64,000 nt of DNA, taken from the NCBI RefSeq assembly GCF_026571515.1, contig NW_026866846.1, positions 124,001 through 188,000 of the forward strand, given 5' to 3'. The position numbers and the translations under genes were made by a program. This DNA comes from Ruditapes philippinarum. Taxonomy: Eukaryota. Position 1 is the first letter of the stretch. Every line of letters begins with the position of its first letter. Shown here in pieces: positions 1 through 64,000 of the stretch. The notes below the pieces were generated by a model. It was not told where the DNA came from. It worked only from the letters and a program-made list of their open reading frames with translations, and did not search any database.

Positions 1-2072
1 CATCTAAAACATTGAGTCTAAAACATCTTGAACGCAGCTTTTGCACTTAAACAAAACTTAATAAATCTACAAGTAGCTATCCGACTCTATTGAACAAAAA
101 TTTGAACAAAAACAGTTTCACACACGTTGAAAATTAATAGTTGACCTCCAGTTTTTAACAGTGTGTGTTTGTAGAGCTCAAAATGTAAAAAAAGGAATCC
201 CTTAAGAACATCAATATTAGCAAAAATAAAAGGTGTTGCAGGTCTGGTTTGCTCAGTCCTATGATTGTTGGCTTTGCATTGTTGATATCTGTTCTAATTA
301 TTTTAAATATGTCTGATCATATACCGTACTGTCAAGTACAAGCCACCATTCACGTCCCCTAGTGCCGGCTTGAGCAGATTTCAAAATTAACATTAAATGT
401 TAAAGATTTTACCTAATAAACATCCGATAAGTTTAGAACAGTTAATGGTACACGTTAGTCATATTCAAGGAAAAGCTGTGTATAGTTCCCAAGTAATAAA
501 TCCGTGTACCCGTAACGAGAAAACAATATGATTTTGAAAGGGGACAAGAGGTTATGAAACTGTATATTACAGATAAGCTTTCAAAACCAAAAAAAAAAGA
601 AAAAAAAAGAAAAGAAAAAAACGGCAAAATACTCTAAGGATGAATATTCAGTATTCAAGAAGGAATACTGGAACCAACAAATTGAAAGAAATAGAAGTAA
701 ATTAGTTCCAAGCGGAATAAAGACTACTAGGGATGATAAAAATAACCGGACTTGACCATAAATGAAACATGAACAAAAAACATAAACAAATGAAAAAGTT
801 ATGCTTTTAATGAAATGCGGCGCATATCATGGTTTTCAAAGTCGCTTTTACGGACAAGCAAATTAGATTTTTTATAGGTATTGCTTTCCGATTCAGTGTG
901 ATATATAACAAAAATTCACAGCCCTAGTCCTGTTAAAAATGTTAATCGTGCTAGGGGGCGTGGACGGTAACTTGCACTTTCCAATACCGTTCATGAACAG
1001 GCTCAATCAAACCGAGCCTGCAACATTTTCAATTTTGCCGTGTTGGGCTTTCTTTAGGGATTCTGTATTTATCTATTTGACAATAGATAACATTTTCTGT
1101 CTCAAAAGAGTCTCACAACATTTTCTCAAAAGCAAAAAGTGGAGCTTTTGGCTTCAAGGCATTTCATAAATGTGTCTATTTCTCCTTAAGTTCATTCGGT
1201 GCACTTTTGCAGAGAGTAACCTGTCAGATGATACAGTAAAAGTTGGTATAAAATGCTCCCGTACACTCAACTGAAACCTTATTCTAATTCAATGAATTCG
1301 ATGAGCTGGCGATATTCTGACTCATAGCGAGGAGAGGCATTAAATACACTTGGAACTGGTACAGGGACATATAGGCCTCTATCAGATTAAATTAGAAATT
1401 AGATTACATGGACGGTTTAAGTGACCTACAGCTTGACCTAAAATGCAGTTCTTGTTCACATTGAGGTGCATTATCACCAGTTAACATTGAAGGGTACGAC
1501 GGTGACGTGTCCCCGTATCCGATAGAGTTCTGCTACTTATCTGTTAAGGTTGATGCACACTCATTAAGCCAAGAAAACATCAACAATTAGAGTAATTTGT
1601 TGAGCTATTATACGTTATAACAAATCACGATATACATGTAATTGTTTATGGATCGTATATTGATATTGCTGGTTAGTGTATGCTACATGACCCGATTAGG
1701 CATTTGTTTTTTATCAGATAATAGCTTGTTCAAGAACAAAATAGTATTTTCATCATCATCATCACCATCATCATTATCATCATCATTATCATCATTATAT
1801 TTATTGTATCATAGTTTGGGGACATTTCTGTTGAAAATGTGTCAGAGTTAAATCGTATACATTACATATACATGCACAGTGCGTTAACTGGAGTGCAGGT
1901 ATTTGTTACCCGCACTCCAGAGCATGCCCATTGATTGGCTCATTTTTCCTGGGGTTTACTTATTGTGACGGCAGGGAAAGGGAAAGCGACAGAAATATCA
2001 TATTCAGATGCTCATGCTCATTCTTGGTTACATTTGTCTGGGGTTTCTTATTGTGACAACAGGAAACGAGTT

Positions 2073-2073
<1 letters not shown>

Positions 2074-2127
<54 letters not shown>
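2074..2127. repeat. (TTA)n microsatellite
   Basis: Direct reading; it explains the poly-Y and poly-I ORFs. Confidence 0.95.
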
Positions 2128-2800
2128 AATATCCATACTAAACAACTTAAATGTCTATCTTTTTTTTCAAGAAATGTTTTTTATAAGAATATCCAAGTGA
2201 AACATATTCTATTGTTTAGATCAATATTTGAATTACCTATGTAAAACGTGCTCACTGTGAACTAATTTATTTTAAAGAAAACCTGTAGATATGGCATAAA
2301 CTTCACAAGCAATATTGATCTAGGAAGGGCTTAATCTAATGTTGTAAGAACTTGTTGTCCAACCCATTTACATTTTGATATATACTCATTATTTGTATAA
2401 TATGTTTGTAAACATGTATTTAATGCAATAAAATATGTTTAAACTAAGCGATATAGATGAACAACATGCATTTCAGTTTAAGTTAATGAAGTTGCAAATG
2501 TTTCAGTGAATATTTAATGCTGTTGACAAATTGATTATCGATTTTTAAAAGTGGATTGACTTATTTCGACAAGTCATTTAAGAATTTGTATAAAATGGAC
2601 TATAAACGACATACCTTAAGATCTTTTGTACGTGTATACTCATAAAAATATTAACATGTTTATTTGTTATAACTAATATTTCGACAATAAGAAAAAAATC
2701 GAGATCCCTAAATTACAACCAAAACAGCAAGATTAAAAATGTTGCAGACTCGCTTGATTTAAACAGGAAATGGTGAAATTTCGAATAAAGGAACATTTCC

Positions 2801-3733
2801 AAAATTCTGGAAACAAAGTGATCCCTCGGAAGCATTAATCACAACAAAATAACATAAGAATTGCAGACTCGGTTTGATTGAGTCTGTACATGAGGGATAA
2901 TGATTAAGTGCAACATCCCTCACGCCCCCTAGCACCGGCTTGAGCGGTACTCAATTCTCAACACTTTATAGTGTTGGCATCAATGATCCCGAAGGACCAG
3001 AAAATATAACAACACTGAAGTGAAGTACGGGGCAACTTTTTACGGCTGCCACACGGCACTTGACACCTGCTGTTGTGAAGTACAAAATTCTGGAAACAAA
3101 GTGATCCCTCGGAAGCATTAATCACAACAAAATAACATAAGAATTGCAGACTCGGTTTGATTGAGTCTGTACATGAGGGATAATGATTAAGTGCAACATC
3201 CCTCACGCCCCCTAGCACCGGCTTGAGCGGTACTCAATTCTCAACACTTTATAGTGTTGGCATCAATGATCCCGAAGGACCAGAAAATATAACAACACTG
3301 AAGTGAAGTACGGGGCAACTTTTTACGGCTGCCACACGGCACTTGACACCTGCTGTTGTGAAGTACAAACTTCTGGAAACAAAGTGATCCCTCGGAAGCA
3401 TTAATCACAACAAAATAACATAAGAATTGCAGACTCGGTTTGATTGAGTCTGTACATGAGGAATAATGATTAAGTGCAACATCCCTCACGCCCCCTAGCA
3501 CCGGCTTGAGCGGTACTCAATTCTCAACACTTTATAGTGTTTGCATCAATGATCCCGAAGGACCAGAAAATATAACAACACTGAAGTGAAGTACGGGGCA
3601 ACTTTTTACGGCTGCCACACGGCACTTGACACCTGCTGTTGTGAAGTACAAAATTCTGGAAACAAAGTGATCCCTCGGAAGCATTAATCTCAACAAAATA
3701 ACATAAGAATTGCAGACTCGGTTTGATTGAGTC
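2801..3733. repeat. 283-bp tandem array, about 3.3 near-identical copies
   Basis: Units start at 2801, 3084, 3367 and 3650 with only a few substitutions. The unit derives from the dispersed CCCCTAGCACCGGC repeat family. Confidence 0.97.
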
Positions 3734-3862
3734 ATAAGCCACAAAATGTAGGTGCTTCTGACAATTCTGCAATCATAATACTCAGCAACAAAACATTGTT
3801 TAAACAAATGTGTGCTCTGTCTGTCCGTCAATCTTTAATAATCTTATCAAATATCTACCATA

Positions 3863-5550
3863 TCAAAGATATTGTCCTTGACATAAATTCATATATCAGA
3901 CTCTTTGCAGATGATACAAGTTTGTATATTATCGTTGACAATCCTGCTACCGCTGCTGCAACACTTAACTTAGATCTCGAGAAAATTACTGTATGGGCAA
4001 ACAGATGGCTTGTCACTTTCAATCCAAATAAAACTGAATCTGTCATTTTTTCCCGTAAGGTTAATAAACCTGTTCATCCTCCCCTTAGTATGAACGGAAT
4101 ACAAATAAATGAGGTGACCACTCACAAACATCTTGGAGTAACTTTTTCATCTGAAGGAACTTGGCATACCCATATAATGAATATATCACAAAAGGCATGG
4201 CAACGACTTAATATTATGAGGTCTTTAAAATTCATCACTGATCGTAGATCACTCGAAACTATATATCTTTCTTTCATCCGGCCTCTTCTTGAATACTCAG
4301 ATGTAGTCTGGGATAATATTACTCAACAAGATGAATTCGAGTTAGAAAAAATCCAACTTGAAGCCTGCAGAATTATAACTGGTACAACGAAACTTGTTTC
4401 TTTCTCAAATCTGTATGAAGACACATGTTTTCAACCCCTAAAAGTAAGACGCTATAAACACAAACTAATTCTGCTATATAAAATGTTCAATCACCTATCT
4501 CCACAATATTTATCTTCCATAGTTCCAAACACAGTAGGACAAACTTCAGTATACAACTTACGAAATGCAAGTAACACTAGAAATATTTTCTGTCAAACTC
4601 AACTTTATTCAAATTCATTCTTACCATCTTCGATTAAAGACTGGAATGATCTCCCTGTCGAACTAAGAAATGCACCATCGCTTGCAATTTTCAAAAAAAG
4701 ACTAAATGAAGATGTCCAAAAAGTTCCAGCTCACTATTATATAGGTGAAAGAAGATATCAAATAATACATACACGATTAAGAACACATTGCAGCTCTCTG
4801 AAAGAACATCTGTTTTCAAAAAACATAATAGATAGCCCTTTTTGTATATGTGGTGAAATAGAAAATACAGAACACTATTTCCTCCGCTGCCCCATGTATC
4901 AAGATGACCGCACTATCCTTATAAACAATTTAAGTCAAATCACAACTGTTACATTGAATAATTTACTATACGGCGATAATTCACTTACCGGTGCTCAAAA
5001 CGAAACAATTATATCACATATACATAAATACATACAAAAAACAAAAAGATTTGATACATAATAATATTCGTTTGAAAAGAAAAAGGTCCTCCAACTCCAT
5101 AGTAGTAAAGTGACTCTCTTTCTCTTGTTCCTTATCTCTTCTTCTCTTCTATTATTACTTCTCCTCCAATGTACATGTTTTAATAATTAAAGTTCTCAAC
5201 ATATTAGTTTAATTAACCAATCACTAAACTAAGCAATATATCCCTTTAAAAATGAATTCATACTCGTGCTTATACCTCTAATCTAACAGCAATGTATCTT
5301 AAAATTAGTTCATGAATACTTGACATAAACATAGTATGTATAGTAAGAAAGCAAGAACAAGTCGATATGATATGTATAGTTTAGTTTAGATATTTATATT
5401 TTGTTACCATTTTTTGAAATTTGTTAAATACTGATTACGGAGAGAGTTTTCAAAAAAGCTTTTCAAGCTTCCTACTCAATCCGTAAATTTTATTTTATGT
5501 AATTTATTATGTAAATGTGTGGTTTATAAATAAAATATTGTTTAAACTAA
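3863..5550 (+). mobile_element. 5'-truncated CR1-group LINE (C-terminal RT region plus Cys/His tail)
   Basis: The ORF has LFADDT, KHLGV, RPLLEYSDVVWD and CxCG..E..EHYFLRC. The 3' end is AATAAAATATTGTTTAAACTAA. TSD (AA)ATATCTACCATA at 3849-3862 and 5549-5562. Confidence 0.92.
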
Positions 5551-7482
5551 ATATCTACCATAACTCCTATTAATCCTGCTACAGTTTTCATATCTCAATA
5601 ATCGTTCCAAATCTTTCAAAAACACTGGCAGTGTGTTCGACTTCAATATAGCAATTTAAAAAAAAAGGAAAAAACAAGATCATCAAGGAAGGGCAGCTAC
5701 ATGCACACAACCCCACACGATCCAGCAACACAGGACTACCACCGGCAAGAAGCCCAGGAACACACCAAAACAAAAACAGGACAGAGCACAAGTCACAGCA
5801 CGGACGGGGTTCGTCCCGTCAAGTTCTTTTCGAAAACAAATCTAAACGCACACATTCTATAGCTTAACACTCAGAGAAGGTAACTTATTCTAAATATTTT
5901 TAATTGAATGTCGTGAAACCGAGTTTTTATAATTAACCATTTATTTTCACCTTTCATCAATCCCGAGAGATGCACCTTTTGCATGTGTTGCATTGGTTTG
6001 GTTATTGGTTTTCTAGAGTATACTTATAGTATACCTTTAATTGTAATGGAAATATGACCATGACAGTTGTTTTCATTTTTTCCTATATTCGAATGTGAAT
6101 ATTAATATGTTTGTTTTTTTTTGTTCTTTCTTTGGGGTATTTTACAATCACATCATGTATGAAAATCTGAAAAGCTGAAAAGAAAAAAGTTTGCAAATCG
6201 GTGCAGTAAAATATAGTAACTGGGTGCGTTTTATTCTAGATTGAATACACTTTGAAGTTCACCCCTCAATAAAGCATTAGGAGAAAATACGTTTTATATA
6301 AACCTATGTGTATATATGGGTTACACAAAAAAACGTTCTAAAATTTATGTGAATCATCCTGAAACTACTCCATTATACGAAATCGTTTTGGAAACATCAA
6401 TCTGATGCTGTAAGATCCCACAAAAGAGTCAATAATTTAATAATGTGTAGCATTTAATGTAAATTCAGTAGCAAATCGAATGGAACTTTGTAAAGAATAC
6501 CTGTAAGGTTTGCACATTTTACACTGATAAAAAATTGAAAATTATTATCAAATATCTATTTTTTCGGTATGTACATAAAAATCCATGCAATGAAAGTGTA
6601 AGAAAGATTTTTTGTTACTATTATTTTTATTATTATTATTTTGCGCGAAACAGGATACTCCTTTTTATTATTATGTTTTGGTATTTTAACTGATTACGTT
6701 TGCTGTTTTCTTTTCCCACTTTGATTGTGCGGTCGATGTTTTGTTTTCTCGTCAATAACTAGCAAACAATTCGTCAAAATGAGAACCAAAAAGTAAAAGT
6801 TTATTGACATGTACGAAAGTATCCACAATTCTTACGACCTATAAAGTGTTTAAAGTATATTGACATGTTAAACGTCATGTCAATGAAGAAAGGAAAACAA
6901 TTAGGGTAATCACTTTCATACGATGGGTACAGTTGTTAAATTACTTAAAAAACTGTGAGAAATCTCGGGATGAATTTAGAATAAGATATTATTTAAAATT
7001 TTACAGACTCGATGTGATTGAATCTTGATACGAAAGGGTAACTTAAGGTGCATAAATCTGCCTATAGCATAGAAAACATTGTTTGGATAGAAAACACTTA
7101 GCAAAAGAAATTCAATTAATTTAATCAACATAGGGATTTGACAGTGATAAAAGTCACGACAAAGTTAAACAGAATAAACAAAAATGAGGAAATAATCAAA
7201 ACAGTACTAAAATTTTATCACGCTTTTATTAAGTTTTATTGTCTAATTCCTAAAGACAATTCAATTATTTATTGAATAACGTCATACTTTGGCGGAAATT
7301 ATGTGGTTACGTATAAAGTCATTTTGTGTGGTTTATAAACAAGGCATCTATAAACAATTCTCTAACGTCACCAACCTTTTGAGCTTCGTAAAATTTTTGT
7401 GTATTTTTGCTAACATGATAGATTAATATTTTATTCTTAAGCGCTTTATTTAATGCCCGTCAGCCTTTTATTACCGTTAAAC

Positions 7483-7605
7483 CATGCTAATTAGTAGTAA
7501 TTTATTCGTTTTGATTCTAATTAAGTAAATAAGCAGCAGATTTTGCAACCTAATTAAAGCGATTCATCTTACAAAATGTTCGTACATGAGATATATATAA
7601 AGCTG
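7483..7605 (+). promoter_or_regulatory. Proximal promoter of gene 1 (CATGCTAAT...GTAATTTATTCGT block and TATA box)
   Basis: Block conserved upstream of the paralogs; TATATAAAGCTG lies about 80 nt before the ATG. Confidence 0.65.
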
Positions 7606-7672
7606 TGCTATGAACGTTTCAGCATTTTATAATATTTTAACTGCTGTCGATATAACACATTAAAAATAAAAT

Positions 7673-9514
7673 ATGGAGAAGAGTTTATACTTGTATTTCT
7701 TTCAAGCTATTGTAAGTATACATTTACATTTTGCTTGCGTGTAGCCTGAACAAGATTAAGTACTTAATCAGTTTATACTGTGTTTGTAATCACTAACTTT
7801 TGAATTAGCATCAATGGTTTTAGAGAAGGCTGAACGGAACTTATTGTTGTATGTTTGTCTCCTAAAGTTGTCGTGTTTACTTTCACAATTATATGTTATC
7901 AACATATGTTCATTTAGCTAACAACTTCATAAAATTTTCTATGTGGTAAACTAAAAACATTAACTATACAAATTATATAAACGGTTATTTGTGTTGTTAT
8001 TAGTTGTGATACCTTTTTGTTCTCAATATTTACTTTAAAACTGACAAATAAGTGATATTTGGTGCGAAAAAAGTGAAAACATCACATCACATTACAGATT
8101 CACACTTAGACTTATTATTTTTATATAATTATTATTATCATAATTATATATCGTTTTTTGTTTGTTTCTTTGTTTTTGATTTTGTTTTTTGTTTTGTTTG
8201 TTGTTTTTTTTTATATTAATTTATGCTTTAATTGTCAGATCTTCATAGATTTCTTACCTGCTCTTGCTGCTACATACATAGAGTGTAAATGTTTGTATTA
8301 TATAAATTTAGTTATTATATTCTTTTGCAGATTGCATTCGCAATATTGGCACTAACAAATGGACAACCGGGTATGTGTTACTTTTTGTTGACCTAGTTTT
8401 ATTTCTATCATAAATGTACAATGTTTAGTGCTCATACAATTTTATACACATTAATGTTAATGTCAGCGTTTAATATTCGGAAAGTTTTTTAAAACACATT
8501 GTATTATTTAATTATGACGAGCTAACTCCCTGTTATTGACATTTACTTGACTTAAGGTTGTTGTCAGAGAATTAATAACAACATAAATAAAACAAATGCT
8601 TATTCGTCCTATCATGCTTCAATCTTAAGATTATGATCGTAATTTATTGTTGTTTCATAAACATTTGTAAAGTTTTATATTTCCTGTTACCAGGATACGG
8701 AAGAAGACGAATCATACCGAAGAGAATATACCCAAGACATCCTATTGGTGGTGGTATAATTGACCCATATCCTGGAGGATCTATTATAAGCGATCCTTAC
8801 GTTGATCCATACATTGGGACTGATACACTTGGAGGTGGAGTGTACCCTGCAGGAGGTATAGGTGTTATTGGTGGTCGGCGACGCCCAGTTATCGTAGATG
8901 ACAATTCAAGAAGAGATGCTCAGGATATAAATGTATCAAATAATAATGTAAATGTGGAACGTCACACAGGTTCAAATAATGTCCATGTAAATCAAGGTAA
9001 GTTATTCACTTCTGGAACAGTTTCTATAGATTTTATAATAATAGTATTACAAATGTTAATATAAAGAAAAACAATTCATTACAAAATATCTTACAAAACG
9101 CATTTAATTAAATTGAATATAAGTTCCGAACTAAAGAATCTGCAAATCATTCAGTGAAAAGCCTATTTTCATGGTTGGAGTGTTAGGATATAACCTACGT
9201 AAAATAACATTGTCTCTGATGCTTCGGGTATCATTAACGTGCATACATATGACAAATTATTTTACTTCCTATCAATTATTTCAGTTACAAACACTAGGAC
9301 TTGTGAGTGTCAAACTGGTCATATAATGGGAGGACAATGTGGTCTATATCAACAATGTGTATCAGACAGTTCATGTAGTGGCGGAGGAGGAAACGGCGTA
9401 TGTCGGGACACTGGCATTGGCGGTCCCATCATGGATGGTCCCATGATGGGTGGCCCAATTATGGGTGGTCCAGTTATGGGTGGTTTTGATGGACATGGTC
9501 ATGGTGGATGGTGA
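7673..9514 (+). CDS. Cluster gene 1: secreted Gly/Pro/Tyr-rich protein with Asn-rich motif, 6-Cys module and Gly/Met/His tail (203 aa, 4 exons)
   Basis: Exons 7673-7711, 8331-8370, 8694-8996 and 9285-9514, all GT-AG, intron phases 0,1,1, total 612 nt open. Starts MEKSLYLYFFQAIIAFAILALTNG|QPGYGRRR and ends ...CECQTGHIMGGQCGLYQQCVSDSSCSGGGGNGVC...GHGHGGW. TATA at ~7594, AATAAA at 9540. Confidence 0.9.
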
Positions 9515-11274
9515 TAGTATAATTGTACAATTTTTAGATAATAAAATATTTATGTCAAAACTGTATTGCATTTTATTATTCCTTTAATGGTGCCATGTGC
9601 ATGAAATATGATTTTAATATACTCTTTGTAAATGATCCAAGTAAATATATATGAAAAAGTATCGAAATAGAAAGAATGTTAATTTGTTCGTCAAATTTCA
9701 ACACAAGTATGAAGTCTCACATGGAAATGATGCAAACAGCCATTTACATTTGTTGATGCTGATGAATAACGAGTTCGAGAACGTATGTTTGTAAGGCTAT
9801 AAACAATGAAAGAACAACTTTTTGAAATAATGGACCATATCATTCGTCGACTCTCTAATGAACACTAACAATGCATGTCAGAGACAGTTTATTTCTGTTT
9901 AAGTACAAATAATAACGAAAAAATAAAATACATGAAAATAATAATATTTTAATTGTTTTGTTAAACGAACCTGAGTGTAAAGAAACACACTCTATGTGAC
10001 ACGTTTTACCATTGAATAAAGAAAGGTGTTTGTACAGTGGTGGTAGAAACATAATACTTAGTGGTTAATTTAGACCTAAAACAAATAATGACAAATTATA
10101 GAGCTAAAGGTTTATAAAACATGTCTGTCTGACAGCATGCTCTAATTTTCTCAGTGATTGACGAAAGCAAAAAATGAAAGGAGCACAATGATTTAAGTGC
10201 TCAAAAATCTTTATGCCTTTGATAGTGAACTAAAATTAATAGTTTCAAGTGAAAAACTAAGATGCAAATTGCCATTGGAAGTTAATAATAATTAGTTATT
10301 ACATAATTATGTCCCCGAAGAGCGGCATATTAAAATCACACTGTCCGATGGTCTGTGCGTCTCCACTTACACAAAATTCGTGTCCAGATTGTAACTGTGC
10401 CATGTATTGAAATATTTTTAAATAACTTAGCATACATGTCTACCACATCCAGATTAGACCTATGTCTCTACCTCAAAGGTCAATTTAACACTTACAGCTT
10501 GAAAATAGAGAAAATAAGAATCGCTTAAGAAAGCCCAACACGGCAATATTGAAAATGTTTTAGGTTCGGTCTGATTGAGCCTGTTTATGGACAGTACTGT
10601 CAAGTGCAAACACAGCCTTCGCCCCCTAGCACCGGCCGGCTTGAGCAGAATTCAACATTTAACATGAACTGATACAATTTTTAAACATCCGCAGATGTGT
10701 TCATATTGCGGTTATCATGGAATCTTCAATGTGACACGTAAGTGCAATTCCATGAAAAGCGACATATGGTCCCCAAGTACAAAAATGCGTGTGCCCTAAA
10801 CGAGGAAAAGATCGGCGGAATTAAATAAAATGGAATTTTGAAAGGGGATCAGAGGTTATGAAACCTGCATATCACAGCAAAGACGCCAAAAGACAAATTT
10901 ACAAGTTCACATTCTCACAATTAGAGTTTAACATGCATTGAGGAAGTTTAACATAACATAGCATATATGTCTACCATTTCAACACGAAGTGTGTTGTCCA
11001 ATACATCCTTAACTCCAAGATCAATGTCACCCTTATAGTTTAAAGTTTCCCATACTCACAAAAAAGTTTGAAGGTACACATTCGTTTCCGGGCTGTATCT
11101 ATATCATGCAAGGAAGGATTCTATAACAAATTTGTATAATTGTTAACATCAAGACGTCGCGTCTTGTACATAAGATACTTTTTGAGGCAGTTCTTCTTTG
11201 ACATTTTTTAAAAGTTGAACAAGGTCAAAGATTTTTAATTAGAGAAGGAACATAACTTTGCAAGAATGATTTAA

Positions 11275-14200
11275 GGTGACAACAGACACTTTCCGTGGTA
11301 CTCACATAAATGTCATTTAAACCAAGTTATTTTAGTAATAATTGTTATTTATTTAATCTTTGTGCATTAAATGTCGTTGATCATCATAAAAAATAACATA
11401 TTTGAAAAACATGCCTTTGTAAATGATTGATTTTGAATAAAAATTCTAAAATTTTAAATCGTCATATCAAAGTCAATTTTTATTTTTTTGTCATCAAACG
11501 TTTGGAAAATAACCATACTTATATTATCTAGGGAACCGTGTCTCAATTTTTTCTATCTTTTCTCAAAAAAATATTACATAACGTCAAACATTTTATGCGA
11601 CTTTTTTCACCATACATATTACGTTATTAAAGATAATTAAGTCGCTGATTGAGCAAACAAAAATCCCTGACACGGTTCCCTCCGTAAATAAATTTCCTTT
11701 CATGTGCTTTAAACCGCATGTTAATTGCTTGATTATTAAAAAAGTTATGCCGATTCAAAGTTAGTCCGACACGCATCAAACGAAGTGTCATAAATCGGCT
11801 GTTCTCTCTCGGACCCCCACGTTTCACGCTAAATAATTGCATAATACACAAATATCGCACCAGAGAGGGTCACAAGTTGCGGTAACATACTCTAACAACA
11901 TTTTATGACCCAGTGACATATGACCAATTAAAAAGCTGCTGTTTAATATCAGTTTATAGCCGAAATTTCTTCAATTCTTAATGTGATTTACTGTTCGTCT
12001 GGCATCTTTCGCACATGTCACGTGACTATCGGTAAAATTTGAGGCACTCAGTGGGGAGAAATGGAACGCATTTGCGCACCGCTAGCGGGGTATTTAATTG
12101 TTTCCTTTTTGAAGTGTATTATTATTATCAGCAGCATTATTATTGTATTATACCAGTGTCCCTCTGCCTGTGTATTCGTGTATGAAATTCCGTTAAAATA
12201 TAAAATAAAATAACAACAAACTGAACTACTGACAGTCTTTTAAAGTCCATGGTAGATGTACAAATAAGAACGGGAAATTATATATTTTTTCCACCAAATT
12301 GATAATGCTTCACATAATTTAATAGAAATAAAAGGTATTACTCGATCATTATGATCTGGCCTTCTTGACTTCTATTATCATGAATATCATCTATGCACGG
12401 CATAGAGATCTAGTTTCTACCGGGATAGACAATAAATTACATACTTTGTCCCAGATTTATTAGTACTGTGTCCGATTTACTGGCGAACAATTTATTTTCA
12501 CTGAGGATATATTTTAATATCTTTTTTTTATTCATAGAGAAATAATCATCCTTAGATAATCTAAAATGGTTTAGAAATTTGTCAGGAACACCTTACCACA
12601 AGTCATATAGGCGTCCACATAAAAAATGTTGTCTGTTTTTGTTGTTGTTTTACTTGACATTGTTAGAAAACGAGGTTGAATGTAAAGTAAGCCCTTGAAT
12701 CCGTACATAAGTCTATCAACTCAATGTTTCAAGTTTTATTTACATATTCTCTGTTTGCATACATACAAATACAAGAGAAAATACATGTCAATTATTTTAC
12801 ATACAAATAGTCACATGCATAGCAGAGAGCAACACAAAGTTCTAATACAGTTCATTCATAAGAATTATTAACGAAAATTAAACAATTCAGACACATACTG
12901 CAGTATAGAAAAAATAATGTTGTTTTTTTTTTTGCCCTTTTTTACCTACATTTTAATTCAGTGCAACAGTACCCTAGTAATTAAGTAACTGAGAATGCCT
13001 ATAAATAGATTTGTCGCATGATTAAATCGGGTCATTAGGTTCGGACAGGTGTGGACGGCACGTGAAGTAACAATAGAAGTGTGCAGTTGTCGTTAAGAAA
13101 AAAATGTTTATTTTATTGATTTATGTTGGATGTTTAAAAATATAAAATGCCAAAAATCTATGAGTTTCAATGTTGGAATTTAATTAAGATGGAAAAAAGC
13201 AAAAGAGTGTGTCATTCAGTTGGTGTTTAAGTGTTTGTCAGTTTGATATCTGACTTATCTATATTGAACAGAAGTGATATTATTCTGTTTGTGGATTTAC
13301 GTGGGTGCGTGACCTTTTGAACATGCAATGTAAGTTTTTTTTTTTTAAATTACTTTTGTGATTTAAGCAGTGTTGTAGGCCTATTGTAGATAGTAGTTTT
13401 TTGTTTTTGTTTTTTTCATCACTGTTCATGGATATAGATATATCCTGGTAAAATATCTTTGATTTGGTTGTAGTACATTTGCTTTGTATTGCCTTTACAG
13501 ATCTATTTCCATGTGTAGACACATGCTTTTACTTATTACTTTGTAAAAGCATAATGAATGGAAATAATAAAAGGGATACATTATATGTCAGAGCTCTTTT
13601 TTTTGCGAAACGAAATTATCAAAAGAGCATTTGATATATGAAATTTAGGTTGCTTTTTATTATTTTTTTTTTAATTTATTTATTTATAGATATATTTTAA
13701 TCTTTATTGGAACATAATTGATATTTCATTCTCACTAAAGGCATTAATAAGTGTAACCTAATCAAAAGATATAAGTGCTTGGTTGCTTTGCCTTGTAAAT
13801 GTCCCACCCCCCCCCCCCAAAAAAAAGGGGGGTGGGTGGGAGCTTTTAACAATATATTGACATTTTGACATTAAATTTTAAAAATAATAATGTGCATCAT
13901 AAGAAGAAGTAGGTAATGTAATATGAAATATATTAAATAACAAACACAAAAACATGGTACATACCAGTCAAAAATAGTTTAAAGATCAAGCATACAGGCA
14001 TATATCTACAAATATATTTAACATGGTGAACATATATACACATATACAAATTTATCAATTAATTTCTAAACAATTTCATGATACAGTCCATAAATTTGCC
14101 TAATCTTATTAATTCCTGTTTATTTTCAATGTTTAAGAGTTGGGAGAATTTTAAAATATTTGGATTCCTGTAATAATATGGTTTAATAAATTTTTTTCTT

Positions 14201-17200
14201 TCTTCACATAAGAATTTGCAATTGAAAATGTAATGAAATTCATCCCCTACTTCATTTAAATTACATAATGTACATTTTCTTTCTGTATATGGTACTCCTG
14301 TCCATCTTCCTACTTCCACTGGGAGCCTATGATTTCTTGTCCTAAAACTTGTGATAATTTTACAAAAATAATTAGGAAGAAAATTAAGATACTTATTTGT
14401 GCCAAATTCATTTTTAAATAGTTTATAATTAATACTGCATGTTGATTTGGTAACTAAATCATTCCATTCTTGTAAGTACTGGTCATTAATCTTTTGTTTA
14501 AAGGCAAGAGGGAACCATTTTCTATTCATTTGAATTTGTTGCTGCCATATATTTCCAAATCCATTTTTTGTAACTAAGTCTTTTATATGCATTAACCACT
14601 TTGATTTTAATTTACCCTGATCATGTAATCCATATAGAGTTAAATACATATTGTTAGATAATTTGTTGCTTGTTATATCAGTCAATTTACACCAAAAATT
14701 AATAATTCTACTATTAATGTCTATTTGAAGAGGTTTTACTCCTAATTCACCATATATCATGTATGAAGGTGTTGTCTTTTTAAGATTGAGTATCATTTTA
14801 AAGAATTTTAGTTGTATTTTTTCAAGTTCTTTACTGCCTGAAAATCCCCATATCTCACAGCCATACAACAAGATGGGTTTAATAGCTTTATTGAAGAGGT
14901 TGACTTGTAAATCAATGGTCAAGTTAAGAGACCTAATCTTTTTTTGTAATGAAAACATAGCTTTATTTGCTTGATCAGCTATATGTTGTTTAGTTTTTTT
15001 TAAACTTTTAGTCCGTGAAAGATAGAGACCTAGATATTTATACTCATTTGTTGTTTCTTATATGGTTTCATTGAATTTAAAATAGTTGTTATATTTTTTG
15101 CTTCTTGAGTCAAATATGAGTACTTTAGTTTTTTGAGTAATTACTTGAAGTTTCCATTCTTTACAGTATTTATCAAATATGTTTAAATTTTCTTGTAAAT
15201 TTTCACTAGTTTCACTCAGTAGAACAGTGTCATCAGCATACAAAATAATAAACAATTTAAAGTACATCCCAAACTCTTTGTGGCTTATTTTACATTCAAT
15301 ACCTTTTACATTTTCACTGCAGAGATAATTTTCAAGATCATTTAAATAAATTGCAAACAATAAAGGTGAGAGATTTTCTCCTTGCCTCACTCCATTCATG
15401 CAGGGGAAAAAATCTGAATATTCATTATTTGATTTGATTCTTGATTTGATATTATGATACATATTCTTGATAACAGTAAAACATTTTCCATTAATATTAT
15501 ATTTCAATAATTTTTGCCAAAGTCCCTGCCTCCACACTGTATCAAATGCTTGCTTAAAGTCTATGAATACACAAAATAATTTCTTTTTCTGTTCAGATAG
15601 TAAATCTATAAGGCAGTTTAGAATAAACAAATTATCAGTTGTAGAGTGAGTTTTTCTGAATCCAGCTTGACAGTTTCCTATCAGGTCATTTTCATCTGAG
15701 AATTTATTTAAGCGATTATTGATTATTGCAGTAAATAGTTTTCCAAAGCAGCTTAGTAGGGTAATAGGTCTATAATTTTCTGGTGATTTTACATCTCCTT
15801 AATTTTTATATATTGGTATGATATTATCTTCAGTCCAGCATTCAGGTATTATACCATTGTCAAGAATCAAATTGAATAGCCTTACATAAATAGGTAGCAT
15901 AGTTTTTATGCTGCATTTAATATGCTCATAAAGAACATTGTCAACACCAGGGCTCTTGTTATTCTTTAATGTTTTGACAGTTTTAAGTATTTCCTCTTCA
16001 GTAATTGCGATATTTATATCTTCATTTATTTCATTTATCCTATTTAATTCTTCATCTCTGGTATCATTTTCTTCATTAATTTCATGACAATTTATAAATT
16101 TAAAATATTGGTAAAGATCTTCTATTTTTGATTGTTGTTAAATATCTTTTTTATTGATATTGTTTATTGTTTTCCAAAATTCTTTTGGATTATTTCCCTT
16201 TATATTTCTTAAATGTTCAATTTTGTTATTTCTGAATGATTTATATGTTGCATTTATTCTATATTTATACTGCTTGCTTACATTCCGTAGTATGGATTTA
16301 TTTCTTTCTGTTTTATTTCTATTATACAATTTGCGTGCAATATGGTATTGGTTCCTACACCTGAAACATTCCTGGTTAAACCAAGGCTTGAAAACATTCC
16401 CCTTTTATTCTTTTTCTTATAAATTTTCTGTGATCCAAATGTGAGTTTACATGTGTTCAAAAATAGGGAGTTAATGTCCTGTACAACTACATCTATATTT
16501 TTCTGAGTGACCATTTTTGAGTCATTTATTGAATTAAGATTATCAATTATGTTTTGTATTTTATTTTGATCTATATTTTTATTAAAGTCATCTGTATTTA
16601 CATTAGTATCCCATAGTTTGGCAAAGCTGTCATTTGATTTTGTACTTTCTGTATTGGTTTTATCAATCACATTTTGTCTAAGACTAAAGGTTAAGACAAC
16701 TGGATTATGGACATCTGAGTAGAGATCAGAAAAAGTCTCTACATGTATATTCTTAATTATTTCAAAAAGCTTTACTGTACACACAAAATAGTCTACCGTA
16801 CTACATCCATTACATGTGGTACATGTATTTAAATAATCAGTTCCAACTCTTCCATTTATGATAAAAAGGTTATTGCTAGCACAAAAATCAATCATCATAT
16901 TACCATATTCATTTACGGTTTTATCAGCTGTTTTCCTTTCTAAAGCAATATTACACTCATTTAATTTGTTCAAAACAAAATTACTGTCATATATAAGATC
17001 ATCATTTCCATTTTGGTGTAAAATAAACTCGTCACATATGATAAAATCTTTTTTTCACCAACACGTGAATTAAAATCTCCAAAAAGGAGTAAAGCAAACC
17101 TATTTGAAATTGGTGTGGCTGTTTTTTGAATTGTGTTTTTATCTTTTGAATGGTTATTATATCTGTTTGTTGTCTTTGCATAGTATACCTTTGTACTGTT

Positions 17201-18536
17201 ATATTCATGTTGAGTTGTTCGTTGAGGGGCACTTCCATTGTTACTGTTCATTTTACTATTTCTGTTTGAGTTTTGCACCATTGTGTTTCTGTCTGGTAAA
17301 TACCTTACATTTTCTATGAATAACTTGTCTCTTACAAGTTTTACTCTTTGTCCTTCATCTTTGGCTTCTTTCATCTTTGGATATAGGGTCTTTCTACGTT
17401 CTTCTATTTCTCTTGGAAATTGCTCTCTTACACCATAGTTTGTGCTTTTGAGTATATCTGGAGCAGCAAATTTTATTAGATCTCTCTGTTTTTGTTCTCT
17501 GAATTTGGCAATAATTGGTCTTGGCTTCAATTGGTTTATCATTTTTTTACCAAGTCTATGAACTCTCTGGAAATTTATATCTTCATCAAACTTCATTTCA
17601 TGTTTGATAAATTCACATAAGGTGTTTTCAGTGTTTTCATACTGGCCTTGTGTCTCTGGTTCCTTGATGTTATAAAATATTAGGTTGTCTTGCATGCTTC
17701 TGCACTGTAGATCAAGTATTGTTTCATTTTGTTCATTTTGGTAATCTTTTACTTCTGTTATTTGTGATTGTAGGTGTGCCATCTGTCTTTCCAGGGCGGT
17801 GATTTTGTTACTGTCTTCTGACCTTTCATAATTGATGTTTTCATATAATTCACTAACAACTTCAATACTATGTTGATATTCATTGATTTGTTTGGTGTGG
17901 TGTTGCATGCTTTCATTCAGGCTATATACTTTTTGCCCCATCATTGTTAAATTTTTTTTTGTTTCATGCATGTCTTGTACTTGATTTTCTATAGTATTTA
18001 TTCTTTCATTTTGGTGTCTTTGTAATATCTATCAGATTAACGGGACAGACAAATTATTTTCACACATTATGGATATTTAAGCAACTACATTTTTAATCAA
18101 CCCCGTGGTCGTGCGATTTGCCGCTATGCTTAATTATTTATGTTTCATACATTTTGTTACGTACATTGGCCGACAATTACTTAATTTTTAAAAAAGGCTA
18201 AATGTTGAGATATTCATTAAAGATGTTCGGTAGTTGTACGATACATGTATTACGAGAAGTATGGACCAGTATGGACCTGTAATTCACGGATATATGGAAC
18301 TACCGATTTCCCTCATTGATGCCTCAACAGGGGGCGGAGCGTTATCGATAATCGACAGGTTACGCGAAAGCAGATACAAATAGAATAGGTACCGTTTTAA
18401 AACGTTTAAAAACACATTTTTCGGACTAACTGCTTCCAAAATTAAATCACGAATGTGTTCAGAAAAGGTTGATAAATCTACTTAGCAAAAAATCTCATTT
18501 AAGGTATTTTCAGTGATAATTGACTCCGTTGTCACC
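11275..18536. mobile_element. Kolobok-like non-autonomous DNA transposon hosting the LINE
   Basis: TTAA|GGTGACAAC at the left end and GTTGTCACC|TTAA at the right end. The interval has no counterpart in the paralogous flank downstream of gene 2 (about 25200-25350). Confidence 0.7.
13675..18025 (-). mobile_element. Degenerate two-ORF LINE (RTE-X/CR1-like): L1-type ORF1, partly deleted APE, frameshifted RT
   Basis: ORF1 16970-17971 has a coiled coil and RVHRLG..PRPIIAKF. APE motifs FGDFNSR and STVDYF..SDVH. RT motifs FIDFKQAFD, GVRQGENLSP and LYADD. C-terminal CTLC..DEFHYIFNC. AATAAA and a (TAAA)n tail near 13675-13708. The clade assignment is tentative. Confidence 0.9.
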
Positions 18537-20973
18537 TTAAGGATTATCTTTGTTTTTTTGTACACATTTTATGAAAATAGAAATATACCTAGTATGAAAT
18601 GAGTAGCTGCAATATTATCTGAGAAAAATGACCTTTACGAATTGTTTGTTTTCTTTGAATTCCTTATCAGTTACAAATTATTTATCTTTAAGTGATTGGC
18701 CTGTCCGTACTCTGTCTTGTGTCCTGTCCTGTTTTTGTTTGGGGTCCTCCTGGGCTCCTTGCCACTGACTTGTTACTGGGTCGGTTGGGGGCTGTGTTCA
18801 TTGGACGCCGCCTTTCCTTGATGATGTTGTTTATCATATTTCAAACAACGACGAAAGGATCATGACAACGGTTCTTTATGTTGATTGTCACATAAATGAG
18901 GTTAAACATAAACAAATTTTAATAAACCAACAAAAAAGTGAGTGTGAACCACAACCTAATTAAAACGAAGGCGGTCGGTCGCGAATGAGTCTATATAGAC
19001 ATATATTTATGTATAAATGCAAATATGCACCAAATCAAACAAGCTTTAATCTTTACTCTGACCATTTTCTACGTCATAAGAAATGTACACATTATTGACA
19101 AATTAAAAAAATTGTAATGAGAAATGGCTATCAGTTTAATTATTTACACTAGCAAACAGTTGAAACAAAATAACCTCCAACAAAATATATACTATAAACA
19201 GTCACAAGAAGCCCTGCCAGAAAATATAAACATATTCAGCTTGAATTCAGGTATATGTCTTATAAAGAAACTTTTTAACTTAGACCATTTCAATCACATA
19301 TGAATGGTACTATAAATCTTACCATAGAAATATTCAAGAAATCTAATGAACGTGTCAATATATCAAAACATGCATAAAACACTGTTTAAAAAACATTTTA
19401 ATATAAGCAACGTTGTTAAGCTTTTACTTTGAGATAATGTTTTTAAATGTAAACTTATTTAGCCATACATATTGCTATCTGCTATTTAAAATCAATTTGG
19501 AGAACAACATTATAAAATTTTATTCTGTATTTTATTGAATAATGAAACAAAACAAGTGGAAGGTACAAGAAAATTGGTCAAATTCGTGATTAACAAAAAT
19601 GGTTTTTTTATTGTTTAAGTTACACTTTGAAACCCAAAAGTACAATACAAATTTTACCATAGATAATTTGATATTGAAATAAAAGGAAATGACAAAAGGT
19701 CCGGTTAAAGCAATGAAGTATACTCATGATGCAAGACAAGCAACTGCAAGAATATATATTGACCTTTTGAAATAACAGAGTTAAAGAAACTGACTATCTA
19801 ACGAAAGCAATGTAGATAGAAAACAGCAACAACAAAGCCCATAAAATAATGTTGACAATAAGCAAGCGATAACTTCATCTAGCTGGCTATTAAAAAACGG
19901 TACTAGAAAATGAAATTCACCAAAGCTTTTTTTTGCTTTTGTGTCTACAGTTCGAACAAACACAATCAAATTATCCAAAGGCTCAAATGCATACAAAATC
20001 GCAAGATATTTTATAGGCTTTGTAACGGATGTCGGCATTAATATTATGAATGTATAACAGTTTGTTATTGTCAGGTGTGATCTTGTTAACAGATTAAACT
20101 CGCATTGTAGATGTAAAACGTTAATTTTTGTAATACTTTTGTATTATTATAAAATTGTTCAGTAAACACTTTGTGAAATACGTATAATAGGATCGCACTA
20201 ACTTGATCTAAAGTCACGAGAAGAGAATATATTCAAGACGTCCTATCGCATAGGCGTATCGTCTCCATTTTTCAGTATCAGGCCGCCATGGTATTATAGT
20301 GTCCCTAATTTTTCCTTACACATGTCATGTAACCAAATTCCACTTCAGACAACATATTTGCATCAATCTGCTTACGGATATGCCATGTATGCATGGATAT
20401 AAAATGACGGTGATACGAATTGCGAAACGCCGTAGCCACAAGAATGAAAAGAGACTACCTACTAGTATTAGATGATGCGATATAATTATAAAGGAACGAT
20501 TCAATGGAACAATATTTTTGTGCGAGTTTAAATCACCCAATCTTTTTAGCATACGTGCTTCGTCGTATCGTTGTGCGTATGTGTTTAGGTATATAACAGA
20601 GCATCGATGCGAAGAAACACTTGCCATGAAGGAACACCGTTCAAAACAAACGTCTTTCAACTGTAATGCACAATTCACTTATCGTTGTCTATTTGCCATA
20701 GATCAACTTCAGCTTGACAGGTAACTGCTACATGAAGACAGTACCACCACGACCACCCTCCCTCCTTTAGTCAATGTGATAATCATTTCTAATTTTTCAA
20801 GAGTACAATGATAAATAGTAAAAAGTAAGAAGTCAACCAACGTCTATAACGTAGAAATTAAAGCTGTCTCAGACTCCGTTTACGTCCGCTAGGACCGGCT
20901 TAAGAACAATTCAACATTTAAACATGAAATGACGAAATTTAAAATCATCTGCAGATTGTTTTATGGCAGTTAT

Positions 20974-21353
20974 TTAAGAAATAATTTAGCCCAAACATTC
21001 ATTTTATCGCTCAATAACATCACTGTCTGGAGTTCGGATGCGAGGAATTATATCACGAGGGCGTAGCCCGAGTGATATAATGATGCGCATCCGAACGATC
21101 GATTTGGATATATTATTTCGATCCTAACACGACATCAGCAATAAATGATGCCGTACCTGATAATAAGCTGAATTGCACCTGATTTGTTTCCGTACTTATT
21201 TTCAGCGCGTCGCATTTTTTGGTGGTTACGTCACATGTATATAATGATTACGTCACAAGTCTAAATATAGAACGTCAACAGTGACTTTGCATAATTACAC
21301 ACACTTTCGGTTCTTCTATGTTCAATAGGGAAAACTGCGGGTCGTGTTAGAAT
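20974..21353. mobile_element. Small hairpin-bearing non-autonomous element (Crypton-like architecture, tentative)
   Basis: Long stem GTTCGGATGCG..ATTATATCAC-GAGGGCGTAGCCCGA-GTGATATAAT..CGCATCCGAAC and an inverted pair CTAACACGAC/GTCGTGTTAG. It interrupts a sequence that is contiguous at about 27285. Confidence 0.6.
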
Positions 21354-22220
21354 ATGGAACCTCCAATGTGACACATTAGAAACAGCATATGGCCCCAAAG
21401 TAACAGAATGAGTTTATCATAACCGAGACAACAATAGCAAAACTATATAAAATTTGAAAGATGAAACCTGCATGTCACAGACAGGGGATCAAAATCTCTG
21501 ATATTGTTTGAAAAATCATTTTAGCACCGATTTTGGAGAAGGTGGATTGTATCAATATCAGGACAAGAAAAATTAACTTTTTGCGTAATTATACACCAGA
21601 GAAAATGTTTCGCGGCTACTTTTCGACATCAGTGTATAAAGATGATTGACAAAAACATTTTTTCTATTGATCTGATACCTAACTCCCAAAGGAATTCCTC
21701 TTCTGTACCCAATCTCAAGTTAACAAAAAAGTAACAATATACAAAAATATATTAAAGTACTTATGTTTTAATGATTAAATTTTCTTTTAAGTAATTATTT
21801 TTGAAGTATACATTATTATAGATTGTGAGACCCTCTTTAACGTAAACATGGCATGGATCACCAAGAAGAAAATAAAGAAATAACCTAAATTTGTTTTCAA
21901 AATTCATAAGCCTCATCATTCTTTTATAAAATGATCATTGTGATTTTTTTTGTGATCTTTAACGACGTCATTCTTTTGGAAACTCATATGAGGTTACGTT
22001 TAAATTAAATACAATTTTCGCAGGCGGAAATCAGCATATTTTGTTTCGCGTTATTTATAAATAACACATTTTATGAATGGTTCTCTTCTCTTACGTAGCT
22101 AAACTATTAAAATACGTAATCATATTTTTGGTTTGTGTTTATTTACTTGATGTATTCATTTTTTAAAAATTCTAAAGCTGTTTTACAGTATGTTGGCCGG
22201 TAATTACCTTTAAATTTAAT

Positions 22221-22340
22221 CATGTTAATTAGTGGTAATTTATTCGTTAATATTGTAATTAGGCGTAAAAACACGATTTCAACCTTATTAAAACGATACA
22301 TCTTATAAAGGCTGTATAAACGTACACATATATAAAGCTG
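22221..22340 (+). promoter_or_regulatory. Proximal promoter of gene 2
   Basis: CATGTTAATTAGTGGTAATTTATTCGTT followed by TATATAAAGCTG. Confidence 0.65.
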
Positions 22341-22406
22341 TATTGGGAAAGTGTCAACATTAAGCATTTTTCTTTATAACAGTAAATATAATACATTTAA
22401 AAAAAA

Positions 22407-22630
22407 ATGGAAGATACTTTAAGCACATATTTTTTCCGAGCTCTAGTAAGTATCAATTGTAACTTTTTTGTGAATGGATTGATGATGTAAATGTTTATCA
22501 ATATTTCGTCATTCTATAAATAATGTAATAACAAATTTCTGCAAGAAAAAATGTTTATTATTTAACAATCTGGAAAACAACCTTTTTACTGAAACAATGA
22601 TATAATATCACCCTAAGTTAAAACAAAATG

Positions 22631-22679
<49 letters not shown>

Positions 22680-23940
22680 AATTACGGATAAATGCAATAC
22701 AAAAGCTTATACCATTCAATGGACACCTTCATTTCGGAATAAACAAAAATGTCTTGTAAGTCAAATTTTTCTACTTTCTAATTTCTATTGTAGAGAAAAT
22801 GTTTAAAATATTCAATACTCTATTACAGACTGTACTCGGAATCTTTGCATTAACAAATGGACAATTCGGTAGGTGAAATATTTGATTTATTTCTAAAAAT
22901 AGTTCCTTTAAAATTAATATTTGTATGTTTTCATGCACATTAAAATGAATATCATCTTTCAGATTACAATAGCTCAAGTCCGGACTTTTTTCCTAATTCA
23001 TAAAACATATTCAAACATATTCATGTTAACTTTAAAATTGTTTGAGTTAAACGATTTCTTTGAGTAGAGTTGTGACTCATACCTTACCTTGCTTTTCAGG
23101 GGGATATGGGAGAAGACGAATTATACCGAGGAGAATATACCCAAGATATCCTATGGGCGGTGGTTTAATTGACCCATATTCTAGAGGATCTATTATAGGC
23201 GATCCTTACGTTGATCCATATATTGGGACTGATACACTTGGAGGTGGCATCTATCCTGGAGGAGGTATAGGTGTTATTGGAGGTCGACGACGCCCAGTTG
23301 TCGTAGATGACAGTTCGAGGAGAAATGCTCAGGATATAAATGTATCAAACAATAATGTTAATGTGGAACGTAGCACAGGTTCAGATAATGTCCATGTAAA
23401 CCAAGGTAAGTGATTCACCTTCTTAATAGTTACTGTAGATTTTATAATCAAAGCTGTACAGATGTATGTTAATGTAAAACAAACAAAAAAACATTCATGA
23501 TATTCAAATATTTTACAAAACGCGTCAAATTAAGTTCCGAACTAAAGCATCTACACAGCAGTCTGGTAAAAGCCTATGTTATGGTTGGAATGTAAAGATA
23601 AAATTCATGTACTATAACATTATCTATGTTACTTAGGATATCATTAATGAACATACATTTAACCAAACATTAAATCATGGATTCATTTCAGAATTCAAAT
23701 TCAGCATTGTTCCTATTAATTATTTCAGTTACAAACACTAGGACTTGTGAGTGTCAAACGGGTCATATAATGGGAGGACAATGTGGTCCATATCAACAAT
23801 GTGTGTCAGATTCATGTAGTGGCGGAGGAGGTAATGGAGTATGTCGGGACACTGGCATTGGCGGTCCCATGATGGGTGGTCCAGTTATGGGTGGCCCAGT
23901 TATGGGTGGTTTTGATGGACATGGTCATGGTGGATGGTGA
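22407..23940 (+). CDS. Cluster gene 2 (198 aa, 4 exons), paralog of gene 1; probable chimera
   Basis: Exons 22407-22445, 22829-22868, 23100-23405 and 23729-23940, GT-AG, phases 0,1,1, 597 nt open. Starts MEDTLSTYFFRALTVLGIFALTNG|QFGGYGRRR. TATA at ~22330. Confidence 0.9.
22634..22677. repeat. (ATTT)n microsatellite in intron 1 of gene 2
   Basis: Direct reading. Confidence 0.95.
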
Positions 23941-26900
23941 TAGTATAATTGTACAATTTGTAGAAAATATCAATTAAATATTTATGTCAAAACGTTCATT
24001 GTATTTCATTATTCCTATAATGGTGCCATATGCATGAAATATGACTTTAATTTACTCTTTGTAAATGACCCCAGTAAATATATTTGAATAGGAAGAAGGT
24101 TAACTTGTTCGTCAAAGATCCAAGACATATACACAGTTTCAAGTGCAAATGATTCAAACAACCATTTACCTTTGTTGATGTTGATGTTGATTTTGACTTT
24201 GTGTTTAATCAAAGAGTACGTATGTATGTAAGGCTTTAAACAATGAAAGAACAACTAATTTAAATAATGGACCATATCAGTCGTCCGGTCCCTAATGAAC
24301 ACTAGGTATTTCAAAGACAGTTTATTTCTGTTAAAGTACATTTTATTACAAATATATAAAATACAAAAAGATGAATATTATATATTTGTTAAACGAATCT
24401 TCGTGTAACACACTCCATGTGACACTATGAACCATTTAATAATGAAAAGTGTTTGCACAGGGGAGGTAGAAACATGATACTTAGTGGTTACACATATTTA
24501 AGACTTTATATAAGCAAATTAAGACAAGTAATACAGCTAACAATTGATTAGACATGTCTCTGGTCATCATACCCAATTTTTTTATTGATTGACAAAAAAC
24601 GAAAGCGAAATAGAAAAGGAGCATAATTCTAAAAGTGCTAAAAGATTTATCTCCCACAAGTGAACCACAAGTTCTAGTTTAAAGTGAAAAACTTAAATGA
24701 CAAAAATTATTGGTAGTAAATCATACTAAGTTATTATATTGTTTATGCCCCCGTAGAGCGGCATATGAAAAGTTTGTCCTTCTGCCCGTGCGTCTCCACT
24801 TACACAACATTCGTGTCCGGACAGTTACTTTGCCATGATTTGAAGGATTTTAAAATAACATAGTACAAATGTTTAACACATCAAGACGACGTGTAGCGTC
24901 TAAGACTCATGTCCCTACCTCAAAGATCAATTTAACACTTACAGCATGTGGAATTTCACATTCTCACAATTAAAGTAAAACGATAAACATTTTAATAACT
25001 TAGCATATATGTCTACCATTTCAAGACGACTTGTCGCGTCCTGTACTGTCTACCTCCACGGTCAAAGTCACACTTATCGATTGAAGATACTCATACTCAT
25101 ACACACAAGAAATGTCTGAAGGTACACTTTCGTTTCCGGACTGTATATTTGTCATCTATTTAAGGATTTGTAAATAACTTGGTCCAAATGTCTTCTCCAT
25201 CCACGTTGCGCTTAAAGCACATGTCACTACCTAAAAGATCAATGTTACACTTAGAAATTGAAAGTACACTTTCTTGTCCGGACTGTAACTTTTCCATGCT
25301 TTGAAGGATTTAAAAAATTACTTAGCATAAATGTTTACGAATACAATTGCAAATATGCACCATATTGAACAAGCCTTAATCCTAATACTGAATATTTTTA
25401 ACGTCATAAGGAATGTACACATGCAGTTGACAGTATTAGCAATGGCGAAATAAAAATTGGCTATCATTACACTGACAATGGCATACAGATTAAAGCAAAT
25501 TATCTCCAACAAAAATATGCTTTAAACAGATACAATTATACCTGCCTAAACAACATAAACAAATTCAGTTCGAATTTAGCTTTGTGTCTAATAAAGATAT
25601 TAAATTAGTCCATTTCAATCAAATTTGAATGGTTACATGAATCCAATGCACGTGTCTAACATTGTATAAGCATTGTATAAGAACGATTTTGATATAAACA
25701 ATGTTGTTTAAATTTAATTTCAATATATTTATGTTTTTTAATGTAACCTTATTTGACCATACACATTGCCCTTAAAATCGATGCCATTTGCTAGTTAAAA
25801 TCAATTTGGAAAACGACTTTATAAGATTTGATTCTGTATGTTCTCGAATAAAATATGTTTAAACTAAAACATTGTAACACAAAACATACAAGTGGTAGAC
25901 ACATGAAAATTAGTCAAAAACATGATTGAGTGAAACCAATTTAAAATGATTCAGTTTTATTTAAAACTCAAAAGTAAAAAATACCCATTTAAGTCATCGA
26001 TTTTTTTCTACGGATCAATTGATACAAAATCACTGGAAGAAACAATAAGGTATGCTATTGATGATTTTCATGCGATGATAACAATCAATAAACCAAAGCA
26101 AGAGCAAAAATAGATTTTGAAACTAAAAAGTGTGAGACTCGAAATAAAAACATACCAAACAACAAAACAAATATTAAAATAAATATATTAAGACAATAAG
26201 AAAACATTGACTTAATCTAAGTTTAATGAAGAATTGGAGCTAGAAAAATGACCATGACCAAAAAAACTACCTTTAATTTCAGAATATATCACTTCAATAT
26301 CTTTATTTTTCCGGTGTCCCATTTTTCTTACGGGTATATGAATTTTGTTGACAGACTGTTCTTATTATTATGAATAAGCCTCATGCTCTCTTTGTTTCTA
26401 AATATATACCAATTTTGTCCTTAATAATGTCATATTAGCAAAACATCTATATTTTGTACAGTTTCTGTTATACCTTTCCATGTTATACATTTAAAAATAA
26501 AATTCAATGATCCCAAACACAAACGTATAATAAAAGGGTTTTTTTTCATTGAAAACAAACACACGACACCAAAGCGACCAAACGATATTTCAAAGTGATA
26601 ATTATAGTGATAGGCTGAATTGACAAAAACACGGACCAAACGACTGTACTATGCGAATTTTGCGGGGAAAAAATCTTTCCATCGCGTCATTTTATTACTC
26701 TATTCTATTTCGCTTAGTCGTATCGGTCTGTGGCTTCGTCATATCGTCCTGTCGCTTTGGCGCATCATTCTATCGCTTCGGTGTATCGTCTCCACTTTTC
26801 ATTTTCAACCCGTCATGTTATGGTATTATAGTGTCGTCGATTTTCCTTGTACGTGTTATATAACCAGATTCCTTTTCCTCTCCAGACGACGTCAGTGAAT

Positions 26901-27649
26901 CAATCTGCATAGTTAGGATATGCATGGGCATTAAAAAGGACGGCGATACATAACGCGAAACACAGCAGCCACAAGAATAGATCAACTTCCGCTTGATAGG
27001 TAACTGATACACAAATTCACCTCCGCCATCACCACGGACCCTCCTTAAGAGAATGTGATATTCATTTCTAATATGTTTTGAGAACAGTGAACAACACTTT
27101 TGAAGCAACGTATATAATGAGGAAGTTAATACTGTTTCAGACTCTGATTGTGCCTGTTTTTGAAGGTAGTGATATTTTGCCATTTACCGTCCTATTTCGC
27201 TAGGAACGGTTTACGAACAATTCAAAATTTAAACATCAAATGACGAAATTATGAACCACCCGCAAATGTGTTTATACAGTAGTTATAATGGAACCTTCAA
27301 TGTGACACGTTTGTGCCAATACATTAGAAGCGGCATATGGTCCCAAATAGCATGTATGCGTGTACCATAATCGAGCAAAAAATAGCAAAACTCAAAACTA
27401 AAATAGAATTTTAAAAGGGAAACAGATGTTATGAAACAGCGGTCAGAAATCTTCAATATTGCTTAAAAAATCCTTTTTTACACCGATTTGAGAGGAGGCC
27501 GATAGAAAATTATTCAGAAGTTTAAATGATTCTTACTTTCCATATTATATAAATGTCAAAAAATAAACTTATTGCGTAACACCAGATAAAATAGCCAAGA
27601 GATGATCAAATTGTAACTGTGCGTGTGCTATACAAGGTTATCTTTTAAA

Positions 27650-28975
27650 AAAGCTAGTAGCGACTCGCTTCGTAATTTTTTTCCAGGGACGCGTTTAAAT
27701 GTAAAAATGATAGTTCTGTTAGCTTAAGAGACTTCAGCGAACATCAAAATACGTAAAAGTGAAATAAAGTTATGGAAGCCAGTTCTCTAAGTTTAACAAA
27801 GAGGAATATGAGTATATATGAAGATGCATGTAAACAGATAGAATGAAGTCCCTATGTCTATGCACATTTACTGTATGGCCTGTTGACTTTGACCAAAAAA
27901 ATCTTAGATAGGTAGAATTCATAAAGATGTCTCTTTATACGAAGTTAAGTTGTAATATGTTATTTAGTATTGGAATGAGTGACAGACACAAGTCCTAAAG
28001 TAAACACAAGTTGTCAGAAAAGCCGGGATTCTATTAAAAAAATATAGGGATTCCGGATTTTGACCAGTCTAAGATGTTTTTCAGATAAGCCGGGATCCTA
28101 TTAAAACATATAGGGATCCTGGGAATTGACCAGTTCAAGAATATAGTTTTCAGAATTAAAATATAAAGAGATCCAAGGAATTGGCCAGTTCAAGAATATA
28201 GTTTTCAGAAAAGCTGGGATCGCATTAAAACATAAATGGATCCCGGGATTTGACCAATTCAAGAATGTAGTCTTTGATTTTTCCAATTAATAGGCATATA
28301 TATTATAAGTAATGGGATTTCCGCATTTTCAGTTTGTTAATAAAAACCTCTAAATATATTACTATCCTAAGTTTGATTTATTTAACGTTCATTACATACA
28401 ATAAAAAAACTTAACGTTTAATGTCCTTTCATTACGATCAACACAAATATAGTTTATTAGTTTTTCCTCTATATCTTATACGATCCCGGATCCCAGCCAG
28501 TCAGAGCCTCCCGGACCCCGGCCAGTAAATATATACACTAAATACCGATAAAGGATAAAATGACCGGAAAAAAAGAAAAAGAAAAAATGTACAGAACCAG
28601 ATGTACACTTATGTTAATTAACCAAACGAAAACTTAATACAGAGAAACAGGTGAGATCGCTAAAAAAAAGTCAGTGTGAATATGATTTTTTTTAAAGAAT
28701 TCATGAAAACAAACATTTTAATCATCATTATATCTTTGCGCTCAAAATAATTCTTGCTGCTTTTTAAAAATGGCGTGAAAATTGAAGGTTTTTTGACGCT
28801 ATGTAAGATTAAATTTGATTGGCTAAATAGTTTTGGATCCTAGCCCTGATAGATAAATTCTGTAGAAAGCTGGAAGCCAAGCTTCGATTAAATTTTTGGA
28901 TGGATTCGGAGTTTTAGGTTGTTTTGCAGTAAAATCCTAACGTAATACCGGCTCGCCTTGGCGAGCCGGCAAAAC
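27650..28975 (+). mobile_element. Helitron/Helentron-like insertion with internal ~68-bp tandem repeats and a 3' GC hairpin
   Basis: Hairpin CCGGCTCGCC-TT-GGCGAGCCGG at 28948-28969 and about four repeats at 28010-28270. Absent from the paralogous region at 21600-21690. Confidence 0.6.
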
Positions 28976-29675
28976 TATGAAAATCCCGGGTGATCGTAAA
29001 TGAGAATGACGTTCCTATTATGTCTACAGAAAGTCATATGTTTCTACAATATAACGATAACTTTTAAGTATGGAAGTAAAAGAAAGAAAATCTATCAAAG
29101 TTAATAAACTAAATATTTTATCTATTGAATTAAAACCTAACTTTCAAGGTATTTCCTCTTCTGTAACGCCATGTCAAGTTAACAAAAAAATAGCGTTTAG
29201 AAAATAATAAAGTGCTATTGTTTTCAATTATTAAATATCATATTAAGGAATTATCTTTGAAATTTCCAGAGTATTGAATAAATGGTGAGACCATGTTTTA
29301 CGTAAAAAAGCAAAGATCATCAAGAAGAAAATAAGGAAATAATCTAAACTATCTATAAAATACATAAGCTTCATCATTCTTTAATATAGATATCATTGTG
29401 AATTGTTTAGGTGATTTTCAACGAGGTCATTCTTTTGGAAAAATCATATGAGGTTACGTTTAATTTAGATACAATTTTCGCAGGCGGAAATCAGCATTTT
29501 TTGTTTCGCGTGGTTTATAAATAATACATTTCATGAATGATTCTCTTACGTAGCTAACCATTTAAGATACGTAATCATATTTTTTATTTTGGTTTCTGTA
29601 TATCAACTTGATGTATTCATATTTTATTCTTAAGATGCTTTTTTATAGTACGTTGGCCGTTTATTACCTTTAAAT

Positions 29676-29796
29676 CATGTTAATGAGTGGTAATTTATTC
29701 GTTAAGATTATAATTATGCGTAAAAACACGATTTCAACCTAATTAAACCGATACATCTTATAAAAGTTGTATAAACAGTATACATATATAAAGCTG
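29676..29796 (+). promoter_or_regulatory. Proximal promoter of gene 3
   Basis: CATGTTAATGAGTGGTAATTTATTCGTT followed by TATATAAAGCTG. Confidence 0.65.
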
Positions 29797-29866
29797 TATT
29801 GTGAAACGTTCAACATTAAGCATTTTTCCTTACTACAGTAAATATTATACATTTTAAAAATAAAAA

Positions 29867-32800
29867 ATGGAAGAAACTTTTAGCATATATTTTTTCCGAG
29901 CTATGGTAAGTATTAATTTTTACTTTTTGTGAATAGATTGATAATATAAATGTTAATAAATTTTACGACATTTTGAAAATGATTTTAGTAGTAAACAATA
30001 TGTAATATAATGACAAATTGCTGCAACGAATTTTTTTTATTTAATTTACTTAAACAATCATATAATATCACCCTAATTAAAAAAAAAATGTTTATTACAA
30101 TTTGTCAGTATTCAACAATTTGATTTTATTTCCACTAAGCATCTTTTTTTTCTTTATTCATTTATTTAACAATCATTGATAAATGTAATACAAAATATAT
30201 CAACTTTGTTCACGATGCGTAATCGTTTCTGGCTGACGCTGATTTGGAATACTTCCCTGTTCCTGAACTGATTTTCTCAAAATATAGTGCTTTTTGTAAA
30301 ATGTTTTGTTCAGTTATGAATTTTAGGATGTACTTTTATGACAACCTCGTAAGTTGTAGGCTTACGTAATACAAATTCATTACCGGACAAATCATTTTAC
30401 TTAAACCATTTAATTATTGCGGATTGAATTTTTCTATAATATGATCATGAAATACCTGAAAAAATAAAGATAATAATGACTTTTTGGCAATTTTATACTA
30501 GTGTTTACTACAACTTCACTGGCATGTGAAATTTGTTTTTCGATTCCAACTGATAAAAGACCGTTAACCCATTACTTCATGAGCATTTTGTGAAAAATGG
30601 CTGTTTTCATTGAAAAGTCTCCCGTTACAAGTTCAAACTGCTATAATACTATAAAAACTGCTTCAACACTAATCAAACTTGGCACAAATGTTGACTGGAC
30701 CATTGCCCTTGCAACAACATGCTCAGGCTTAAATTTTCTGTAACCATGGCAACGAGGGGACATCTCAAAATTGCCAAAAATCACTATTTTGCGTTGATTT
30801 TTTCCATCAAAATTGATTTCAAAGTGCTGCAACTTCTCAATGGATTGAGATAGAGTCAAATGCTTTTCAGCGTTGGTTACACGTTACCTTATGATCAATC
30901 TGGGGTCATTTACAGCCTCTCACAAGTCCAAAATTTTCTTGGCGATGAGGGGGACTCCGCCCCCCTTCAAACCCCCCAAACAGAAGGGGGCACATCCCCC
31001 TTCTGGCAACCCCCTGATGTATCTTTTGGTTGGGGGGCCGCGCCGAAAAAGAGGTCACTTTTTTAACAACATTTCTCAAACAAAAACAAGTGTTTGGGGC
31101 CTAAATAAGGCATTTTTTCATCATTTGAGACAACAAAAAGGGGGGGGGGGGTGAAAAAGGCGTTAAAAGGCGTGTATATGAAGTAATGGGTTAACAAACC
31201 TTATAAAGTTACATATTATTGCCTTAAACATTGCAATGTTCCGTGCAAGTAGAATATTCAAAGACTTATAGTCAAGCTCAAAATCTAATTTATCTCTGTC
31301 AATCCGGTGAAAAAATCCAAATCAGTTCAGGAACGGGGAAGTTTTCCAAATCAGCCCGAAACGATTACGCACCGTGTTGTTCATATAAATCAATAAGAAC
31401 ATTTATCAACAACTTATTAAATAAGTAAAAATTTAAATCATAAAATGGGCATCCACATTTAATAAAAAAATATTTGCAAGTCATATTTTGCTGTTTAATT
31501 CTACTATCGAGAAAATGTTTTAAATATTCAACTCTCTTTTTTTCAGATTGTACTCGGAATCTTTGCATTAACAAATGGACAATTCGGTAGGTGATATATT
31601 CAAGATATATCTAGTAAAATTCTTTTAAAATTCAAATTAAAATGAATATGATCTTTCTTTACAGCAGATTTATATTAGTTCAAAACAAAGATTTTGTCCT
31701 CCTCCATTAAACACACAACTTTGCAAAAAGCATCGAACCATAACCAAATACAAACTTGACCTGCGCATTTCTATCACATATCCATATGTCCAAAATGAGT
31801 TGGATGTGTACATGGGAAGATACTGAACGGAAACTGAACATTTTTCAAAGTTCAAGAGGTCAAAAATCATCGAACCATGGCCAAATATTAACTTGACCTG
31901 CGCATTCCTATGACATATCCATATAATAGATTGAAGTTGAATGTATACAACTGTTGGGGAGATAATTAACTTAAAATTTCTTATTTTTTCAAAGTAAAAG
32001 GGGCATAACTCTGCCAAAAATCATCAAACCATGACAAAATTCGAACGTTATCTGCGCATTTATTTGACGTATCAATATGTTAAAAAAAATGTCAGTTAAA
32101 TGTGTACAAAGTTTGGAGAGAAACTGAAAGGAAACTGAAAATTTCTGATTCTTTGCAAAGAAAAGGGGCATAACTCTGCAAAAAAACATCAAGTTCTGAC
32201 CAAATTCAAACTTGACCTGCACATTCCTTTTACGTATTCATATATCATACTTGAGTTGAATATGCATAACTGTTAAAGAGATAATGAACGCAAACTGAGA
32301 ATGTCTCTAAGGGGCATATCTCTGTTAAAAATCAAAGGACCATGACCAAATTCGAACTTGACCTGCATTTTGTTATGATATATAGATATGTCAAATTTGA
32401 GTTAAATGAGTATAATTTCTGCTAAGATAATGAACGGAAACTTATGATACGGAATGACGGTATGACGGAACTACCATAACATGGTTGGGGCATAAATATT
32501 CATATTAATCTTACAATTGGTCTAAGTTATACGCTTTTTTTGAGTAGAGCTGTGTCTCATAACTAAACCTTGCATTTCAGGGGGATATGGGAGAAGACGA
32601 ATCATACCGAGAAGAATGTACCCAAGATATCCTATGGGTGGTGGTATGATTGACCCATATTCTAGAGGATCTATTATAGGCGATCCTTACGTTGATCCAT
32701 ACATTGGGACTGATACACTTGGAGGTGGAATCTATCCTGGAGGAGGTATAGGCGTTATTGGAGGTCGACGACGCCCAGTTGTCGTTGATGACAGTTCAAG

Positions 32801-33619
32801 AAGAAATGCTCAGGATATAAATGTGTCAAACAATAATGTTAATCGAGAAGTTCGTACAGATTCAAATAACGTCGTTGTAAATCAAGGTAGGTGCCCGCAT
32901 TCTTTATGGTGTCCGTGTTATAACGCTTATTTTACCAATATTATCATTCTTATTATAAAGGTTGCAATGATGTAAAAATAAAGAGTCATCAGTCAGTTTT
33001 AATCATCAGAAGTATGTTTTATTTAATCAAGTCATTTATTTACTTTAAAGCAAATCAGATGTGTAAAATTTAGTATATAATAAACTCATTAAAATATTGG
33101 ATTGAAAAGTTTGGTACAAAAGAGCTATTGAAACATCATTTGCATGACTGGTATAAAACATTTCAGAAATTCTAACAACATTGAAAAAACCATTTCAATA
33201 ATTATTTCGGAACTTTGTTTTGAATCACAGACAGCATATATCAGTTCCTATCATCTATTTCCTACGTAATAATTACTGGTAGCCAACACGATAACTACTT
33301 ATGATTTTAAGATTCAGCATCACTCGAGTTCTAATAAACAATTCCTTTGTATTTTTTTCCAGTTACAAACACTAGGACTTGTGAGTGTCAAACTGGTCAT
33401 ATAATGGGAGGACAATGTGGTCCATATCAACAATGTGTGTCAGACAGTTCATGTAGTGGCGGAGGAGGAAACGGAGTATGTCGAGACACTGGTATGGGCG
33501 GTGGTTTTATGGATGGTCCATTTGTGGGTGGTCCCGTCGTTGGCGGTCCCATCATGGGAGGCCCTGGTGGTTTTGTTGATGGACATGGTCATGGTCATGG
33601 TGGAATGAGGATTGTTTAA
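29867..33619 (+). CDS. Cluster gene 3 (213 aa, 4 exons)
   Basis: Exons 29867-29905, 31547-31586, 32581-32886 and 33363-33619, GT-AG, phases 0,1,1, 642 nt open. Starts MEETFSIYFFRAMIVLGIFALTNG|QFGGYGRRR and ends GHGHGHGGMRIV. Introns 1 and 2 are expanded by transposons. AATAAA at ~33643. Confidence 0.9.
30211..31376. mobile_element. Non-autonomous Transib/RAG-like-type DNA transposon in intron 1 of gene 3
   Basis: About 60-bp TIRs start CACGATGCGTAATCGTTTC (left) and CACGGTGCGTAATCGTTTC (right, reverse complement). 5-bp TSD TTGTT at 30206-30210 and 31377-31381. Confidence 0.8.
30568..31190. mobile_element. piggyBac-type non-autonomous element nested in the Transib-like element
   Basis: TTAA|CCCATTACTTCAT ... 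ATGAAGTAATGGG|TTAA: perfect 13-bp TIR, CCC terminus and TTAA TSD. Confidence 0.85.
31685..32495 (+). mobile_element. Helitron/Helentron-like non-autonomous element with internal ~160-bp tandem units (intron 2 of gene 3)
   Basis: About five degenerate units of GGGGCATAACTCTG...ACCATGACCAAATTCGAACTTGACCTGC, ending GGGGCATAAA. Absent from intron 2 of gene 2. Boundaries are approximate. Confidence 0.6.
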
Positions 33620-33899
33620 CTGTATCAAATGTATATAACTTCAATAAATTATTTTTAATAAAACAGTTTAAATTATTTATTTGTTATTGTTTTCACTCTT
33701 TTAAGCAAATAACAAAATAGTTTTGTTAGTAAACATACGTTTATGCAAATTAGACGTAATTAAAATTACTGAATATGAATACACATCCGGTTGAAATGGA
33801 TATAATCACTTAGGTTTTTGCTGGTTTTTTTATTTGTTCTTCTTTTAACAAATTAAGTTTTGTAAATTCTGGGAAGCGACAGTTGTCAAGAAAACAAAA

Positions 33900-34405
33900 C
33901 AATTCGTATTTAGTTCTTTCTATTCGGCTATTTTCTTGTTGGGTGGTTCCAGTATTCCTCACTTGAATACTGTTGAATCACCCTTAGGATATGTGGCCTG
34001 CTTTTTAAATTTGTCTTTTGACGTCTTATCTGTGATATGCAGGCTTCATAACCTCTGATCCCCTTTCGAAATTCCAGTTTATTTAGTTCCGCCCATTGCT
34101 TTCTCGTTTAGGGTACACGCATTTCTTTACTTGGGGACCATATGCCGGTTTTCATGAATGGCACTTACGTGTCACATTGAAGGTTCCATGATAACTGTGA
34201 TATGAACACATCTGCGGTTGTTTCAAAATTCAAAATTGTACCAGTTCATTTTAATGTTGAATTCTGCCTAAGCCGGTGCTAGGGGGTGTGGACGTTAGTT
34301 CGCACTTGACAGTACCGTCCATGAACAGGCTCAATCAAACCGAGCCTGCAACATTTTCAGTTTTGCCGTGTTGGGCTTTCTTTAGGGATTCTTATTTTCT
34401 CTAGT
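33900..34405 (-). repeat. Longest copy of a dispersed hairpin-rich repeat family
   Basis: Shares CCCCTAGCACCGGCTT and GCAGGCTCGGTTTGATTGAGCCTG cores with copies near 320-720, 930-1075, 10500-10890, 20880-21490, 27190-27440, 41750-41980, 47320-47450 and 60640-60810. Confidence 0.85.
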
Positions 34406-34774
34406 TTAAGTGAAAGGAAAATAAATATGTAAGAAAATAATACATTATTAGAACACTCTGACTTTAATCTTTTTTAAATACTATTCTTTTTTCTCGTTGA
34501 ATCCTAGGAAAATATTTGCTGTGTAGAATTATCTAAACCTTTGCACAATGACTTAAAATGAAATAATATTTTAAATAAAATAATGTATAATTATGCTTTA
34601 ATTTGTTTTTCTATTTTTCGAATGACTTAAAGAGCAAAGACATTAACTTTCTTTAGTAGATATCTCGAAAGGTGATGAAAGTGACTTTCTATAAATGTGT
34701 TCCAATTATGATTCTTTTGTTATGCAAAGTATATGAAGACACCACGTACTAGGTTGACAATAGGTCGGTAACAT

Positions 34775-34995
34775 TACACACTTTTCACCGCGGTAGGTTC
34801 GAATCCCGTCGAGGGCTTTAGAATCTTTCATATGAGGAAGCCTCCAGCTAGCTTTTAAAATGGAACGTCGGTGGTTCTACTCAGGAGCCCGTTCGTGCAT
34901 GTAGTAATGCACGGAAGGCCACTTGAGCTATACTTCCACAATTCAAGTTTGAAATTCGCCATATGACCTATACTTTATTTGCGCGACGTAAACTT
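34775..34995 (+). mobile_element. tRNA-derived SINE (5'-degenerate)
   Basis: B-box GGTTCGAATCC at 34796, body TGAGGAAGC...TTCTACTC, tail GCCATATGACCTATA...CGACGTAAA. A second copy lies at 50905. Confidence 0.75.
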
Positions 34996-35258
34996 CAGCA
35001 AATTAGGTAACAGTTTCGAGCTTTAAATTTGTCAATGTAAAAATACCGCTAATGTGCATCGTGCACTGAGGCATTACTCTTTATATATCAAACAATCAAA
35101 TATGAAAAAACAATGTCATAATTGTGAATTGGTACCGACCTTCTGTGAACACTATAGTGTTGCACTCACCAAAAGTTACTTTATATCTTAGTTTTCAGCA
35201 TACCTAAGAGCCTCATCTTATTTAAGGTTTATGACATGCACAATATACAAATTTATCA

Positions 35259-35396
35259 CACTGATACTCCTGAAGGTGGGGTCTATCTTTATCCTCCAGG
35301 AAGTATGTGTATTATTGGAGGCCCAGTTGTAAAACATGACAATTTTAGAAGAAATGTAATGACATAATGTAACAAACAATAACGTTTATTGAGAAA
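35259..35396 (+). pseudogene. Degenerate remnant of exon 3 of the cluster gene family
   Basis: actgatactcctgaaggtggggtctat...tattggaggcccagttgt...agaagaaatg...aacaataacgtttattgagaa aligns by eye to gene 3 exon 3 (32709-32849) with indels and no intact frame. Confidence 0.75.
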
Positions 35397-35899
35397 TCCT
35401 AAATCATTAGTGTCGCTTCTTTAGAAACAAGCTTTACTTTTGACAACTAAGAATTAAGTATTGAGGAAAAAACGTACAAAGATTTGCATATCAGACTGTT
35501 TTTTGATGTTGTTTTTTTTGTTCGTTTTACCCATGCCGAAAAGTGTATCTTCCAAAGAGATGTCAGATGTGTCGCTTGCTATAAATTACGTCATGTTTAA
35601 GTATGAATGAACCAAGTTAAGATGCCGCCATTTCGCTGTATACCTTATTGTGAGAAAATAGGAAAATAGTTAAGAATGAAATGACATCAATTTTTATTGA
35701 AAAATTGTTTTATTGTGAAAAGCATTTTTAATAAGATAGAATATGGTTAAATATGCAAAAAAAAAAGACAGTACATGGAATATCTGTCCCCCGGGACGAA
35801 CTGCAACATATGACAGATATTAAAAGTGTAAGCCATCAACGTTAATGATAGGTCTATGTTACTAAGTATAATGTCAATACTAGCTGATTTTCGTACAGT

Positions 35900-36380
35900 C
35901 TGACCCGTGTACCGTGTTCACTAAGAAAAATCTGGATCAGGATCCAAATGATCCTGATGTTATGTTCATTTCTGTATGAAACTGAAATTTATCTTTTTTT
36001 AGGTCGAGAGTGACACTATACACATCCAAGTGTTATTGGTGAGTGCACAGATAAAAGTCAAAATGACTTTAATTTTGCAATTTAGACTAACTCCGGAATT
36101 AAGAATTCATGTATTTAGGGAAGCGAAGCTATAAAGGTAAAAGTTAGTTTGCTGGGAAAACCTCCGGAAAACGTCTATTATGTTTAATTTAATATTTTAC
36201 TATGCAAATATTATCAATTATCCATTACTATTTTGATCAACTGTGAAAGTCCATGATTTGTTATATTATTAAATAGTAAATCAAGTAGAATTAATAACGG
36301 GGAATTTTTGTGATTTGTATTTTGATCCTGATCGTGATCCAAATCTTTTTGTACATGTATCATAGTGAACACGGGACCAG
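35900..36380. mobile_element. Degenerate MITE
   Basis: Inverted termini CCGTGTTCACTA (35912) and TAGTGAACACGG (36363) with GATC-rich subterminal repeats. Confidence 0.6.
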
Positions 36381-38947
36381 GCTCGATACTTTTCGGCAGT
36401 TGTATTGCTATTCTTTTCAAAAAAAAATCATTCTTAATTCCTAAAACTGTCATTTGAAGGCACATTATGAATCAGAAATGAATACATTTTTATTTCTTTC
36501 TTTCTTTTTTTTCTTTCTTTATTTCTTTAAAAGGGAAACACGAGTTTAATAACGTTTAAACAATGAGTTAAGAGTATTTTAAATGCTCAACATCTGGAAA
36601 AAAGTAGCACTGAATTTGATTTTATTTAGTAGCAAAATGTAAAATAATGAGTATTTTGACTAACATACAAACTGCTAAATCACTATTAATGTATTAATTG
36701 CCAAAACGCAGCAGAAGCAACTGATAATAATTGACAATGAGTAACTTTTTGGAAACTAACTATAACAGAAGCCCCAAAACAAAATGCCTTTGAGGAATAA
36801 AAATAAAATAATAACTTGGGGAAATAGGCCTTTACAAAATTGAAATAAAATGAAATAAGGCCAAATAAGCCATGGTTATGGTTTTAACAATTAAAGAATA
36901 GACACATTATTAAAGATACCTGAATATGCATTTGAGCAGGGTTAATTAAATGGTCTGAATAAAGTATTCGTTCCCTTTCCCCATTGGCTGTAAGTGACAT
37001 TGACGTAAACTTCGATTTAACCACAGACGCAAAACAAAAATAACGTTCATCAAATTATTTTCTTACTAAATAAACAACATAAGGACCATATTCCCTCATC
37101 AGCTGTCAAATGTTATTGTTCTTTCGCAATTTATGTTTCACATCAAAGCATGAAAATGTATTCAATCAAAATTAATAGCGCTTAAGAAAATACTGTGTGG
37201 CCACCATCAACATGTTTAAACAAACGTCAACATGTAGTTTGGATGGCATTAATTAGCTTATAAATTTTCCAAGTGAACATAAACGAGGACAATTACAAAA
37301 AAAAATGAATTGTTTTTAAACTTTAAATAAAATACCATGAAATGTTCAACAGAATACGTTAAAGTAAAATATATAAGAACAATTAAGTATGCCTGCGAAA
37401 TGATCGTGAAATATATGAATATCAAATAAGAGTAAATAAGGACAATTGCATCTACTGAATGAGTAAATATGTTTTATATATATTTGTAGATGCTCATAAG
37501 ACCCGGCGTAATTGATCACACACAGTTTTAATAGCTATATATATCAAAGGGGACAATAAGAAGAACATCACTTAGGTGTAACTAAGGGTCGGTCATTTTT
37601 CTTCACACTGCACAAGTCACAGAATTATGGTCATCCGAATTAAACATTTCTGATAAGTAAACTTTTCTTGTGTCCGTGCAAGAGATTATAGTATGTTACT
37701 TTTAGTCATTTAAAATAAAAGGTCAATTCATACCGCAGTAAAAATTATTATGTGACGTGTGCAGTGTCACTTACTTTAATATCATTCCCTGCGGTCTGGA
37801 GACCGCAGGGTATTGGTACGCGTTTAACTTTTGAGGCATGGAGGAGCACGTGGCATGTTTTCGGTACATGGAGGAGCATGTGATCTGTAAACCGTATATG
37901 ATTGGTTAATTGACCTTTTCGAAAACCAAGCTAAATACCGTTTGCCGGTACGTTACGGATTTACCTGTAGGGAATTAGTCCGAATTACACCTAATTGAGA
38001 ACAAAAATCTATTACGTGATATTTCTAATTTTCTATAATTATTTTACCGTTTAAGGTGGAAAAACTTGAATGATGTGTTTGAAAATTATCAATGTTTCTT
38101 TAATAAATATCTCAAATTTTACATACAATAAATTGTTTATACTGAAAATCTACAAAATTAAAATATTCGTAGTGGCATCTGCCATAATAAATAGAGATAT
38201 ATTCTGCGTAAACTAGTGTGTTTACTTTATTTATTTTTTGCTCGGAATTATTCATAAAATGGTAGGCCTATTTAATCATTTTCTTAAAAAGAAATAATTG
38301 TTTTATGTTCGACCTTCTCCGGTCTTCAACGGTCACATGCAGTTTCCAAAGACCTTCTTCTATATTGTTCGATTATTGTCAACTATATTCCTGTTACAAA
38401 CGTTTATTTATCCCCCCCCCCCAATAATGTTGAAAATAGTGAAATGAAATATCTTTATATCATTAAAATGTTCACCGCAGGAAACCATTTTACTTGTAAT
38501 GTCGTTTGTAAGTTTAATACGTTTTAAATAACCAAATACATATTCCATATTCCGTTCAAATTAAATAATTGCAGAAATTAAAATTTGAAGACTAATACTC
38601 AAAATAAAAGTGCTTTTTATAGGACGATTTCAATATAAAGTGAAAACTAGTAACATAAGGCGAGTAATAAATTGTGAAAAAAATGATAAGTAACAAAAAC
38701 CATGTAAATAGCCGTTATTATATACGTAAGTAAACTGGTAAACGTGCGTTAATATGTTTATTTATTCGTAAGTAATGGTGATTCATGTTAATTATTCGTC
38801 TTTTTTTCTTTAATTATATACGAACTAAAATCTCATTAACTTAAAAGTAATACGTCTTAAATTGTTTTTCAAACGTAACTTTTGTGTACATTTGCTTTCG
38901 TTTCCTTATTTGTTTTATATTACTGAAAAGCGTTGGTCTAGTTTGAA

Positions 38948-41900
38948 ATGGATAGAAAAACGTACTTCTTTCAATTTCTGGTAAGTTAATAATGTATCTT
39001 AGTTAAAAATTGTCTTGATAATATTGATAGCATTTGTTCTTATTTGATAAAGTTGACTTACTGATGCTAAAAATGAAAGGGTGAGTGATAGACTGCTAAA
39101 ACAAACAGAGCCTGAAACAGTTTCAATACAGTCATTTCGGATGTTCTACTAGTATTAATCTCATTTACTTTAATCATTGGAAATCGGACCATTATGTTAT
39201 ACATCCAGTACCTATTCAAAGTTGTGTGAAATTTTGTTCTTTACTTTCTTTCTTTCTTTCTTGTTTTCTTCAGATTGTTTTTGGTGTGCTGATTCTTACT
39301 AATGGACAAATTATTGCACAAGGTAAGTCTTGAATAAGCTAATGCTTTTATCAACAAATCTTTTACACAGAGTCAACACAGACGCCTTCTGACAACTTTG
39401 AAATGCAATTTGTTCATTTGAATATTCTATGTGAAGTCTCTTTTTATTGTGTGCAGTCTATTAAAAAAGCGTTTACATTTGACAGTCATGTACTTTAAGG
39501 AATTATGAAACTTAATGCAATATATTATATGTTTATATTACAATTTATTGTATTTTATGCACTTTTAGTTCCTAAATGGAAATGGTCAAAGTCTTAAAGC
39601 TAGCAAATTCAATGTTTGCTGCTAGAGTGGTATATTTTTAACTACCTTTGTATGACCCTTTTGTATATATAAAACATATTTTCTTGGAAAAAGATCATTA
39701 TGTGTCACTTACTCCACAGCTATATATGACCCTGATAAGACGTTAGTGACGACTTTTGCCACACATGTGTTTACTAACGTGTCTTTTTAAGTTAGATTAT
39801 TTGGATTTTCAAACTGTTGTTTCCTTTTTATAGTTTTCATTATGTTTGTGTTCACTGCTGAAACCTTTTAGAAGTATATCTGAACGATTTGTGTGTACTG
39901 GAGATTGAAAAAATGCACTTTTCTTGAAGATGTTGAAATATTAACATTTCAATGAAATTTATATATGTAAGGCATTGTCCAAATTGACGACAAAAACAAT
40001 ATATATGGCTAAAAGAAATATACAACGTGTAATGTTTTACATTTTACAGAGTCTTACGGAAGTAGAAGAATAATTTCACCTGGACATCCTCTAGGTCTGG
40101 GTCCATTTGTTGATTCATACTCACAAGGGTCTGTTATGAGCAGTAGAAGAATCACAGGCGATCCCTACGGTAATCCTTACCCCGATCCGTACATGGGAGG
40201 CGGTGTTTTACCAGTTGGAGGCGGTATGATGCCTGTTGGGGGCGGTGTTTTACCTGTTGGAGGCGGTATGATACCTGTTGGAGGTAGTGCGTTACCAGTT
40301 TACCCAGCAGAAAATTACCCGGTAGGCGGTATGCTTGGCGGCATCTTTGATGGAAGACGTCACCCATCGATTGTCGGAGATCGGTCAAGTACTAGCGTTC
40401 AGACTATAAATGTATCAAACAAAAATAATAATCATCGCTTTCAGACAGGATCTGGTAATGTCGTCATAAATCAAGGTAATCAAATGTTTAAATATAAATA
40501 ATTTTCTTCAAAATCCTTATCTATATGAAGATTTTTAAAAATACTTTTTGCACCAAACATGGATATTTGACAGCAGTAGTGTTGTAACATGACAATCCCT
40601 GATAATTAATACTAAATATTTTACATGTATATATAAACATGCAATACATGTAAAGCTGCGGTCTCACTTACTCCCGGCAGAGCCCAGGGCCACCCCGGTA
40701 AGTTACCGGGATGATCCGGGGTGAAATTATTGTTGCGGTCACACTAACCCGGCAGCACTACGGTAATTCCCAGCTAACCACCCTGGATGCTCTCCCGACC
40801 ATCCAGGCAGATCCCAGATGAAGCTACGGTGTATGCCGGTGTTTCTCCGGTCGTTCCCGGATGACGCCGGAAGAGCCCTGGTCGACCTAGGCAGAGCCCC
40901 AGTCGATCCAGGCAAAGCCCCGGCAGAGGCCAGGACGATCAAGGCAGAGTCCTTGTAGAACCCCGGTAAATTTAAAACGCGCGAAAATGATTACATTGAT
41001 ACATAATTTTAATTTAATATTATATCTATTGTTCCGGAACAGTATTTCATGATGATTTTCTGAAAAATTCTTATGCAAGACTGGATAAAAGGGAAATGGG
41101 AAGGATTTTAATACAAAGAAGTGAAATCATCGCAAATTGTCGTGATATTTTTTGAAATGAACGGGTTTTGCGGGGCTCTACCGGGATCAACCGTAGCTCC
41201 ATCGTCATCTTCCGGGACTCTGCCGGCATTCACCGGGGCTCTGCCGGCATCCACCAGGGCTCTGCCAGCATTCACAGGGGCTCTACCGTAGCTCTACCGG
41301 CTATATCATGCCCCGAATCATCCCCAGTGTGTGCCGGCAGAGATTCGGTACTTCCCCGGTGTAACCCCGGTCGTTCCCGGCAGAGCTAAGGATGAAGCCG
41401 GCAAAGCTATACTTCCCGGATCATCGCGGTGATTTCCATCCGGGGTCGAATGCCTGTTGTTCCCGGATCATCCCGGACGTTGCCGGCAGAGTAACGGATG
41501 TACACCGGTTGTTCCCGGTCGTACCCCGGTCGTTCCCAGATCACCCCGGACGTCTACCGGGGCTCTACCGGAGCTCTGCCAGGATGTTAGTGAGATTGTA
41601 GCTTAATGAGATCATATTAAAGGACGACTTAAGATGCGGGAAGAAATATGTGTGAAAACTACAATTCTACAATTCTTGAATACACTATAACGATAAAGTC
41701 AATTGTGCTTATTAAACTTTAATACTTCACCATAGATGTCAAGTGTTGCGTCGCACCTGTAAAAGTTTGGCCCTTATTTCATTTCAATGTTCTATTATTC
41801 TGGTCCTTCGGGATCATTGTTTTCAGCACGTTAGTATTGAAGATTCTAAAGCTGCTACTGCTAAGCTTTAGGATTATGCAATTTTCCATTATCTCTCCTC

Positions 41901-42372
41901 AATCAAACTGAGTCTGCAATTTTTATATAATATTGTTGTTTCAATGCTTCTGAGGGATCATCCATTTTCAGGACTTTTTAATAATAACCATGATTACACC
42001 AACACATTTAGGTATACTTATCATAGTGTTAGTCGCGGTGGGGCCAGCAATGTGTCAGTATCGCCGTTTAAACAAAACACGAAAACCATCGGTTAGGTTT
42101 AGATTTCTGTTTCGGTTTGTTTTGTTTTTTGTTGTTGTTGTTTTTGTTTTGTTTTTTTGTTGTTTTTTTTAAACCAAATCAGTCAAAACCATATAGTTAT
42201 ATCATATACATATTCCGTTTTTGTTTCAGTTTCAACTAACGGAAGAAGTTGTTCTTGCTATGTTGGAATGCCTGACCAATGTTACCCACAAGTGTGTATC
42301 CCGGACAGTAGTTGTTCAGGTGCAGGAGGCAATGGTATATGCGGTAGCGGACAAGGAATTATGATGATATAA
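38948..42372 (+). CDS. Cluster gene 4 (216 aa, 4 exons), divergent paralog with GGG(V/M)xPV heptad repeats
   Basis: Exons 38948-38980, 39274-39322, 40050-40475 and 42230-42372, GT-AG, phases 0,1,1, 651 nt open. Starts MDRKTYFFQFLIVFGVLILTNG|QIIAQESYGSRR. The last exon encodes CSCYVGMPDQCYPQVCIPDSSCSGAGGNGIC. Confidence 0.85.
40654..41603. mobile_element. PIF/Harbinger-like MITE in intron 3 of gene 4
   Basis: TAA|AGCTGCGGTCTCACTTAC ... GTTAGTGAGATTGTAGCT|TAA. GC-rich CCGG/GGCAGAGC subterminal repeats in inverted orientation surround an AT-rich core. Confidence 0.75.
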
Positions 42373-44546
42373 CTGTACATTTGTTACCTCAATATATAAT
42401 GTGTTACAGGTCATATGCAACAGTTATTATATTAATAAATGGCATTTTAGTTTATATTAAACCGAAGGTTGTTGGTGATCAACGCAATTGTACTTTCCAT
42501 TTACCCCATTGTTTTATTCGATTTGCCATGCTTTGACTATGAAAACTTTAAGGATTTCATAATCAAAAGATCACTTGACCCTTAAAATTTCCTAAAATAT
42601 CCATGACGACTTAAACTGTCAAAAACTTTTAGAGATCAATGCTTAACAAATACGCATGTGCATTAATAATTTTGCACAATAGCTTTCTATTCAGTATTGC
42701 AGTTTTAGATAATGTACCAGCTGCAATGTTTTGAGAAACGGAAGAGATGAAGAAAATATTTCTTTTTTTCAACTGGTTTTGTTTAATCAAATTAATTCAA
42801 TAATTGAATAATTTAACGTACAAGTCATATAATATTCCTAATTCAAGTGTAAATTTTAGTTATAAATGATTTGCTCTCCTGTTCCCTCCTTTATGTTTGT
42901 TCCCCTGCTTGGTGACTTAACGGTGGTACTGTGTAGCTGCGTACTGTTTTGGGCAATCTGATTAAAATCAGCTTCTAATTAAAGCTACGCATTAGGATTT
43001 AATAGGCACAAATAGGATGTCACTTTCTATAATACTTTATCTAATACCTAATCTGGAAAGGACGGGTTGGTTGCAAGGATTAAAATAGCTTTCACGGAAA
43101 ATCCAAATCACATAAAGGCGGAACAAATACGGTGGCAATTAGATCTACATGCAAAAAATAACTTAAATAGATTTGAACTTAAGTATGATTGTGCTGTAGA
43201 CTGCGTTGAATGATTTGTCGCTCACACTTGTTGGCTTTACCTTACTTCATTCACGAATTCTTGTTTGTTGCAAATGAAAAACACCTGGCTGGTTATTAAA
43301 TGTCAAATATAATCTAAATCACAGTTAACAATTAACTTTCACTTAGATTCTTTTAAACATATAATAGCTTCATCATTAAAGAAGCGTAATGCACTTATCA
43401 TATTCTTTTCAAGCAGCGACCTTTGCTATGATTAAATTGCTGAGTACTAGATTTTATATCATAGCCATATGCACAAACTATTCTGGTTGTTATACCGTAA
43501 TCGTAAATGCCAGTGAGCGAACGTAAAAACTAAATACTCCTTTCTCTTAATAATATGATTTTTTTTTCGTGTATTATCCCTTGTCTGATTTTATAACGCC
43601 TTATTTCTTGAAATTCTTATTGACTATGTCTTCTTTGAATACAAGAATGAATAAACAATGTATGGGAAGCTGCGTTCCTTATTACAGGTCAAGTAAAAGG
43701 GGTCTTTTCTGAAAAATCGGCAAGTTCTTTTTTTAATGAATCTATATATTTATATTATGACCACCTCTAGTGAGTAGAATTTTAAATATAACATATCTAC
43801 TTGGTGTAAAAGTCAAAACATGTTTATTTTATATTTGCAAAGAGACTGTGTAGCAACTTATATATCAAAATTATGCATAGTGTATCTTTAAATCAGGCCG
43901 CAGTTGGAAACATGGGTATTTATTTTTCCCATGACTAATGTTAAAAGAAAAGTTACGTAATGAAGTTGTATGTCTAAAAAGATTCAATATACTGAAATGA
44001 TATACTGTAAAAAATTATGGCTGCAACAAATTTAAGAAAATAAGATAAAAGATCAGAAATTAATGTAAAGTGGCTACATAATTCAGTCATATCATAAAAT
44101 CTCAAAACTTAGGGATTATGTGTATTCCCAAACGCATTTTCTTGTGATTTAATTAATAAATGAAACTTTAGCTTTATTTTAGCCTCTAAGAATGTTATCT
44201 TGCTTTAACATTAATAAAACGAAACTTTTGACAATGCTTTAACTAGCAGATTACCAAGGCATAAACAAACAATCTACATTTTGTAATAACTGACTTATTT
44301 TACAGTTTCATATGGCCACAACTGACAACAATATTATGACAAAACTTGGCACGTTTTATGAAGTCGTCATTTGAAATGAGTCTTTCATAACAATTTTACT
44401 CTAAAATACATTACAATGCATTTTGATTAATTAAAAAATATACAAGTAAATATGTGCAATCGTTCATTTATTTTTTACAAGATAGCATAAGTGTAGTTAG
44501 TTCTAGAGTACCAATCCGAGAGTGTTTCAGTTAAAGTCAAGGTTTT

Positions 44547-46825
44547 GTTAGTTTTAACATAGTTTATTTCAAACAATGATACATGTACATCATGTTGTTA
44601 ATACAATAACTAGATACACGATTGAAAAAGGATTAGAGCCGAAAGCTATAAAGCTTAAAAAGGTCTTCTCCTACATATTTGTACAATGCAGTTAAATTAT
44701 GACAGTGTTTGCAATATTGTTTGAAACAATGAAGTTAATTTTAACATATTTGAAACGAAAAAAAAATCGAAGATTTAAGCTGTTGTTCAAAAAATCTTTT
44801 TTTAAATAATATAAATAATTGAAAAGAATAAGAAAGAAGGTAAAGAAGGTCAAGTTGGCAAATTGTTTTGTGAATCTAAGCTCATGTAAATCGGTTACTT
44901 TCACGTATATATACATGAACTGCTTGAACAATTTTAGAATTAATGTCATGGCTAAGATTCTGGTCTCCATTTAGTAAGGTATGAAGTGTTATAATACAGA
45001 TGTTAGAAACAGCATCAAATAGTCTGAGTCTGATATCATTATATAAGTGACACTCAAAGAAGAAGTGGTGGTTACTTTCCAGGAGTCCACATTGACAATT
45101 TGGTGAGGGGACATATTTTTTCTGAATAAGTGATGGTTTAAAAAGCTACATTCTGTTCGGAGCCGTGTGTGCATGACTTGCCTATTTCTTTCACCTATGT
45201 AATAGTATTTGGGGCATTTTTATATTACCTTTAAGTTGCGTTTTAAAAGAGGACAAAGATATTGAGTTTTGTACCTCTGTTGATAGTAAGTTCCAATCTC
45301 TCAAAGTAGATGGCAGAAATGCATTATGGTAAAGAGAAGTTCTTGTACGTATTGTTTGCATGTCAGAAGCATTTCGTAAATTGTACTTAGACGTTTCTCC
45401 ATCTGATGGTGGAACTAAGGACGATAAATTATCTGGTGTGAGACCGTTAAACGAAATAAGTTTGTGATTCTGTCTACGGCTTTCGAGGGATTCCAAAAGT
45501 ACTTCTCTTTGAAGTTCCTGAAGAGATACAAGTTTAGTGGCCCCTGAAACTATACGGGCGGCTTCGTGTTGAATTTTATCAAGTTCAAGTTTTTCATATT
45601 GTGTACAATTGATCCAGACTACATTTGCATATTCAATGAGAGGTCTTACGAATGATAGATATATAACTTCTAGTGATCTTCTGTCTAGTGTAAATTTAAG
45701 TTTTCTCATGATATGAATTCTTTTCCAAGCCTTCTCTTTGATAGGATTAATATGTACATGCCAAGAGCAATCATCTGAAAAGTAAAGACCAAGATGTTTT
45801 TGACTATTTACTGAGGAGATAGGCTGATCATGCATTAGAAGTTGCGGATGATAACGCTTTTTTGTTTTGCGTGACATGATCATAATTTCCGATTTAGAAG
45901 GGTTGAATGTTACAAGCCATTTATCAGCCCAACTTGAAATGTTTTCGATATCAGATTGAAGAGTTTTCGCGGCAGCTATTGGATAGTCAATAATTATGTG
46001 CAAACTAGTATCATCGGCAAAGAGGTGTATGCTTGAGTTTAAATCGTCAACAATATCATTAATGTATACCAGGAACAACAGAGGCCCAAGAATAGATCCT
46101 TGAGGAACTCCTGCATTTACAGTAGACCAATTAGAATGAGCTCCAGGAAGAACGACACATTGACGTCTGTTTGAAAGATAATCAGAGAACCAGTTCAGCA
46201 ATTTTCCATTTAATCCAGCATTTTTTAATTGATAGAGAAGACCATCATGCCATACCTTGTCGAAAGCTTTACTTATACCAAAGAATACTGTTCTTGCTTC
46301 TAATCCGTCGTCGAGAGCCTTACAAAAGGTATTGTATAAATAAGTAAGCTGATTAACTGTTGAGTCTCCTGGTGTAAAGCCAGACTGTACAGAAGAAAGA
46401 AATTTGTTATCAAGAAAAAAGATAAAAACATATTTAAATATAATACACTCAAGTACCTTTTCTTTACAACAAAGTAAAGATATTGGTCGATAATTGTTCG
46501 GTAATGAGGGGTCACATTTCTTAAAGACTGTACATACATTTGCATCTTTCCACATTAGGGGTACCGTACTGCACTGAAGAGATTGATTGAATAGAGAACA
46601 CAGAGGATATTTAAGAACAGATCCAGTTTCTCGTAGTATTCTGTTATTTATTCCATCAGGTCCTGAAGCTTTGTTTTTTTAAAGATCTTAGAGCGTCTTC
46701 TACATCTTGAGGGGATATGCATTTCTAGTTTATTTTTTGGAGATTTGCAAAGGTTTCTAGGATATCCAGTGTTTTGGTTGTTAATTGAAGCTTGTGCAGA
46801 AAAGAATTCATTCAGAATATTTGCC
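44547..46825 (-). mobile_element. 5'-truncated, decayed CR1-group LINE (RT)
   Basis: ORF 45191-46555 has NYRPISLL, SKAFDKVWH, GVPQGSILGPLLF and LFADDT. The C-terminus is frameshifted (44989-45174). The 3' tail AATAAACTATGTTAAAACTAA resembles that of the 3863-5550 copy. Confidence 0.92.
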
Positions 46826-48796
46826 TTTGAAAATGAAATTTATCATAACAATTTTACTCTAAAATACATTACAGTGCATTTTGATTAATAATATACGAGT
46901 AAATATGTGCAATCGTTCATTTATCTTTTTACAAGATAGCATAAGTGTATTAATTCTAGAGTACCAATCCGAGAGTGTTTCAGTTAAAGTCAAGGTTTTC
47001 TTCACAACCGAGCTAAATGCTGTGTACTTTTTAAAGATAAGACTGGTCTAAATTCTTGAAATATTGGAATTCTCTTTCATAGCATAAGAGATCAACACAA
47101 TATTATTTTATATACTTTTTAAAGATCTTCAGCTTTGCATTTAAGCAATACTTAGTGTGCAATTATTAAAGCAAAATGCAAAATGCATTGCCCTTTCGTC
47201 AAAATATGAAAGACATTTTTGAAGTAACATAAACACATTTTTGCAATATTAAAGAACATATAAACTTATAAGACACAATCTCAGTACGTAGTTGCAAGAA
47301 GATCTACGATTCTTTGCGGTGCCATGGAGCGTGGACGGTAGCTTGCTATTACCACTACCGTCCATGAACAGGCTCAAACAAATTGAGCCTGGAACATTTT
47401 CAGTTTTGTCGTGTTTGGCTTTCTTAAAGGATTCTGTTTTTCTCTATTTCTTAACAGGGGTTTTCTCTACTTCACCTCCAAACACTTCAAGAAGCCAGTG
47501 TATAGAAACCGAGGCATTTAACGAAATGAATACCCAGCATTTTCTAAAGAGGCACAATTGCTCATATTTCCATTTCTATTTGTTTTTGTCCTGACCACAT
47601 ATTTATTAAAAATTAAAGGTGTCATCGGTTTTCAAAGCAGATGTTTGCTACTTTATTAATAACCTTATGCTTCATAAGCACCAGTGTGAGTGATCGGTCA
47701 AAATTGTTTGTTAGTTTGTTGGGTTTTTTTCCGTCTAAACGATCGCTTGACGTAGTGTTTTCTAGCTTATGCGAACAAGCACAAATGATCGATTGTGATA
47801 AATGATCTAGTACAGTGATCAACTAACCTTATATCCCATTCAGTTGACAATGTTATCAAAACAAAGTCATTAAGAGGACGACTTGAACGCGAAATGTGGA
47901 TAAACGTATTTACGTAAATATTTCGCCAAAATAATTATAATTATGACTTTAACGACTTTTTGTTTTTGATTTGACAGTAGCCAAAAAAGTTCATATACTT
48001 TTCGCGTAATGTTTCTTTTTATACGATTCAGAAGAATCTGTTTCTCAGAAAAGAGTTTAGAAGTTTGACAAAACATTCATTTTTTAATCTAAAATCTTTT
48101 TTGCAGTATAAAACTTAATTACATTTTGATTGCAATAGAATTTTATTAAACAATGACTGTAGCAGAAATTTCAATCAGAAATGCAAATATCAAGATAAAA
48201 TCAAATATGACAAGCTCACAAATTAGGAAGCATTACAGACAAAATGGTAATGCTGATCAGAACGTAATGTAAAATAATGGTTTCAAAGTACTCACCATTC
48301 TTAAACTCTGTAAGTTAGGTGTATTACAATAAAAGCGGTTTCAGACAGTTATGTTTTACCGTTATGTTATCAAAGTATGTTTCCTATGAGTTTAGTCAAC
48401 ATCTAAGTAAACTAAATTTTAATACAGTTATACATGTATTGATATTTCCTACAGACCCTTGCGGAAGAAAAACTTCATAATTATTAATGTCTAAAAACTC
48501 ATAGAAGGTAGAAGTCCTTCGGTAAAATTGAAAACATATACAAATAAATGTTAACATTGAAGAATCGGTTTGATATAGTCTGTTTATGAAAAGTAAATAA
48601 CAATATAAGCAGCAATGATCCTGTAGGGTATAAAACTTGCACAATATTGAGATATATACTGTACGGGACAAGCGTAACAAATGTCATACAGTATTTCACA
48701 CCTGTGTTTGCGAGTTTAAAAAAACTTCTCGAAAAAGAAGAAAGCATGCACGAGCACAAAAAAAATGAATACTGAGTAAGTAAATTTTACATATAG

Positions 48797-49700
48797 AAAC
48801 AAGAGCATCGCAAAGGTGGGGCAATATTCGCCCGAATGTAAATTTGTTTTAGTAATCAAAAACAATCATACAACTAGGATAGAGACCAAATCAAGAAACT
48901 TGTCTTGAAAAATGTTATGTCTTAATTAACTTTATGATACTTCACGACATCAAGGTGTAGGCATCTACTAGGCAGTGCTATTTGCCAAATATAGAGGCAT
49001 AGTATTCTTCCACAAAAAAGATAAGACGTGTTTTCTATACCCTAGTCTACATAAAACAAGTAACTACAGAAGCAGGGCCAACTTTAACCTCACAGTTATG
49101 ATTAATATAACGTTTGTAGAAATAAACAAACTGACGCCGCATGCCAAATATCTAAGCCCTTTGGTATGTTGTTTCACTCAATACTACTTAAATGTGTTTT
49201 CCTGTATAAGTTTATATAAAAAGAATGACTCCGACACAGGCACATATTGGTCCCAGGGGCATAATTTATATCAGTTTTGCAGATGTTTACCTTAAATAAT
49301 GCTACATGCTAAATATCTTAGCTCTTGGCGTTGTAGTTTCAAACAATAAGACTTAAATCTTGCTGTTTTTCTATATAAGTCTATATGAATAAAGTGACTC
49401 CCGGAATGTCCATATAAGTTTTCCTTTAGAAGTCTATATAAAATACTTGATCCCCGCGGTTAAGCCAATGTTGACACCAATTCTGTAGAAGTCAACAAAG
49501 AAATGCTGCATGCCAAATATTTAAACTCCAGGCATTGTAGTTTCACAAAATATGTTTTCTCATACAAGACTATATTCATTAAATGGCCCAAGTGACGGAA
49601 CAAATACTAGCTGACGGCCCAAACAAATAAAAAAAACTATATTGACTACGGGACCCCCGGGGTGGGGTCAATATTGACCAATTCCAAAGTTATAATTCGG
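48797..49700 (+). mobile_element. Degenerate Helitron-like satellite-carrying repeat
   Basis: Starts AAACAAGAG and has recurrent CATGCCAAATATCTAAGC...TTGTAGTTTC units at about 49140, 49305 and 49510. Confidence 0.5.
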
Positions 49701-50564
49701 TAAGCTATGCCCACTTTGTTTCTTTTTCCCCGATTTATCTTTTTGTTCAGGTTAATTTCTAAAAAAAAGGAAACTACCACAGTTATTCACTTAAAGATTT
49801 GGTATATTTGTTCACTGCATTTCTTAAGTACTGATCTCTATAAAAGGCATTCTAGCTCAATAATCTCCCTTTTTATTATTTCTTAAAAACCATCACAAAT
49901 ATTCACTTCCAACTTGAAATACTTGTTAAATATAAAGGCAAAATGTCTGCCAAACAGTTAATCAGGGTTATGCCTCCTTTTTTACTTTTTTGTAAGGACT
50001 GACAATAGTGGGGCGAGCTGCGAAAAGCTCTTGCTTAAATGAAACTTGGTACCTGCAAAATTCGTTGTATGAAAATCGGACAAAATGTATGGCAAAGCCT
50101 AGAAAGTCTTGTATTTGATACAACATCGGATAACAGATCACAGTTGGTTCTTTTTTGTTGTTTTAAATAAATGAAAGAGCACATTAACCTTTTTTACTTT
50201 AAATCATGTTAATTCATTGTAATTTATTCATCAGTCAGATTATTTAAATCTACAAAAATAAAAACTTTTAAAGAAGACACTTCATTTTACATTTTTGATA
50301 TATTAATAATGCGTGCAAATCTACTTCATTTTAATTATAAATGAAAGAAGAGACCGCCTTGAATTTATATTTTATAATGGATGGAAATATGCGAGCACTT
50401 TTCATATTATTGCTGGTAAGTTTGTTTTTACATCTTATATTTCCATAACCAAAATGATAATGACTTGTTAATAAAATCCAACTGATAATATAACTGAACT
50501 TTGAATTCCCATCGGGCATTGCAAAATCTTTCATTTTTCTATGATATCTAATATATGTAAACGT

Positions 50565-52940
50565 ATGAAAATGCGGAAACAGGGGTACTTCTTCATNNNN
50601 NNNNNNNNNNNNNNNNNNNNNNNNNNNNNNNNNNNNNNNNNNNNNNNNNNNNNNNNNNNNNNNNNNNNNNNNNNNNNNNNNNNNNNNNNNNNNNNNNNNN
50701 NNNNNNNNNNNNNNNNNNNNNNNNNNNNNNNNNNNNNNNNNNNNNNNNNNNNNNNNGTTTTTTTTTATTTATCTATTTTTATATTATTTATTTATTTATT
50801 TATTTATTTCATTATGTCCCCTATTTCCAGAAAAGAAACTGAGAACGTTTCCCATTTTAATGGCATATGCTGCATTTCAAATATCTAACTTTATCAACAT
50901 AGGTACCGCTGTAGGTTCGAAACCCGCCATTATGCACTTTGGATTATGTAATGTGAGGAAGCTATCCTACTAACTTACGAAATGTCTGTGATTCTACTCT
51001 TATGTCCACTTGTGCCTGAAACAATGCAAGGAGGGGCACCTAAGGTCTCCTTCTATCAATAAAGCTGGAAAGTCGCCATATGACCTCGAAGTGTGTCGGT
51101 GAGACGTAAAACTGAATAAAACACACACACACACACACACACACACTGACAAAAACTGGAAAGTCGCCATGTGACCTCTATTGTGTGAGCGCGATATAAA
51201 ACTGAACACAAAATAAAATAAATAGGAACCTCGGCCAAATGGTCCCACAAGTCAGCTATCATGAATAGTCAATAAGATACTCAGTAAAGTAAAGTATTTT
51301 ACAACATTAGTAGTTTCTCCTATACTCAAATTATTTACTGAATTGTTCATACACTTAATTGTACATACAGGTGGTATTTGGATTACTGGCGCCAACAGAT
51401 GCGCAATACGGTCGAATGGGACGTAAGTGTTTTATTTAGGCTTTATTTGTATGACTCAAAGTATCTAAGATGTCACAATATACTGAACATTAATCTCACA
51501 TATCAAAATCGGGCTAAACAAAATGTCGTCTTACTTGTATCTCATGCGTCTGCTAGATTAGAATACTGATGTTCTGAAATAGAGCATTTCTTGTGCAACA
51601 AAACATTTAATTTTACATAAATAGGTAATATTTAACTAATTTCAAGAATCCTTTTGCAAATGGTGTTAACGTAAAGTCATTGTTAACTGCGGAGTATTCT
51701 GATTACAAAAAGAGTACGCATGATAGGTATAAAATATGTACGTTCATCGAACATGTAACAGATTGCACTAGGGAAATTCATTATTGTTTACAATTTTTCA
51801 CCAACTTTCATAATATGTTTACATTTAACGCTTATTTTTGACATCAATATGGTTTTCAAAACAATTTTTAAAATGTGTTGATTTTCTCTTCAATTAATAA
51901 GGTGGGTACGGGATGAGACGTTTCATTGCACCTCGGCCGTTTTACCCAAGATACCCTGGTGGACATGGTCATCTCGTTGATCCTTTCTCTCGAGGATCTG
52001 TCTTTGGATCCGGGATTATAGGTGATCCTTATTCCGATCCTTACATTGGGGATGGCGTACTTCCATACGCAGGAGGTGTTTACCCTACAGGAGGCGTGGT
52101 TACTGGCCTTGTAGGAGACGGACGCCGCCCAGCTGTTATAGATAACCAATCAAGTGACAGAGTAGAGCATATAAATATTCATAACAGCAATAACAATCAA
52201 CGAATTCAAACAGGGTCTAATAACGTCGCTGTAAATCAAGGTATTTCTAAAATTATGTGATGCCTATTTTGTCATGTTGTATCAAAAACATTCCATTACG
52301 TGTTACTCTGGATAACTTATCTTTAAGATTATTATGTAGTTCAGAAATAGTGAGCTGATGCGATTTATTCATTTTGTTTAATGATTTATTCATTTTGTTT
52401 AATTCGAAGACGGACTGGAAAACTGTAAGAAGAAATGATCAAATCTTTTAAATTACGTAAAACTTTTCTTTGGTATTTATAAAAAAAATACTATATAACA
52501 AACGTGCAAATACATTTCTACATTTTTTTTCTATATTTGCCTTGATGTGAATGACAGTGCGTCGTCCAGAATATGAGAAAGTCATTGTTATAATTTCTAG
52601 AATTATAACATTTAAACGTGTGCCTTTCACATCATTTTAGTGCGTGAAACTTGAGCTCCTATGTCAACCTAGAGAATATAGATTCTATTTTCATGTGTAT
52701 AAGTATCTGCACGCAGAGATGATAAAGGGTCACCCACACAGGCAAAGCATTGATATGCTGTCCTGAGCAATCGATCAAAGGAATTTTAGAGTTTTTAAAA
52801 CCTTAAGTTTATTTCGTATATTTTCAGTGACCGGAGGAAGTGGTAACCAATGCCAACCATGTCCGGCTGACGGTTATTGTTCGGGTGGAAGGTCATGCCA
52901 GTATAGTCAATCATGTCCTAATGAGATCGTCTGCGTGTAG
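50565..52940 (+). CDS. Cluster gene 5, most divergent paralog; exon 1 runs into the assembly gap
   Basis: Exon 1 from 50565 or 50571 (MKMRKQGYFF..., cut by Ns at 50597), exon 2 51371-51422 (VVFGLLAPTDAQYGRMG), exon 3 51902-52240 (AAG acceptor), exon 4 52828-52940 (VTGGSGNQCQPCPADGYCSGGRSCQYSQSCPNEIVCV*). The exon 4 frame is absent from the ORF track. Introns 2 and 3 are phase 1 as in the paralogs. Confidence 0.8.
50597..50756. other. Assembly gap (160 N)
   Basis: Run of N; it truncates exon 1 of gene 5. Confidence 1.
50905..51220 (+). mobile_element. tRNA-derived SINE with duplicated 3' tail around (AC)n, in intron 1 of gene 5
   Basis: B-box GGTTCGAAACC. The tail CTGGAAAGTCGCCATRTGACCT occurs twice (about 51065 and 51156). 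Confidence 0.75.
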
Positions 52941-53259
52941 ACTATTGTGTAAACAGTGGTGTCAAGTCATATTACCCAGTCATAGTTTGTGTAGTAAATA
53001 CGGAAAGCAATATGTAGCTTCAATGTGATATCAAAGTGATTTTAAATGACATAAAAATTCAGGTTTTATTTATCAAACTATAAACTAAAGATAGTCGACC
53101 AATAGTTGTGTATCTGAAATGTCGTTAATTGTAATAAAAAGAAATAGTCTGAAAAATGTATTTTATCTATTGTTCGCATTTCTATCTCATATTACACTTA
53201 TCCTATTAACTGGAACCATTAAAAATTGTCGCTCGTCTATATCCATTCAGTTTCCCTTT

Positions 53260-53830
53260 AAGGCATTGTTACACTTGACTGCGCTTTGACTGCGTTTGCA
53301 CGGCTTTTTAAATGTAACAAAGCGCCGCGAGATCGCAAGAAAATCTGATATTTTTGAAGACATGGAAACATCACGGCGTTTTCACGGCGTCCTCGTGGCG
53401 ATCATGACGTTGCCTTGGAGCTTCCTTGGCGTTGTAATGCGTTCTTATGGCGTTTTAATCGGCGATTGTCTGCACTAGGACTGCGTTTTCACTGCGCTTT
53501 CACGGTGCTCATGTGAAACATTTGCGGTGCTCACACCGCGCTGAAACCGTAAAGCTCCGTAAAAGCGCCGTATACACGCAGTATAAGCGCGACAGAGACG
53601 CCGCACAATCTCTGTACAGGCGCTGTGACAAATCATTGTGTACACCGGTCTTACTGATATTATGTGTATACAATGGTGACAAACCACTATGTCCATTCTA
53701 TTCCGTGTGCGTTTTCATGGCGTTTCTGTTGCGTTGTAGTAGATGGTACTGGGTTGCTACGGCATCCTTACCGCGACCCAATTGCGCTCTTATCAGAACA
53801 CCGAGTGACGGCATTTGTTTTAAGATATTT
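53260..53830. mobile_element. GC-rich degenerate DNA-transposon remnant
   Basis: A sharp GC island with recurring ACGGCGT/GCGCCGT motifs. The termini were not resolved. Confidence 0.4.
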
Positions 53831-55216
53831 TGACTTCCATACAAAATATTTAAGCACTATAACTCTACTTATTGAAAAGGCAAACGTTAACATAAACATT
53901 TATATATATAAATATGGCCTATACGTTTCGTGAAATGTAACAGGACACCAAAAAATAAAAAGTTTTGAAAATTGTGCGGGGCTGCATGGGCCTTTAAATT
54001 AAATTTTGCACATTGATAACATAATATCATCACAGTTACGTAATACATTGTAGTCAAAATCTTGAATTAGTTTTGTTGATTGCTCCCTAAGATTATCGAA
54101 CGCCGACATTATATAAATAACAATATTTAATAGTTTATTTTAAAAGCTTACATGTTTATGAAATATTGACAGAAGAAAGAGCAAAAGTTCAATACACATA
54201 ACAAGAAAGAAACTTAAACATGGAAAAGCTGTTTTCTTAATATTTTAATCAGTTTATATGAACGTTTATAATATAAAATTAACTTTGACCTCGGTTCGGC
54301 GGATTAACAAAGAACTAATAACCTACAAAAGTCATTAAAAATTCAATCACGGCAAACTGTGAAATATCGCTATTATAAATAACATGTATTGAAAAGCGAT
54401 AAAAGCTTTCTATTTTAAACAGTGAAAATTGAATCCAGTTTCAATGCCGAGCAAACAAAATAAACAATATCCTGATTAATAAAGGACTAGACACTCGATA
54501 CTTCGATTTTTTAAACTGCCACTGAAAAATAAATTTGTTTAAAAGTTTAAAATTATGTTTGAATAGAGAGAAGATAATTGGACGGCGCAATAAATATATC
54601 ATAATTGAGATCATTTGTGGAGTGTAAAGGGAAAATGGCGGTCGCCGCTCCGAAGGTAAGTTCATGATTTTCTTTTGTAATACGTCTTTATAGAATTAAG
54701 GGGGAAACGTCTGGGGTTTTTTCTTACACATGTTATAGCTATTTTTCAAAGTATTATTTATATATAATGTATTATAAGATTTAATAAAATGCTTATTAAA
54801 GATATGTTGTACACAATTGTGTCATTTATATTTACAGTAAACTCTCCTTTGCAAGAGCTTCAAATATTCATTTTTCCCGGTGTTGCTTATGATGAATGTA
54901 CAATTTAGGAAGTAAACCTTGTTTGCGCAATATTCGGAACTGAATGAAGAAAACATAGATTCCAAAAGCTGTATATTGCCAATTTGTTCTAATGTTTTCC
55001 TAAAAATGATAATGAAGTATATAAGTACAATAAAGAAGTTACTTACAAATGCAGTGTACTCAACAACACACATCTTTAGATTCTTGTGCATGTTTTACTT
55101 AGATAATGATTATTGCAATGTATTACTGGATAAGCATCCATTTTGTGCTAATGGATCTAGTTTTCTTCCTATACAGTACATTGTCAATAGGTATATGTCA
55201 ATTTATATTTTTTCAG

Positions 55217-55760
55217 ATAGCGGTGCATCTGTACCTAAACAATCCGTATGGTTAATTAGTGCAACTATCCCACAATACACCATAAATGAAGTCAGTTTAG
55301 ATGGAAAGAAATCTGAATCAGTATCACCCGACAAGAAAGACGAAGTTCAATATGTCAGTCCAACTGTTATGGAGCCTGTTGGAACATTTAAAGACACCAA
55401 TGATGGGGCAAATTTTAACAAACGCAGAAAGCCTTTACCGGATATCCACGACAGTAAACGAAACTCCCCTTTAAGTGATACGGGATCGGTGTTCTATGAT
55501 AAAACACCTCGGAAAAATTATCCACCTAACGGAAAATCTCCTGAACTAGTACAGAGTTGCCCTCAGCTTGGATTCACTTGGTCGATAAACCTGGACAAGC
55601 GGGAAAGAGCCTTTGTTCCTAGACAACCACCATCGAAAAATCTGCTTGAAAAATTATGCGGACCGAAGTCGGTTGAGCCAGTGGGAATCATTAAACTGAA
55701 AAGAAAAATGATCTCTCCCAACAACTACCTAATACACCGGATACGACTGGAAGAAAAGGG
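55217..55760 (+). CDS. Probable coding exon of an unrelated, unidentified gene (Ser/Pro/Lys-rich, likely disordered)
   Basis: ttttttcag acceptor at 55216 and gtaag donor at 55761 bracket 544 nt of open frame with raised GC, part of ORF 54919-55764. The other exons were not resolved. Confidence 0.5.
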
Positions 55761-57787
55761 GTAAGACAGGTCATATAAATAAATCTTTTAAAGAGCGACT
55801 TCAATCACTTACCTTGGTATCCTTGGTCAAACTAAAAAATTACTGTCTTCAGTTTGACTATAGTGGCGCCATTCGGTAACTATGGTCGGACTTGACTGAA
55901 GCCACCGTTTTTCCGGTTCAAAAATGGCGGCGAAAGGTTACACGTGTGCTCCGCATTATTATGAATTTAGTTTGATCGCCGCCATATTTCAAAACAATAC
56001 ATAAACGAAAACTTGAACGCTCGACCCAATTGCAATTTTTTGGCCCTTGCTGTCAGTCCTCGGAGTTATATTTATAATAATAGCCGAGGATGTTCCGATT
56101 GACGCTCGCCAGACATGCGTATTTTAACATCCGGTACCAGACAAAGTTAATTAGTGATCGAAGTCGCTCCAAAAATAAGCATAATTTAAAACATGTTTGG
56201 CCATTATTGTTTATTTTGTTATTTTGGTTAAAGATCCTGTAACTCAATTTTTATGGTTTTATATTATAAATACAATGCTCAAATGAATATTTATCAAATT
56301 GGTAAGTTCCAAAAAGAATTATTTGTAAAGATATTACCGAATGTACATTTTATGTTAATAAAGGGAGGTAATTAGAAATATATTTTCTATAAAGTCTATG
56401 TCAAATTTTTCAGTATCAGAAATGAGTGGATATACATGTATTTTAATGATTACATAATAATGTGGACAAATATTTTGCAGTACGTATTTTACATATTCTT
56501 CGATGTTCGAAAATTGTTTTAGAAGCACAATGATATACATATATAATATTTCACTTAAGTGTGGTAACAACCTTAATTAAAACATGCACTAAAAACCCTG
56601 TTTAAAAATTTATGATGCATGTATATTGTAAGTATTGTTGACAGATAATATAGCCTAGTATAAACGGATAAAGCAAGCTATGCGTTTATACTAGACTATT
56701 CTATTTGTGAAATGTTTTGAAACGTACTCATAATGCGCATTTGCTTTTTTAAATAAAGATATAAAATGAAATTCATAAACTTGCTGCAACCGTATAGATA
56801 TTATAATACTGCATTTTTGTGCTACTTTCTTCAGTTGTTTAACATCCATTATTCTCTATCTTCATTATTAAAACATTATTATACACATATTTTTTTATTT
56901 GACTTTTCTAAAGAATTAAAAAGTTATTGATTTCTGACGCATAATGTCCCTTAAAGGCTATTATTCTGCCAACTTCATGGACTAATGTTGGATGTTGTGG
57001 AGGTAACTGCAATATATTTTTTTTTTGTAAGATATGAAAGACCGTATTGAAGGTAAAATTGATCGGATATATGACTCGCTTATCAGTGATTTAGATGCAG
57101 ATGCAATCTGCGACGTTACAAAGAAATCATTCACTTGTTATAGGCTGACATTTTACAAATTGAAATATATTAAATTGAGATATTCTGTAATCGGAAGTGC
57201 CACAACACTATGGTTCTTACCGTTGCATTGATAAATCAATAATAAATTCATATAAGAAGGTACTTCTTCTCAAGATATTTTCGTACACGTGAAAATGATC
57301 ATTTCGTTTATTTAGTTAGATCAATTCTTTTTCTCGTTTTGAGGACAAATACACTTGGCCATTTTCCATCGTCCTTCGTTCAATGAAATACACAAATATA
57401 ACTAGACTTTAGTGCATCTTGTTCAAACTTGCTTTATTTTTTCGTATATGACCACAGCCAAACTTAAAATTCAAGCAGTATAGAAAGAAAAAAGGAATAC
57501 AATATTATTAAACTAAAATTGCAAGCATTATGCAAACACTGTATTCTTATTTTCTACAAAAGATATATGCATGTTTATGTACGGAAAAGAAGAATGGTAT
57601 GCGTGCTAACAGATACAACGGAGCTGTAAAATGTACTTTCACGTAATTTATTACATGTATGTAAAATAAAAGTTAACAAAAAATATTGTTTAAATTAACA
57701 GATAAAAAAGCAACAATAAACATCACTGCGCTTTATCAATTTATACAATAAAAGCTCAGAGACTATGTAAATAAAGATACTAGTATT

Positions 57788-57990
57788 TAAGCGGCGTCAC
57801 GACAAAACCAATATAGTGGGTTTGCGACCAGTCTGATCAGGATCTGTGCTGTTCGCTACCAACTCTATTACAAGTAGAGAAACTGATAGCGAACAGCATG
57901 GATCCTGATCAGACTGCGCGGATGCGCAGGCTGGTCTGGATCCATGCTGGTCGCAAACCCACTATGTTGGTTTTGTCGTGACGCGGCTCA
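57788..57990. mobile_element. ~200-bp MITE with ~40-bp TIRs
   Basis: GCGTCACGACAAAACCAATATAGTGGGTTTGCGACCAG ... CTGGTCGCAAACCCACTATGTTGGTTTTGTCGTGACGC. Confidence 0.85.
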
Positions 57991-60900
57991 TTTTAAAGAC
58001 GGTGTTTAAAATAACATTTTCAGCATATTGCGCTTAAGACTGTTTTAGGTTATATATCAAAAGTAAAAATTGAAATTAAACACAATAAAAATATTTCGTA
58101 ATATATAATAACAGATCAATTACTGACCGCAATAATGAAAGAATAAGTAGTTACACCTTAAACATAATGTCATTGCACATTTGATTTCTTTTAGACTAAT
58201 CTGCAGATTTTGAAGAGATTAGTTAATCATGTTATCAAATGTTTTTGTACTCGTAAGCTTTTGTTGAAGTAAACGAATTTGTCTTTGTTATTACCTCACA
58301 AATATAGTATTACTTATTTGGATTCATTAAGAGTATTTACAAATTCATTTCGGTACGGGGGATATTGCGACTAATTAACCGTGTATCAACAAAAATAGTT
58401 ATTCTAGTAGTCGAGAAGCCTCAACAGTGAGGAGGGAAATAAAATTTGCATTAAACTTTTGTTTTGTGCGGGGGGGGGGGGGGGTATTTTTGTTTTTATT
58501 GTATACAAGTTACAAGGATAATGGCACTCACAATCACTGGACCAATTTTGATAACCAGTCTAGGCAAACCCAATAAATAAGTTTTATTTTAATTTACGTA
58601 CATGTCCTGAACATTAATAGCGTTGTAATCTTTAAAAGATCAGTCATTATTCTTTCATACGTGTTTTGTTAATATGTTTTCTCGTAGATCATCGTGATTT
58701 GGTTTCTATATTTGTATAAAAAAATCGTATATTCCTCAATGTTGTTGTTCATGATCATGAAAAAAAATATAGCCAAGTCTATGAAACGAAAATTGACCGT
58801 TAATCAATATTTTTTATTCCTGTATGAAAAAGAACTCTATGTATAACTAATCGGAGAATTTGTTCTTAGAAAGGGAGGCCACTCTTATGATCATAAAGTC
58901 ACAAAGAAAGGCAGGCATTACCTTTCTTGTTCAGGATTCGCGTTAATCTGATGGTGATCTAAATGAAAACATTAAACTTGAACTTTGAGACCCGATTTCT
59001 AATATTAATCTCCGGCTATACAGTATCAGAAGATTAAGGTCAACATTTGAAATGTGTGCCAAAATATTGTTTAAAATCAAATACGTAAATAGAAGGCATT
59101 TTTTAAAAGCAAAGATTTAAGGAATAATATCGGTCTGAGCGGTATTTAACACCGGTTTGGAGTTTTGATGCGTAGGAATTGACCGAATTGAAGAAGCAAA
59201 AATGAATAGGCCTGAAACTTAGAAAATAACTAAGATACCATCATCAAAATTTTAACCCTAACATTTTGCCCATCTAAAGGAATATAATGAGTGAACAGGT
59301 GAAAGTCAATCATTTGAAATATATAGTCAATTCAGGTAAACTGGAAAATGACAAAATAAACATGATGTCACTTCGAGCAAAATCGACTTGCTATGAGTTT
59401 ATATACTAGTAGTGGTTCGAATTTGTAATTAAACTTTTATTGTTGAAATTGACTTGCATTACACGTAAAACAACATTAGAAACCGACCGTTATATTCAAA
59501 AGTCTAGAACTCATGGTAATCATTCACCAGCAATTTATAATAACGTTTTTCATATCGAGGATACAAATTACAGACTGTCTTTATCGTCTCATAGATAATA
59601 TGACAAATTGGAATACTACAGTTTTTCTTTCTGTCTCTTCAAATCATCAACTAAATTCTTATTCTTGCGGAGCCGAAAGTTTTATATCGGGACAAGCTAG
59701 CTTTCTTCAAAAAAAGGTCCCATCATTTTGCACTTTTTAAAATGTGTGTTGTATAATTTTTATTTATATATTTCTTATTTTTTTATAATATTTTTATTTA
59801 TTTCTTTGTGTGTCATTTAATATCAAATTATACCCTGTAGAGTGGTATTATTAATGTATTTTTCCACAATAATTTATACAAAAAATTAAACAATAATGTG
59901 TCAATAATTGTGGAGACATTAGGGTAGGTAAAATTATATACTGATTGTTTTAAGGTCATAAATTATTCCCTAAAGTGACACAGAGTCGAGAACAAATTGA
60001 TTTAAGAAAGTTAAGCAATTGTAGTGAAATAAATAAAACAAACTGAACAACATGACGCAAATAATACCAAGAATGGCAATCAATAGCAACTATATTTGGG
60101 AATATATAGGTCGAATCAATTCCACAGGCAGAAATAAAGAACACCTTATAAATACTGTAATAGTTAAGGTAGAGATACTTGACCGGTCTTGAAACTCTAG
60201 TGACCAAATCAAGTTTGGACCGCATTATTGTACTTTAGTGGAAATGCATCCATTGACATTCCTATCAACATATTAAAGTTCATGTTATTTAAAAATCTCA
60301 TGACTTTTGTTTATTTAAAAAACTGGCTATTTTTATTATTTTTGGAACGACCATTGTAATATTAAAGGCAAGTTAAAATAAAACGTAAGCAACAATGGTA
60401 ATCAACCTAAAAAGAAGTATCCTTGTTCTCGCTAAAGTATTCATTTAACAAATTGGCCATAGACACAAGTTACAAAGTAAAAGTATTATTAGGTAATTTG
60501 AATGTGGCTAATATCAGAACTAAGATATTGGTGCATAGGTCCTGTGTACAGGTTTGAAACATGCTTGTGGAATCATTTTTTAATCACTGTAATTTAAAGG
60601 TCTAGAATTTTACAAATATTTACTTTTGTACAATGAGAAAATAGAGATAAACAGAATCCCTAAAGAAAGCACAACACGAATAAATTGAAAATTGAAGCAA
60701 GCTCGGTTTGATTAAGGCTGTTTATGAACGGAAGTGGTAATTGCAATCTACCGTCCATGCCCCCCCCCCCCCCCCCCCCCCCCCGCTAGCACCGGCTTAA
60801 GCAGAATAACATGATCTGGTAAAATTTTTAATTTTAAAACATCACATTGTAATCACATTAAATAACAAAATGGGTTGAATATCAATAATTCAGTATCAAT

Positions 60901-63900
60901 TGGAGAGTATATAGAACGTTATACTAATAGAACTATTTAAAAAAAATAAAACGAAAACAAAAAACATCTAAGTGTATTCAAATATATCCGCCATTTGCTT
61001 TTATAAAAAATGTAAATATAATTTCAAAAACCAGCAGGGATTTAGATCGTGTGTTCTTGTTTACAAAAGAAAAACTGCATTTAAGTCATGTTTGATAACT
61101 CAGAAAGGACTTGACTTTCACTAGATTTGAAAAGAATTAGCAGATTAGAGCTTTAAAGATTTTGTTTGCAGATCATATCATTGTGTAAACATTTTGTTAA
61201 AATTTTAAAGCTAGATCTCAAACCTTTGAAATAATATAATATTATTCATCTGTCGCTAAGTAAAGCGGCACCGCCGCAGATGGAGTGTTCAGTCACCTGG
61301 CAAAGTTGCTATACGGCATTAAAAGTGCTGATGCAACATAATCGAAAACAAAATCAAATAAACCAGAAAAAAAGAAATGAAACTGTTTAAATATGATTTC
61401 ATAGTTTGCTATTCGTTAGAATTCTACACCAAAATTCAAAATTGACAACTACTTATAAAGTGATGGCATTCAATTATTAATGTTTTAAAGGCTGAGAGCT
61501 AGAACACTGTACTTCCATTGCCTCACAACCATTTGTTTTAACCTATAAACTCTATTGCACGCAGTTACATCATATTAAAATTAATTGAAGAAATAATAAA
61601 CATTAATTCATCTTGAAGGTCCATTAAGGACAATAGTATTTCATAAAATACGTGTATCTCTTGAATACTCAGTAAAATGAGGTATATAATTGTGCAAGTT
61701 AGATAAAGATGAAACGTTTATTTACAATTATATGTTGTTGTTTTTTTTAATAAATGAAAATTCAAAAAGAAGAGCAAAATACATTGTGCATAGGCCAAGC
61801 TTTATATACTTCATATACTCGTGGCAATTTGCAAAGAAAATATATATGTGTATTACTAATCTTTAGATCCATTATTCCATGTATTTGTTTGCTTAATTTT
61901 AATATCTTGCTTGATAAAGAAAGTAAAAATATAGTATAATATGTACATCGTCCATGTATTTGAACTTGTACTACTAAAGTGTTTAATAATTGAGAACTGT
62001 ATAAAGATACTAAATTAAATTCGAAAGTGACTTATAGGCCCATGGGGCCATGTGTTCTAATTCCTTAATTAAAATATTTGTATTATATCTATATTGTAAA
62101 TAACACATATCATTTTAATAAACAATTTTACTTACTAACTATATGAAAATACCACTTTAAGCAGTCTATTTATAATAAACAAATAAATTACATATTAACA
62201 TATTAAACTTGCTATCGATGAATACATTATCTTTTGATTTGCAGTCAATCGATATTGGTATCTTGAAAGTGAAGTCAACTGCTTTAGAAAACAGTTTGAT
62301 TTAAATGTTAATATACCGGGCTATAATGTCAGAAATTGAATTGTGAAATATTTATGGTTTTCCTTTTTTATTACAAGAATGCTTGAAACTTCAATAAAAT
62401 CTTTATCAGGTTTTGTTACTGATAAAGATATTTTAGAATTTAATATAAAGATAGGCTGAAAAAAATAAATGGGAAATATTCTATTGATTTTAAGTTGGTT
62501 TTTTTATTATTTTGAAAAAGAACGCGCAGATTGGTTATCGTCTGTAAAGGTACATTAGACTTAACATATTAATATTATAAAGACAAACAGAAACGAAAAT
62601 GATTGCAAAAATAACTGTTGACCAAGTATTGATTCCGTTGAAACGTGGATATTAATTTAAAATAAAGAGAAGTAAGGGCGAGAAATTGTACAATTTGTTT
62701 TTTTTTAAGTGCGAATCAGGCTTGGAAATAAAAGATGATAACGATTAGGTAGGTGTAGTTTTTATGACATTTAGCAATTTAATATAATACGAGAACAAAT
62801 AATTAAAATGTAAAACAGAATTAACCATTATAATTGTGGATTTTGACACTGACAGACTTTTATCAATTTGTAATAACATAAATTGTATGCATTGTACATT
62901 TATTACGGACTTTAATCAGACTTACGAAACTTTCCAGTACTTATGCTAGGGATGAAAAGTTAAAATGAACTTAGATATCGATATTGGCTTAATCTAGATG
63001 TTTTCTTGGTGGCGTTTCTTTTTCGTTGCATCCAATATACTATAAACTTATAGTTTTAATAAACAGTATGTTTGAAACTTTTCAACTTAACTTTTATTTT
63101 TCTCAGGAACAGTGTTCCTTTTGATGTAGGTTGGGCTCAATTACTTGAATGCAAAATTTCCTTCGCTTGCTCCGTTTTTCCAGAATTATCATACTGATTG
63201 TGAAAAATGACCAAAAATTGAAAAGCGTTGCAACGCTTTAATCGAGCTAACGGCGGCACAGAAATACGAATTTCTTAATTACATTTTGCTTAGTTTTCTG
63301 TTTTAGGTGCCCCAGCAGATCTACGTAAGAAATTCAAATTTTGTGTTTTAGCTAGGCGTTTGGACCTCAGTGGAGTTCCTTTAATGACAATATTATCAAA
63401 CGTTAACGTTCATACTTAAATTATGTCTTAATAAAATATACCCTTGTCTTTGTTTTAAACATTCTAAAATGCCAAGATACGATATTTAAAGTTTTCCTTT
63501 TATGTCAAGTCTTCAATAACGATTTTTTTCTTGCGGTCTTCGTGTCAGAAATTTAAATTCAATTACATTCTATAAATCTATTCAAAATAGTTTAACTGCG
63601 CATATTTTATGTCTAATCTTAGCATGATTTCAAGTGCATTTCGTAGAGAAATTAATCATTTCAGGTAAATGACATGCACATTGAAAAAAATATATATGAA
63701 TATAGGTGCACACATCGTGCATTTGCCAAATTTAAATTAAGAAACATTCGGCCAACTTCGTCATTTTCTTCGTCAATTTCCGTAGCTTGTATCCATTGTA
63801 GACATGCTACGCGCTGACATTTTTTTATGTTATGGAGACACTTATTTGGTTTATTTGAGAAATGAAATATTTCGATTTAGGCGCGAACGTTGGATTTACA

Positions 63901-64000
63901 TCTATTCAGTCCTTTTCAAATAATTAAATAATAGTTACTTTATATTTAAATAGAGCCTAATTATCTTTTCAGCATGCACAGTCCATTTAAAACATTAAAG

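What the first reader, a model, noticed from the sequence alone, without database searches (positions are those of the whole stretch)
7673..52940. Tandem family of five secreted modular proteins (Arg / Gly-Pro-Tyr / Asn-rich / 6-Cys / Gly-Met-His) not recognisable as a named family
Seen: five co-oriented genes share a 4-exon, phase 0-1-1 layout (intron 1 of gene 5 is obscured by the gap). The signal peptide is split over two micro-exons (YFF...LTNG|Q), followed by YGRRR, DPY repeats, an Asn-rich block ending NQ, and a last exon with six Cys. Known: Gly/Tyr-rich low-complexity secreted proteins are typical of bivalve shell matrix (shematrins, prisilkin) and adhesives, where Tyr can be converted to DOPA and His binds metals. 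Inference: this is a lineage-specific structural or adhesive protein family combining self-assembly, cross-linking and disulfide modules.
Basis: partly seen in the sequence, partly recalled or inferred. Interest (0 to 1): 0.8.

Follow-up and report, generated by a model that had tools for sequence, protein, structure and literature searches.

The report
Clam-specific secreted modular protein gene array
Five neighbouring Manila-clam genes, half of a ten-gene array, encode a secreted modular protein family seen so far only in venerid clams and listed only as "uncharacterized"; it is an ordinary kind of mollusc-specific secreted family, and its probable role in building extracellular matrix is untested.

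Summary
The window is from Ruditapes philippinarum. It carries five co-oriented genes, each with four exons, GT-AG introns, phases 0-1-1 and an intact reading frame (180-216 aa).

- **Support for the models:** RefSeq proteins returned by the searches match my models of genes 2, 3 and 4 exactly. Transcript contigs from two studies show the exon 2/3 and exon 3/4 joints of gene 2. Letters specific to gene 3 appear in RNA reads.
- **The gap:** it lies inside intron 1 of gene 5 and touches no coding sequence.
- **Extent of the family:** the five genes are the downstream half of an array of ten co-oriented genes on one contig. They form one clade and share a 25-nt motif about 165-190 nt upstream of the start codon.
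- **Hallmark:** a gapless 38-residue Asn-ladder module (RPxVVxDxS...INIxNxNxN...SxNVxVNQ), followed by a small domain with four or six cysteines. Fast-evolving Arg/Pro/Tyr/Gly and Gly/Met repeats flank these.
- **Relatives:** an exhaustive HMMER search gave 19 hits. Every named one is an "uncharacterized" protein of R. philippinarum or Mercenaria mercenaria. There is no Pfam, PDB, fold or literature match.

Function is untested. I favour a self-assembling extracellular matrix protein (about 0.45) over a host-defence or hormone precursor. The family is real and unnamed but ordinary in kind.

The parts
7673..9514 (+). Gene 1 (203 aa). Exons 7673-7711, 8331-8370, 8694-8996, 9285-9514.
   Evidence: GT-AG introns, phases 0-1-1, coding length 612 nt. 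Searched exon by exon only; no RefSeq protein for it came back. Exon 3 also appears as a metagenome ORF call, P0003.
22407..23940 (+). Gene 2 (198 aa), RefSeq LOC132733978. Exons 22407-22445, 22829-22868, 23100-23405, 23729-23940.
   Evidence: One search gives the model, which is identical to P0002. One search shows the spliced joints 22868/23100 (X3) and 23405/23729 (X1, X3).
29867..33619 (+). Gene 3 (213 aa), RefSeq LOC132733977. Exons 29867-29905, 31547-31586, 32581-32886, 33363-33619.
   Evidence: One search gives the model, which is identical to P0028. Letters specific to gene 3 occur in RNA reads and contigs laid on gene 2.
38948..42372 (+). Gene 4 (216 aa), RefSeq LOC132733979. Exons 38948-38980, 39274-39322, 40050-40475, 42230-42372. 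Exon 3 carries four PVGGG(V/M)x heptad repeats.
   Evidence: One search gives the model, which is identical to P0001.
50377..52940 (+). Gene 5 (180 aa). Exons 50377-50415, 51371-51422, 51902-52240, 52828-52940. It has no Gly-Met-His tail.
   Evidence: One search gives the model, searched exon by exon only. The upstream motif lies 172 nt before the ATG. P0010 is a metagenome ORF fragment of its module.
50597..50756 (.). Assembly gap (160 N) inside intron 1 of gene 5.
   Evidence: It lies between exon 1 (ends 50415) and exon 2 (starts 51371), so no coding letters are affected. Not filled.
8882..8995 (+). Conserved 38-aa Asn-ladder module of gene 1 (3' end of exon 3).
   Evidence: gapless alignment A3.
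23291..23404 (+). Asn-ladder module of gene 2.
32772..32885 (+). Asn-ladder module of gene 3.
40361..40474 (+). Asn-ladder module of gene 4.
52126..52239 (+). Asn-ladder module of gene 5.
7483..7507 (+). Shared 25-nt upstream motif, CATGYTAATnnnTnGTnnTTTnTTC, 190 nt before the ATG of gene 1. Candidate cis-regulatory element with TAAT cores.
22221..22245 (+). The same motif, 186 nt before the ATG of gene 2.
29676..29700 (+). The same motif, 191 nt before the ATG of gene 3.
38784..38808 (+). The same motif, 164 nt before the ATG of gene 4.
50205..50229 (+). The same motif, 172 nt before the ATG of gene 5.

Best explanation
**Shown.** The five genes are intact, and at least two are transcribed. 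They are a species-lineage expansion within an array of at least ten genes that encodes a secreted modular protein family. The family is known so far only from venerid clams.

Each protein has the following parts:
- a cleavable signal peptide split over two micro-exons, with a conserved Gln at the likely new N-terminus;
- a fast-evolving, mostly basic Arg/Pro/Tyr/Gly low-complexity stretch of variable length;
- a gapless, strongly conserved 38-residue Asn-ladder module;
- a small disulfide domain with four or six cysteines, encoded by the last exon;
- often a Gly/Pro/Met(/His) repeat tail, ending in Gly plus hydrophobic residues and Ile/Val.

**Inferred.** These are extracellular matrix building proteins secreted by the mantle epithelium, destined for the shell organic framework, periostracum or hinge ligament.
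- The Asn/Val module would pair as beta strands and let the molecules self-associate.
- The disulfide knob would stabilise or cross-link them.
- The flexible Gly/Met/Pro repeats would act as spacers or elastomer-like segments.
- The Tyr, His and Met residues would offer sites for oxidative or metal cross-links.
For: **Gene reality**
- Gene models.
- Identity to RefSeq proteins.
- Spliced GT..AG joints in contigs from two studies. Exon depth is in the hundreds, up to 1290, against 0-52 in introns.
- Gene 3 letters in RNA reads.
- Purifying selection: dN/dS at most 0.45 in exon 3 and among G1-G3.

**Secretion**
- One N-terminal hydrophobic segment, with a 12-residue Kyte-Doolittle mean of 2.0-3.3, and no second one.
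- The models predict a helix over residues 3-25.

**Family and array**
- Ten module copies, all on one contig and one strand.
- The window genes form one clade with SH-aLRT 98. Older members pair with Mercenaria genes.
- The module aligns without gaps and has six invariant positions across 16 sequences.

**Structural reading (indirect)**
- Short Gly/Met repeats arose independently at different places. G4 has PVGGGxx heptads in exon 3. G1-G3 have GGPxM pentads in exon 4. Mercenaria P0007 has MGQGGx hexads. That is typical of matrix and elastomeric proteins, not of hormones.
- Methionine-rich regions are a shared feature of insoluble shell and ligament proteins of a pearl oyster (PMC7591529).
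- Most of the protein is predicted disordered, apart from the Cys domain at pLDDT 72-84.
- Expression is very uneven between samples: abundant in X1 and X3, 12 reads in X21, none in X23. This fits a tissue-restricted secretory product.
Against: - No tissue, proteome or localisation data could be obtained. The run names are coded, and no paper mentions these genes.
- The composition is only mildly biased: Gly 19-22%, Tyr about 4-5%, Met at most 5%. That is far from shematrins or abductin.
- The Mercenaria relatives are strongly basic and rich in Arg and Pro, with pI 9.7-9.9. That suits a defence peptide equally well.
- The Asn module is predicted with low confidence, pLDDT 44-49, so its beta pairing is conjecture.
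- X1 and X3 are not on record as RNA. Their RNA nature is inferred from exon-only coverage and the joints.
Confidence: 0.45

Rival explanations
1. Host-defence precursor. The basic Arg/Pro/Tyr N-terminal stretch, the disulfide-rich C-terminal domain, or both, are released or act as antimicrobial peptides. The tandem expansion would then reflect an arms race.
For: - Basic Arg/Pro/Tyr stretches sit right after the signal peptide, for example ...RRRIIPRRIYPRYP... These resemble insect and mammalian Pro/Arg-rich peptides (from my own knowledge).
- The Mercenaria members have pI 9.7-9.9, with 13-15% Arg and 9-10% Pro.
- An Arg often lies 1-2 residues before the first Cys.
- The weak fold neighbours are knottin- or defensin-like mini-proteins.
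- There are lineage-specific expansions in both clams.
Against: - The best-conserved part is the neutral Asn module, not the basic or Cys-rich parts.
- The Cys domain is neutral to acidic, pI 4.2-6.0.
- dN/dS stays below 1 everywhere, with no sign of diversifying selection.
- Gly/Met repeat tails are unusual for antimicrobial peptides.
- The fold matches, at Z about 2 and E above 5, are at noise level.
Confidence: 0.2
2. Processed peptide precursor. After the signal peptide is removed, a short pyroGlu...Gly-Tyr-amide peptide is cut at the GYG-RRR site, with Gly as the amide donor and the basic residues as a convertase site. The rest of the protein is a carrier.
For: - GYGRRR follows the predicted cleavage site by 2-10 residues in G1-G3, in three Mercenaria genes and in one unnamed transcript.
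- The Gln at the predicted new N-terminus is nearly invariant.
Against: - The site is not conserved across the family. G4 has YGSRR and G5 has YGMRR, neither with Gly next to the basic pair. Gene D and Mercenaria LOC123553996 lack it.
- The second basic site is always followed by Pro (RRP, RP), which convertases disfavour (from my own knowledge).
- The strongest conservation lies downstream, in the supposed carrier.
Confidence: 0.08
3. Divergent cytokine of the interleukin-17 type, suggested by a weak match of the Asn-rich strand to human IL-17A.
For: The module profile matches IL-17A chains at E = 0.15-0.29 over 18 residues. Bivalves are known to have many IL-17 genes (from my own knowledge).
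Against: - The match is short, Asn-biased and not significant.
- Pfam's IL-17 model gave no hit even at E up to 10.
- The cysteine spacing and the absence of the conserved IL-17 core do not fit.
- The fold search found no cystine-knot cytokine.
Confidence: 0.02
4. Annotation artefact or decaying pseudogene array with no product.
For: Genes 1 and 5 have no RefSeq protein among the hits. The intron 1 joint was not seen in contigs.
Against: - All five frames are intact, with canonical splice sites.
- dN/dS is well below 1.
- Three of the five match RefSeq models, and spliced transcripts are abundant.
- The upstream motif is conserved.
- There are orthologues in another genus.
Confidence: 0.03

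Closest known systems
Repetitive low-complexity shell matrix families of pearl oysters (shematrins, KRMPs, prisilkin)
   Same: They are secreted, tandemly duplicated, fast-evolving and lineage-restricted. They combine Gly/Tyr-containing low-complexity stretches with basic patches. This is the same kind of gene family in evolutionary terms (from my own knowledge of that literature).
   Different: No sequence relationship was found in an exhaustive search. Gly (19-22%) and Tyr (about 4-5%) are far lower. Those families have neither the 38-residue Asn module nor the C-terminal disulfide domain.
Methionine-rich insoluble shell and ligament proteins (abductin of scallops; LMP and NU-5 of Pinctada; PMC7591529)
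   Same: They have short Gly/Met(/Pro) repeats, like the GGPxM, PVGGGxx and MGQGGx repeats here. They are extracellular and insoluble, and they are thought to act in scaffolds or as elastomers.
   Different: The repeats here are only a short tail or insert of 15-45 residues, not the bulk of the protein. Overall Met is at most 5%. No homology was detected, and ligament expression is untested.
Proline/arginine-rich linear antimicrobial peptides (for example oncocin, Bac7, bivalve myticalins)
   Same: There is a short basic stretch with alternating Arg, Pro, Tyr and Ile right after the signal peptide.
   Different: The resemblance is recalled from memory and was not tested. Here the stretch is followed by about 150 more residues that carry the family's conserved parts. 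No release site is conserved.
Other unnamed tandem families of secreted Gly-rich or Cys-rich proteins in the same clam genome (scan notes s1-803732, s1-810580, s1-807808)
   Same: The genome is the same and so is the pattern: tandem arrays, signal peptides, low-complexity regions plus small disulfide domains, and relatives only in a few clams.
   Different: These are different sequences: eight-Cys cationic tails or amidated peptides there, an Asn-ladder module plus a neutral six-Cys domain here. I did not compare them directly.

Membership tests
Shematrin / prisilkin / KRMP type Gly-Tyr-rich shell matrix proteins | Very high Gly (about 30% or more) and Tyr content in XGnX-type repeats. | tested here: not met
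   Gly is 19-22% and Tyr about 4-5% in P0001 and P0002. Repeats are short and local.
Shematrin / prisilkin / KRMP type Gly-Tyr-rich shell matrix proteins | Detectable sequence similarity to family members. | tested here: not met
   The profile search of 1.84 billion representatives returned only venerid-clam and unnamed hits. Low-complexity regions are hard to match, so this is weak negative evidence.
Abductin / Met-rich ligament proteins | The protein is dominated by Gly/Met/Phe decapeptide-type repeats. | tested here: not met
   Gly/Met repeats span only 15-45 residues, and Met is at most 5% overall.
Abductin / Met-rich ligament proteins | Presence in the hinge ligament. | not testable with these tools
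   No tissue labels or proteomes were reachable. Run names are coded.
Interleukin-17 (Pfam PF06083) | Match to the IL-17 domain model with its cystine-knot cysteines. | tested here: not met
   No Pfam hit at E up to 10. There is only an 18-residue Asn-rich match to IL-17A at E = 0.15.
RHIM-type amyloid motif (Pfam PF12721) | Core (I/V)-Q-(I/L/V)-G tetrad and a match to the RHIM model. | tested here: not met
   The module ends V-x-V-(N/S/T)-Q and is followed by V, S, T or G. No Q-x-G core occurs in any member. There is no Pfam hit.
EGF-like / EB-module cysteine domains | Match to the domain model and its cysteine spacing. | tested here: not met
   The EB module scored E = 4 and 8 bits against a cutoff of 24.3. 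The spacing is C-x-C-x9-10-C-x5-C-x4-5-C-x8-C in G1-G3 and varies among members.
Defensin / knottin-type disulfide mini-proteins | Fold similarity of the C-terminal Cys domain. | tested here: inconclusive
   The domain is modelled at pLDDT 72-84. The best matches are Evasin-3, PA1b and omwaprin at Z 2.0-2.1, with Foldseek E above 5.
Secreted proteins with a cleavable signal peptide | A single N-terminal hydrophobic core followed by small residues at -3 and -1, with no other membrane segment. | tested here: met
   The 12-residue Kyte-Doolittle mean is 2.0-3.3 at residues 6-23 and at most 1.6 elsewhere in 13 members. The conserved end is ...(T/I)(N/D)(G/A)|Q. A dedicated predictor was not available.
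Amidated neuropeptide precursors | Conserved Gly plus di- or tribasic site flanking a conserved short peptide in all members. | tested here: not met
   GYGRRR occurs only in a subset. G4, G5, gene D and LOC123553996 lack an amidation-type site.

The most novel reading that the evidence does not exclude
The gapless 38-residue module (RPxVVxDxS...INIxNxNxN...SxNVxVNQ) is a new extracellular self-assembly domain. It would be an Asn/Gln-ladder beta-hairpin or beta-arch that stacks into amyloid-like fibres. The ten-gene array would then supply a set of functional-amyloid matrix proteins, with interchangeable elastic or basic arms, for the clam shell, periostracum or ligament.
Probability: 0.12. Interest if true: 0.65.

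Novelty: new member of a known kind. Interest (0 to 1): 0.35.

Why it matters
Mollusc shells, ligaments and adhesives are built from fast-evolving, lineage-restricted secreted proteins, and most of these still lack names or assays. This array gives a compact, well-defined case with four useful features:
- ten paralogues with clear exon-to-module correspondence;
- orthologues in a second commercial clam genus;
- a strongly conserved short module that can be made synthetically and tested for self-assembly;
- a shared upstream motif that could mark the secreting cell type.

If the proteins turn up in the ligament or periostracum, they would add a new building block to the known set. If they do not, the family is one more entry in the long list of uncharacterised clam secretome genes. 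It does not overturn anything known.

Tried and rejected
- **Pfam:** scans of all exon-3 and exon-4 peptides and of ten relatives gave only sub-threshold noise: EB module, DUF4106, Kazal_C7, AtDEF-like.
- **PDB sequence search:** the full profile gave nothing below E = 0.6. The module profile gave an 18-residue match to IL-17A at E = 0.15. I rejected it as Asn-biased and unsupported by Pfam or fold data.
- **ESM Atlas:** no usable neighbour.
- **AlphaFold2:** P0002 is mostly disordered, mean pLDDT 46.7. In P0013 only the Cys domain is confident.
- **Fold searches:** Foldseek and VIA-align gave nothing above noise.
- **Literature:** searches for the LOC and XP identifiers, for six family motifs, and for clam mantle and shell proteome papers found nothing that names these genes. 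The supplements of two Mercenaria omics papers hold none of the identifiers.
- **Third word-index search:** using the wider alignment, it added no new named species.
- **First own-genome search:** using gene 2 exon 3, it found only the five window copies. The module profile was needed to see the other five.
- **Joined sequences:** I built and searched none. Genes 1 and 5 were handled exon by exon. Full-length work used only RefSeq proteins that the tools returned.
Full report
**What the window is.** The first protein search returned a RefSeq protein of Ruditapes philippinarum that is 100% identical to the translated exon 3 of gene 4. The genome tool places the window at 124001-188000 of a 389-kb contig in a 1.4-Gb assembly. 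The DNA is AT-rich, 28-35% GC, and is interspersed with retrotransposon fragments.

**Checking the observation.** I read the five loci. I then fixed the exon borders by their splice contexts in a script, translating each exon in its own frame without joining exons.
- All five genes have four exons, GT..AG introns and phases 0, 1, 1.
- Coding lengths are 612, 597, 642, 651 and 543 nt, all multiples of three.
- The proteins P0001, P0002 and P0028 that the searches returned are RefSeq LOC132733979, LOC132733978 and LOC132733977. They are identical to my models of genes 4, 2 and 3, including the split codons.
- No RefSeq protein for genes 1 or 5 came back. Those two rest on sequence evidence alone.

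Window genes were searched exon by exon, and full-length work used only database proteins returned by the tools.

**The gap.** The only N run is 50597-50756. It lies between exon 1 (50377-50415) and exon 2 (51371-51422) of gene 5, inside intron 1. No reading frame crosses it. What it leaves open is the intron's length and whether exon 1 really belongs to the gene on the other side.

Three things support the linkage:
- Exon 1 has the family's size (39 nt), phase and donor site.
- Exon 2 has no start codon of its own.
- A 25-nt motif found upstream of every other gene in the window sits 172 nt before this ATG.

**Transcription and splicing.** Public runs that hold gene 2 have 29-40% of its sampled words, which matches its exonic share of 39%. 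I laid reads and contigs on 22200-24300.
- Contigs of X3 join 22868 to 23100.
- Contigs of X1 and X3 join 23405 to 23729.
- Both joints are GT..AG and lie exactly at the predicted borders.
- Exon depth reaches the hundreds, up to 1290, against 0-52 in the introns.
- The intron 1 joint was not seen. Exon 1 is only 39 nt and the contigs are short.
- X1 and X3 are RNA only by inference, because they are not on record as such.
- X21 is recorded RNA and gave 12 reads from 4% of the run. X23 gave none. Expression therefore differs strongly between samples.
- Most of the differing letters in these reads and contigs are the letters of gene 3 at the homologous positions. The loose ends in X1 also read like gene 3. 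Gene 3 is therefore transcribed too.

Run names are coded, so I could not learn the tissue.

**Selection.** Pairwise dN/dS is 0.23-0.45 for exon 3 and 0.07-0.70 for exon 4. dS is about 0.2 among genes 1-3 and about 0.9-1.5 or saturated against genes 4 and 5. The copies are kept by purifying selection. Genes 1-3 are recent duplicates.

**The family is larger than the window shows.** A profile of all window exons plus the first hits was searched against 1.84 billion representative proteins. It gave only 19 hits at E ≤ 0.001.
- The named hits are all "uncharacterized" proteins. In R. philippinarum they include two further loci, LOC132733972 and LOC132733988, on the same contig. In Mercenaria mercenaria they are LOC123553993, -96, -97, -98, -99 and LOC123555334.
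- The rest are unnamed transcript or metagenome ORFs.

What all the hits share is a 38-residue stretch that aligns without a single gap in 15 of 16 sequences: RPxVVxDxS-x6-INIxNxNxN-x6-SxNVxVNQ. Ser9, Asn20, Asn22, Asn24, Val34 and Gln38 are invariant.

Searching the clam's own genome with that profile found ten copies. All are on this contig, on the + strand, between 99 and 176 kb. Five are the window genes and five lie just upstream.
- Gene D (LOC132733972) has the same four-exon layout, with the signal peptide split over two micro-exons.
- Gene C (LOC132733988) has an extra exon that encodes a four-Cys segment.

A tree built on exon-3-level rows for genes 1 and 5 puts the five window genes, plus one metagenome fragment, in one clade with SH-aLRT 98. 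It pairs older members with Mercenaria genes. The array therefore predates the split of the two genera, and the window holds a later expansion.

**Anatomy of the proteins.**
- *Signal peptide.* Every member has one N-terminal hydrophobic segment and no other. It ends in small residues before a nearly invariant Gln.
- *Variable stretch.* Next comes a stretch of about 35-105 residues rich in Arg, Pro, Tyr and Gly. In genes 1-3 it has a net charge of +6. It is the least conserved part.
- *Module and Cys domain.* The Asn module closes exon 3. The last exon opens with a domain that has six cysteines in the window genes. Their spacing varies between members, and two Mercenaria members have four.
- *Tail.* Genes 1-3 have GGPxM repeats plus GHGH. 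Gene 4 has a short GQGIMMI. Gene 5 has nothing. Mercenaria LOC123553999 has six MGQGGx repeats. Gene 4 has a separate set of four PVGGGxx repeats inside exon 3.
- *C-terminus.* Many members end in Gly, then hydrophobic residues, then Ile or Val.
- *Predicted structure.* AlphaFold2 predicts disorder for nearly everything except the signal helix and the Cys domain, which reaches pLDDT 72-84 in LOC132733972.

**Comparison with what is known.**
- Pfam has nothing for any exon or relative.
- The PDB sequence search gave nothing for the full profile. For the module it gave an 18-residue match to IL-17A at E = 0.15. I reject that match. It is Asn-biased, the IL-17 Pfam model does not hit, and the cysteine pattern is different.
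- Fold searches with the better model gave only Z of about 2, to knottin- or WAP-like mini-proteins.
- The ESM Atlas gave no neighbour.
- No paper mentions the gene identifiers or the motifs, and neither do the supplements of two Mercenaria omics papers.

**How it most likely works.** It is shown that these are real, transcribed, conserved genes for secreted proteins. The function is inferred. I favour an extracellular matrix role at about 0.45, for four reasons:
- Gly/Met-containing short repeats have arisen independently at three different positions in different members. That is what one sees in structural and elastomeric proteins.
- Methionine-rich regions are the common feature of the insoluble shell and ligament proteins of a pearl oyster (PMC7591529).
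- The conserved module alternates Val/Ile with Asn in a way that suits paired beta strands with an Asn/Gln face.
- Expression is abundant in some samples and nearly absent in others.

Against this reading:
- The overall composition is only mildly biased.
- The module is not predicted with confidence.
- No localisation data exist.

A host-defence precursor is the main rival, at about 0.2. The basic Arg/Pro/Tyr stretches, especially in Mercenaria, and the small disulfide domain fit it. The pattern of conservation does not, nor does the absence of diversifying selection. A pyroGlu...GY-amide prohormone (about 0.08) fits GYGRRR in a subset, but the site is not conserved across the family.

**Verdict.**
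- "Unnamed, lineage-restricted secreted family" is supported. "Structural or adhesive" remains a reasonable but untested guess.
- Such tandem secreted families are common in this genome, as other notes of this scan record, and in molluscs generally. This is therefore a new member of a known kind.
- The 38-residue module and the shared upstream motif are the most useful handles for follow-up.

Noticed in passing
contig G000:C15333 99040-122950 (L015, L014, L013/L017, L007/L020, L008), just upstream of the window: Five more co-oriented family genes (A-E) lie upstream. Genes A-C carry an extra N-terminal four-Cys segment and a GGATGPGTG stretch. In gene A the module is followed, in the same exon, by Pro-rich VAGHGNQGIPLGF repeats instead of a Cys domain. 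Gene E ends about 1 kb before the window starts.
   Followed up: partly
window 7483-7507, 22221-22245, 29676-29700, 38784-38808, 50205-50229: The 25-nt motif CATGYTAATnnnTnGTnnTTTnTTC has TAAT cores like homeodomain sites. It occurs only five times in the window, always on the + strand 164-191 nt before a family ATG. None is expected by chance, and none is found upstream of genes A-E. Note that the pattern was derived from these five sites.
   Followed up: partly
window 9495-9520 and 23921-23946 versus 33596-33619: Genes 1 and 2 end ...GHGHGGW*. Read one base out of frame, the same letters would give ...M-V-I-V*, which matches the family's usual hydrophobic C-terminus (gene 3: GGMRIV*). A one-base difference therefore seems to have cut off the ancestral end in genes 1 and 2.
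   Followed up: partly
window 22407-23940: The 5' flank and exons 1-2 of gene 2 are closest to gene 3: 87-92% in repeats D13, D16 and D17, and 80% in D11. Its 3' end is closest to gene 1: 93% in D15, exon 4 dS of 0.19 against 0.45, and the shared GGW* end. This agrees with the scan's chimera note.
   Followed up: partly
window 23251-23747 (run X1, record 4): A 497-nt contig at depth 52 runs unspliced through intron 3 of gene 2. It is either retained-intron or precursor RNA, or DNA in that run.
   Followed up: no
window 23846-23912: One X1 contig skips 65 nt inside the GGPxM repeat region of exon 4. The ends are GG..TT, so this is not an intron. It is probably a repeat-length allele or an assembly slip. 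One X3 contig has CAG inserted behind 23810. That restores the Ser codon which genes 1 and 3 have and gene 2 lacks.
   Followed up: no
window 2800-3733: A head-to-tail array of a 283-nt unit, a little over three copies at 99-100% identity.
   Followed up: no
window 3727-5061 (+), 14059-17971 (-), 45191-46555 (-): Long ORFs that look like reverse-transcriptase or LINE fragments lie between the family genes.
   Followed up: no
window 30200-31400 and 31725-32410: Intron 1 of gene 3 holds an insertion of about 1.2 kb with terminal inverted repeats. Intron 2 holds five copies of a tandem unit of about 150 nt.
   Followed up: no
window 40640-41600: Intron 3 of gene 4 holds a GC-rich element (about 45% GC against 30% around it). 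Its ends are reverse complements of each other, like a foldback or MITE.
   Followed up: no
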